From Oikopleura dioica (Eukaryota > Animalia > Chordata): DNA of 64,000 nt. Every line of letters begins with the position of its first letter. Position 1 is the stretch's first letter. The notes beneath the pieces are model-generated. The model worked only from the letters and a program-made list of their open reading frames with translations. It was not told the origin of the DNA and searched no databases. Below, piece after piece: positions 1-64,000 of the stretch. Position numbers and translations under genes: made by a program. The stretch lies in contig OU015567.1 in NCBI GenBank assembly GCA_907165135.1, forward strand, positions 6,572,001 to 6,636,000, written 5' to 3'.

Positions 1-1
1 A

Positions 2-1325
2 ATATCCGCGGAAAAATGGCAAGTCCCAGATAGTCTTTACGGCATAGAATCATACAAACGCTGGTCGAAAAAATTGGAAATCCATCCGGAGAGTAAAGCC
101 TTGACGATCAACTGGGGGGGAAAAGAAGTGCCTTGTGCTTCCCAAAAGCCTTATTCCTCACTATTTAAAAGCTGCTCATCACAAAGCGCACACCGGAGTT
201 GATCGAACAAGGGAATTGCTATCATGGTCGTGGTGGCCCGACCAATTGGACGATATCCGCGGATTTGTCTCAAGTTGCGACATTTGCCTGAAAAGAAAAG
301 GCCAGGACATGCAGAAAGGTAAACCAGATATGCAGACTCTTTACCGTGCCAAGCGGCCATGGGAAATCATTTATGTCGACTTTATACAACTCGAGCGATC
401 GAAAACCGGTAAATCATACGCATTAACCATTATGGATGGATACAGTCGTTTCTTGTCGGTTTATCCGACTGCGAGGTGCCGAGCAAGTGACGCTGCTCGC
501 CAAATTATGCGTCACATTCTATTGTACGATTTCCCGAAGATTATCAGCAGCGACCAAGGTAAACATTTCCGAAATGAAATGCTGAGTGAGCTTTGTCATT
601 TGCTTGGAGTCAAGCAGAATTTACATGTTCCTTATCGCCCGGAAAGTACTGGATGCCTAGAACGATCACACCGTGTTCTCAAAAATGCGTTATATGGAAT
701 CGCCTTGGAACGAAATCTGTGTTGGGAATTAGTTCTACCATCAGTGGTGAGTACTATGAATAAATGCAAAAATGTGGCAACGCGCGTCTCGCCATTCGAA
801 ATTATTTACGGAAGAAAACCTTCGTTCGACGGAATACAAATGGCCGAAAACCCATCCGCGGATTCTCCAAAAACGTACGCCACTGAAATAGCCGCGACCC
901 TAAGCCGCGTCCACAAGCTCGTCGATTTAGCTCAATCGGAAGCAGACCTCGTCGCTAAAAATAAGGGAAAATCTATAATTGAACCAATAACGATAACCAA
1001 AGGCGACAGAGTTCTGCTAAAAAGACCCATGTCCGCGGAAACGAAGGAGAGCAAGGGCGCTTGGAATGGACCCTTTGAAGTGGTGGACACTAATGGCGTT
1101 ATAGTTCGACTGGACATTAGTGGAAAGCTCAGTTGGGTACACCGACATCACTGTATTCTCTACAAGGACCGTCCACAGCACCTGGACCCGGATTATTGCG
1201 GCCAAAATCAACCCGAGAACCCCGTTGTTAAGAGCCGACCCGACGCTGAACCGGCCTCATCGTTCACCGAAAGATATCCGCGGCGCGTCCGGAAAAAGAC
1301 TGTACCTTTCCAAGGAAGATCATAA
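2..1325 (+). CDS. pol: Ty3/gypsy LTR retrotransposon pol, integrase region (5' part outside window)
   Basis: HHCC zinc finger (HHKAHTG...CDIC), DDE core (VDFIQ, SSDQG, LERSH) and GPY/F motif (WNGPFEVV); no chromodomain. The frame from base 2 joins ORF 135..1325 if one G is removed from the G7 run at 114-120. Confidence 0.92.
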
Positions 1326-1451
1326 CAAATCATTTATTATCACTATTTGATCAGAAAAGACAACGAGGATACTTCAAGTCGACGAACCCGCTCTCGTCAC
1401 CAACTTGGACTCTGCGTCGGTCAACCTTCACGCCAGTCGAATCTGGGGGGA

Positions 1452-1645
1452 TGTTGTGATCGCGAATCTGCCGATTCCCTTATTTGGAGATTCGCCTCGT
1501 GCACCTGCTGTTCATAACCTTCGCCGGCGCAAGCCTCGTTTTCTGTTCACTCTTTAACTTGAAAACTAGCCTAATATACGCTTTTATAAAAAACCGCGGA
1601 TAATTGCTCTCCAATTCTTTTGCAAGGCAAATCGTTACCACAACA
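1452..1645 (+). mobile_element. 3' LTR (194 bp) of the gypsy element, preceded by a polypurine tract
   Basis: GGGGGGA (1445-1451) directly precedes TGTTGTGATCGCGAAT; the end ATCGTTACCACAACA is its imperfect inverted repeat (TG...CA); TATAAA at 1585-1590. Only ~126 bp lie between the integrase stop and the LTR, so there is no env ORF. Confidence 0.85.
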
Positions 1646-1961
1646 ACTGATTCCACCGCAGAATTTGTCTTTCAAAAGAGACCCAAGCCTGAGCAAACTG
1701 AGCAGCCTCAGGACTACAAGGTACTCTATTTATTTCAGAACTATCCTAAACACGCGCTAGGTGAAAGCGAGATTAGAAGTGACCGGTGGAACTTGGCTAC
1801 TTTTCTCCGAGCAAGGCTGGAAAGGCGACCTAGCTGTAGTGACTACTTCTAACAACGGACGGCGAATGAGTTTTGGTCAGCTGGCGACCGTTCGTTCCGC
1901 CAAAAAAACTCTCCTTCCTCGATTAAAATCATCATCAGCATATCATATCGGGCCGGGTTGA
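1646..1961 (+). CDS. 3' part of a gene with a possible beta/gamma-crystallin (Greek key) motif, abutting the LTR
   Basis: Open frame from the first base after the LTR, a phase-0 GT-AG intron at 1721-1760, then VKARLEVTGGTWLLFSEQGWKGDLAVV, resembling the V-x-x-G-x-W-x-L-Y-x-x-x-x-F-x-G motif. Confidence 0.4.
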
Positions 1962-2297
1962 TCCCTGCTCCCTGCTCAGATTCTCGGTTCAAAATAGAAA
2001 CTTTTCTGTACACGCTTTCCCGGTACGGAAATTTATGCGATTGCCACAAAGTTCAAAATGCTTCTGAAAACAATGTAATAGACTTCAAATATCGGAATAA
2101 AAGAGATCAAAGTAAAATTTTATTGGAAGATTCATTGAAAACAGTAATCGTTGCAGAAATCAACGCATGCTCCAGCTTCCGTTTCAAAGACAATGTGATA
2201 GTAACAATCACTGTATTCGTGATGAAAAATGACAGATTTAATCACAGATGTTTAATATGAAAATTTGACCTATATAAATGAGACAGGAATGAAAAAT

Positions 2298-4261
2298 TTA
2301 AACGCAAAAATCTGGTGTAACCTCGAGAACAATTGGATTATAGCTATAAAATTCGTGGCCTCCGATGATTTCAGTACTTATTTCGTCGTCGTTGACAAGG
2401 TGGATTCTTTCCACTGGGAAAAAATTGTAAGACTCATCATCTGTATCGCCAGAGACGAGGTAGATGTAGTCGCCGATCTTCAATGCAGAGGCGCTTGCAT
2501 AACTCTAATTATTTTTCATTATTAATAAAAAAATTTGATAATTTATTTTGATAACCTCTTTGAGATAACCAATCCGCGTCCAAATATCCTCTTTGAGCTG
2601 CCAAATATCTGCATGCGTTCCAGCTTCTATCAGCCTTCCACCTAACATCAGCATGGCTCCATTGTCTAATCCGATGAGAGTATGCTCGAGGAAGTAACTA
2701 AATGATATAAAATTAGAAAGAATCAGAAATTTTTACATTGGATGATCCGGCAAGCTTGTCCATCCCATTGATTCATTGTATGTCTCGACTTTTTTCATCG
2801 CACTGTAAGCTACACTGCCTACAACAGTTGTCGGCTGTCCTTGATAATAGCCGAGGCCCCCGTACAAGTGACCATATTTCGTCGAATGAGTCTCTGTAAC
2901 GCCTACTGTGTCGAAGATCTCGCATTTTTCCGGATCTTGTGGCCAATCAGGAAAACAAATCAATGCTTAAAATCGTTAAAAAGATTAATTAAAAAATTAA
3001 CCTCTTTCTCCGTCATTAATATCAATTGCGGCGGCCCCATAATAGAACTCGTGCATCAATCGAATGGATAATTCATTAAATGAGCATCCGTTCAATTTTG
3101 CTATCTAATTGAAATTATTCTCGAATTTTCATTCAAAGTTTAAAACTTTCCTTGTAACCATCCCAAATTCCGCCAAAAATATACAATTCTCCCTTGACTA
3201 TTGCGTGAACGCTATTTTGCAAATACTTTGTTTCAGGAGCGTTAATATTCGGCGAGACTATTGTTTGACCATCCCCCGAGAAGATATAAGAATCAACTAT
3301 ATTCACAAAGCCAAAGACCAAAATATGCACGTTGTTCTTAAAAATTTGCCAAAATTAGTATCATAAAAAATTGGAAATCAGAGTTGCAAATTTGCTGAGC
3401 TGAGTGAGCTGAGCTGGCTGAGTGAGCTGAGCAGTCGCTCAGCTCAGTGATTTTGGAAAATGATCTGATCTGCTCAGCTCAGCTCAGCTCAGACAATTTT
3501 CACTCAGCTCAGCTCAGCTCAGCTCAGACAACTATCACTTAGCTCAGCTCAGCTCAATGATTTGAATACAATTTTACTATCAAAAAGAGTAAAAACAGGC
3601 TCAGCTCAGCTCAATCAGCTCAGCTCAGCTCTAATTACGGTCCGCTCAGCTCAGCTCAATTCTCTTAAACAAAAGGTCTGCTCAGCTTAGCTCCGCTCAG
3701 TAACCTCCGAAATAGGCAGCTCAGCTCAGCTCAGCTCAGAAAAATTAATCAAAATTCGCAACTCTGTTGGAAATGACTAACAGGCGTATTCTGATCAATC
3801 GTTGTTGTTATCATTGTTGTTGTGGTTGGGCAAAGGGGATTGTCGCAGTCGATGCATCCCTCCTCACAATTAGTACCACAAGGGCAGTTGTCGCGGCAAT
3901 CTTTAAAAGTTTGGAATATTATATCTTTACAATTCTTACTTTGGTAGTCTCGATCGCAAATCGACAGGCAATATTCCGTTTCACAGAGAAGACGGCATCG
4001 ATTATATTCGGCTCGGCACAATGCATTGCATTCAGTTTGCAAGTCGGCATCGCTGAATAAAAGACAGTTGGACACGAAAAAAATCTAGAAATTATAGGAA
4101 TTAGCTTACGGGCAGCTTTTATCCAGATTTTTCTCTTCATAATTCACACTTTTTTGATCATCAGTCTCTTTGAAATCTACGTTTAACCCGGGACGAGCTC
4201 TAGAACCATGAAAGGCTCCCAGCGAGACTTGATAAAACAGAAAAAACTTTGTCGAAATCAT
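2298..4261 (-). CDS. Secreted Cys-rich plus Kelch-like beta-propeller protein (paralog 2), multi-exon
   Basis: Signal-like MISTKFFLFYQVSLG; CxxxC repeats (ECNALCRAEYNRCRLLC, CPCGTNCEEGC); Kelch-like motifs (GELYIFGG, AMLMLGGR, DYIYLVSG); short GT-AG introns. Confidence 0.7.
3379..3766. mobile_element. hAT-type MITE (388 bp) filled with GCTCA/TGAGC pentamers, inside a ~49-nt intron
   Basis: TIR CAGAGTTGC(A/G)AATTT at both ends; perfect 8-bp TSD TTGGAAAT at 3371-3378 and 3767-3774. Confidence 0.9.
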
Positions 4262-4653
4262 TTTTATGCAAAAAAAGTGGACACGGAACACGCGACCACT
4301 TATAAGCCACTTTCGTAGAACGTCTTATGGATGAATAAATGTTCAACTCGTAACTCGCTGCATACTCGAGCAGCTTATATTTGTGTAAATCATAAAAATG
4401 CAAAAAATGACCCAGATTCTTCTGGTTATTTTTTATAAGAAAAGCAAAATTTTAAATTTAATCTCTGATTTTCTTTGCCGGGTTGATCCCTGCCCCCTGC
4501 TCCATACTTTTTGATAAGATTCTCAATTCAAAATAGAAATTATTCTGTACACGCTTTCCCGGTAGGGAAATTTATGCGATTGCCACAAAGTTCAAAAACA
4601 CTTCTGGAAGAATAATAGATTTTAACCGCTGAAATTTATGAAGTTTTTATTCA

Positions 4654-6251
4654 TCAAGGAAAGCAATAGTCATTGCAAGCATTGGTGCAAGCGTCAGGAG
4701 CTGTCTCAAAGACGACTGGATTCCAGCATCTTTGATATTCATAATTAATAACAACTGCTTCAGTTACGTATGTCCCATTCCATGCAAGCCTCTCGACGGC
4801 GTATTTTCCGTCCCTATTTTATTTTAAAATGATGGTTTAACTATTTTTATATAAGTACCCATCACTCGCTGCCCATCCAATAAATACAAACAAATGTGTT
4901 CCGTAGAAACAAGTTGTTCCAAGTCCTCCGATCTATCAAATGAACGCGAATTTTATAAAAACCATTTGTATTCAAATTACCCGTTGAAGTTCCCCAGCTG
5001 TTGTCCATACTTTGTTACGGTAAAGATAAACGCTTTTGATCATTTTATCGCCACCTTCGATCCACTGAGAACCACCCAAAGTAACAACACCATCTTCAAC
5101 CGATACACAGCCCATACAACGGATCGCTAACGGATGATCTGTTTCTCGTCGCCAGCCACTGATCCCCAAGGATTCTACCACTGCAGTGTTCGGTAACTCA
5201 GATTGACGAACTGTTCCTCCACCAATTATAGTCGGGAAATTATTGTCAAGCGCCATGCAACCCCAAACATGATGATTTGCAAGAGTAAATGGGTTATTTC
5301 TTGAAATTTGACCATCGAACTCTTCACATTTGATATATGGATCAAATCCAGAACAGAGCAAAACTTCATCAGGAGATGATGGCACGGTTACAATAGCTCC
5401 CTCTTTAAAGTCATTCAAGAGTCTAACAGACAGTTCTTCAACCCCACAATCAGCAATTTTGGCAATCTTAAGTGTCATACAGTATTACTCAAATATTAAA
5501 AGTAAATACAGTGCGTACCTTTCTTTGATCACTTCCACCACCAAAAATAAAAAAATCTCCATTCAACATTGCAGTGCCTACATTGGATAAATATTTATCT
5601 TCTGGTGTATCATAATATCTGTTCTCCTTGAAATGACCATCAGCAGAAATAATATACTTGTAGCCAAGTTTGTCGCCTTCAGGTTGCTCGCAGAGAACCG
5701 TCATGAATGGTTGACAATGATAGCCGTCCGCACATGGGCATCCGCCAGGACAGCTAGACATGCATGGGCATTTAGAGGCAAATGATAAAAAGGCCTCATG
5801 GCAAGCATTGAAGCAAGTATTATTCGCGACGCAGTTGTTCACACAATCTTTGAACTGAGAGCCAGCCTCGTCGATGCATTGCTTGTAAGTCGGATTGTTG
5901 ATTTGGGGATCTTTGCAGAAACACAATGGATGCGGGCAATCAGAACATCCATCCGGGCAATCATCAAAACACGGGCAAGAACTAACACAAGCTACAATTA
6001 TTCAAGTTTTAATAAAAACCATCATCACTAATTAACCTGAGTAAGTATTCAGACATTGATTTTCACAGAGACTGTCAGCACAATTGTCCCGACAAGACAA
6101 GAACTCAAGTCGACATTGACTCTCACAAAGCTCTCCAAGCTCTTGGTCACTTAATTTTCTATATTTAATCTTAATTTCTCACGCCGGAAGACTTACGGAC
6201 AAGTCCTTGCAGAGCCTTCCACAAAGCTTAAGAAGGCCAAAAAAGAAGCAT
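4654..6251 (-). CDS. Secreted Cys-rich plus Kelch-like protein (paralog 1), multi-exon
   Basis: Signal peptide MLLFLAFLSFVEG (needs a T6-to-T7 correction at 6239-6244); CESQC and CPCMSSCPGGCPC repeats; MLNGDFFIFGGG and VVTLGGSQW Kelch-like motifs; ends ...CNDYCFP*. Confidence 0.7.
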
Positions 6252-6396
6252 TTCTCTTGACTGACGTAAGAAGCTTGCAAGAAATTCTTCTTTTAAGCTA
6301 GCCTATCGTTTTTATGACATCCTCTCAAATATCAGAACTGCTGATAAGGGAAGTGGAAACATAAATCAGGCTAGTTTATTTTCTGAAACAGTCAAA

Positions 6397-7064
6397 TTAG
6401 AATCCTCGGGATCGGAACCACTGTCCTCGGACGCAGGTGTCGTTGGAGTAGTCGTTTCCGGTGGTACCGATGTCCATGCCGTCGTAGGTCTGGACGTTAC
6501 CGCATCCAGCGTTGTATCCAGAAACACCACCCTTGGTCTTCTGGGCAAGAGTCCAGCCAGAGTGGTTTCGGCCGACGCAGTTGATGGTGTCGATGAGGAT
6601 CTGGGTGGCCTGCTCAATGTGTTTCTGGGAGTCCCAGGATCCCTGAGGGTTGTGGTATCGTCGATCGATCTGCATCAAACCGAAGCCGTAGCAGGTGCCA
6701 CCGTAGCAATCACCCCAGCCGAATTGGCCGTTCCAGGTCTGGAGAGCGGCGCCAGCTCGGGACTCTCGGGAGATGATGCCACCGAGGATGTTGTGATCGA
6801 TTCGCTTGGCGGTACCAGCAGCTCGGGTCTGGGACTGGTACTTTCGGAGGTTGGTCCAATCGTTGGAGGCAAGTCGCTCGGAGCAGGTCTTGCCGCCAGC
6901 GCTGCAGTAACCGTCCTGAACGAAAATTGAATCTGAAATCAAGGAAGAGTTCTCACCTGGTTGCAAGTTCCGGAGCAGCCGGAAGCGGAGATTTCGTTGA
7001 CGCAAGCGAAGTTGCCGCACTTGGCGTAAGCACCAGCAACGAGAAGAGCACAAGTAAGCTTCAT
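6397..7064 (-). CDS. lyg: Goose-type (g-type, GH23) lysozyme, secreted, one 41-nt intron (6916-6956)
   Basis: Signal peptide MKLTCALLVAGAYA; motifs GIISRESRAG (catalytic Glu), GWGD, GFGLMQID, KGGVSGYNAG, MDIGTTGNDYSND. Confidence 0.95.
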
Positions 7065-7450
7065 GTTGATTAACAAATGAATGAATTTTTCACCAACACG
7101 CGCTTCTTATTATTTTTTCCAGCTGATGGTTCCCAGTGCATAAGTAAAGTCTGGCGAAATTCTGACTGGCTGTTTGCCAGTTAAAACTGAATAAAACCAG
7201 TTATTTAGGAAATCAAGGCAATAAGTAAAACTCATAAAAAGGAAAAGTCAATCGAGTTTGATTTTATCCCCCTGCGCTCGATCTCTCAGAATGTCACCAT
7301 GGCAACATGGACGAGCAAAAATCGTTATTGGCGCGCCCAGAAGCGTGAATATTATTTACCCCTGGATTTTCTAGAACTGCTTTATTTGCTCAAAAATTTT
7401 AGAGATTTGTCAGATGGTTAAAAGTGAGACTTGGTAGAGGAAGTTCGAAG

Positions 7451-10400
7451 ATGAAGTTTATCGACCCGTATACTGCCGACGAGACTGAGCTTCGGCTCTT
7501 ACAGTCAGAGCCTGTTTCGTTTTTGGTCCTTGGGAAAGCGAAGTCTGGTAAATCAGAGGTAAGTGGAAATTTGGTCTTTTACAAAATATTTTTTCCCTTT
7601 AGCTTGCAGCGCATATCGCTCAAGAATGGGGCGTCAAACTCATTTCCGAAATCACTTTGATCGAGAACGAAATCAACTCCGGCTCTGATTTCGGCATCGA
7701 GATCAAATCTTCCCTCGACAACGGTGGCGTTGTGAACAAATCGCAAATCGCCAAACTCTATCTCAATGCTTTGACATCGGAAGCAGCTGAACATTATGGC
7801 GCCGTTGTTGACGGCATTCCAGATGTCGAAAATAAGGAGCTGCTTAAAATTATTAAAGGAAAAGGTCCAAATTTTTATCCGCAAAAATAGTAATAGTAAA
7901 TAGTAAATAACTGATTTCTTGACCTTGAAAAAGCAAAAACACGAGTCGTTGTTAACATCAAAATGAACAGCGATGATTCCACTCGTTCTCGCTCAACAAT
8001 GCGCTACGATCCCGTTTCCGGCCGTGGCTTCAACCTCGATTGTGCTCTTCCGGAATCCGATGCCGGCGAAGAAGCAGGAGAATCAGATGATTTGGGCGTT
8101 GATTTCAAGGATATCGTCAGTAATGAAAAGTAAGCATGAGTCCCGTCACAACTTCGTACTAAGTTCTCTTCAGATTCATCCAACGATCGGAAGACTTGCC
8201 GGAAGGAATTTCAGAAGATTTGGAAAACTTCGCAACAAAGATTCTTCCCGTTCACGAAGATCTGCTTACAACTTGTCAGCAGAGCTACCGTGGAACTGTG
8301 GTCGAAGTCTTCAATTTCTCCGGCATTTCCCTTCCCGATGTGAAGGAAAACATGATGCGCCAAATTCATGTGCTCGATATTCCCCGCGCACTAATCCCCA
8401 TCGAGCTCAAGAATATCGAAGAGCTGCCGGAAGAAATTTCGACCGATGAGCTGTTACGTTCCGTTCGCAACTTCAACAAGCCCTCCCAGCTCTTCAGGTG
8501 GCGACGTTCTCGCTGGGGTCGATATTGCCCAGTTGCTCTAGCTGATGGAGAGCTCGTTCTTGGATCGCCCAACTTCGCCCTCGCCTTTTTTGGGAAAAAT
8601 GTTCTTCATATCCACCCAGGAGCGATACGAAAACTTCAAAATCAACCCGCGAAAATATCTTATTCCAACGAAACCGAATAATCCTCTTCGAATCGCTGTT
8701 ACTGGCTTCCCCGAGTCTGGAAAATCAACGATCTCTGAAGAACTCGCCAAGCTCTTCAACTGCTCGATCATTCGACCAGAAGAACTCGTTGTCGAAGAAA
8801 AACAAAAAGCGAATAAAGAAGCTCTTGCGAAAAAACGAGCAGAAGTAACTGAGCTCGCTTTGAGCATGGTCCAAACGACCCTTGGAGCCGATGAAAAAGC
8901 AGAAGAAACTGATCCACGAGTTCAAGAAATCATCAACGCTCAAATGGCCGATGCTAGTCAAGCTGAAGGTCCGCCACTTCCACCAGCTGTCTACGTTGCC
9001 AAGATAAAGCAGCACGTGGCCGAGTTGTGCGAGTCGAGGAAAAACGCTGGCGAGGGGCTCTGCAATGGGCGCTGGATTATTGACGGCTTTCCAAATACGA
9101 AAGCGGACTGGAACGCGTTGTCGGAGGAAGGCTTTGTGCCAAATGACTTGATCGTCATTAGATCCCAAAGTGATGGGTACGAAGATCTCATCGAAGCTCA
9201 CTTCTTACGAAATCAAGAACGACTCACCGAGGCTTATCAGACTCGAAGAAAAGCGGAGAAAGAAGAAGGCGAAGATATAGTGATCGAACCACGGCCACCG
9301 CTGACGGCGACAGAATTTGACCCGTTCCGCAGTTCTATTCGAAACTGCGACAGCGCACTCGCTCAGCTCACGACAAACATTTACTCTTCCGAAACCAGCG
9401 TGCTGCAGCTGAAGTATTCCCATGACAATATGGGCGAGATGATCAAGGAGGTCGATTCGCACATCGAAAGTAGGTTCGAAATCCAACCCTGGCCATGGAC
9501 GGGCATCGACCAGCAGGACGAAGAAGACGACTCCGAGTTCCTCGGCGAATCCGAAGAAGATCCTTTCCTCGCAAACAGAGACTGGGGAAATACGAAAAAC
9601 TTCGATCCAGTACTCTTAAAAGACACAAATGTCCTCGTCCCTGGCGATCTGGAGTTTCAAATCAAGTACAAGGACGATATCTTCTGCTGTATGGACGAGG
9701 ATAATCGTGAAAAGTTCCTAAACGCTCCTGAAAAATACGTCTCGAACGAAAAGCCCTCCACTCCGCCGCCGATCAGAATTTGCTGCGTCGGTCAACTTGG
9801 AACTGGAAAGTCAACACAAATGAGCAAACTCGCCAAAGAACAGGGCATCTTCCACATTGACTGGAAAGCGTTTTTAGAAGAAAAGCTTTTGGAGAAATAC
9901 GAAAAGCGAATTGGCCCAAGCCATGTTGAATCTAACCGTCTTTTGGCTGAGAAAAAGCTTCATGAAAAAGAAGCGATGAAAACGATGTTAGACACAATTG
10001 TCTATCCTCCATCTCCAGACAATTCGGAAGACAGCTCGAAAGAGGAAGAAAACGATCCAGAAGAAGAGAGCATCAAGGAGTTCCTTGAAAGCGGCGAGCC
10101 AATTCCTTACGATACTCTGGACAAACTTCTAGCCCAGTTCTGGCGGGAAGACCCTTACAAATCAAAAGGATTCATTCTCGAAGGATTCCCAAGCTCAGCT
10201 GATGACTTGCGATACATCTCCGGCTCGGCCAACTTTCCCGACGCTCTTCTCGTTCTGAAGTGCGAAAAAGAAGTTACAGTCAAGCGATTGCTTCCAGGAA
10301 GAATGGCGACTTGGCAAGAGTGGCATGACTTGAAAGAAAAGCGACGACAGATCATTCGAGAGCACAAAGAAGGCGTTCGGGACAGATGGATCGAAGCCGA

Positions 10401-12910
10401 AACAGCGATCGCCATGGCCGAGGAGGAGATCGAAGAAGGAACGGATGTCGACACGCTGGAGCAGGAAATGCGCGAGCGAGTGGCAAGCAAGTTCGACGAG
10501 GGCTTCTTGGAAGTAGAAGACGAGTTCCCAGAAAGCGTCGAAGAAGCGGAAGAACGACTTACAGGAGAAATGATGAACGAGACTGCCCTGGACCGGGAGA
10601 GATTAAACAACATGTTCGACCTAGTCGAGCAGGCGCAGATTCCCAAGTTCGAAATCACCTGCAACAGAAAGCCAGAAGAAGCATACGCAAAGATCAAAGT
10701 GGCGATGGAAAAGTTCCTCCCGCCTTATAGAGCTGCGATGTTTGAGCGAGTCCGGGGCATTTCTCTCGCACAGGCGGAGAATTTACTCAAAGCGAATTAC
10801 TTCCAGCTCAGCAGCTTTGGCCACTGGGATCCAGTCGAACTCACGAATGGCAACGCCTTTAGACCGCTGGATCACACTGAAGGGGGCGTCAGCTTCCCGG
10901 TCATTTACAAATCGTACATTTACTTCCTCAACTCGCTCGAGAATCGCACCAAATTCGTCCGCAATCCCCTCGCCTATGTCCAGCAGCAGATCTCGTCCAC
11001 TGTCCCCTCTCCTCATTACAATCAACGAATCGCAGTCGTCGGCCCACCAAAGTCGGGAAAAACGACTTTGGCGAAACGAATGGCCACGGAGCTGGGTTTG
11101 TTGAAGGTTTCTGTTGAAGATGTTGTTGAAACGCTGACGAGTAAATTCAGCAAGACTGTTATCGCAGAACAAGGTAAAACAAAAGAATGATTATTTATCT
11201 AATCTTCCTTAGTTCACACGATTTTGAGCGACGGTGGAACCTTGCCCGACGAATTACTCATGATTGGCCTGGAAAAGATCCTCCTCGAGCCGCAAAGTCA
11301 GATCAGAGGCGTTGTCCTCGACGGATTTCCCCAGAGCAAGGCGCAATTTGACGCGCTCCAGAGACGGTCAATTCTGCCGCTTAGAGTTATCGAATTAAAT
11401 ATTAGAGATCAAGAGTGTCACAGAAGAAACGAACATGAAATTGCAGTCAAAGAGGCTTATCATGCCGCTGTTGAGGTAAGACTCCGCTTTTTCTAGACGA
11501 AAATCGATGTTGATACCCTTAAATACTGCTTATTTCTAGGCATCTCTTATTCCACCCGAAAAAGATGAAAACGAAGATGACGAGGATGAAGAAGAAGACT
11601 TCGACGACGAAGAAGAGGAAGAACACGTGCCCAAGGAAATTCCCAAGCCGGAGGAACTCTACGCAATCACACACTCGAAGGAAGTGATGACGGACTTCAT
11701 CAAATCGTACAGAGAATCAATTCCAGACGTAAAAACGTCGTACCACGAGCTCTACAGAAACTGGGAAACTCTGAATGGAAAAGTGAACCGCTGGAAACTT
11801 TGGAGCGACGCGCAGAAATTCTTGAACGGGGCGAATTGTCAGCTTCAGAAGTATATGAAGTGTATCAAATCGAGCAACCTGGCGCCGCTCGATGGCATTT
11901 GTATCACTCCCAAGTAAGAGATTCATCCTTTTCAGATGTTTTTTTAACCTTTGTTCACTAGTGAGTACAACAAACGATTAGGAAAGTTCAACAACTACTG
12001 TCCTGTCTCACTGACGCTTCGAAAAGAGCTCGTCGACTGTACAAAACAAGCAGATAAAAAGGAAAGAAATCAATTCGCGACAGAGTGGAAGGGCAAATAC
12101 TTCCGCGTCCAGGGACAAAAGTAAGCGCCTCCCTCTTTTTTCTCCTCAAACTTTTCAGGGAGCTAGACCTGCTTTTGCAAATCCAGCTCGTTTCCTCGAC
12201 ACGCCTTTGGAACTTCCAGCAGCGCTTCCTTCACAGCTCCCGTCAAAAACCGGAAAAGAAATTCTCGAAAGTGGGAAGACCTCTTTTACCGATTTCTGTC
12301 CAGTAACGTATTCCGAGAGCGGCTGCACTTATGAAGGTTTGAAACGCCCGGACGGATCGTTTGCTGCTTCGTACAAAGGAAAAACGTACGTTCTTTTAAC
12401 TGTCAAGGCTCTGGACAAGTTCATGCGACGGCCGGAAGATTTCTGCAACTTACAGCTTCCTGCCAAAGTGCCTCCCAAGCCGCTGCCGCTCGTCGATTTG
12501 CCAACCGGTGGTTATTTGGAACTCGGCACTGGCGAAGCTCTGACAGACGCAATTGACGCCGTGGGAACTTTCAAGCCGAAGCTGCCGTTTATTTCCGTTA
12601 CAGACTCTTCGTTGATTTTCGTGGCGCTGTATCTCAAAGCGAACAACAAGAATAACCCGCTTTATGTTCGGCAAAAGTGGCAAGCGGCGCTCGACTTGTT
12701 CAAATCGGACTGCGAGAACATCTCTTTCCTCGGCCGCAAAATGACCAGAAGATACAAGCCGAAAGAACATGTGAGAAAGCCCATTTTTGCTATGGAACTG
12801 ACTCTTTTTAGCGATTGCCAGAGCTTGACAAGCGATTGGAGCGATTCTTTGACCTGGAAAAGTGCCCGAGCTATTTGACAAGTATGAAGATGCCTCTCTG
12901 TAAAAAGTAA
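7451..12910 (+). CDS. AK9: Adenylate kinase 9 (several AK domains and YHS-like segments)
   Basis: N-terminus DETELRLLQSEPVSFLVLGKAKSGKS; several P-loops (GFPESGKS, GQLGTGKST, GPPKSGKTT); WGRYCPV, DFCPV and NYCPV repeats; C-terminal YLELGTGEAL...ALYLKANN. Two 1-nt homopolymer frameshifts (8586-8591, 12179-12181). Confidence 0.9.
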
Positions 12911-13345
12911 CTTTATTTTTGTACCTTCTGAAAATATACTTTCATAATCTTCAAAAAATTCGTTGAATTTAATCTCTTTTATTACGTAGAAAATGAAGAT
13001 CTAAGACCTGAAAATCTGTCCTTTTTTACGTCATTTTTTATCCTTAGAAGAATATTATTTCAAGTCCCCACTATCTCCAGTGTATAAATGGGCTCATTTA
13101 GGTTCTGCATAAAAAGCGGTGAGAAAATCACATCCAGCGTCGCGTTTTGACAGCTTTTTGAATACCTGGCGGCTTTCTAGCGACGCTGGCATAAAAAAAG
13201 CGAATCGAAAATTAACCACCAGTTAGTAACGGTCAATCCGTTTCTTTATCACATAACAACACGGTTTAAATAGTGTCAGCATTACAATTTTTTTCAAAGA
13301 GACACTATTTTTGAAAGAGATTTTTCCACAATTATTAGTACAAAA

Positions 13346-15216
13346 ATGGAGAAGCACAAATATCTCCCGTTTGCAGCTATTCTAAGTTTTGCAGTTTTTG
13401 TGGGTTTTATGTTCACGCGAGAAAGCAGACTGATAAATTTGCTAGAGAAATATTCAAACAAGCTGGAAGATTTTCAGACGAAGGTAAATTTCTACTTAAA
13501 AAAAAAATTCTCCTTCCTGAATTTTTAAGAGGGCGGAAATAACAAACAAACAGCCACAGAAAATTTACAAAATCAAAAGTCACAAAATCGAAGATAAAAT
13601 AACAACCACCCAAGCTTCATCTACCTTTTCTTTGAGCACAACCGAGCCTTCCGATTCCGAGAGTCAATTCATTCCAGAATATGAGCTTCACAAATCACAG
13701 CCAGAAGCTGGGCTCGGCAACCTGAGTGGAAAACCTGAGTCAGGGTCTGAAAGATCAAAAATGAAAAGCCGCGTAGCGGCTTTTTAATTACTAAGCCGCG
13801 AAGCGGCTTCGCAAAATAACCATTTCAATATATTTATGAATTCTGGCAAAGCCGCTTCGCGGCTTCGTTTTTAAAAAGCCGCTACGCGGCTTTTCATTTT
13901 TGATCTTTCAGACCCTGACTCATTTTTTCCACACAGGTTGCCGAGCTTAGACCAGAAAACAAAGCTCCACCTCCACCAAAATTCACCAATATTTCTTTGG
14001 TCGAACAAAATGGACTTTTCAACCGATTTCAGCGGCGAAAAACCAGGCTCGTTGAATTCTGCGAGGCTTGGAGCAAAGAGGGCCGCGTGACGCACAAGTT
14101 CAACAATCAGAAAATCGGAGTTGCGTTTCCCGAAGCAAAGTTGCTGCTTTGCGCGCCGTGGAAGTGCGGGTCTAGTTTTTGGAGGCAATATGTAGTCGCG
14201 CTGCATAAGAAGATCAACGGGCCAAACTGGTCAGACAGCCGGGTCAGGGGTGAAGATCCGGTCTACGCCCATCTATCGCCAGAGGAAAAGCGCAAGTTGC
14301 TGTACTCGCCCGAGACTGTTTCGATTTTGGTCGTGCGACATCCTCTTATTCGCCTCATTTCCGCGTGGAATGAGAAGTTTCACCGAGACTATCGCTATGG
14401 CTACTCGATGTTCAGAAGGGAGCACAATCTTTCGAAGTATGCGAAAGAAAAGGATGAAACGCACTGGGTTAGTTTTGCGGATTTTGCAAGGTGGATTGCT
14501 TTTGATGATTATCAGGATCGGGGTAGAAGAAAAATAAGGGGGTGGACAGCGAAAACTTTATTCAAGGTGTTTTAAGGCCTTTTAAGGGTGTCAACATCGA
14601 TTGAGTAAGGGTATCAGCTATGAATCGAACAACAGAAAAAATGCCAAAATTGATGTCGACACTCTTAAGAAAAATGCTGGTGTTTTCTTCTTACTGAAGA
14701 AAAATGCTGTAATAAGCAAGTATTCTATCCTCTTCCAAGTTGAAGAACAAACACTTTCGTCCACAAAGCTACATGTGTCCTCCTTGCGGCACTCGATTCC
14801 AGGAACGGGTTAGTCGCAAAAAGTAGCATCGTGAATTCTTCATAATTTGCGAACCCAAGGCGCTAGTATATTATAAAAGCCGAAACCATGACGGAAGATA
14901 TCGCCGCGGTTTTCAACAATCACACAAGACTCTTCGTCAATGATACGCTCTGGTCTGGATCGCCCTTTCATGAACGGATTTATTTCTTGAGCGCTTCTGA
15001 TCGCTAGAATTGCTAGGAATTCTTGAAAAACAGTCGATGAAAGGCGGCTTTGGAGGAAAATCGCCAGTTGACATGGCCAAAAAAGCAAGAGCTTTTTATG
15101 AAAACTTGGAGCGGCCGGTTTTGGAAGGATTGGTCAAAGTGTTCAAAATGGACATGTTGGCGTTTGGCTACACTTTCGATCTCAAAACCAGATCTATTGG
15201 TGGACTCACAGTTTGA
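13346..15216 (+). CDS. Type II membrane carbohydrate sulfotransferase (Sulfotransfer_2, CHST8-14-like)
   Basis: N-terminal TM; PAPS 5'-PSB motif CAPWKCGSSFW; 3'-PB motif VVRHPLIRLISAW; C-terminal FKMDMLAFGY. MITE in exon 2 and a TTAA element in a later intron. Confidence 0.88.
13708..13950. mobile_element. Family-A palindromic MITE inserted in the sulfotransferase stem-coding exon
   Basis: Arms CTGGGCTCGGCAACCTG...GAGTCAGGGTCTGAAAG and their reverse complement; internal AAGCCGC-nnn-GCGGCTT units; 8-bp TSD GCCAGAAG / ACCAGAAA (6/8). Confidence 0.88.
14586..14664. mobile_element. 79-bp TTAA-flanked mini-element (family C, Kolobok-like ends)
   Basis: TTAA|GGGTGTCAACATCGATT...ATTGATGTCGACACTC|TTAA; second copy at 21614-21695. 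Confidence 0.8.
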
Positions 15217-15284
15217 AGTTTGGGAATTTTTTATTGAATTTACTATGTACATTGTACAGGCAGAAAATATATTTACATAAAGAG

Positions 15285-17679
15285 CTATACAGAGAAATTG
15301 AAGTTTTTCTTATCGGTGTTTGAATTAATCGTTGGAGTTGAATATCTACCGATTTGGAGGTAATTGTCTTTGAGTTTCAGGGCGTAAATGAATGATCTGT
15401 CGATCATGAGCTCATACGAAGCCTGAGGATCGAGAGTGACAGTAGTTCCCAAGCTATCTGTTTTCTTGGAAAAGAAACCTTCTTCGCTGGTTGATCGAGA
15501 CTTTCTGGACTTGGCCGGATTTTTTCTGCCTGACTTGGATTTTCTGTTTCTTCGTGATTTTCTGCGAGATTTTCGGGCAGCTTTCTTTTGGGCTTTCACT
15601 TCCTTCTTGTGTTGAGTGAGAACGTCATCAGTGGTCGGGACGAGTTCGAAATGCACTCGCTGGAGCATGGAAGTCAGATGCGCAGTTGGCGTCGGGGAGA
15701 CATTCCACAATTCGGCGTTTCGCATTTGCATCAATCTTGTCGCTCCATATCTCTGAAGAAAAAATATATGCTAAAGTTCATTCTTCTGAAAAATGCCCTT
15801 TTCGAGGCCATAAATCAATCCCATGACCCGTATCATTATGTTTTTCTGACAGCCTCTCTCTCTCAGAGGTGTTGAGGAAAGACCCAATTATGAAATAAAA
15901 TGTTTACGGTCGTGAGATCGCAGCTGCGCGAACTTGCGCTTCACAACTTTAACGTAAATCCGCCCATTTAGGAACAATAAAATTAGCTGGCGGCTTTGAT
16001 CTAAAGCCCACCAACTCTTGAATTCTGGTCTGAAAGACGAAGAAGTACCTGTAGAACACTTTTGTCCAAATGATGGTTGATGTAAGTCGAGTCGATCAGG
16101 GGCATCGTCAAGTTGACACATTCGCGGATCACCATGACATTCTCGTCATCAGATTCGTGGTCAGCGCTCATCAAGCTCTTGAAGTCTTCTGGTGTCATTT
16201 TTCCTTCAAGCTTGTCGAGTGATTTGCCGTCAGGGACGATCAAGACCATTTTGTAGTTCTATTACCGGGCTGTTTATTTTTGAATTTTTACTGTGTATTT
16301 TTAGATAATACTTTTTTTGCGTCAATGACTCTTGATTAGGTCTTGAACGTCTCTTGAAATTAGAGTCGAATTTTAATATAGTAATAGCCCGTGGCCTTGA
16401 CTGCCATATTGAGATGAATAGCTTGCGCGGCTAATCTTTTGTGGATGATCTGGGTGACCATTACGTTCGCCAATGTCACCATCTTGACTGTGGAAGAAAC
16501 TGGGAGGTGGGATGAAAAAGGTCCGCTGCGGTCGTTTTGAAAAGGACGGTAAGAAATGGAGCTGGAAAAGATTGGCAGGCGCACGATTGACTGATCCGTG
16601 ACGACCATTCGGGAGGTTCTGAAATTTGGAGGATTAAAATTTTGAAATCAAGGAAGAGAATTTCGAGAAATTTCATTATTTACCTTTTGACGACGTGCTC
16701 GGTGGGGACCATGTCCGGGATGTGACGAAGATCAAGTTTGTCCGTGATGGCGTTGTAAAAATGATTGATTCCCTGGATGGCGTATCCTTCGTCCAAGTCA
16801 AAGTTCCGATTGATGATCAGGATGTTCATGTCGACGATTTTTGGACTGGCGGCGAAATTTGGCAGGATGCGGTAGCCGCGCTGGAGGTCCCATCGACCAT
16901 TCGCGGAGTAGACATCTGGGAGAGCCTGAACATGAAAATGAATTTTTATGAAAAACCATAACGATGAAGAAATTGCTCAAATTTTGTATTTTAGAAATTG
17001 TTCGAGGTGCTGAATCGCTTAATTTACCGGTATCTAACAGATATTTTTGAAATTCAGGGTCAAAATTTACCTTAATTTTGTTGTCATTGATATCCCGAAA
17101 AGCTTTGTTCAGCTGTCTTGTGACTTTTCCTCTGCACGAAACAATCTCCTTGATCTCTTTCTTTGTTTTACCAGTGGAGGACAAGCAGAGTGAGTGAAGT
17201 TGTCGGTAGGTCGAGAGAGGAGAAACAAGGAAGTTTCGATTCTGGTTGTAGGACTCTTTTAGTTGCGCGTTGTAGATTTTGAAGGCGAATTCTTCCTGAT
17301 AAACTGTATTTAGAATCAACTAAAGAGCTTGAACTCTACCTGAGAAAATCGCGAATCATCTTCGCTCGCTTCTATCTGATCCGGGAGTAAGGTGACTGTA
17401 GTAACGGTCAAGAGTTGAAGGCTCAGCCGTCTCATCAAATCTGTTGTTCTCCTATCTTGTGAGAAGAAAAAAACTATGCTTACTAGAGAGAGAATTATCT
17501 TCTTTTACGCTGGAAAGACGATAAAACTTCTTCTTGAGGCGCCATCTCGTGCCGAGCTCCGAGCTCGCCTTACACGTGGATCTAATCATCTCAGCACTTT
17601 TCGCGTAAAACATCAAAGAAAAAACGAAAAGTTCAAGTAGCCCATATTTGCCAGACTTGCCAGGTTCCTGCTTTGGCAA
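15285..17679 (-). CDS. Serpin-like protein, multi-exon (5' end uncertain)
   Basis: FAFKIYNAQL...NFLVSPLS...SSTGKTKKEI (helix A/B, shutter); GINHFYNAITDK; MVLIVPDGKSLDKLEGKM; C-terminal IDRSFIYAL...IGRYSTP. Confidence 0.72.
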
Positions 17680-18410
17680 TCACTCTAATTCTGACGAGGA
17701 AGAGGAACATCTTGTCTTTAAATTTTTATCGAACGCAATAATCATTAGTATTTATGGCGATGATTTTATATGTCATTAATCGAATGATTATTTATTCGAA
17801 TAATTGACAATAAAATGGTGATTCTCTTCCTTGATTGCAATTTCAATGTTTTTCAATGAATAATTTTAATGATTCTTTGGAATTTCAATCGAAAATTTGA
17901 AATTGTTGATTTCATCAAAAGCAAACCTTCACATTCAATTTAGATAACAATTATCGAGGAGCGCTTTAAAACGACAAAATACTTCCTTCGAGCAATTACA
18001 TTATGAATTATGAATTAGCTCCAGAGCCACCAAGTCTAGACCCGATTTGACCTACCCTGCTAGTGGAAATATTAAACTGTCCATTAATTTTAAATCTGAA
18101 GCAGATTGACCTCCGAACAGGACATTTATTACGTTCCTATTGCTCGAAATACATCATTATTTCATATGTCTTTCTGGAACACAAAACTTGGATCTTCTAA
18201 AAAGAGTATTTCGGCTACCGGTAGAATACCGGTATTTCAAATGCAAAGGCAATTGCAAGATAATGATGGTGTTGATTTATAATTATTGCGTGTTTGTTGC
18301 TCTGACGCAAGTTTTTCTGACACCTGAAAACAATCATGGATTGTTGCATTAAAATGCCTCCAAATCCAAAGAGAGGGGTCAAAAATCCATTCAAAATGGG
18401 GGAAAAGGAG

Positions 18411-18579
18411 CCCCCTAGTTTAGGCCTTAGGGGAGGGGGGGGGACTCCAGGGGGACCCTATTAGGAATAGGGTTGGTAATAGGGGGTTATCATTCGAGCT
18501 GCCCCTAACCCTAAATCTAACCCAGGAGACTACGCCCTCCGAAACACCCCCCCCCCCCACCTAAGGCCTAAACCAGGGG
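18411..18579. repeat. G/C-run inverted repeat
   Basis: CCCCCTAGTTTAGGCCTTAGGGGAG(G)n at left and (C)nACCTAAGGCCTAAACCAGGGG at right. Confidence 0.6.
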
Positions 18580-20500
18580 TCTTCGCCCCCCCCCGGACCC
18601 AGTCCCCTACGGGTAAAGGATAGCCCGAATAATAATAGCCCCCTACTTACCCCAAATCTTTCCAAAATAAGGGGGTAAGTGAACTTTTTTCGAAAAATGC
18701 TCAAGGTGACAAAAAGCCAACAAGCTGGGAAAACTTTAAAAGATAATTGATAGATGACACGCGCGCAGTAAAATTACGTTCTGGCAATATATTTAAGTTT
18801 TAAAATGCTAAAGGAAGTCTGCCACGCCGAAAATCGCCCATTTTCTGCGTATTTTTAGCTGCTTCCTCACCTGCACGCTGCGGATGAATAAATATAGACT
18901 CGGAAATCTGGTTTTAAAAAAAGGTATTTAAATTGTATTTGTATTACTGTTTTGGTTTCAATGCAGGAAAAAGAGATTTAAGTATTCGTGAAGTCCATTG
19001 TTTCTTTCTTTGGAGAATCGAGCATTTATGATAATTAGAAATTACGAGCATAATTTAGAAGAATTTCGCGGCGGAACTCGCAAAACAGCAATCGGTTTCG
19101 TTTAAGATATAATCGCAAATGTTCCTAAAATGAAATAATGGTCCTTATGGCATTAATGATAAATGGTAAATGATGAAAAAAGAAGGCGGTGCATTAGCGG
19201 TCTATCGAGAATATATGGCCCGTGCCAAAGCATGAATTTTTTATCATTTTTTCTTCGGATTTTGTATTTTACTCAATTTTGCGGATGATATACGGCCGCG
19301 AAATGACTGAATATCTTTCGCAAAGATGCCAGAGTGAAGCTAACATATTTTAATGAAGAGTAAAAATGCTCTAAGCGCACTGAACTCCCCGTAGGGTATC
19401 CACTACGCTAATTAAACATTCCCTAACCCTAGCCAAAGAAATCTTACCTGTGTTCTTCAGTTGCGACGTTATTCTCCAAAACATATGCACAAATCATACA
19501 AACGCGTCTTGAGCAGATATTTTTTTCCTAAAAAATGATAAGAAAAAGTTTCAATTTTCAGAAATTTTCATTACAATCGACTACCAAAATCATCCCTTCA
19601 GAAGAATCTAGCAGAATTCTCAAATTAAAAGACTCAAATTCTACTAGCCCTAGTTTTCGAAAATCGACTGTAATATCAACTGTAAAATCTTTGAGATACC
19701 TTTTCGGGACTACTGGCCGTGGTGGTGCTGATAAGCAAACCGGCCAAAAGCTGCATTAGAAAATTCATTGTGTCTTTTTTCGTGCTCTGAAATTAAATGA
19801 TCCTTTTTTCTGAATGAGGGATTTATATGATCCACATAGATAATATTGTTGGGCACACGCGCTGGCCATTCCTACTAGCGCCCTCGCTTGAGGAGTATGA
19901 ATATTCTATTCAAGAGAAGAGCCTGGGCGATTAGCGAGTATTCCTTGTTTTATGCGAATTTATATGCAAATTGAGGAATTTCCTCTTTGCCCGATGAAAA
20001 AGTGTACAAGATTGAAGACAACAGGATTTACTGACTGGAGAAGATCCTTCTCTTCTGACTCGACCCTCAGTTCTTCTGTTTCTCGGGCTTCTACACAGGT
20101 TGCCGAGCACAGATCCGGAGCCCAAACCCTTAATGATAATGGAAAGTCCGTGGCCGTTGCTGATTGAAGAAATGAACTGTCTGAAAACTCTATTCCCGGA
20201 CATGTCGCATGTTGCATGTTCCGTGTATATATGATTCCATCAGAGCTGATGGATCGTGTCGCTATAGAAGAATATCGACATAATCGAAAGTCTTGGTTTA
20301 TCCAAGCACTTTGATGGGAATGATCGTTTTTGCCCGTCAGATTTATGGGCGGCTCATCTCGTTATCCAAAAAGTAGCGACAGTATCTTGTCAAATTAGTC
20401 GGTCATTAATCCTGTCACTTACAGTCGTTCAAGCTACAGTAATGAGAATAGTGTCTCATCAAGGAAATTTCTAGAGCTTCGGCGAATTTCGAATTTGTTG

Positions 20501-22671
20501 ATGTCGAAAAATGAACCATCCAAAAAGAGAGAAAAAATGACGGACGCAGCAAACAATTTCAAAGCCGCAGCCAAGCTCGTCCTCCAAGACCTCGACCCAG
20601 AAGTCAAAGCGAAGCGCCAAGAGTTCATGGCCGGCGTGCCAAAATGCTGCCTAGTATTACACCTCCGAAAGCTGAAAAAGTTCAACCGTCAGGTTTTCAA
20701 GCAAAGCCAGTTTGTCGCGGCTCAAGAGCTGGCTTTTTCTATCAAAGTCACGTGCCAGGAGCAATCAAAGGAACAGGTTCACTTTTTTTCAGTTTCTAAA
20801 AAACCAAAAAGTTAGAATGGAATTGAACCCATTTGAAGAGCACAAAACCTCGAATTATTCAGCGGGAAAACAAAAAGTCACAGGTACAAAAACCGACGAT
20901 AAATGATCGATTTATTCGTTCTTGCAACTCAAATTTGTACTCTCACGTGTGCTCTTGTTAAAAGGCTCTCAAGGGGTGAGCCCAGTTGCCTCAGCAATCG
21001 ACATAGAAAGCCTGAGTCAGGGTCTGAAAGATCTTTAATGAAAAGCCGCGGAGCGGCTTCTTGAGAGATGAAGCCGCCAAGCGGCTTTGCCTTTAAAAAA
21101 GCCGCTTCGCGGCTTTTCATTAAAGATCTTTCAGACCCTGACTCAGGCTTTGACATACTAACTGAGCATAATCAATTCAGGAAAAAAGCAAGATAAAAGT
21201 AAAAACTTACGATTCGATAATGGACGGCGATGCTGAATTGGTAATTGACGCTACAAAAGCCTTCTCGCTCGTGCTCTCCAGAAAAAGCGACACTGAAGAC
21301 CATGAAATCCAATTCGACCTGATTTACATTGAAAAAAATGACGAAGAAAGTAATGAAAGATCGAAAGAGCGCAAAAGCGTCTTTGCAGTTGGAAGCGGTA
21401 AAAAACAGGCAAAAAAGAGGGCAGCATAATTTCTTAATTCAGCATCAATCAGTCTAAACGAGTTGCAAGAAGAAGCCTCAAAAGAAAAGAATATCGTCTT
21501 CAAAATCAAGGAGCAGACAGTTTGTGAGCCTGGGCTCGGCAACCTGTGTAGAAAGCCTGAGTCAGGGTCGAAAGATCTTTAATGAAAAGCCGCGTAGCTT
21601 CGCCAAAATTTAAGGGTGTCAACATCGATTGAGTAAGGGTATCTCTTATAAGTCGAACAACTAATATCAAAATGCCAAAATCGATGTTGACACTCTTAAA
21701 AAAATTAGTTGGGTATAATATGCGAAGCCGCTTCGTGGCTTTGTTTTTAAAAAAGACGCTTGCGGCTTTTCTTTTAAATTCTTTCAGACCCTGACTCAGG
21801 CTTTCTACACAGGTTTTCGAGCCCAGTTGTGAGCTAGAAGTCGAATTTGTTTGCAAATACGGGCAGTTTGGATACGGCTTCTCTCATCAGCTTGGCAGTA
21901 ACGATCGAACACCCTTTCAGAATATCGAAGATAGCATTTTCTTCCGCGTCAATGGCGAAAACGTAAGGCGAATCGGGGAAATGTCGATTTCCATTCGATA
22001 ATAAGGACATTTATTAAAATATTCAAAATAAATTTATTCCCGATATAGGAGCGAAAAGGACACGATGACATTCTATTGCCAGCCCACATTGGTCATCCAG
22101 CGGTATTGAAGGAACAGGGCTGAACAAACATTAATTACATTAATTTTGAAGGCTTAGTCACGTGTTTCTGTATCGCTAAGTACAAGAGTTCGAACCCTTA
22201 TCGACAGGTCAAGGATCCAGTGAATATTGGAAACCCGGCTGTTCGACAAGCTCTTTGGAATTTATCTGAAGACGTACGGTTCTTTTCTTAGCTCTAGAAG
22301 ATTAAACAGAGCTTTTCAGAGTCCATGCTTCTTGGTAGACAGCGAACGATCCTGTCGACTGGTCGAAGATTTGATGAAGACAAGAGGAAGGCTCGAGCAG
22401 AAACGACAGGTAGACAAATATTCGTGGCGTTGAATGAATGAATTTTCGAAAAAAGGAGTTCGCGCGAAAAATGTCCAGATCCGAGAGGATGAAATTCCTG
22501 CGCGACAACCTCTCAAGCAATAAAGAATCGAAGGGAGACGGAAGTGGACCCAGCTCTGGAGCTTCGCAAACTGGAGGACTCAATGTGCCCGGCACCACTG
22601 TTCGGCGAACTTCAAAGCAGAACTTGGAAGATTTCTTTAACAAAATAGCAAACAAGAATTTGCCAAAATGA
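20501..22671 (+). CDS. C2CD6: C2-domain protein similar to C2CD6/ALS2CR11 (CatSper tau), multi-exon
   Basis: After removing the MITE: AVGSASISLNEL...TVCELEVEFVCKYGQFGYGFSHQL, then ERKGHDDILLPAHIGHPAVL and RGRLEQKRQEF, resembling my recollection of vertebrate C2CD6 (VCRLEVEF..YGNFGYGFSHQL). Confidence 0.65.
20985..21152. mobile_element. Degenerate family-A MITE, intronic
   Basis: AGAAAGCCTGAGTCAGGGTCTGAAAGATC...GATCTTTCAGACCCTGACTCAGGCTTT with AAGCCGC/GCGGCTT units; outer ends eroded. Confidence 0.8.
21530..21826. mobile_element. Family-A MITE in a coding exon of the C2CD6-like gene, with a nested family-C element (21614-21695)
   Basis: Perfect 8-bp TSD TTGTGAGC (21522-21529, 21827-21834); intact arms; nested TTAA-flanked element. 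Confidence 0.92.
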
Positions 22672-23177
22672 CTTTTTTTCTGCCAGTTACATTTTTTTCT
22701 AAATAAAATTTTTATTCACAAATTTCGTCGAGAATCGTTTTGTTTCGCGAATTCATCAAAAATGAAGTGAAAAGAGACATTTATTCAAAACAAGTTACGG
22801 TTGAAATTCTCGTCATTTTACGGCGGCAGATGCCGTAATTTACCGCTCAATCATAAACCGCAAAGAATTTCCAGTTCAAAACCTCACTCATGAACTCTAG
22901 CATTGAGCGGTTTTAACCTATTTTACCTAAAAATAAACCTCTTGAAAAATACCGGCAAAGAACCGGGTCCTTGGCACTTTCCCAAAAACAGATCTCAAAG
23001 AAGCCTTCATAACGATATTTGCTTTTATACTGCATTTATTGATGAATAAAAGAAATAGAGACAGGATTAGACTACCAACTTGGAAAACGGTATTTTTCTA
23101 TACTTGGATAAGGAGATAATCCGGGGGTAAAATCTTGGTCTGCCAGGTAGGATGTTTAATTTAATATAATTTCAGAA

Positions 23178-23393
23178 CTGGGCTCGGAAACCTGTGAGGG
23201 AAACCTGAGTCAGGGTCTGAAAGAGCTGAAATGAAAAGCCGCGCAGCGGCTTTTTTCAAAACAAATTTTTTAATAGATTGTGATGAAAGTATTCGCTTAG
23301 CGGCTCCGTTTTTAAAAAGAGCCGCTGCGCGGCTTTTCATTTCAGCTCTTTCAGACCCTGACTCAGGTTTTCTGCACGGGTTGCCGAGCCCGG
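23178..23393. mobile_element. Family-A MITE
   Basis: CTGGGCTCGGAAACCTGTG...GGGTTGCCGAGCCCGG; flanks TTTCAGAA / ATTCAGGA (6/8). Confidence 0.85.
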
Positions 23394-24299
23394 ATTCAGG
23401 AAATATTGAAGATGGAAATGTTAATTTTAAATTCCGAGAAGAAATTCTGATTGAACCCGATTTCTAAAAAGAACTTGAACCAATTGAATGTCCATAAATT
23501 ATTTGCTAAAGTTGAGCAAGTAATTTCTATTTCTACTTTAGGAGACAAGAGAATTATTTACAACTACTGCATTCACCAATTGACTTTGGAAAAGAAGAAG
23601 GAGCGTGGTCACTTCGCAAAAGAAATAGAAAGCTGGTGACGAAAGCGAGGGATGAGTGGGTGCAGAAGCTACTAATGAGAATGTGGCTCCATGATTAGCG
23701 AGAGGTGCAGAAACCGCAGTGAATTGGTCTATTATTTACTTGGTGGTGCTCCGTCACGAGTGCGAGGGCGCCCCAGCGGAGGTGGTTTCTGGTGAATCAT
23801 GATGAGCTGCTTTTAAATTTCCGCCGAGCTCAAGCTTCAAGCTCAGTTCAAACAAAAAAAAACGAGCAGAATTTTGAATTCGCAAATTTAGATTTTCAAA
23901 AAAATGCCAGAGCAAATCGTTGCCTCCGTAACGACTCCCGTTTTCAGCAGAAAGTTCTTCGACTTCTCAGAGCCCAAGATTTCCTTCCTAGAAGACAACG
24001 ACTCATCCTTTGTCGACTTTTTCTTGAGCTCGGAAAGTGAAGAAAGCGAGAAGTTATCAAAGACGACTGAGGAAGAAAAAAAGCTATGAATCGACCCTTC
24101 TATTTACCTTCTGCTTTTACTGTAATAAAAAGATATTCAAGTGTTTCTAGAACTTCTTTGTGTACTTGATTTCAATTCCAGGGCAAGTTTAGTTTGAAAA
24201 AAGCAAGAAAACAGGAGCATCAAGACTCACAGATTATGCAGGTACTAAAATCTTGCAAAACTATTGCTAGAAAAACCACTAGAACGCGGAAAATCAGGA

Positions 24300-25009
24300 T
24301 GGTCACCAGACAGCGCCGATGTCATCAGACGAATCTGACGCGCCAAAGACGTCGCTTCGACGACTGACAAAAATCATCCAGAATCAGGACGAGAATGAAA
24401 AGCTCAATCCCTTTGGGTCAGGTCAAATAATAGACAATTTATAGAAAATATAGACAGTCAATTATCGTCTAAAATTTATAGAGTTGTTTTGGCTCTTTTT
24501 TAGAAATCAAAAACAGATGTTTTGACCTGAAAAAAAAAGACTTGCTTTGGCTGCATTTATCCTCGGTTGTTGCCTTATTTGTCCAATGAATACAGGTCAG
24601 GCTTTTGAAAAACATGTCGAGCTCCACAAAGGTTCAATTTTCGCTAATGCCGGCGCTCAATTTAAAGTTTTAAACTTGTCAGTCCATAAATCAAAATCAG
24701 ACAAAATGAAAAAAAAAGAGCTGAAAGTTCAAAATTGACGTAGATTTGGCAGCTTTAACCTTTTCAAGCTCAATAGGAACATAATTTTATAGCGGCAATT
24801 TGAATAATTGGAAATAGCCCCACTCACATAGTAAAAACGCAGAAAGTCGGAAGTGTCCCTTTGTGAAGCATCAAAGCATCAATCTAACGATTCGATTTTT
24901 CTCACTCTTTTTTATTTAGGAAGCAATGACGTAGACTTGCTTGCTCAATTTCTCAAAGCCGATTCAGACAAATCCTCCACCGTCGTGATGTACTTTGCCA
25001 CGGGTTAAA
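24300..25009 (+). CDS. Possible small single-pass membrane protein, exon structure uncertain
   Basis: Open exon-like segments (SSDESDAPKTSLRRLTKIIQ; LALAAFILGCCLICPM; SNDVDLLAQFLK) separated by GT...AG gaps. Confidence 0.3.
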
Positions 25010-25593
25010 AGTCAGCGCTTTTGTCATCAGATGACTAGTTTTAGCGCTTTCCAAACGTCAGATTCGCCAGAATCTGGAATCATAAAACAAATCTTTCGTG
25101 TTTATTGCCCTGAATGATGAGTTTCTTTGTTTGAATAATTTCTGAAAAGAAGAATCTTTAAAATTTAACCCGTTGGAAGATTATACGATGATGGCTGTCA
25201 GTGGACTCATCCTTTTCGTCTTGGCACTGTTCACGAACGGGTCAGCTTGATTATCAATAGATGAGTTGTAATCCATTAATTTCCAGAAATAATTAAAAGC
25301 TGCAATTTTAATTATATGCATAATAATTGACCGTCCATTTGCTCGGTCAGCAGAGTCTTCCTTCTGACGCAACAGTAGATTTAAACAGTAGATTCGCAGC
25401 AAATACAGCAAAAACAAACAAGCAGATCCAATTCAAAGGTACCTCTCGACCAAGTGAGCAAGTGAAATTCTTCTGCCTGAGCGACAATGTTTACTTCTTT
25501 GCGAATAGAAGAGCTTCATTCTGTTTTCCTGTTTTTTACAATCACCATATCATCAAATGCATTTTTCATAATTTTTATTAAATAAACGAGAAA

Positions 25594-27546
25594 ATGAAGA
25601 TTCCTCCTCTCATACCACTCTTTCTCGCAGCTGCAAGTGCACAAGGATACAATTACTACGACTATTCCGTCGATAGCTACGAGTACGATCTTGTCTCGGA
25701 TTACACTCTTGCTGGGGATTCAAGCTGGGATGTTCCACCTAGGATCGAGATTCAAAAAACAAACATTGTTTATGAAATGTTAACAGATATTTTTGATCAT
25801 GCGAAAGGGGTGATAACTCGAATAATTATTGGGACAGAGCTTGGAATAGAGAATTTAAAAGAACGAAGGAATTGGTTGTCGATGCTAGGGGGGACATAAC
25901 GACTCCTACTAAACCGTAATGATATTGATTCAGTGAAGATATTTGATTGGTTTTAGTCAAGTGCCTAAATCTTCGTCAACTTTAAAAACTTCTACGAATA
26001 TAAAAGCATCAACAACAAAGATTCCAACGACGACTTCTATTCCTACCACAACAACGACAACAACGGAGAGCACAGCAACTACAACAAGAACAACTACAAC
26101 GACAACTACGACGACCACAACCACCACATCCACGACGACCACGACTACGAACTCGACAACTACTACGACGACGACATCCACGACGACGACGACGACCACC
26201 ACCACATCCACCACGACAACTAGGATGGCCAAGACAGCCACGACAACCACGAGAACCACGAGAACAACATCAAGAAACACGACAACGACAACAACAACCA
26301 CAGTGAGCATAACAACTAGGTCACCGTTTTCTATTGAAATCAGCCCGAAAGTCCGCACCGACGAAAAAGTCGATCTGGAAGTCCCAGAGCTCCTTTACCG
26401 ATCTTCAAACACATCGAAGACATAGAAGACTCCTCCTTGGATTCCTCAGAAATCGAGCTTCCAATTTGCCCTTCAAGACCGCAGCAAGTCCAAAGATGCG
26501 GGCGACGACGAACTGAGCAACCGACACTTCGCGAAATCGAGATCGTAATTGACGATCTTGCTTACCACTTCGAAGATGTTCGAGATTCTCAACACTTTTT
26601 CCTGGAAGCAGCACAAAGTGAGTCGAACTTCGGCGAGTGGTCTCCTCAAATCTGGCCTGTGACTAAAGAGCAGTTTCTAAGAACGAAAGATCCAAGAATC
26701 AAAGGTACCGACGACCAATTGAATTTTGTAATAAGATGATCGCTAGATTCGTCAGGTGTTTCCGAAATAATAGGAAGACCTTGGTCAGACGTTACTTATG
26801 ACGAACTGCGGGAGCCTACGAACAGTGGGATATGCTTTTACCTCCTCTTACAATCGATTTCATGCTTCCCTATCCGCCACTCAACGGATCATCAAAATCT
26901 AATTTTGTCTAAAATTGGCTATCGCGATTTAGACACGATATTTATTCGCAATGAAACCTGCAACTATCCAAAGAAAATCCTTTTTCTCCTGGACACGTCC
27001 GCCTCCGTGAATGAGCATTTTTACGAAATGAAGATGCTCCTCAAAACCCTAAGCGATTATGTTTATGACTCTGATTGGAGCGTTAGAACTTTCTCAAGAA
27101 CAACGAGAAAGTACTGGCGACCTAAAGACATAATTGCGATTGAAAATGACAACTCAGTGACAGATATTCATTCTGCCGTTGATCCAATAATTGAAGAAGA
27201 CTTTCAATTGGATTCGGATGATCAAGGACGGGATTAACTTCATCAGGGTTTCATGATTACGAATTATTTGATCCTCATCGACTAAAAAATCCTGAAATAA
27301 GCGATGATCATCATCTCCGACGGCCACTTTTCGGACAAAACTCGAGCTTACTTATCAGCACGAAAACTCAAAAAGAGTCTACCTAGTCTTCAAATCCTCG
27401 CGATTGGGTTAGGACATCACATCGACAAGGAAGCTAAGTCTCGATTGGAATGGTTCACTGGCGATGCTTTGTCAATTTTCACAACGAAAACTGATGATGA
27501 ACGCGAATCAGCTTCGTCGACCATCGGTACATTCCGATGTCATTAA
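25594..27546 (+). CDS. Secreted mucin (Thr-rich) plus VWA-domain protein, copy 1
   Basis: Signal MKIPPLIPLFLAAASAQG; poly-Thr tract; VWA MIDAS motifs FLLDTSAS and IIISDG; inferred introns 25875-25956 (GT-AG), 26706-26756 (GT-AG, 51 nt) and 27227-27301 (GA-AG). An A5 run near 26364 breaks the frame. Confidence 0.7.
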
Positions 27547-27848
27547 ATTCCAAAAATAATTAAATGCTGCAATTCTTCTGCATAATAATTGACCGTCCAT
27601 TTGCTCGGTCAGCAGAGTTTTCCCTCTGACGCAGCAGTAAAGTACAGTAGATTCGCTGCAAATACAGTAAACAAACAAGCAGATCCAATTCAAAGGTACC
27701 TCTCGACCAAATGAACAAGTGAAATTCTTCTGCCTGAGCGACAATGTTTACTTCTTTGCGAAGAGAAGAGCTTCATTCTGTTTTCCTGTTTTTTACCAAC
27801 ATCAAATCATCAAATGCATTTTTCATAATTTTTTTAATAAACGAGAAA

Positions 27849-29802
27849 ATGAAGATTCCTCCTCTTATATCACTCTTTCTCGCAGCAGCAAGTGCGCAAG
27901 GATACAACTATTACGACTATTCCGTCGATAGCTACGAATACGATCTTGTCTCCGATTACACTCTTGATGGGGATTCAAGCTGGGATGTTCCATCTAGGAT
28001 CGAGATTCAAAAGACCCACATTGTTTATGAAATGTTTACAGATATTTTTGATCATGCGAAAGGGGTGATAACTCGAATAATTATTGGGACAGAGCTTGGA
28101 ATAGAGAATTTAAAAGAACGAAGGAATTGGTTGTCGATGCTAGGGGGGACATAACGACTCCTACTAAACCGTAATGATATTGATTCAGTGAAGATATTTG
28201 ATTGGTTTTAGTCAAGTGCCTAAATCTTCGTCAACTTTAAAAACTTCTACGAATATAAAAGCATCAACAACAAAGATTCCAACGACGACTTCTATTCCTA
28301 CCACAACAACGACAACAACGGAGAGCACAGCAACTACAACAAGAACAACTACAACGACAACTACGACGACCACAACCACCACATCCACGACGACCACGAC
28401 TACGAACTCGACAACTACTACGACGACGACATCCACGACGACGACGACGACCACCACCACATCCACCACGACAACTAGGATGGCCAAGACAGCCACGACA
28501 ACCACGAGAACCACGAGAACAACATCAAGAAACACGACAACGACAACAACAACCACAGTGAGCATAACAACTAGGTCACCGTTTTCTATTGAAATCAGCC
28601 CGAAAGTCCGCACCGACGAAAAAAGTCGATCTGGAAGTCCCAGAGCTCCTTTACCGATCTTCAAACACATCGAAGACATAGAAGACTCCTCCTTGGATTC
28701 CTCAGAAATCGAGCTTCCAATTTGCCCTTCAAGACCGCAGCAAGTCCAAAGATGCGGGCGACGACGAACTGAGCAACCGACACTTCGCGAAATCGAGATC
28801 GTAATTGACGATCTTGCTTACCACTTCGAAGATGTTCGAGATTCTCAACACTTTTTCCTGGAAGCAGCACAAAGTGAGTCGAACTTCGGCGAGTGGTCTC
28901 CTCAAATCTGGCCTGTGACTAAAGAGCAGTTTCTAAGAACGAAAGATCCAAGAATCAAAGGTACCGACGACCAATTGAATTTTGTAATAAGATGATCGCT
29001 AGATTCGTCAGGTGTTTCCGAAATAATAGGAAGACCTTGGTCAGACGTTACTTATGACGAACTGCGGGAGCCTACGAACAGTGGGATATGCTTTTACCTC
29101 CTCTTACAATCGATTTCATGCTTCCCTATCCGCCACTCAACGGATCATCAAAATCTAATTTTGTCTAAAATTGGCTATCGCGATTTAGACACGATATTTA
29201 TTCGCAATGAAACCTGCAACTATCCAAAGAAAATCCTTTTTCTCCTGGACACGTCCGCCTCCGTGAATGAGCATTTTTACGAAATGAAGATGCTCCTCAA
29301 AACCCTAAGCGATTATGTTTATGACTCTGATTGGAGCGTTAGAACTTTCTCAAGAACAACGAGAAAGTACTGGCGACCTAAAGACATAATTGCGATTGAA
29401 AATGACAACTCAGTGACAGATATTCATTCTGCCGTTGATCCAATAATTGAAGAAGACTTTCAATTGGATTCGGATGATCAAGGACGGGATTAACTTCATC
29501 AGGGTTTCATGATTACGAATTATTTGATCCTCATCGACTAAAAAATCCTGAAATAAGCGATGATCATCATCTCCGACGGCCACTTTTCGGACAAAACTCG
29601 AGCTTACTTATCAGCACGAAAACTCAAAAAGAGTCTACCTAGTCTTCAAATCCTCGCGATTGGGTTAGGACATCACATCGACAAGGAAGCTAAGTCTCGA
29701 TTGGAATGGTTCACTGGCGATGCTTTGTCAATTTTCACAACGAAAACTGATGATGAACGCGAATCAGCTTCGTCGACCATCGGTACATTCCGATGTCATT
29801 AA
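27849..29802 (+). CDS. Secreted mucin plus VWA-domain protein, copy 2 (intact as assembled)
   Basis: Same structure; the A6 run keeps the Thr-rich exon in frame (265-aa ORF 28198..28995). Confidence 0.75.
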
Positions 29803-30108
29803 ATTCCAAAAATAATTAAATGCTGCAATTCTTCTGCATAATAATTGACCGTCCATTTGCTCGGTCAGCAGAGTTTTCCCTCTGACGCAGCAGTAAAGTA
29901 CAGTAGATTCGCTGCAAATACAGTAAACAAACAAGCAGATCCAATTCAAAGGTACCTCTCGACCAAATGAACAAGTGAAATTCTTCTGCCTGAGCGACAA
30001 TGTTTACTTCTTTGCGAAGAGAAGAGCTTCATTCTGTTTTCCTGTTTTTTACCAACATCAAATCATCAAATGCATTTTTCATAATTTTTTTTTTTAATAA
30101 ACGAGAAA

Positions 30109-32061
30109 ATGAAGATTCCTCCTCTTATATCACTCTTTCTCGCAGCAGCAAGTGCGCAAGGATACAACTATTACGACTATTCCGTCGATAGCTACGAATA
30201 CGATCTTGTCTCCGATTACACTCTTGATGGGGATTCAAGCTGGGATGTTCCATCTAGGATCGAGATTCAAAAGACCCACATTGTTTATGAAATGTTTACA
30301 GATATTTTTGATCATGCGAAAGGGGTGATAACTCGAATAATTATTGGGACAGAGCTTGGAATAGAGAATTTAAAAGAACGAAGGAATTGGTTGTCGATGC
30401 TAGGGGGGACATAACGACTCCTACTAAACCGTAATGATATTGATTCAGTGAAGATATTTGATTGGTTTTAGTCAAGTGCCTAAATCTTCGTCAACTTTAA
30501 AAACTTCTACGAATATAAAAGCATCAACAACAAAGATTCCAACGACGACTTCTATTCCTACCACAACAACGACAACAACGGAGAGCACAGCAACTACAAC
30601 AAGAACAACTACAACGACAACTACGACGACCACAACCACCACATCCACGACGACCACGACTACGAACTCGACAACTACTACGACGACGACATCCACGACG
30701 ACGACGACGACCACCACCACATCCACCACGACAACTAGGATGGCCAAGACAGCCACGACAACCACGAGAACCACGAGAACAACATCAAGAAACACGACAA
30801 CGACAACAACAACCACAGTGAGCATAACAACTAGGTCACCGTTTTCTATTGAAATCAGCCCGAAAGTCCGCACCGACGAAAAAAGTCGATCTGGAAGTCC
30901 CAGAGCTCCTTTACCGATCTTCAAACACATCGAAGACATAGAAGACTCCTCCTTGGATTCCTCAGAAATCGAGCTTCCAATTTGCCCTTCAAGACCGCAG
31001 CAAGTCCAAAGATGCGGGCGACGACGAACTGAGCAACCGACACTTCGCGAAATCGAGATCGTAATTGACGATCTTGCTTACCACTTCGAAGATGTTCGAG
31101 ATTCTCAACACTTTTTCCTGGAAGCAGCACAAAGTGAGTCGAACTTCGGCGAGTGGTCTCCTCAAATCTGGCCTGTGACTAAAGAGCAGTTTCTAAGAAC
31201 GAAAGATCCAAGAATCAAAGGTACCGACGACCAATTGAATTTTGTAATAAGATGATCGCTAGATTCGTCAGGTGTTTCCGAAATAATAGGAAGACCTTGG
31301 TCAGACGTTACTTATGACGAACTGCGGGAGCCTACGAACAGTGGGATATGCTTTTACCTCCTCTTACAATCGATTTCATGCTTCCCTATCCGCCACTCAA
31401 CGGATCATCAAAATCTAATTTTGTCTAAAATTGGCTATCGCGATTTAGACACGATATTTATTCGCAATGAAACCTGCAACTATCCAAAGAAAATCCTTTT
31501 TCTCCTGGACACGTCCGCCTCCGTGAATGAGCATTTTTACGAAATGAAGATGCTCCTCAAAACCCTAAGCGATTATGTTTATGACTCTGATTGGAGCGTT
31601 AGAACTTTCTCAAGAACAACGAGAAAGTACTGGCGACCTAAAGACATAATTGCGATTGAAAATGACAACTCAGTGACAGATATTCATTCTGCCGTTGATC
31701 CAATAATTGAAGAAGACTTTCAATTGGATTCGGATGATCAAGGACGGGATTAACTTCATCAGGGTTTCATGATTACGAATTATTTGATCCTCATCGACTA
31801 AAAAATCCTGAAATAAGCGATGATCATCATCTCCGACGGCCACTTTTCGGACAAAACTCGAGCTTACTTATCAGCACGAAAACTCAAAAGAGTCTACCTA
31901 GTCTTCAAATCCTCGCGATTGGGTTAGGACATCACATCGACAAGGAAGCTAAGTCTCGATTGGAATGGTTCACTGGCGATGCTTTGTCAATTTTCACAAC
32001 GAAAACTGATGATGAACGCGAATCAGCTTCGTCGACCATCGGTACATTCCGATGTCATTAA
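30109..32061 (+). CDS. Secreted mucin plus VWA-domain protein, copy 3
   Basis: Same structure; the last exon has A4 instead of A5 in AACTCAAAAG near 31885 (frameshift). Confidence 0.7.
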
Positions 32062-32367
32062 ATTCCAAAAATAATTAAATGCTGCAATTCTTCTGCATAA
32101 TAATTGACCGTCCATTTGCTCGGTCAGCAGAGTTTTCCCTCTGACGCAGCAGTAAAGTACAGTAGATTCGCTGCAAATACAGTAAACAAACAAGCAGATC
32201 CAATTCAAAGGTACCTCTCGACCAAATGAACAAGTGAAATTCTTCTGCCTGAGCGACAATGTTTACTTCTTTGCGAAGAGAAGAGCTTCATTCTGTTTTC
32301 CTGTTTTTTACCAACATCAAATCATCAAATGCATTTTTCATAATTTTTTTTTTTAATAAACGAGAAA

Positions 32368-34314
32368 ATGAAGATTCCTCCTCTTATATCACTCTTTCTC
32401 GCAGCAGCAAGTGCGCAAGGATACAACTATTACGACTATTCCGTCGATAGCTACGAATACGATCTTGTCTCCGATTACACTCTTGATGGGGATTCAAGCT
32501 GGGATGTTCCATCTAGGATCGAGATTCAAAAGACCCACATTGTTTATGAAATGTTTACAGATATTTTTGATCATGCGAAAGGGGTGATAACTCGAATAAT
32601 TATTGGGACAGAGCTTGGAATAGAGAATTTAAAAGAACGAAGGAATTGGTTGTCGATGCTAGGGGGGACATAACGACTCCTACTAAACCGTAATGATATT
32701 GATTCAGTGAAGATATTTGATTGGTTTTAGTCAAGTGCCTAAATCTTCGTCAACTTTAAAAACTTCTACGAATATAAAAGCATCAACAACAAAGATTCCA
32801 ACGACGACTTCTATTCCTACCACAACAACGACAACAACGGAGAGCACAGCAACTACAACAAGAACAACTACAACGACAACTACGACGACCACAACCACCA
32901 CATCCACGACGACCACGACTACGAACTCGACAACTACTACGACGACGACATCCACGACGACGACGACGACCACCACCACATCCACCACGACAACTAGGAT
33001 GGCCAAGACAGCCACGACAACCACGAGAACCACGAGAACAACATCAAGAAACACGACAACGACAACAACAACCACAGTGAGCATAACAACTAGGTCACCG
33101 TTTTCTATTGAAATCAGCCCGAAAGTCCGCACCGACGAAAAAGTCGATCTGGAAGTCCCAGAGCTCCTTTACCGATCTTCAAACACATCGAAGACATAGA
33201 AGACTCCTCCTTGGATTCCTCAGAAATCGAGCTTCCAATTTGCCCTTCAAGACCGCAGCAAGTCCAAAGATGCGGGCGACGACGAACTGAGCAACCGACA
33301 CTTCGCGAAATCGAGATCGTAATTGACGATCTTGCTTACCACTTCGAAGATGTTCGAGATTCTCAACACTTTTTCCTGGAAGCAGCACAAAGTGAGTCGA
33401 ACTTCGGCGAGTGGTCTCCTCAAATCTGGCCTGTGACTAAAGAGCAGTTTCTAAGAACGAAAGATCCAAGAATCAAAGGTACCGACGACCAATTGAATTT
33501 TGTAATAAGATGATCGCTAGATTCGTCAGGTGTTTCCGAAATAATAGGAAGACCTTGGTCAGACGTTACTTATGACGAACTGCGGGAGCCTACGAACAGT
33601 GGGATATGCTTTTACCTCCTCTTACAATCGATTTCATGCTTCCCTATCCGCCACTCAACGGATCATCAAAATCTAATTTTGTCTAAAATTGGCTATCGCG
33701 ATTTAGACACGATATTTATTCGCAATGAAACCTGCAACTATCCAAAGAAAATCCTTTTTCTCCTGGACACGTCCGCCTCCGTGAATGAGCATTTTTACGA
33801 AATGAAGATGCTCCTCAAAACCCTAAGCGATTATGTTTATGACTCTGATTGGAGCGTTAGAACTTTCTCAAGAACAACGAGAAAGTACTGGCGACCTAAA
33901 GACATAATTGCGATTGAAAATGACAACTCAGTGACAGATATTCATTCTGCCGTTGATCCAATAATTGAAGAAGACTTTCAATTGGATTCGGATGATCAAG
34001 GACGGGATTAACTTCATCAGGGTTTCATGATTACGAATTATTTGATCCTCATCGACTAAAAAATCCTGAAATAAGCGATGATCATCATCTCCGACGGCCA
34101 CTTTTCGGACAAAACTCGAGCTTACTTATCAGCACGAAAACTCAAAAAGAGTCTACCTAGTCTTCAAATCCTCGCGATTGGGTTAGGACATCACATCGAC
34201 AAGGAAGCTAAGTCTCGATTGGAATGGTTCACTGGCGATGCTTTGTCAATTTTCACAACGAAAACTGATGATGAACGCGAATCAGCTTCGTCGACCATCG
34301 GTACTAGACTCTGA
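32368..34314 (+). CDS. Secreted mucin plus VWA-domain protein, copy 4 (native C-terminus GTRL*)
   Basis: Same structure; A5 frameshift as in copy 1; runs into unique flanking sequence. Confidence 0.7.
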
Positions 34315-34720
34315 CTCCTCTTTCTTGAACTAAGGTCATCGTTTTTTAGCTGGAGAAGTTTTGAATCAAATTTGCAAGCGCCAAAAAGTTCGCCCTTCTG
34401 AAAGAAGACGAGGAAGAAGATATTCAAGTCAATGCCCACCCAGTTCAACTTGCATTGGCTGGTCAGACGGATGGTGCTCTTGCAACGAATATTTCAAGGC
34501 TTTCTATGGAGAGTGTATCCCTTGCTAGTGCAATTAATAAATTGACAAAACCGGTGAGTTTATTATTGAATACATAAAACAGAGCTAGTCTGTGCATTGA
34601 CATGTCGAGTATCATACGCGCCAGCAACAGTGGCGTCTTTATCCGAAGCTCTTTTCCGCAGAAAAATTCCATCGCAGACAGCGCTTGAAGAAATATGCTC
34701 GCTGCATCTTTTTGTGGTTG

Positions 34721-37700
34721 TCAAAATAGGTTTTGCCAGCTAGTAGCGGATTTTCGAACCTCTTTCCTGAACCAAGTGAGCGCGACTTCATGAGTTTTAT
34801 CGCAAAGTTTTCCGCCAATCTCTTTCCCGTTTTTCGTGTACTCCTTCATCGTCCAGCCGGAAATTAAAAGAGACGTAATCGTATTCACCGGTCTTTCATC
34901 CACATCAACAAAATCGACGGATCCATCGTAGAGAAACAAATGGTAGTATGGAAAAATGTTTCGGTAAAACTGCCGAAATATGGTGAGCTTATTTTCTGAT
35001 TAATATTTCGGTAACAGCCGAAACTTTTTTCACTTTTTTTCCATTTTTTGAGCAAAAATTACTCGAGATTTTTGAGCTGAAGAGTTGATAACTTATCAAT
35101 GATAAGGGAAATTTATTCAATGCACATACCAGCGCCAATCAAGATGAGAATGGAAAACCTGCCGAAACTTTATTGCTCAAAAGACATCAGTTTCTGATTT
35201 TTATTTCGGTTCGTACCGAAATATTTTTCCTAAAAGCAAGTCTTATATGTATAATTCTTTCGGCTGCCTGCCGAAATATTTATCACATTTGACCCCTTGA
35301 AAGTGATTTATATTTCGGTCGCTTTTACCGAAACATTCTTCCATACTACGAAACAAATGGTCTGAGAAAGGAAAGTCTGCGGTCAAATTCGTCGCGTTGA
35401 TTTTGACTAGCGGGCATGGATAGTTCGAGTTCTTTTGGAAGTAGAGCTTTAGTTTGCCAGATGTTTCGTTGTACATGTCATTTTGGCACAAATAGACTCT
35501 TGGAAAAATATCACGTGCGTCGAAATTCAGCAAGCATTTGTCTTTGTGATTGATGACATAAGCTAAAAAACATAATTACTAATAATCAATTTAACACTGG
35601 GAGTCCCACCTAAGTAACCGTCCGATTTGACCCTTTCTCCAAGCAAACGTTCGATCAAAACTCGTCCAGGTTTTTCTGCTCTCGTAAAAATCGCAGTGTC
35701 CGGGGAGACGAATGCGTCGATCCAGAACATCATCGACGTTCGTTCATCAAAAGCACTTGGATTTTCGATGATGGCAAATCCTTCAGGAGGAAGTCTTTTC
35801 AAAAAATCAACATCAGATCAGGCTAACCCATATCTTGATTTTTCGAGCTTTCCTCATATTCAAGCTTTCGCAAATCTCGCGGGCGTTCGTAAAAGTCGAT
35901 GCCATGTTGATGAACAATTTCGCATCGTAGAGATGATTTCTGATTGCAACCTTGCTGGTTTTGGCAGCCTGTGTAGAAAGCCTGAGTCAGGCTCACGAAA
36001 CGCGGCTTTGTCAAATTCCATTTAGGCAAAGCGGGGGCGGCTAGCGTGACTCAGGTTTTCTACACAGGTTGCCGAGACCAGGCATATAAATTTCGTTCGA
36101 AAACCCAAAGCGAACGCGAAGCGAAAGCGAAAAATTTTTCCAGCCAAAAAGCGAAGCGAAAGCGAAGCGAACGCTTATCTTGCACAGCGAAGCGAAAGCG
36201 AATTCGCCAAGCGAAAAATTCGCCAAAAGCGAAAAATTTGCCAAAAGCGAAAAATTCGCCAAAAGCGAAAATTCGCCAAGACTGAAAATTCGCCAAGAGT
36301 GAAAATTCGCCAAAAGCGAGAATTCGCCGAAAGCGAAAATTCGCCAAAAGCGAAAATTCGCCGAAAGCGAAATTTCGCCGAAATTGAAAGATATTGAAAG
36401 AAATTTGAATAAAACTTCGACCCATTTTTCTTATTTAATATAATAATTATGACACAGTTTTGGAACACCAAGAAGCTGAGCTTTCATTTGAGCCGTTTCC
36501 CGCCACTCAAAAATTCGATTGAAGAGATCTAGTTCCGATTTCGGAACTTCCGGTCCTATGAATGCCTTGACCCCTTGATATGGGATACCCGTCCAAATGA
36601 AAGCTTCTGGGCTTTCTAAAACCGAGAATTTTTGAAGGCCCAGGCTCTGGCAGTCATTTTGAGCTCTAGAAAAGTAGGGCGGGGGTGGGGTATCTGGGGA
36701 GCTAGAGGCTCTTCAAGTTAGGGAACTCGACCAACATTGAGTACTTTTTCCCAAAAAGTAGACGATTTGAATTCTTTTAATCGACGTTTATTCATTCATA
36801 AGTGTTTAAGATGTCGTTTGGGGTCAACTGAGGTCACTCTAGGTCAAGAATAATTGAAAATTCAGAAAACTCTAATAAGTGACCCGACCTGACCTCACAT
36901 GACCCAAAATGACAACTTCAACATTTTTAAATGAATTAAAATCGACAAAAAGACTTTTTGGAAAAAAGTACTCAATTTTCGCCGAGTTCTCCGACTTCAA
37001 GAGCCCCTAGCTCCCAAGATACCCCATCCCCTCCATACTTTTCTAGAGCTCAAAATGACAGCCAGAGCCTGGGCTAAAATCGAGTATAGGTGGGAGCCCC
37101 TAAAAGTCTTAGCCTTCAAAAATTCCCATTTCCGAAGTTGGCCAGATTTTGGGACTTCGGAGCTGGGGTTGGTAAAAAATGGTGGAAATGGTGGGTGAGT
37201 GGTGGTGGGCAACCCACCCACCACCTCAAGTCTCAAAAATCTGAAATGGTGGGAAGTGGTGGGAAAGATTTTTCGGCCAAACTTTTTTGGCGAAATCTTT
37301 CAAAAAGATCAGTTCTCTATCTAAAATGACTTACCTCTTAAGGTCTACTACCTAGGTAGACTACTTCGTTTTCCTTCTGTTGGTTAAAAATGACCGAAGA
37401 ATCGGTGTAATCAACTCCTATTCTATAAATTTTGGGGTCAAAAAACGCTTACGAAAAAAATCCACCACCCACCCACCATTCACCCACCACCACTACCTTA
37501 ATGCCTTAAAAATTTATAAATCATGCCTTCTGTTCTTTCTTCAGCTGTTTTTCAAATCTTCCAACCGGAAGCAATTAAGAAAGTTACTTTGATTTAAGCA
37601 ACTGATAATAATTGGAAGTGATTTATTTCAAAAATATAACATCAAAAGACTTTAACGATAGCGGCATCAGAATCAGAATCAAATTTTACCCTATCATGGA

Positions 37701-38508
37701 AGTTTTCAGAGAATTCTAATTTTTAGTCTTCCATATCTTCAGTTTTGAAGATTATCCAGGCTGAGCTTGATCATGATTTCCGGCTCAACATGCACATAAT
37801 TTCTGTTTACTCAAGGGTTCATACCGAGACTTGCGCCAACTTGGGCCCAGGAGCATGATTAGGCTTAATAAGCATCCTGGATGATCCCCAGCTTCTAGGT
37901 GTTCTTAAACTGTATTAAACCCTACTAAGCTAGAAAAAGAGCTCAATTATAAGTGATTTCCCCTATTTATACCGCTTTGAAAGAGAAAAAAGTAAGATTC
38001 GGCCAAATATTGGCGAAAAGAACTCTTGGCGAAAGCGAGAATTTGGCGAAATTTTGGCGAAAGCAAACTTCTGGCGAAAGCGAGGCCTTGGCGAAAGCGA
38101 AATTTTGGCGAAGATTTGCCAGAAGCGAAAATTTGGCGAAAGCGAGGCCTCGGCGAAAGCGAATTTTTGGCGAAAATCGGGGACAAAAAGCGAAAGCGAA
38201 GCGAACATCAGGAGTGTCATTTTCGGGGGGCGAAAGCGAAATTTTCGATTCGCTTTCGCTTTCGGCGAAAATCGCCAAGCGAATTTATATGCCTGGCCGA
38301 GACCAGCAACCTGGACGTTGACATGATAACTAGGCATCGTCTTGTTCTCTTCTTCCCGTTCAAAAAATTCCATCGCCATGATTCCGTCATTGGAGCTTTC
38401 CAGGGTGACCTTTCTTTTCCTGAAAAAATGGAGCTCAGTGGGAATCCCGATTGCTAGAAGCAAAAAGGTAAAAATTAAACAATTTATCCATGCTTTCCAC
38501 ATTTTCAT
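34721..38508 (-). CDS. Membrane-anchored or secreted protein with a C-type lectin-like segment, interrupted by nested transposons (3' end uncertain)
   Basis: Hydrophobic N-terminus (WINCLIFTFLLLAIG); after removing 35955-38306 the frame reads HVNVQVAIRNHLYDAKLFINMASTFTNAREICESLNMRLPPEG...MFWIDAF, resembling a CTLD start. Confidence 0.55.
36638..37075. mobile_element. Foldback element inside element B
   Basis: GCCCAGGCTCTGGCAGTCATTTTGAGCTCTAGAAAAGTA... pairs with ...TACTTTTCTAGAGCTCAAAATGACAGCCAGAGCCTGGGC; arm similarity extends about 200 bp. Confidence 0.8.
37180..37496. repeat. GGTGG/CCACC inverted low-complexity element inside element B
   Basis: GGTGG-rich left block and CCACC-rich right block around the palindrome CTACCTAGGTAG. 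Confidence 0.5.
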
Positions 38509-38634
38509 GTTGCAAAAAAAACATGGATTCAGTTTTTAAGTAGTCTAAAAGAAATGAGGCGGAACTATTATTCAGTTTTTTGAATTTTACGTAAAGCGAC
38601 CATAATCACAAAAAAACGTCAAAAAATTCACATT

Positions 38635-38794
38635 CTGGGCCGGCGACCCGTATTAAAAACCTGAGTAAGGGCTTAAAAGATCATGAATGAAAAGCCGCGT
38701 AGCGGCTTTTTTAAGAACGAAGCCGCTATGCGGCTTTTCATAAAAAGTCTTCTAGAGCCTTACTCAGGTTTTCTACACAGGTTGCTGAGCCCAG
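38635..38794. mobile_element. Family-A MITE, degenerate, no TSD seen
   Basis: Right arm ACTCAGGTTTTCTACACAGGTTGCTGAGCCCAG; AAGCCGC/GCGGCTT units. Confidence 0.8.
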
Positions 38795-39998
38795 AGGCTG
38801 TGTTTTTTTATTCATTTTTATTTTTAAGTTGGACTCATTCTTGGTTATATACAGTAAGACTTGGTTGTCAGTCACGAAACGGTTGAAAATCACGGGAGAA
38901 GTTAAAAATAACCGGTCAGATGGATCAACTTTCTTTTCTACGTCAAGGAACGCTCCTTTCAACCTTTTTTTGGATTCCGCGAGCAGACTGTGCGTTATCA
39001 CCGTTCGTTCTCATGTGAGGAAAATCAGTCTGAGAATAAACCTGGCGAGGGATTTTCGATAGACAGCAAGTTATCAACCAACTGGTTCATTCTCATTCTT
39101 TATCGTTTTCCCACGATTTGAGACGTCCACAGTCTGATGTTTCCATTTTTAAACAAGTAAATGATCCGTTTTACCGCCTGGCTTGAATCCAATTTGTCAA
39201 AATTTCTAGTAAAATTGAAGTAATTTATTTAAAAATCAGAAATTACAGTTTATAAATTCATCTTTCTTCGCCGGGCCACTTCTGCGCGGTAAGAATAACA
39301 TAGATGCTCACGAATTCATTTTTAAATTTTGGTAAATTTTGTCCGATTTGGAGGAATCCGCGGCGGTGGCTCGGCGCGTTTTTTCTTTAATTCTGTGTAG
39401 GCGTAGGCGGCGTGGCCCCGCCGCTTGGCTCGTTCTACCCTTGCTCGATCTATTCACGTGTTAGAGAAACAGACCTCGTGACCTGGCAGCACCTCGTGAG
39501 AAATAACCCGGCCCGTTCTGTTCAAGCGCTCGAAGTTCCGAACTGATCCCCCGCTGCGCCGCCACGAAACGAAAAATTCATCGTCACTCGCCTCGGGTCA
39601 AATCGGTTAAATTGTACTGAAATCGGCTCTACGAATTTTCTCGTAATTTTCGTCGGAAATTCTAGCTGAAAAAACACAGAAGCCTTCATATGGACGGCAC
39701 AGAAATCATAGAAACCCCAGGGTATGTTATTATTAATTTTTAATAATTATTTTAATAAATAATTGTTATTATTTTTTTTATCTATTATATTGTATTATTT
39801 TTAAAGTACTTTCCTTTATTTTTTATTATTTATAAATTAATTATTATTTTTTAAATAATTATTTTAATATTTTTTATTTAAAAAATCGTCTTTTTTTTTT
39901 ATTTAATTATTTTTATAAAAATCATGTTTTTTTATTTATTTTTTATCTGTTTTTTTTTCGCGGGAAAAAGCGAATAGACTTCATTTTTTTGAAAGTGC

Positions 39999-40610
39999 TC
40001 ACGTGACCAGTTTCCGGAGCGTCACGTGACCCGTCATATTTGGAATAATAGTTTTGCCGGCTCAGCTGAAGCACTTTTCGAAATCCGAATTGAGAGAGAA
40101 AAAACGTAAGAGAATAGAAAAAAGCTACTACGATAAATATTAGACACTAGAATTTTTACCCCAGGGCAACCCCCTTTTTCTTCTTCTCGTACATGAAGAA
40201 TGTATTAACTTTCAAGTTCAAGAACGAATTTTTCTGAAAACTCTCTTTTGAGGCTTTTCTTCGAATTTTGAAAGTTTCAAAGACTTATTTATTCTTATAA
40301 AAATCGAGAAGCCGCTTGCGGCTTCGAGCAAGAGAAAAATTAAGCCGCGCGGAGCGCGGCTTTTACGTCTTTTTTGCTCTAAGCCACAAGCGGCTTCTCG
40401 ATTTTCAGAAGAATAAAAAGAGTCTTTGAAACTTTCAAAATTTGCGAAAGAAAAGCGTCAAAAAAGTGTAGTAAGAAAGAATTGATCCCGGCGCGTTTGA
40501 ATAGTCTATTCGTGAATTTTAGCCGACCGGTTACTGTCATAGAAACCCAAATCCGATCTTCCGCTTCTCCCTGCTCACATGATACGATCACGTGACACGG
40601 CAACACGTGG
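39999..40610 (+). promoter_or_regulatory. E-box cluster upstream of USF
   Basis: TCACGTGAC (39999), GTCACGTGAC (40021), TCACATGA (40575), TCACGTGAC (40588), CACGTGG (40604). Confidence 0.6.
40244..40466. mobile_element. Hairpin element sharing the AAGCCGC/GCGGCTT core but with different arms
   Basis: TTTTGAAAGTTTCAAAGAC...ATCGAGAAGCCGCTTG mirrored by CAAGCGGCTTCTCGAT...GTCTTTGAAACTTTCAAAA. Confidence 0.7.
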
Positions 40611-40766
40611 CTATCGTCCGCGGGTGCTAAATACCCCCACCAGTAGTAGTAGCCTCTTGAAAGGGGCAAATGAGCTTTCCTTCTTTTTCTCCTCTTTTTC
40701 GTTCGAGAAAATCCCCTTCGCCCCTTTTTTCTACAAAAAGAAAGTCTTCAAGATCAAGTTTTAAAA

Positions 40767-42842
40767 ATGGACAATTTCAGGGTGCACCAGATTCCGACTT
40801 CAGACACAAATACAGACGTCATAACGAGCAGTGCCGCCGCGCTGCAGCAACTCAACAACTCGCTCCTGGTAAAATTCAAAAAGAAAAGTGGACATTGAAA
40901 ATTTCATTTTTTTTTCAGAACGGAAATAACTCGCCACACAATTTCAACGGCTCCAACAGAACGAACGATAGTCAAGGAAATACCGACGCAAACGGTAAGA
41001 GCAATTTTCGGACTGATTTTTGACCGATTTCGGAACTGTCAAAATTGACCAATTTTGGTCAAAACTTTAATCAAACATTTTTCTCGAAATTTCGAGTCTT
41101 AAATTGTTGCGAAATCTTCCCCCAAGTCCCCTTAATTTTCAATAACCATCTCTCCCTCAAATCGACAATTTAGGCGTTGTTTTCATTTTGCAGATGTAGC
41201 CGGCAAAAAGCCGGAACTCATGCTACCCCTCCTAAATAGGAAAAAAGTCGATATTGAAAGCGACTGCTCTCTAGCGTAAATCGAATCACAAACACATGAC
41301 CAGCACCAAATATTCTTCATTTTCTCAAATTCCAATTGGGAGGAACTTTTTTTCAGGCAAATATTTGAACAGAGCAATTTCACTTTTCAATCTTTCATTT
41401 TTCAGCAAGACTCGTTTTCTTCGTAAACAGCTATTTTTTCAAAGAGAAAGTTTCAAACATCTTCGTTTCAGGCAACTTTACGTACGTCATGTTGAACTCG
41501 CAAGGTCAAGGAGAACGGAATCTGACGCAGATTATTCCACGGGCGAATTTGGACATCTACAACAGCCAAATGTCGCTGCAATCAAACTCGAACCGCGCGG
41601 TAAGAAAGCTACCAGTAACTAACGGTTCTGGAAAATCATGATGATGATTACTGATTTATGAAAATTGCGAGCAACTAATTAACTCTCTCTATTTTGCAGT
41701 ATCAACCCGATATTGGCATCAAGAAAGAGTTTACGTCCAACTCATTTCAGGTCGGAATTTGTCTCTATTTCTCTCTCTATTGAATTTCTCTCTCGGCGTT
41801 AGAATTTTAGAAATTTTAACATGCGTGTGACAAATTGAAAATTAACCAAAGAATCCAAATTCTAACGGCTTCAAATGAGAGCAGTGAATTGTCATATTTT
41901 CTCAGTAAAGAACTAGGGAATTCAAATTTAACCCAATTGCCCGTTTTTACCAATTTTTTGGCAAGCGAAGAGTTGTTACTCGAATTCGATACGAATGAGA
42001 ATAATGACCCTTTTTAGTCAAAAACAAGGGGTTCCCTTGTTCCTCCTCTTTTTTCCTCAGAAAGAGGTCTTGTTCATCCATATTGTTTTATGTGAAGGTA
42101 CCGTTGTTCGTTCTCAAGGCTACGTGGCCTGGGAAATTAAAAGCTGAGCTCAGCAACCTGTGTAGGAACCCTATTGTTTAGGCTCTTCGTCTTATAGGAC
42201 CCTGACTCAGGTTACTCAGCCCAGCGTGACAGTAAGGGTATATTCACACATCTCGATCGGGATGAACAAGAGCATCTTTCTACAGAAAAAGAAGGATGAA
42301 CAAGTGTACCCCTATCAAGTATTCCTTACTGAGAAAAAGAATGAGCGTTGTGTGTTCAAAATTTAAACGGTTTGTGTAAGATTCAGAAGGATATGGCAAG
42401 AAGGCAGCAGCACAACGAAGTGGAAAGGCGGAGAAGAGACAAGATCAACACATGGATAAACAAAATCTCCAAGGTCGTGCCTGACTGCTCAGATGATCAC
42501 ACAAAACAAGGACAGGTAGGACAGGAAAATCCTTCTTGTTTTCTTTTCTAACAATATTTTTCAATAGAGCAAGGGAGGAATCCTGGCGAAAGCGTACGAG
42601 TATATTTTGGAGCTGCAGACAAAGATTTCGACCTCGTGCCAAAATACATACGACAAAGAGGATGTCGAGCAGCTGATAGACGAGAGGAACAGATACAAGA
42701 GAGAGGTACAGACAGTAAATTTGAACGCCGTCTAACTTCATTCCCTCAGGCGGACAAGCTGAGAATAGAACTGCAGCAGTACCAACGAGCGCTGGAAGAA
42801 AAGGGTTGGACCGTCCGGCGCGTTGACGACACCGACGACTAG
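40767..42842 (+). CDS. USF: Upstream stimulatory factor (bHLH-Zip), multi-exon
   Basis: QQHNEVERRRRDKINTWINKISKVVPDC...QSKGGILAKAYEYILEL is the USF bHLH signature. Confidence 0.92.
42144..42224. mobile_element. Internally deleted family-A MITE in a USF intron
   Basis: CTGAGCTCAGCAACCTGTGTAGG...GACCCTGACTCAGGTTACTCAGCCCAG. Confidence 0.7.
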
Positions 42843-43559
42843 TAGAAACCCCTTTCCTACTCGACGAATATCGTTACTACCGTAGCACTACTAGAATTAA
42901 TGATCTTCCAGCCATACGCTTCATCTGCTACAATTGATACTTTGATGCCCAATTTCGATGGTCCTCCATCACGAATTTGCTGGTTTATTATTGTTGTTTG
43001 AACGGGAATCGAGGAATGCTTGACATTTGTTCTTTGGTCGAAGGGTTGAAAAGTACGCTAATTTATTGTCCCTTTTTCTCGAAAAAATATTTCTTCACCC
43101 ACATTTATCGATACTTCCCTCCTCTTTCTCAAATTGAAAAACTCAACTCACTAAAAAACCATTACCTACCACTAATCACTTAAAAATGCGCTCGTACGCC
43201 ATCGTGTGTGTCAAAAAAGAATAAACCCAATCGACGACCACTGCCAAAATTTCACCACTAAATTAGTACCACTCTTCGAGTTGCCTTGAATAATGTCAAA
43301 TGAAAGAAAATGAATGAATAAGGTGGCCTAGCAGTTATTATTTTTGTTCAATAACTAAATTATTTCGACTATTTTTTTAAAACTGTTTCGGCTACAGGGT
43401 AGTTGTTATTACCGTATCCGTTACGATTTTAACCGCTGTGAATATACTTTTTTCTTGGCCAGTTCAATAAATATTATATCTATTAATTTATTGTTGGTTT
43501 ATTATTTCCAGAGTTTCAGTAGCCATCTACTCAATAAGATTATTTACAAATGTTCAGCT

Positions 43560-44850
43560 TCAATTTCCATCGATTGAGAAGTCGAACGCGTCTGTCTTCG
43601 GACAATCCTCAGTTCTTGAGCTAAAAATGACGTTATCCCATCATTCTGCCAGCAAACTACTAGGTGCATCACCTGGAAAGACAGCCGAAATCCTTTTTGT
43701 TGCACAATCTCAACTTGCAGTGCATCGTCGCCGAATTCCTCCTCGAATTGACGATCGAAAATAGGCGGTAGGAGAATCGAGCTTTCTTTCGTTCAAGATG
43801 ATTTGACAAAATTCTTGCGTCGAAGAGTTTTGAGTAGCAATTGTCGACGACCAAAGGCATCAAGATTTCGTGACCGCGAAAAGTTACTCCGCAGGAATCG
43901 ATGGCGAAATGTAGCTGTCCTATCCGTTGAGCAGGAACCCACTGGATGATGATGAGAAATATTCTTTATCGAAGAAAATCACCTCGACTTGGAGAAAAAT
44001 TTCTTGCCCGATGAAGACTGCAGTGTTGTTGTCCATGACTTTCCTGAAACTCGAGTCCTCGAAAGTGTTGATCGCGAAGTTTGGCCGCATCGAGCCATAT
44101 CTAGTCATAATAAAGCGCTAGAATCGACATCAATAGCTTACTTGGTCACGGAATTGCCATTGACTTTGGTCGTGTTTGAAGCAATAACATCGTCCAGCGC
44201 GACTTCTGTATTGTAACGACATTTTGCAGCGATTCTATTGTTGGAGAAAAAAAAAGTGTTTTGATACATTTTTTGAAGAAAAAAATCGACTTTTAGTCCG
44301 TTCCTAGATCTGACATCAACATCAAACGCATCCTTGATAAACTGCTGGACATCGAACATGAACTGGATGAAAGTTTGTTTTTGATCGCTGACTTTTGAAA
44401 TTCGAATTCCACAGTCGGCAAGGTGGCTTTTTAAATGCCAACGACCTTGGTGAAGATATGGACGGCACTACAGTCATGAGTTTTTTTAGGATTAACGATT
44501 GTTACCTCTGCGTATAGATTCGAAGACGCACTCAGCTGCGACTGGTTTTGATCACTTCTTTTTGGAATAAGATCTTTGGAGAATGAAAGCTCCAAGCTAT
44601 CAGCATTACAAGTTAGCCGAATACAATCTGCTTTCTTCCTCAAAATAGGATTTCCGAGGCCTCTATCGACCCAGCATTTCTCGTCGTAAGCCAGATCAAC
44701 TCTTTTGGTGTCTATTTGTCGTAAAATTCTGCTCTTGTTTTTCGCTAATTTTCTCGACTGTCTTCTCAGAACATTTTGGTGTCTCTTATTTGTTGATAAA
44801 ATTGCTGAAACAACCGAAAATGCGTAAAAAAGGATAGAAAAAATTTTCAT
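43560..44850 (-). CDS. Secreted zona pellucida (ZP)-domain protein
   Basis: Signal peptide; IRLTCNADSLELSFSKD (ZP-N start); AKCRYNTEV; VFIGQEIFLQVE, FAIDSC, LVVDNCY, RFSYRLF and MHCKLRLC (ZP-C). Confidence 0.75.
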
Positions 44851-45108
44851 TTTTGTCTAATTTCTTATCAAAAATGTGAAATGAAAAGTGAACGGGAAAC
44901 TCGAGAAATGTTAATGCAAAACTGTTTTTTCAACAAACGAACAACTGCACGTACGACATGAGGATTAACCTAAAAAACGAAGTTACGAGCGCTCTATCTA
45001 TTTTTAGACGCAAATAGCATTCCGTTAAACAACTTAGCTGGATATGCATAACAAGCATTTGAACACGAAAGGGAAAGATAAGAAATTTTATTTCAAGGAA
45101 AATAAATT

Positions 45109-45391
45109 TCAAAACAGGGAAAATAGTCCGGCAACAAGCGCTCCGAAAGTGCCAATAGCAGCTCCGATTCCACCAATAATCTTCATAGCAACACCAAAAG
45201 TAACAACTCCAGTAGCAGCTACGGATTGAAACGTAGCAAAAAGTCCACCAGCTACCGTGAATGGGGTTTGAAGAAATGCAGCGATTGAGCCGGCAGCAAT
45301 GCCTACCTTAGTGAAGCCAATGGCTGCTAGGACTGATATATATTTTTAGTTTTGAACAGCAAATTTATAGCTTACTTGTTAAAAAAACCAT
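45109..45391 (-). CDS. IFI27L: IFI27/ISG12 (Ifi-6-16) family small hydrophobic protein, not in the ORF track
   Basis: Spliced frame MVFLT|ILAAIGFTKVGIAAGSIAAFLQTPFTVAGGLFATFQSVAATG...LFSLF* matches the GFTxxGIAAGSxAA...GGxxAxLQS motif; intron 45333-45375. Confidence 0.8.
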
Positions 45392-45911
45392 CGAGCAAGA
45401 TCTTTTTTCTAGGAGAAAACCGTTACCAAAATTATTTATTCGAAGACGAGATCTCTATCTGAAAATGTGAAGAAAATAGTAGCCCTTTTCCCTTCTTATG
45501 TTTAGAGTCAAGTGTACACTGTACAGTGAAGTCTCTCAGAATTTTCTCTTTTCAAAATCGGTTTCTAAGAATGAAAGTTTCAAATCTGATATCAGATAAA
45601 TACGAATTCGGGCGGAGATCCGATAATAAATTTCGAGCTTGCCAAGGGGCATTTTTTTCAAGAAAAGTACGCCTGCTTTTTCCGGATGAAGAGTTCTGAT
45701 TCAAAACCTTTGAAATAAGCCTGCTTGCATTTGAGAAGCCGAGAGTACAAATCCTCAAATGCAGATATCATAAAGTTAGCGCTTCTGCTAATGTTTATTC
45801 AGAATTTACTGGAGATACAGTGAAAGATTTAAAAAAACAGAAACTCAAAAATATAAAAAAAAGAAACAGAAAAGAAAATTACTTTGCCTCCCCACGGCGT
45901 AAATCTTTATA

Positions 45912-46530
45912 TTATAAAAGTTTATAAGTTCTGTCAAACTCTTCCTTCAGCCTGTGGATAACATCGAAAACTCTTCTCTGAGCGAGTCTTGTCAGAGGTA
46001 GGACCCGCTCTGAAGCATCTGAATCCTTATCTCTTGAAATTCGCATGAACTCTTTTCTGTGACGGCTAATCTGCGCTCTGATTTTTAGAAGGCGTTCCTT
46101 CCAGGCGTTTACTTTCTCAAGTCGGGCCTTTTTTCTTTCAAGGCGGGCGCATTCTTTTTCCATCCGGGCTTGTTTCTCCCTCTCTTTTTCTATTTCGACT
46201 TGGCCGCGAATTACCTGGGCGTATTCTTCTCTAAGGCGCGCCTGAAATAAAATTATGTTTATTTTCATTTTCAAGAAAAAATACCTTGGATCTCGAATCT
46301 CTGAAGACTTTGTTCGTCTCGGCCTTCGCAAGCGCAACGACGACGGCTCTAAGTTTTTTAGCCTGGTGATCCGTCAGCTGCTTGTTGAACATATTATCCA
46401 ATACGGCCTTGTAAAGGTCGTGCACGAACGTCTGCGTCAAGCTTGACTGTGGTATTATCGTCATCAAGTGGCGGACAAAGACCACCATTTCTCGGATCTC
46501 TCTACTCTGTTTCCTGGTTTGACAAGGCAT
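45912..46530 (-). CDS. Coiled-coil protein of unknown function (paralog a)
   Basis: Two exons; shares SSLTQxxVxDxYKA...VVVxxxKAExxKxF with the gene at 46820-47686. Confidence 0.6.
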
Positions 46531-46819
46531 CGTTGCGAAAGACCTTAATTCGGACTCGCCAGACTAGAATAGTGCAAAAATATTGAACTTACCTCAATAA
46601 ATCAAAACCTTAATTATAAGTATAAATCCAAAACAGGTCTTTTTGGTGAAAAATAATTCTAGAAAACAATCTCTAATCCGTTCAACACATCAATGATATC
46701 AAGGAAGACTAACTCACTATTTTTTGTAGTTATTCATTATTTTTTTGTAACTTTTATCATTTATTGAAATTCGATACGAAAAAAAAGGAAAATAAAAAAC
46801 AGAAATAAAATCGAAAAGT

Positions 46820-47686
46820 CTATGTTGACTGCACATTGAATTGCGCATCGTACTCGTCGAGACGTTTGTCTACTTCCTCACCGATTTTATCAGTCAGTTC
46901 CAAAAGTCTTTCAATCTGTTCTTGTCGATCTGGAGCATCAAGTGGAATACGAAATATCTGCATGAAATAATGGTAAAACACAGCTTGAAGTCGGCTGATA
47001 TCCGCGGTCACGATTCTCATCTGGGCTGCTTTCCGACCACGCCGGGCGACTTCTTCATCAAGCCGTGCTTCTTCACGATCGAGCTCAGCTCCGCGTTCTC
47101 TAAAGCCTTCTATTTCTTTAGCAGTTTCAATTAGAAATCGGGCTGCTTTTTGTAGCCAGGCTGTATTCTGAAAGAAACAAAAATGAATGAGAATTATCTT
47201 TAAATATTTTCTTACATTATACTCGTCGTCCTCAAGCTTGGACTCGAATAGGAGAAAGAAGTCTCTGATTATCCAGAAACCTTTTAACCGATTGCTGGTA
47301 CGGCCATCTATCTCGGCGGTTTGGTCTAACTTGCGAGTCAGTGTATCAATTCGTTCGTCGATGATCTTCCGTGCTTCTTCGAGCTTGATTCTATCGATAC
47401 CCTTATTTTCAATTATTACCAAAAGGTTGGGTAGAAGTTACTGAAAATAGACAAGAAAGAATACCTCAAACTTTTTCTCTCTTTCCGCTTTCGTCATTTC
47501 GACAACGACAGATATCAATCGATCAGACTGATTAGCCGTCATCTCCTTGTCGTTGTTGATTTCAGCCTTGTAGCGGTCTTGGACGATTCTCTGCGTCAAG
47601 CTTGACAATCGGTTGGTCTCAAGCAAGCTGCGGAAAAACTGCTCCATTTGTCCGCGCTCTCTACTCTGGCTTCTGGTCTCGACCAT
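46820..47686 (-). CDS. Coiled-coil protein of unknown function (paralog b)
   Basis: Multi-exon; N-terminal block similar to 45912-46530. Confidence 0.6.
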
Positions 47687-48012
47687 CGTTGCTGAATGAT
47701 TTAGCCTGAATCGGCAGTTTACTTATTTTGGTCAAAAATCATTCTAGAGAACAATTTATGTCTACAAAATCGAAAATACTGCATCTCAAGCCTGCTTTTA
47801 CATGAGAAGACGCTGATTATAAAAATGCTCAAATGCAGATGGCAGAAAGTTTACGCTCCCGCTGACTTAAATAATCAAAAGCTTTTACCTAAACAAATGA
47901 TTCTACCGGGTTTACTTTTGCATAACGCGCTGACCTAGATAACAAGCGAGCCTGAAAGTTGATTTCTGTAGTTTTTCATGAATTTATTCTGAAGAAAAAA
48001 AGAACTTGAAAG

Positions 48013-48411
48013 TTATGAATTGTGCTTTGAATCGATGATCATATCGAACATGTGCTCATTGAAAATGTCGTTTGCCTTTTCTTCGACGATGGAATCGAGG
48101 AATTTGTCGACGAAAATGTCGACAAAATCAGACATAAAATCGTCGACGTAATCGTCAAGCAGTTCTTCTTTCGGATCAGGCGGTGCGACGGGCTTTCGTT
48201 TGTGATTTGCTTCGTTGTTTTCGAATTGAGAAGTAATGAATTTGAAACTCATTGTCGGCGAGTAGAGCGGTTGGTTTTGGACTATTTCGGGGCTGGAGCA
48301 GGAATCTTCTTGAGACGAATAGCCAGGCAAATGGTCGATTTGCAGGATTTCTTGTTTCGGAACGGTTTGGAAAAGAACATCATAAATTGGAGGCATATCC
48401 CGTCGGGGCAT
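48013..48411 (-). CDS. Single-exon orphan ORF, acidic C-terminus
   Basis: 132-aa ATG-started ORF with a protein-like acidic amphipathic tail (LLDDYVDDFMSDFVDIFVDKFLD). Confidence 0.45.
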   Translation of the reverse strand: MPRRDMPPIYDVLFQTVPKQEILQIDHLPGYSSQEDSCSSPEIVQNQPLYSPTMSFKFITSQFENNEANHKRKPVAPPDPKEELLDDYVDDFMSDFVDIFVDKFLDSIVEEKANDIFNEHMFDMIIDSKHNS

Positions 48412-48877
48412 CTTATATTTTTATTAAATTCAATTATAAATTTATTCATTAGCATTTATTTATATAATACTATTTTATATGATACCTTGAGGACTGAAGG
48501 ATGCCTAAACTCCGTCATTATTTATCTCTGCTTTCACTAGAATCGCGAGCTAGGAAATTCGGTTGAAAATTTTCAACCCAGCGTGCCGAGCATTTTCAAA
48601 TCTGGCGCCGCTTTTCTATTGGCCCTGCTCGCGACTTGCCCTGCGAATTGATTTGCTGGGGTTAAGCCAAGCGAGAAAAGGTAAATATCTTGAATGCCTT
48701 CTTGGAATTCGCCTGGGAACGAGCCAAAATTCAAGAGAAAATATAGGTTCGCGAGAGAAGTTTTTTTATTCTATTTTGATACTGCAACGCTTGAATTGAT
48801 AATTTTACTAAAAAGGTTGATCTCAAAAAGGCATTTGAAAAGATTGAAGATGGCAGGACGATTTTTAGAATTCGGAT

Positions 48878-50221
48878 TTAAAGTTCGTCGGAATAAGAGG
48901 TCTTCTCGGCTTTGAATCCATCGCCAAAGTTATTCACAATTTCTCGCGGAGCTGTTCTGAATCCTTCAGCATCGAGTTTCTCCTTGATGATCGAGTCGGT
49001 TTTGTAAACTTCGGCGTAGAATTCGGGCTTTTTCAGCTTGCCCTCTTCATCCTCTTCAAAATTTATTTTACCAAAAATCAACAAGAAGTTTCTTACCCAT
49101 TTGCTTGGCGATTTCGACAACATGTTTGTGAATAATTTCCGCTCCCTTTTTCTTTCCTTCACTTTGGGCGGCATACCACTGCATGTAAATTGATGATACT
49201 TTAGTGAAGTCTTTCATGTGGCCGTTTTCGTAGTATTCGTCGAGGATCTTTTCCAGGACGCCTTGAATGTCGTCCTCTGAAATAATCAATGAAGAAGGGC
49301 TATTATTTCTTTTGAAAAGAATTTTGCTCGGCTTTGCAACCTGTGTAGAACCCTGAGTCAGGGTCTGAAAGTCTCAAATCAGAAGAATAAAGATAGATTG
49401 TGATTTTTGCAAAGCCGCTTCGCGGCTTCGATTTTAGAAAAGCCGCTACGCGGCTTTTTATGGAAGCACTTTCAGAACCCTGACTCAGGTCCAGAGAATG
49501 AGTAATTCTTACCGAGATCGTCAGTAAGAACTCGTTTCCCCCAGCTCTTGATGTCTTCCATAACAAAAGATCCTCGTTCAAGATGTTTTTGTAAAATGTG
49601 CTTGTCTCTTCCTGCATGCTTGACGAGGAGCATGGGAAGATCTTCGATCAAATAGCCGAAGGAGGCCTTGTTGCTTGGGTAGGCCATGTCGAGAAGACCA
49701 ACAGCGCAGCGCTCGTAGAAATATTCGGAAATGTCGACGGCGACGGGGTAGATTTCGGACTCGACGTCTTCGTCGGAGTCGTAGGCGAAGATGACCCAGC
49801 AGTAGGGACTGTCGTCGACGTATCTCATCGTCCTAGAAGAGGGGTTGAGGGAGAACCGTGGTCTTGTACGTACCCATGAGGCGTGAAAGGCATCGTGTTT
49901 GGAATGGACAACATCTTCTTCGTCAGTTCTTTGCCAGCATGTCGATCAGCCCACTGCTTGTTCGCTTCGACGAGTTTCTTGTTCGTCTGCGATTCCAGCT
50001 TCTCCCTGAAAAAATCGATCAACGAACATCATCATCCTTTGAACTTACGCTTCGACTTTATCCTTCAATGTTCCGATAGGGTTGTCGACGAAAACTTGTT
50101 TGTAATCGTAGGCCAGTCTTTTCTCGCCTGATTTACTATTGTTACTATTGTTTGTTTCTCCTTCAGTCTCTCCAAAGACATTTCCAATTAGCGCCAAAGC
50201 CAGGCTCTTCGCAAACTTCAT
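48878..50221 (-). CDS. Secreted or ER protein, possibly a redox-inactive thioredoxin/PDI-like fold
   Basis: Signal MKFAKSLALALIG; segment SPYCWVIFAY...ERCAVGLLDM without CxxC; ends SYSDEL, a KDEL-like retention signal. Confidence 0.5.
49326..49490. mobile_element. Family-A MITE, intronic
   Basis: GCAACCTGTGTAGAACCCTGAGTCAGGGTCTGAAAG...AACCCTGACTCAGG; lies between donor CTCG|GTAAG and acceptor TTTCAG on the minus strand. Confidence 0.8.
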
Positions 50222-51146
50222 TTTCGACTTTTTCTCTTGAAGAAAAAACAAGATGATATTTTACCGAAAATCCACTTTATGGGACAGGACAAATGGCAAA
50301 CTGTACACACTGGGAGGGCTGCTGGAGGGTGACGTAGCCAAAATGGAGCGTGACGAGGCAGGGCAGAAATGTTAAACTTTATGGTTGTTCTATTTGAGCA
50401 TTGACAAGGGATCTTAGGTAGATTTTGAGTACTTTATGATAACAATTGTAGGTGTTGATGGTTGTTTAATAAAATTGGGTCAGTAGAGCCTTTAGATAAA
50501 AGCATTAAAAGCAATTATCCTGCCCCGAGGACCAGAACCTGGTGGCATAAGCATTAGTAAATTTATTTTATTATCATTTTGAAAAGCTCCAGACAAAACT
50601 GGACAGTCTTTTTCTTGTGTAAAAATTAGTTTATTCCAGGCATGAAAAATTTAAGCGTAGACCCGCATGAGTCGGGACATTTTCTCCTGGCACCAGCACT
50701 TTGGAATCGGCTTTGTAATCATGATATTGCAGCATTTTTTGCACATAAAATGGCTTTCATGAGTTCAGAAGTCGATCATTTCTTACTTTGTCGCTCTCAA
50801 TTGATTTTTGAACTCAACCCACAGGGATTTACTGCAAGTTGTTGATGGTCTGTATCATCATAATTTTCGTAACAGATTTTACATTGTTCCAGGTTCTCTA
50901 AGCCTTTGAAATGTTGTTACTCTTTTTCGTCAAAAAAGAAAGCTTACGTCGATTGAGCTCTTGAATTTTGTGCTGTCTCACAGCTCGAGAAGCTGTTACT
51001 TCGTCCATAAATCGTTGATTCGCATCAATTACTTGATTTTGCTGGTCAAGTTCAATTTGTAATGCCATGGCTTTGTTTATCCAGTGTTCTTTGTCCGCTG
51101 GTTTTTGGATATTGAGATTTTTCTCAAGAAAAAACGCATTTATTTT

Positions 51147-51509
51147 TTATATCCAATCTTTTAGTTGATCTATTTCCCGCTGAAGCAATCGAAGTCTATC
51201 AACTTCTTCTGAAGTCAGTGTTCCGAAAAGACCGTACAACCGATTTTCTTCTACTTTTATCGTCTCTGACACCCAGTAGCTCTCATCTCGAATAATAGGA
51301 ACCTGATTAGCAGGTGGCACTGCGTCAATGCCGTCAAAAGACTCGTTATACTTTTCAGGGCTTGAGGATTCTCTCTGGCGACTCAGTGCTGTTCCCATCT
51401 TGACTTTGGAGTTTATGATTTTTTTCTGTTTGAAAAGCAAAAGCACCTCTGAGACTTCCTTCTTTGAATGACAAAGGGCAAACAGTCCTATCTTTTCACG
51501 ACACTCCAT
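51147..51509 (-). CDS. Unknown protein, possibly coiled-coil
   Basis: 120-aa ORF with an internal MGTALS start and heptad-like EEVDRLRLLQREIDQLK. Confidence 0.3.
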   Translation of the reverse strand: MECREKIGLFALCHSKKEVSEVLLLFKQKKIINSKVKMGTALSRQRESSSPEKYNESFDGIDAVPPANQVPIIRDESYWVSETIKVEENRLYGLFGTLTSEEVDRLRLLQREIDQLKDWI

Positions 51510-51750
51510 TTCCCTTTCCCTATCAGAACAGCGTACTTGCTCAGTTATAAAACATTACCACCCAAAAAAACTGCTAGCACATGAAACATCTGCCTTCTCC
51601 TCCAACTTGCCCAAAAAATCATTATTATTTGCCCGATTAAAGCTTACAATCAATTTAATGACAAAGTCTTTCATCCAGTAAACATTTTGAAAACGGTCAA
51701 ATTGACGTATTTTAAATACCGGTATATATACAGTATTATCTGTATGGAAT

Positions 51751-51950
51751 CTGTGTTGAAAACCTGAGTCAGAGTCTGAGGACACAAATGAAAAGCCGCG
51801 TAGCGGCTTTTTTTTACGAAGCCGCAAAGCGGCTTCGCCAGTATTTACAAATTAATTGCAATGATAATGTTTCTTCCGCAAGGCGGCTTCGTTCTTAAAA
51901 AGCCGCGAAAGACCCTGACTCAGATTTTCTACACAGGTTCCTGGGCCTAG
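51751..51950. mobile_element. Family-A MITE
   Basis: AAAACCTGAGTCAGAGTCTGA...GACCCTGACTCAGATTTTCTACACAGGTTCCTGGGCCTAG. Confidence 0.8.
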
Positions 51951-52435
51951 TTTGATACCATTTTGACTTGATCTGTTCAAGTGTAAGTCCCCAGATTCGA
52001 ATTATATTCTCATTTGGCAGATAACGTTGGAATTATACGGTCTTTTCTGATCAAATCTACTTTGCCTAGTATAATCCTCTAGTACATTCGAATTGGTGAA
52101 ATGTGACGAAACGAATATAAATCAGTGCCAGCAGCATTCGCCATGATGTCAGAGCAGAAAGAAAGTGCATACAGATGTTGGCAGCCGAGAGCAGATACGT
52201 AGAAGCGCCCATAAAATGAATGAAATCGAGTATTTTCGGAAAAAAAAACACTTACAGTCGCAAATGAATATCTTCAAGAAAGAGCATCAAATAAGACATT
52301 TTTTATGAAATTCTATTTGAGAGAAATTAAAAACAAAGTATTTTTAGAAGCTCGTTTTCAGTCTTTTCTAGCTTTATCCGTCGTTTCTGCGCACTGGTTA
52401 CGGCCGATAAAGTAAGTCAAAAACTTGAGTTCAGA

Positions 52436-52622
52436 AAAATCCCCGGATTTCCAAAGAAAACCCCGGATTTCCAAATAAAACCCCGGATTTCCAAAAAAAC
52501 CCCGGATTTCCAAAAAAACCCGGATTTCCATGAAAATCGGATTTCCATAGAACCCGGTTTTCCAAGGAAAAAACCCGGATTTCCATAAAAACCCGAATTT
52601 CCATAAAACCCGGATTTACCAA
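52436..52622. repeat. Minisatellite, about 10 units of (A)nCCCGGATTTCC
   Basis: Directly visible ~18-21-bp tandem units. Confidence 0.9.
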
Positions 52623-53019
52623 AATTGAGAATCTCTTTTTATTTCTTGGTAAAAAAGGGTTTTCGAAAAAAATATTGCTGACAAAAATTTTCAGAAGGGA
52701 GCCGAAGAAGCAAGACTTCAACATTGACGAGTTTATCCAGCAGCTTGACATGCAACTTGGCCAGCTGGACAAGCAACAATCAAAGAATCAAGAACACTTG
52801 ACTTTGAACACTTTATTCTGAAAAAATATTGCAACTGAAATACCCGTACAATAAACTTCAAAATGTAAAAAGCTCTGTTTCAAAGTTCGTCGCTTCGTTG
52901 ATTTTTCGAAAATTCAGCAGTAAACTATACTAGAAGCAAAAATAAAGCCCGCGGCCCTTTCATGCCGATGCAGCTTCGTAACGTCCTACAAACATTTTCG
53001 TACCATAAAAATTTTAATC

Positions 53020-54756
53020 ATGGCGAGGTGGACAGTTTGCGTGATAATTCAGGTCTTGGCCATTTTGACTTTGCTACGGTAAAAACTCACAAATAAGAGA
53101 TCACTCGTAACACATGATTTAAAGAGTCCTATTCATGGTAAAACAGCATGGCGGGCTAGGTTATACGAAGATAAGAGGATCAACGCATTTGCAAATTGAA
53201 GACGGAAATTCTAGCGTCATTATTCCGATTCTTTCCAAGTCGCAGATTCAAATTATTCACAGAAAAAATGTGAAACGAGTGAAAAAGCTCGAAGGAAAGA
53301 TCTAAATCCCAAAATTACAAATTACAGTAACAATACAGAGCAGATTTAGATCTTTACCCAGATCATTGTAAGAAGTATTCTGGTAGAACAGAAGTCAGAA
53401 AATTGTACCAAAACGAGTACTTCATCGACAAAGACCTGAAGATTGCCGGCTGCATTCCTTCAGAAACGCGCGAATATAACATACAGTACTTCTACGAAAA
53501 TACAAACTCGCTGGCTCCTTCAAGGTAATGGCAGTTCAGGGGATGAACTTTGTGGGTAAAGAGTAATCGTCATAATAATCAGTCCTGTATTTACGCAGAC
53601 TAGCCGTCAAAAATCATCGATCATTTAATATGTTGACAGTTTATTTATTCAAATACGGTATTTGAAATACCGTATGATTTCATTATTACATTAGGCTCTT
53701 TTAGTCTTGGCAATTTAAGAGGAGAGAGGTCAGTTTACTTTCGCTTTTTTCAATATTTCAGTAATTATTTATTTACTAAGGGGTAAAGGCAAAAGTTCAT
53801 TGAATCCATCAGGATGATCAGGACCCTTTAACTAAGAGCAGCTTAACTAACAGAATCTGCCCAGAACTGCTTCGACCTGGCAGCGCGAAGGCGAGCTCAA
53901 CACCGAAGATAGTCTGGACAGCGTGAACAGGCTGATCACGAATCAAGGCCTCGGCGAGTGGTTTATCATAGGTAACTACTGCCGAACTACTGTGTAATAA
54001 AAGCCCGCTCATCCCACTTGAGTTCACTCACACTTCAAAACCAAATCGCCCTACTAGTTGTCTATTATCTTACAGTAAATACTCAGTGCGACATCCGATT
54101 CTGCGGCTCATCCACGGATGGAAGGAGTTTTTCTGCGCACAGTGTCAAGGCGAGAAGAAAACAAATGCCAATTATGTGCTCGGAAAATACAATTCTCTCC
54201 ATCCCGAGGTACGTATTTTCGAATAAATAAAAATGACCCGCCCTAGAACCCGATCATCCCGAATGAAAACGCAGGCGAAACGACGATAGCTTTCACCGAA
54301 TTCCTCGAAAGATTCGTATTCGCGGAGAAAACGAAAGAAATCAGCGCGGTTGACTGGGATCAGCGATTTCTCGGACTTCACCGGCTTTGTCTTCCCTGTC
54401 TTTATCCATACACGTAAAGTACTGTCACTTGAACTCTGTTCTACCCTCTTTTAGGGCGATTCTTCGATCGGAAAACTTCGAAAGCGAGTTCCAATGGTTC
54501 CTGAAAGACCAAGGCATTTGGGGAGAACTAAATGATAGTGCCAAAGCCAGTTCAACTTATGACTGTAAGAAACACTATCCCTGTAACGCCACTCAAACCA
54601 AATTTAGTTACGGATGCGAAAATCGACTACAAAAAAATCCTGGACACATTGAGCCACACTGATAGAAACAAACTCTGGCATTCGCGTCATAAAGACATGG
54701 AAACATTTGGTTATTACTGGGACATCAAAAAGAACGAACTGGGCGTTCAAGAGTAA
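53020..54756 (+). CDS. Sulfotransfer_2-like type II membrane protein with a degenerate PAPS site
   Basis: N-terminal TM (WTVCVIIQVLAILTLL); SVRHPILRLIHGW; LHRLCLPC; ends KDMETFGYYW. The 5'-PSB position reads CIPSETREY. Confidence 0.7.
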
Positions 54757-55218
54757 CGCTATTTTTGACCATTTTATTATATGAATTTTAGTATAATTTG
54801 TATTATCAAGTTCTTCAAGTTCAATTCCTATTTATTTCCAATTTACTATATCTACAAAGAAAAACTGAGAATAAACTTTTTATAATCGTTATTTCCGAAC
54901 TTGCCACCATTCATTCAATTCAATATTAAATCGCGATCCTGACAGCTAAAGCTCTGATTAACCCAAACTGATCAATTGCAGCTTTGGGCGAAAAGTGCTG
55001 CTGCTTTTAACTTGAACCTGACATAGAAAAGAAGAAAATTAATTTCTTCTGTTGCAATTCGAACAAGGGCGTCTTACAGATTGCTTGCACTATAATCCGG
55101 CTTTGTTTGATCTGAATCCTGATCCTTTCCCTAAGAAGTAATAGAAGCGAAGGTATTATTCAAAAGAGCGAGACATTTCTGTCTTTTTCCTTTTTTTATT
55201 GAATGAAGAAGCGTTTAT

Positions 55219-56630
55219 TCAACAGAATTCGGACAAGTCGACAATAGCACCGTCTGGAATTTTTAAGCAAAAACGGCCTTTAGTAGTTACAATTGAAATT
55301 TTCAGAAAATGTTTTTCTTCAATTTCATTTAGTCGCGGAAAACCAGGCAAGGCGGAAATCTTGTGACAGTTGAGGATCTTTGAGTACTCTAAGATTCCAG
55401 AGAGCGGCCGAAGCACGTCGATTTTGTCGTTTACAAATGCTGAGGTCAATTTGAAATCATCGAGGAGGACGGAATCGCCTTTCTTTGAGTCGATAATTTC
55501 AGCAACAGGCAGTTCTTGAGCGCGAGTGTATTTTTTCTTCCTGAAAAAAAGGTGGGTAAGTCAAAGAGACGCCCCAAGCTTCATACCTTCGTCTCAAGTT
55601 CATTAACTGGTTGAAGCCTATTTGCAGCAAAAAGGGCGCGATTATGCCAGTGATCGCGTTTTCAGGCGAAAGCAGGTACAAAGGCGAGTAGTCAAAGAAA
55701 ATGGGAATCTCAAAAGAGTGCTTTCCGCATCCACCGTAGTACGAGACTTTGACCGCGTCATACCACTGCGCCGTTCCCAGGTGCCACATGTATGTTAATT
55801 TGACACCAGTAGCTTGTGACGCTGCTCTGCCATGAGTGGATTGCAGTTCCAGTGCCCCGGAGATGAATTCTAGCGCTTTTGGACTTTTCATCGTCACTGC
55901 TTTTTTCGTAACGAGATTCTTATGAGTCGAGTATCGCTCCAATTTGAAGTTGATTGATCTTCTATGATTTCGCTCTTCATCTTTTTGAGGTTCAAATTGA
56001 TAGACAAATCATCGTTATTTTGGATAAAATTTGAGCCCGTAGCATAACGAGAAAATAAACAAATCGTTGACTTATATTCCCTAACACTATTTAACAACAA
56101 AAACGACGAGCTTTGAAACCATCTAGACGGCGACATCTGCATCACCACCGATAAAATACTAAACAGCTGCGAGAACTCGAACAAAATCTCTCCATGTTTT
56201 CCGACGAGTTCCAAACTTGGGTCCAGATTAATCCAAAAGTCATCGACACTGCTCAAACTGCTTGGTGTAGAGAAATTGACAGGTAAAATGATTCTAGCGT
56301 AGCCGAAACGGGTCGAGATAGGCTTCGAGCGGATTATGAGTCTGTTTTCATCGAACTGAAGTCGTTGGCTTTTCCGTAATTGAAGTCCTTCAAGAAAGAT
56401 TCCGTCGATATTTTCAATGTAAGGAGAAAGAAACTTCCATTGGGGAGCGTAACTGTATCGCAAACCAAAGTGACATTTGACTCCATCAACGGCGCGTATT
56501 CGATGGTCGGTTAGTCGATAGATATCATCATCGCTAGGTTTTAAAACCTTAAATTTTAAATAACTTCGGAATCATCAATATGTCTCTTACAGCGGCGACA
56601 TTTTCAAGGCCAAGGAACACTTCTGCATTC
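55219..56630 (-). CDS. Divergent DNAJC11-like protein (DUF3395-like C-terminus); 5' end uncertain
   Basis: C-terminus KIDVLRPL...KISALPGF...HFLKISI...LKIPDGAIVDL resembles DNAJC11; the putative N-terminus FLGLENVA..DDDIY resembles the start of a J domain. Confidence 0.4.
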
Positions 56631-56649
56631 TTCGATAGCATCGAAAGAT

Positions 56650-56940
56650 TTATATGACTGTTTGGGATTGGAAATCGAGCGCTAGAATTGGACCAGTTAG
56701 CAAACCACTGATGGCCATCGAAAAAACATACGTTTGTAAATGAAAACCAAGACGTTCGAAAAACGGAGCTCTTATTGGAAAGCGGATGTTTCTCTTGATC
56801 GAGACTCCTCCATATTCCGGGTAAAGTTCTTCGCCATCTAAGGTTTCAACATCTCGCATGAAAATTGGCAGCTCAATCGCAGAAGTATCATTTGATGATG
56901 CTTGGGCTAGCTCTTCCCATACCACGAGCTGCTCACTCAT
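56650..56940 (-). CDS. Small ORF of unknown function with a C-terminal hydrophobic segment
   Basis: 96-aa ATG ORF between minus-strand neighbours. Confidence 0.4.
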   Translation of the reverse strand: MSEQLVVWEELAQASSNDTSAIELPIFMRDVETLDGEELYPEYGGVSIKRNIRFPIRAPFFERLGFHLQTYVFSMAISGLLTGPILALDFQSQTVI

Positions 56941-57052
56941 TTCTTATGATAAACAAGTTTCAGAAAGGGTCAAACTGACAGCTTTTTTGAAGTGGAACGG
57001 TTGGAAGTGGAACTCGTGAGGCAGGAGGTATAAAAATAGTTTTAAAATACAG

Positions 57053-60000
57053 TTAGATACACATTTCTCGAATGTTTCTTTTCACTTCGGCGACTTCAAC
57101 TGGGTTGTCGATCGAAAGCTTCAGGAACATTTTTCGAAATGATTGTGGGCTTCCAAGTCCTCGAACTTCCTTGAACCACTCTAAAGCTTCTTTTTCTTCC
57201 AATAAGCTGCGGAGAAACTCCCAGATCTGGACGGATAAATCGCATTTTACTCGATTATACGAGACGTACTCGATAAGAGTTTTTGTTGCTTCAATCGGCT
57301 GTCCACCTCTTTTCAACATCTAAAAATACTTTGAGACTGGAAACGAATGAAAAAATGAGAAAGACCTTCGCAAGTTGAAAACCAGCTTCAGAAATCTTGT
57401 TATTTGCGAATTCCTTCTTGAGCTCTTCCATTTGCATTCGTTGCAGTTCATCTTCTCCCGCTCCACTGTAGCTGGTTTCAACAACTATCGCATTCCACTT
57501 GTCAATCGTCTGGTTTTCAATGCCAATTTCTTTCAATCCTTTCATGATAGAACCAAGAGCTTGGATTCCCACGCGCTGGTGAGATGCTGATCGTTCAATT
57601 TTGCTCACAATCTTCTCTGCCAAGACCTGTGCTTCTCTACTTCCTTTTACTTGCATGTATTCGAATTGAAAAAGCAGGCAAAGAAGGAGATGATCGACTT
57701 TTGGCTGGTGGTTTTCCTTGTTGTTTCCAACTGATCTTCGCGACTTGGTTTGTGATGAAAAGACCTTGTTGATGTCGTGAATTGTATCAGATAAAATCTA
57801 AAACAGAGTAAAAAATAAGTATTTTTTCTCTAAAACCTTTATTTGATTTTCAATATGTTCTTCGTTCTCCAACGTCAATTTTATGAGATTTTGGATTATT
57901 GGCTCCATTTCACATTCTGTTCGTTTCACGACACTTTTGTTGAGGTACGACAGGAACGCTTTTTGATCTTCAGGTTCAAATTGACGGATGACCGATTCAG
58001 GTAGCTGTTCAGGCAACTGACTGAATATGATCGGGGTAAGAACTGCAAGTGAAGAAACGTGAACGCGATTTCCGATTGCAACTCTACTTGGAGAGCCTTT
58101 CTCTGGTATTAAGAATGCTCTAGGAAATGTTTACCAAAGAGTTACGCTCTATAATAAATGTTCTGTACTTATACCATTGCCTATTCTTATCACAAGCGCC
58201 TTCAGGATCTCGTCAATTCCATCAAACTCTCTCTTCAGCAATTTGTCTCTTATTGTTTCGATCAAAATCGACACCGTATTCCGCTTCCATGGTAGCCAGC
58301 CAACAATTTCTTCCAGATACTTTTCTTTCATCTTTTGCAGCGATGAAAACTTTCGACGTTCTCCGGCTTTTTTACGTCCTTCGGGTTCATAAACCTCTTC
58401 AACGTCACTGTCTGTTTCCGAGCTTGAGATCTCATCAAAAACGCTTTTTTCTTTTCCAATTTCAAAAAGGTCGTCATCAGGAGCCAACGATTCAGTTTCA
58501 ATAAATAATTCTTCACCAGTATCATCACTTTCGTACTCATGACTTTTGTTTTTCTCTCTCGTTTTGATAGAGCGTTTCAATTTCTTTGCTGGAGGAAGAA
58601 CAGTTTCATCATCAGTTGAAATCGTTTCCGAGAGCTCATCGAGTTCTGGTATAGATTTCTTTCTGACAGGAACCAAAGCAGAAGAAAAAACGGGATCGGG
58701 AACAACTGAATTTGACACATTTTCTAAGTCCGGCATCGACCTTGTTTCAGAATTTTCGTCAGGGACTTCAGTTGTACTATCTTCATCAGATATTGCTTTT
58801 TGAGGCGATTTTGAACTTTCCTTCGTGGGGGTTGTTGTTGATTTCGGCGGATGAACGAGTTTTGACGATTTTTTCTTCAACTTCTCCGCGAAAGATTGTT
58901 GATCTTCTTCACTCTCAGAGCTCGTTGAGATATATTCCTTGGACTTTGGTATCGTACTTTGAGTGCTTGTATCTAATGAAGTGTTCTTCTTTGCTTTTCT
59001 TTGAACTGTTTTCTTGGGTGTCCTCGCTAATTTCGTCTGATCAATTGCCTTGTGATTTGGAGATTTTTTCTTTAGCCTTGGAATAACAGGAAGTTGATCT
59101 CCGTCACTGTCAGAAGAGCTACTTGAAATATATTCCTTTGATTTCCATTTGGTGCTCTGAGTGCTTGTATCTAGCAGACTGTTCTTCTTTATCTGTTTTT
59201 TGGTGATTGTTTTTGGTCTTTTAGGAGTCCTCGTTGATTTTGATCGATCATTGGTTTTTGGAGAGTTTTTCTTTGGTCTCGAGATAACAGGGCGCCGATT
59301 TTCTACACTGCGAGCAGTAGTTGGTTTTCTTGGACTTTGTATTTCTTGTCCAATTGCTGGAACCAATTCTGGGGATTTTTTCTTTGGTTTCTCGATGATA
59401 GACTGATGTTCTTCTTCACTTGCACTAGAATCCGTTGAGTTTTTCCGCTTGTCATCCTTTTCAGAATCAGAAGTTGGCTGGTAGTCGCTTGGACTGTCGA
59501 AGAAATCGTCAGTGTTAGTTTCGTCGCCCGTCTGAGTATCTACCTTCAAATTTGTCTTCGGTAAGCTTCTTCTCCCCCGACTCGATGCGATACTTTCGTC
59601 TGGAGAGCTTGGACGAAATCGTTCAAGTCGTTCAAATGTTTCATTAAAAATGTCCGCAATTGTCTTTGTCTTGTTAATTTTTGTTTTCTTTGGAGTGCTC
59701 TTTCTTTCTTGTTGCATACTTTCGTTCAATCTGATCATCGGCACGTCGTCGAAATCGGGTACACTTGGCGTTTCCGAAGTGATGGTCTCATCGTCTGGAA
59801 CAGTTGGTTCTTCAGGACCACTTGGTGAAGCATTTTCGACCGGTAGATTTTCATCAACAACCGCCGTTACCGTCGGTGATGTTTTTGTCCCTTTACTTTC
59901 AACTGACGAACTTGGACGATATTCTTCGGGAAGTTCTACACGAACTACTGGACTTTTCGTTGTTATCATTTCTGGTTTATTCTTCGTTGAATCAGTGATT

Positions 60001-61202
60001 ATTTCAGGATCTTTTGAGGGTCTACCCGTCGAGCTTAGCACATTTTTCAACAAGCTAATTGTCGGAACATCATCGTCAAAATCAGAAGTTTCAGATGAAT
60101 CGGAAGTGCTGGTAACGCCTCTCGGAAAGAGATTTACAGCTAAAAAGAGTTAAAATCCTTTGTTCATTTATTTCACAGACTTACATTTATTTGCACGGGG
60201 AATTCCTGAGACAGATGCACCATCGTCATCGTCGTCTGTCGAGTCCAGCGAGCTCCAAGTCAGTTTTGGAACGACTCTTACGACAGTATCGTTCGTTGAA
60301 CTCTTCTCAGGTTTCTTCGGTGTTCGTTTCCGTTTGTTACGAATTGTATCTAAAATACTTGTTTTTCTTTGCTTTCGCGTAACAGTTGGCGAATCTTCTT
60401 CATTTCGACTTGACTCAGAGTCCAAGCTTGATCCATTTCGAGGGAGAATCGGGCTTGGTACTATTGTGGGAAGTTTGTTAATTGAACTTGTTGTATTTTG
60501 TTGCGCGGATAGCTGTTTTTCATTCTCAATGGATAACGAACCCAGGCGATCTACAGTCGAATCAAAATGATGCACATCATTAGAGGAAGCAACAGGTAAC
60601 TCAGGCTCAGGAATAGCTTCTAACGCCGGCATGCTATCTTCTTCTTGTTCTATTCCATCTTTATTCTTCTTACTCGATTGTCTTTTCCTTTGAGAAGCTT
60701 TTGGCGAGTCTTTCACTCTCAATCTTAATTTTCTAATCGATGGGCTTTCTCTTCGAGGAGTCCTTCGATTCTTTTGACCAACTTTTTCATTTTCAATAGA
60801 CAAGTTCCCCAAACGATCAACAGCTGCCGATTCAAAGTCATCCAGAAACTTGAGCTTCTTACTTGGTGTCCCACTTTGTCTTGCCGAAGTTCGCCGATTT
60901 TTACTGTTGCTTTTCGCCGTGAACTTTCTTCTTGCAGGCGATTCGAAGGGGTTTTCGGAATGATGCTTTTTAGGTATCGACCTGCTTTCAAAACTTTCAT
61001 CAACCGAACTTATCGAAGCTGATCTTTTCTTGGAGACTTCTTCGACAATCGTTGGAGCTCCCGAAGTACCCACATCGACAGCTTCTTCTTCTTCATCTGG
61101 ACTTTCAACAATAGTAAGTCTCATCGAATCCTGGGATGAATTTTTGCACTCAAGAGAAGAGTTTTCTGAGACCCTTTGAATCCTTGCCGATCTCCTTATC
61201 AT
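57053..61202 (-). CDS. Large low-complexity Ser/Lys/Glu-rich protein with a helical C-terminal region (may be two genes)
   Basis: ORFs 60168..61202 and 58149..60053 are joined by a short intron; further exons at 57798-58016, 57291-57656 and 57053-57319. Confidence 0.65.
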
Positions 61203-61439
61203 TCTATTATATTTTCGCTTGATTACAGATGGATAATAAGTAACTGAGGTAAATTGAACTGTTCAACTGAAGAAATCGTGGCAGCTATCGTAGCACGAAC
61301 CAAAAACTGGTGCGCTTAGCAGATAAATTGTGAAAACGGAAACTTATAGAATGTGAACTAAATATAAAATGAAGTGGGAGTGGGAATTCAAAGTATTGTT
61401 TTTTGTAATCAGTCTTCTTTTTCTGGTGATGTTTTTATT

Positions 61440-62598
61440 TCAATGAGTGCTTAGTTGTCGAAAGGAGGCATGAGCTGTCGCTGCTTGATCGGTCCCTGAA
61501 TTGGAGGGTACGGTCGCGGGTTGACGCTTTCTGACTGAAGGTTGTTTATTTTTGCGTTGAGACGGGCTTCTGTGTGATTTGCTTGGACCATCGCCTGGGA
61601 AAAATGATGATTGAAGATAGAAGAAAATGGTAGAGCTTACCTTGTATGCATGATTTCGCCATTGAGCCGCAATGTCCAATTGTGGCAGGTTTCCTTCGTG
61701 TCTAACTGTCACTTCGCGTAACTGAGTCTCTAGGCCTTTGCATATCCGCGCTAATGCGTCTACCCGAGCGTTTTGCATGTTTAATTTCTCGTTGATTTCC
61801 TTATTCTGCTTTTGCATCTCGCCCAGCGCTGGAAAAATGGATGAGTGGATAGAATCAAACCGTGATTGTAACTTACCGACTGTCAGATGCTCGATTTTGA
61901 GCTGATATTCGTCGTTTTTCGCTCGTTGCTGCTGAGCGAGGGTTGATATGGCGCGGGATTGATCAACTGTTTGAGCGTGGCTGGAAATCTCGCTTCGGAG
62001 CTTCATCTGCAGCTTTTCTTTGCATGATACTTCCTCTCTGAAATGGATTTTAATAGATATTCTGGTGGATAATGAATTACGATAGTAGTTTCTTGAATCG
62101 CTCGACTTCGTTATGAGCCTCGGCAGCGGCAATTTTGTAGCGAGCAGCGTCGACTTCTGCTTTGATTCGGGTCTGGACATCTTCGATTGTTTCTTGCTTT
62201 GGCTTTATTCGCGGCTGAGCGGTTTGTTGAAAATGATTTGGTGGAACGTTCTGCTGATAGTGTCGGTTCTGCTGATGGGATTGGCGAGGTGAAATTAGTG
62301 GTGAATCGTTGCCCCATCTGTCCAGCAAAATCGCACCAGAAGCGGATCGTTCGAATGGAGGTAGTTCTGTTGGACTAGGGCCGTACGTCGTCGGGGAGGC
62401 TCTAAAGAATTTATAGGGCAACGAAAGCACAAATGTTTCAAACCCTTTTCGATAGGTACTGTGTTGCTCTTTTTTGATTGATTCAGGACTCGTTTGTACC
62501 GAGGCTATCTTGGGGCTTTTGATCGTGGAGCTTTCGGATTTTGGAGGTGAGATAGTGTCAGTAAGAAAGTCCAACGGGGTGAGCGGTTTTCGTGACAT
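61440..62598 (-). CDS. Coiled-coil protein of unknown function, multi-exon
   Basis: Pro/Ser-rich N-terminus, then heptad-rich segments in ORFs 62077..62598 and 61440..62180. Confidence 0.6.
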
Positions 62599-62670
62599 TC
62601 TAGTGTAAAGCTGACATAGTAAAAAAAAAGGATAGTTTCGTAATTTTTGGAAAATAAAAGGTAGAATTAA

Positions 62671-62868
62671 TTATTTTTTCTTCATTAGGTCAGAAAGGAC
62701 TTTTCTGTAGCAATTTTTAAACTGTTCAAATTCCCGTCGACAGTCGCCCTTTTGAATATCTTGCCAGCTGTTGACGCAGTTTCCGTAGACGATCGCTTCT
62801 CGGCCGCAGCCAACGAGGGCTTCGGACATTTTGTGAATTGGTCGGGCTAGAGGTCGAGTTGGTTTCAT
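62671..62868 (-). CDS. NDUFAF8: Twin CX9C mitochondrial protein, NDUFAF8-like
   Basis: CGREAIVYGNC and CRREFEQFKNC, with the ALxxCxxEAxxYGxCV pattern. Confidence 0.75.
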   Translation of the reverse strand: MKPTRPLARPIHKMSEALVGCGREAIVYGNCVNSWQDIQKGDCRREFEQFKNCYRKVLSDLMKKK

Positions 62869-63000
62869 TTTCTGAAAGAAAAAGGGGTAAACGAAAGCTG
62901 AAGTGAATGAAATGATGGTAGATGGATCGTTTGGAACATGAAGAAAGTCTTGAAGATGGGTGAGATAGCAATGAACCGTGAGAACTGATAAAGACGAATT

Positions 63001-63930
63001 CTAATTTGAGGGATCGAAAAGAGCGCTGATTTCCTCTTGAACTTGGGCAGGCGTAAAGACGAAATATTTAGTTGGCTTTGAGGTGAAATCGCTTTTCTTC
63101 TGCCCAGCTTCCCAGAGTTCCGTGTAACTCGATGTAAGTAGTCGACTGATTTCGTCCTTTAGATCGTTCCGTAAAGCTTCATCGGGAACCGTGAGAGTCT
63201 TACAGGTGCTGCTGAGCTCGGTGAATTTCGAATTGAAGTCCTGGAAATAATTAATTATTTATTTTTAGCGAAATAGGGACTAACCCGGAAAAGCTCCTTT
63301 AGTTTCTGTTTCTCGCCTCCAGAAACTTTACTCGTGCTCATTTTTATCTCTGACAGGTCGATTTTGCGCTAAAAAAGTACCGTCTATTGTCCACTAAATA
63401 AAATAAAACGCACCTTTATTTCAACCCAAAGGTCTAAAAACTCGTCCCGTCGTTTTTCCTCTTCAACTGCCAATTGATTGTTGACGAAATCATCATGAGT
63501 AGACTCGATGTGTTTTGAAAGCTTCGATGAAGTGAGCTTTTTGCAAATGTAATGCTGATTGTTCAAGAAAAATAGTTTCTTTCTCGTCTCGTCCGGGTAC
63601 TGGAAGCTTTTCGTTTGCGTGGCTAGGGCAATGGCACCGATGATTCCAACCATGTAGTCCGAAAATCCACCTTGTCGTTTTCCTGGCCCGAGGATTTTTG
63701 AGTTTGGTACATAAATTACATTTGAAACTGTCCAAATCAAGGAAGAGTATTACCATTTGCTATTTAAATCCCCGATTCCTGTATGCGTAAAGATTTGATT
63801 GACAAGCTCACTGTACTCTTCCAGCGAGTTCAAAAAATATAATGCATCTGAAATCAGATTATGCACCGTCGCATCGTCAGGCAAGTTGTTTTTCGGTTTA
63901 TCTTGCTGAACCATTTCTTGATAACGCTTA
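63001..63930 (-). CDS. EXOC7: Exocyst component 7 (Exo70), 3' part; gene continues beyond the window
   Basis: LPDDATVHNLISDALYFL, LFFLNNQHYI and FNSKFTEL...TVPDEALRNDL...FTSKPTKY...ISALFD. Confidence 0.85.
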
Positions 63931-63978
63931 TTTTTGATGCAAAATTAGTCCCTTATCAGATAATTTGATTGTTCATAT

Positions 63979-64000
63979 CTGAGTTGAGCAACCTGTGTAG
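63979..64000. mobile_element. Left end of another family-A MITE (in an EXOC7 intron, truncated by the window)
   Basis: CTGAGTTGAGCAACCTGTGTAG. Confidence 0.6.

Follow-up and report, generated by a model that had tools for sequence, protein, structure and literature searches.

A palindromic MITE family with a splice-acceptor-like module in its terminal repeats: a plausible introner-like system in Oikopleura

Introduction

Larvaceans are a textbook case of fast intron turnover among animals, and the origin of their new introns is partly known. Work on maize by Wessler and colleagues, from the late 1980s to 1992, reportedly showed that the transposons Ds, dSpm and Mu are spliced from exons by cryptic sites at their termini. 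As proposed here for a palindromic MITE family (family A), removal in maize is imprecise and combines a splice site in or near the TIR with a partner in the host exon, leaving a gene product that is altered but partly functional. The maize cases are individual plant mutant alleles for which an in-frame design is not known to have been claimed, whereas family A is a naturally abundant animal family.

Like family A, the introners known from Micromonas and Aureococcus (cited as Huff 2016 in PMC11282704), and those of later pan-eukaryote surveys (PMC9860276; PMC12130899), are short non-autonomous DNA transposons with TIRs and a TSD that insert in coding exons. One splice site comes with the element and its partner lies in the flank or TSD, an arrangement that we propose for family A as well. 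Introner splicing has been shown by RNA and removal is exact, whereas for family A splicing is proposed from sequence and would leave 4-7 residues behind. A further difference is that most family-A copies in the 64-kb window (the whole stretch of DNA analysed) lie outside exons, where introner copies would be expected mostly as introns within genes. The tunicate Styela clava was validated in one of the pan-eukaryote surveys, and the main texts of the two surveys do not mention Oikopleura (PMC9860276; PMC12130899).

Two larvacean systems stand closer by host. Transposon-insertion introns in Oikopleura (Denoeud 2010) are listed in Table 1 of PMC3443670; they probably share the host group with family A, and the general notion that transposon insertions give rise to introns is common to both. 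Fritillaria borealis has non-canonical introns derived from MITEs (Henriet 2019, as summarised in PMC11282704 and PMC13326754). According to these summaries they share with family A a larvacean host, a MITE origin with TIRs, species-specific positions and a spliceosome that tolerates unusual donors, but their ends are mostly AG-AC or AG-AT, whereas the ends proposed for family A are G(T/C)-AG, the acceptor lying within the TIR. Frame-restoring excision at or near the element ends with non-GT/AG boundaries, as would be expected of an intron of the F. borealis type, does not work for family A: at 13708 and 21530 the spanning ORF is broken by the 8-nt TSD that stays behind when only the element is taken out.

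Results

BLAST and inspection recovered 11 copies or fragments of family A in the window, the same list as the roughly 11 of an earlier sequence-only reading of this DNA (Table 1). They are small (81-297 nt), dispersed and too short for a transposase, and their terminal inverted repeats share the terminus CTGGGCTCGGCAACCTGTGTAGAAA. The 17-nt terminus CAGGTTGCCGAGCCCAG is present 12 times in the window against 0.05 by chance, and a window scan for the 26-nt end motif gave 8 occurrences with at most 3 mismatches, where 0.00 were expected. The length of the TSD is 8 bp. Its two copies are identical at 21530 (8/8), differ at one position at the 35955 composite (7/8) and at two positions at 13708 and at 23178 (6/8 each); none is recognisable at 38635 and 42144. 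In the independent DNA run X28, summed contig depth was 32,000-71,000 on MITE bins versus ~90 on unique sequence, and contig breaks fall precisely at 21529-21533 and 21826. Family A is thus a high-copy repeat whose termini lie where they are placed here. TIRs, TSD, copy number and an empty site (below) confirm family A as a real mobile element of the MITE type; it is a non-autonomous DNA transposon, forms an almost perfect palindrome and occurs in many copies in a compact, larvacean-like genome.

The 8-bp TSD is a feature of hAT elements. The hAT terminal motif is YARNG, which the family-A termini (CTGGG...CCCAG) do not match, as their second base is T and not A. No autonomous hAT partner with the same TIRs was found in the 64-kb window, no Pfam match to a DDE transposase was obtained in the 10 of 22 window ORFs of at least 160 aa that were scanned, and a metagenome scan for a partner returned two chance bacterial matches only.

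Each TIR reads, from the inside outward, a branch-point-like CTGAC, 18 nt with a pyrimidine run, CAG/G (the slash marking the splice boundary) and a 14-nt tail that is stop-free in all three frames. The earlier observation of CAG/G 14 nt inside the end holds for 14 of 16 arms, where the distance is exactly 14 nt, on both strands; the whole 3' splice-site-like module (CTGAC or CTTAC-N18-CAG/G) is found in 12 of 14 arms. With arms that are 77-93% complementary and CAG/G on both strands, the elements are indeed near-perfect palindromes offering a candidate acceptor in either orientation. A strong 5' splice site of their own is lacking. The RNA of the whole element is predicted to fold into a ~110-bp hairpin (-182 kcal/mol, z = -22.5), whose stem buries the two splice sites; this counts against the proposed splicing.

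Table 1. Family-A copies, host features and candidate splice sites in the window
Feature	Position	Strand	Remarks
Sulfotransferase gene, 5' part	13346-14808	+	PF03567 on relatives; L001-L005 alignment
Sulfotransferase exon 1	13346-13483	+	then GT-AG intron 13484-13529
Sulfotransferase exon 2	13530-14515	+	interrupted by MITE 13708-13950
Left TSD GCCAGAAG	13700-13707	+	last base and first element base form GC donor (13707-13708)
Family-A copy, 243 nt	13708-13950	.	inside exon 2 of plus-strand Sulfotransfer_2 gene
3' splice-site-like module, right TIR	13905-13950	+	CTGAC, pyrimidine run, CACAG (AG 13935-13936), tail 13937-13950
Right TSD ACCAGAAA	13951-13958	+	
GA-AG intron, sulfotransferase	14516-14739	+	next exon 14740-14808
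Solo 3' terminus, family A	20082-20112	+	motif scan, BLAST
Family-A copy, degraded termini (CACAG to CATAC)	about 20985/21004-21158	.	intron between two CatSper-tau exons
Candidate splice sites at 21530	GT donor 21520-21521; acceptor AG 21811-21812; tail 21813-21826	+	
TSD TTGTGAGC	left 21522-21529, right 21827-21834	+	perfect
Family-A copy, 297 nt	21530-21826	.	coding exon, plus-strand CatSper-tau (PF15729) homologue
Nested TTAA MITE	21610-21699		inside 21530 copy
Full family-A copy	23178-23393	.	one acceptor mutated to CGG
Composite TSDs	CAACCTTG 35947-35954; CAACCTGG 38307-38314		
Composite insertion	35955-38306	- (host ORF)	family-A 35955-36081, 2.2-kb element, remnant
Composite splice candidates	GT donor 38310-38309; acceptor AG 35970-35969	-	donor CAG/GTTGCT
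Palindromic element, 2.2 kb	36082-38292		inserted into last bases of family-A copy 35955-36081
Family-A end remnant, 14 nt	38293-38306		
Family-A copy	38635-38794	.	no recognisable TSD
Mini copy, 81 nt	42144-42224	.	both termini present
Inferred intron around 49327-49490	donor GT 49512-49511; acceptor AG 49278-49277	-	gene model from frames only
Family-A copy lacking one terminus	49327-49490	-	within inferred intron GTAAGA...TTTCAG
Family-A copy, 5'-truncated	51748-51950	.	
Left terminus of further copy	63979-64000	.	cut by window end

Three of the 11 copies interrupt ORFs, two lie in inferred older introns, and the others are in short-ORF or indel-rich sequence. The region of the solo terminus is probably non-coding because its flanks, compared with X28, carry many indels and no third-position bias; the copy at 23178, judged from its frames, is non-coding since the spanning ORF is short. 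The minus-strand copy at 49327 has its own CACAG/G 66 nt upstream of the inferred intron acceptor, and its use would lead to a TAA stop. Contigs L004 and L005 likewise hold an intact built-in acceptor inside an intron, where use would give a stop codon. On these gene models, productive splicing in the two intronic copies cannot run through the built-in acceptor.

The copy at 13708, whose 101-nt arms are 93% complementary, interrupts a gene that is continuous at this site in the relatives P0001-P0003 and in contigs L001-L005. Empty sites elsewhere had been suggested as a check on the insertion, and contig L001, from a wild relative, does hold the unoccupied target, reading GCCAGAAA. Relative to this, position 13707 has undergone a derived change, A>G, to which the GC donor at 13707-13708 owes its existence; that donor (GAA/GCTGGG) is poor. 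A GA-AG intron in the same gene indicates that non-GT donors are used in the lineage. Unspliced translation into the element meets a stop after 26 codons, and the conceptual ORF is complete with the GC(-1) junction proposed earlier.

Exon 2 has accumulated 11 synonymous and 6 non-synonymous window-specific changes (omega ~0.15), of which 8 and 2 fall in its catalytic part. Six or fewer non-synonymous changes would be expected with P < 0.01 had the gene been neutral for at least one third of the branch, and neutrality for at least a quarter is disfavoured at P < 0.05. If the inserted copy started out perfectly palindromic, the 9 mismatches in 105 arm positions date the insertion to about the middle of the branch. 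The sulfotransferase thus looks constrained and, with its ORF otherwise intact and 11 synonymous against 6 non-synonymous changes, fits poorly with a gene dead since insertion.

At 21530 the element sits between ...EQTVCE and LEVEFVCKYGQFGYGFSHQL, splitting a conserved YG.FGYG..H.L segment that aligns to ICEVVIDFIFRYGLFGYGYGHQL of PF15729 proteins. Distant CatSper-tau homologues are continuous across the site, so that here, as at 13708, relatives are intron-free at the position of the insertion, as with introners. The GT(-10) junction would give the in-frame product EQTVFEPSCELEVE. The sequence-only reading had placed a third copy in a coding exon too; 13708 and 21530 bear this out with conserved homologues, but the minus-strand host ORF of the 35955 composite found no homology support.

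The in-frame donors named for the three loci (GC at -1 at 13708, GT at -10 at 21530, GT at -4 at the 35955 composite) are all present in the flanks, and the arithmetic behind them (14 + 8 = 22 nt) is correct, giving scars of +7, +4 and +6 aa, respectively. Donors of this kind are common by chance: 39% of random sites offer a GT or GC at one of the allowed offsets, which makes three of three loci near chance (p = 0.06), and at +2 there is a GG donor in every case. Finding one in frame at each copy is thus weak evidence for splicing. There are, moreover, 24-31 alternative in-frame donor/acceptor pairs per locus, some of them scar-free. Mapping of the RNA runs X4-X6, which come from another lineage, to the window yielded 6-139 partial reads at 90-95% likeness, among which no junction was visible.

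Discussion

Family A is, on its sequence features, plausible as an introner-like system. An insertion into a coding exon would deliver the acceptor borne by the TIR, the upstream flank or the TSD would furnish the donor, and what remains after splicing would be 14 + 8 nt less the offset of that donor. The proposed junctions are 13706^13937, 21519^21813 and, on the minus strand, 38311^35968, by which the host proteins would gain the seven, four and six residues given above. Within this explanation, splicing itself and the choice of junction are what we infer. That the spliceosome removes the exonic copies in this manner, as the sequence-only reading proposed, is the account we tentatively favour, at a level of confidence that remains limited.

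The exonic copies might instead simply disrupt their genes, as null alleles in a very large and highly polymorphic population or recent pseudogenes, with an acceptor motif that is incidental to a TIR bound by transposase. Reading through the exonic copies gives early stops, the chance frequency of in-frame donors is what this account expects, and a scar-carrying protein was not found in large protein collections. A random window position lies, in half of the cases, in an ORF that extends at least 30 codons to either side, and three of 11 copies in ORFs in so gene-dense a window fits selection against exonic copies. The low omega of a sulfotransferase free of other lesions and the intact conserved CatSper-tau motif downstream of 21530 argue against it, however. 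Nor are the insertions brand new: their arms differ at 9/105 and 8/53 positions, the 13708 TSD has two mismatches and the 21530 copy carries a nested insertion. Three such insertions within 64 kb would also be an implausible load of null alleles. We regard gene disruption as an unlikely explanation, though one with real weight.

If the copies are spliced, other junctions may be used: scar-free removal of the element with one TSD, a left-arm donor (TGA/GTCAGG or AGG/GTCTGA) joined to the terminal AG, or several isoforms aided by the hairpin. At 13708, a GC-AG pair, GC(-8) with AG(0), running from the first TSD base to the terminal AG, restores HKSQPENKA exactly, and at the 35955 composite a GT-AG pair, GT(-4) with AG(+4), using the AG/GT in both TSD copies, restores NVQVAIRNH exactly; at 21530 a scar-free solution is absent because the TSD starts with TT. 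At both 13708 and 21530 the terminal AG keeps the frame when paired with canonical GT donors at +31 and +37, the predicted hairpin would juxtapose the element ends, and the GA-AG introns of the lineage lend further support. Against these options, the pyrimidine tracts at the terminal AG and TSD acceptors are weak (0.41-0.53 versus 0.59-0.71 at the -14 site), and, counting from CTGAC, the first AG to lie at a normal distance (18 nt) is the one at -14. We regard splicing by junctions of these kinds as unlikely, though not remote. Trans-splicing is known in larvaceans, and an acceptor without a strong partner donor resembles a trans-splice site, its sole support; a putative spliced-leader acceptor producing 5'-truncated mRNAs of the downstream host part is nonetheless hardly credible, as the sulfotransferase frame downstream of 13950 has no early in-frame ATG and the N-terminal membrane anchor seen in exon 1 would be missing from the product.

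Compared with the reading from which it started, this analysis adds two insertions firmly in conserved exons, one empty site and a measure of how weak the donor argument is. If splicing via the TIR acceptor occurs, an element with its own 3' splice site in conserved exons of genes otherwise intact would be intron birth in progress in a chordate. It would also indicate that imprecise, scar-leaving splicing can render exonic insertions tolerable, which would tie transposon activity directly to small protein insertions. A stronger claim would make family A a chordate introner that is active, with a ready-made branch point, pyrimidine tract and acceptor in its TIR for either orientation; any exonic insertion would become an intron at once, given a G-N donor in phase in the flank, and leave a scar of 4-7 residues. 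This goes further than we think likely. Were it true, recognisable peptide scars would be left in proteins, and family A, together with similar families, would be a main engine of the extreme intron turnover of Oikopleura and of its flat intron-phase distribution.

A repeated palindromic family with a splice-like signal in its ends

The observation of family A, a palindromic MITE family, is confirmed and strengthened by this analysis. BLAST of full copies against the window, together with inspection, recovered 11 copies or fragments, the number the sequence-only reading had approximately put forward and each where it had been placed. The copies are near-perfect palindromes, and an alignment of 19 arms gives CTGGGCTCGGCAACCTGTGTAGAAAACCTGAGTCAGGGTCTGAAAG as the consensus end. 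The window has 8 matches to the 26-nt end motif at up to 3 mismatches, where 0.00 are expected, and 12 matches to the 17-nt terminus, where 0.05 are expected. The target-site duplication (TSD) is 8 bp; its two copies agree fully at 21530, in 7 of 8 positions for the 35955 composite, and in 6 of 8 for the copies at 13708 and 23178. In an independent DNA run (X28), contigs stop at 21529-21533 and at 21826, and their summed depth is 32,000-71,000 over MITE bins against about 90 over unique sequence, so that the family is highly repeated and has the ends described here.

No transposase was found in the window, with Pfam scans covering ten of its 22 ORFs of 160 aa or more, and Rfam found no family over its whole length. 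The TSD length resembles that of hAT elements, but the CTGGG terminus does not match the hAT end motif. A 20-nt subterminal motif had two matches in metagenome contigs, both attributed to chance and both in bacterial-looking contigs. The solo end at 20082 was considered as a fossil scar and ruled out, its flanks differing from X28 by many indels that show no codon-position bias.

An acceptor-like CAG/G 14 nt inside the end had been claimed, and it was found with its pyrimidine run in 12 of 14 arms. In these the outward order is CTGAC (or CTTAC), 18 nt including the run, CAG/G, 14 nt and the terminus, an order that reads as the layout of a putative branch point, tract and acceptor. Because the family is palindromic the signal lies on both strands, as expected of an acceptor proposed to be available in either orientation. 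The 14-nt tail, as read from the sequence, is free of stops in all frames, and the last two bases of the element are also AG. Family A holds no donor of quality comparable to this acceptor.

Features of the window, with positions and remarks
Feature	Position	Remarks
Integrase ORF	135-1325	retroviral-type integrase domains rve and Integrase_H2C2; likely from an LTR retrotransposon
Adenylate-kinase-like gene	8545-12878	large, multi-domain (ADK and several P-loop kinase hits); directly upstream of the sulfotransferase gene, same strand
TTAA-ended MITE, fragment	11500-11524	second family, unrelated to A; ends TTAAGGGTGTCAACATCGAT...
Sulfotransferase intron	13484-13529	
Proposed donor	13707-13708	GC
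Family-A copy	13708-13950	in the sulfotransferase gene
Sulfotransferase intron	14516-14739	GA-AG
TTAA-ended MITE	14582-14668	within the GA-AG intron
Inverted repeat	18398-18593	G-runs and C-runs; 46-nt arms, 80% complementary
Family-A copy	21004-21158	in a CatSper-tau intron; CAG lost
Proposed donor	21520-21521	GT
Family-A copy	21530-21826	in the CatSper-tau homologue
TTAA-ended MITE	21610-21699	nested in the family-A copy at 21530
Tandem units	~25900-33550	four of ~2.26 kb, each repeating one set of candidate exons and introns
Tandem-unit ORFs (examples)	28198-28995; 30458-31255	both 265 aa; no Pfam hit
Composite	35955-38306	bordered by CAACCTTG and CAACCTGG
Family-A part of composite	35955-36081	
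Palindromic element, 2.2 kb	36082-38292	arms of tandem repeats open in several frames (KAKNSPKAK-like)
Inverted repeat in this element	36638-37074	
End remnant, 14 nt	38293-38306	
Proposed donor	38310-38309	GT, minus strand
Family-A mini copy, 81 nt	42144-42450 region	~100 nt upstream of an exon with a bHLH-like HNEVERRRRDKIN motif
Family-A copy	49327-49490	in an inferred minus-strand intron, GTAAGA...TTTCAG

Insertions into coding exons

Three copies had been said to lie in coding exons. Homologues uphold this for those at 13708 and 21530, as does an empty site for the former; the third, at 35955, is unconfirmed and finds no support in Pfam or Atlas. Both flanks of the 13708 copy belong to a Sulfotransfer_2 (PF03567) gene. 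Metagenomic relatives of the protein are uninterrupted at the site (P0002, 96% identity; P0001, 95%; P0003, 85%), and a relative's genomic contig of 982 nt (L001) carries the empty target GCCAGAAA. By these comparisons the copy lies in a coding exon, at a variable stem with the membrane anchor on one side and the catalytic domain on the other, where the relatives also vary by in-frame indels.

For 21530, the upstream exon served as query in an exhaustive HMMER search, and Pfam names the homologues so obtained CatSper-tau (PF15729). In their alignment the insertion falls inside ...VCE/LEVEFVCKYGQFGYGFSHQL, facing ICEVVIDFIFRYGLFGYGYGHQL, and this homology likewise assigns the copy to a coding exon. 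The 57-residue exon that follows gave no match as a search query. Open flanks alone are insufficient proof of a coding exon, since half of random window positions have an ORF running across them with 30 codons or more to either side.

The 35955 locus is a nest, in which a 2.2-kb palindromic element sits in the last bases of a family-A element. Removal of the composite joins open frames on both strands, and the minus-strand frame begins with a signal-peptide-like methionine. Pfam and Atlas lend no support to a gene identity for this host. We read in it a likeness to a C-type lectin motif, but a lectin identity was rejected, with no hits in Pfam and none meaningful in Atlas.

Proposed junctions

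The claimed donors are all present at these three loci. Joined to the -14 acceptor (the CAG/G of the terminal inverted repeat) they keep the frame and would add 7, 4 and 6 residues at 13708, 21530 and 35955, within the predicted scars of 4-7 residues. Such donors are weak evidence, because GT or GC occurs at an allowed offset at 39% of random sites (GT only, 13%), giving p = 0.06 for three of three loci, because position +2 always offers a GG donor, and because many other pairs would serve. At 13708, 31 G-N...AG pairs are in frame and free of stops, as are 24 GT/GC pairs at 21530 and 30 at 35955. Exact, scar-free removals are among them: at 13708 the terminal AG would pair with a GC on the first base of the TSD, and at the composite each TSD copy offers AG/GT. 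We hold the -14 acceptor with flank donors to be a possible main route, somewhat doubtful as it stands, and think it fairly probable that the exonic copies are spliced out by some frame-keeping route.

At 13708, comparison with the empty site shows that a derived A>G change (position 13707) generates the GC donor, which is no more than suggestive. Searches around the gene for a scar-bearing protein gave only insertion-free metagenomic relatives and no annotated protein of the Oikopleura dioica genome. Over the interval 19000-24400, with its four copies, three RNA runs (X4-X6) yielded only partial reads (19, 139 and 6), all 90-95% alike and none spanning a junction; this RNA therefore belongs to another lineage that bears the same species name.

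Several points temper the splicing model. As RNA, the 13708 element is predicted to fold at -182 kcal/mol (shuffle mean -67, z = -22.5) into a hairpin whose stem, about 110 bp long, contains both the proposed donor and the acceptor, which could hide them or draw them together. In the copy at 49327 the built-in acceptor would, in the phase of that intron, lead to TAA, and only 3 of the 11 copies in the window interrupt an ORF.

Constraint and age of the sulfotransferase insertion

At 13708 reading through the element meets a stop after 26 codons, whereas the ORF is complete with the proposed GC/-14 junction. Exon 2 was aligned with relatives' contigs (L004/L005, L001 and L002/L003) and changes were polarised. 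Specific to the window are 11 synonymous changes against 6 non-synonymous ones; for the catalytic part the counts are 8 and 2. On this branch dS is about 0.07 and omega about 0.15. The probability of 6 or fewer non-synonymous changes is 0.045 if the gene was neutral for a quarter of the branch and 0.00007 if for half. The arms of the 13708 element differ at 9/105 positions and its TSD copies at 2/8, and the nearest relative, L004/L005, lacks the insertion; together these suggest an insertion of roughly half the age of the branch, assuming that the copy inserted as a perfect palindrome. The remaining exons and introns are intact. This indirect evidence points to a host gene that still works. 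For the exonic copies in general we regard plain null alleles as rather unlikely.

Two introns of this gene, the GA-AG intron and that at 13484-13529, are both missing from the 85%-identical relative (L002/L003), a case of introns recently gained or lost in the species complex; the GA-AG intron also indicates that the lineage splices non-GT donors. In wild relatives this intron holds a family-A 3' remnant with intact tract and CAG/G (L004:956-1006, L005:906-956), which implies that the family is common to different lineages and that the intron is a repeated landing place. Since use of the remnant's CAG/G would meet a TAA stop, the productive acceptor is one about 50 nt downstream.

Relation to known systems

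Maize Ds and dSpm insertions are spliced imprecisely, and the family-A idea resembles this behaviour. Introners take one splice site from the element and the other from the flank or TSD (PMC11282704, PMC9860276, PMC12130899); the scheme proposed here from sequence is alike in both respects. It is also akin to the MITE-derived introns of another larvacean, Fritillaria borealis (PMC11282704, PMC13326754). Introns from transposon insertion in Oikopleura already appear in Table 1 of a review, which credits Denoeud 2010 (PMC3443670). An Oikopleura source accords with the short introns, the GA-AG intron and the relatives from marine metagenomes. It is plausible that family A acts as an introner, creating introns that would leave in-frame peptide scars in its hosts.
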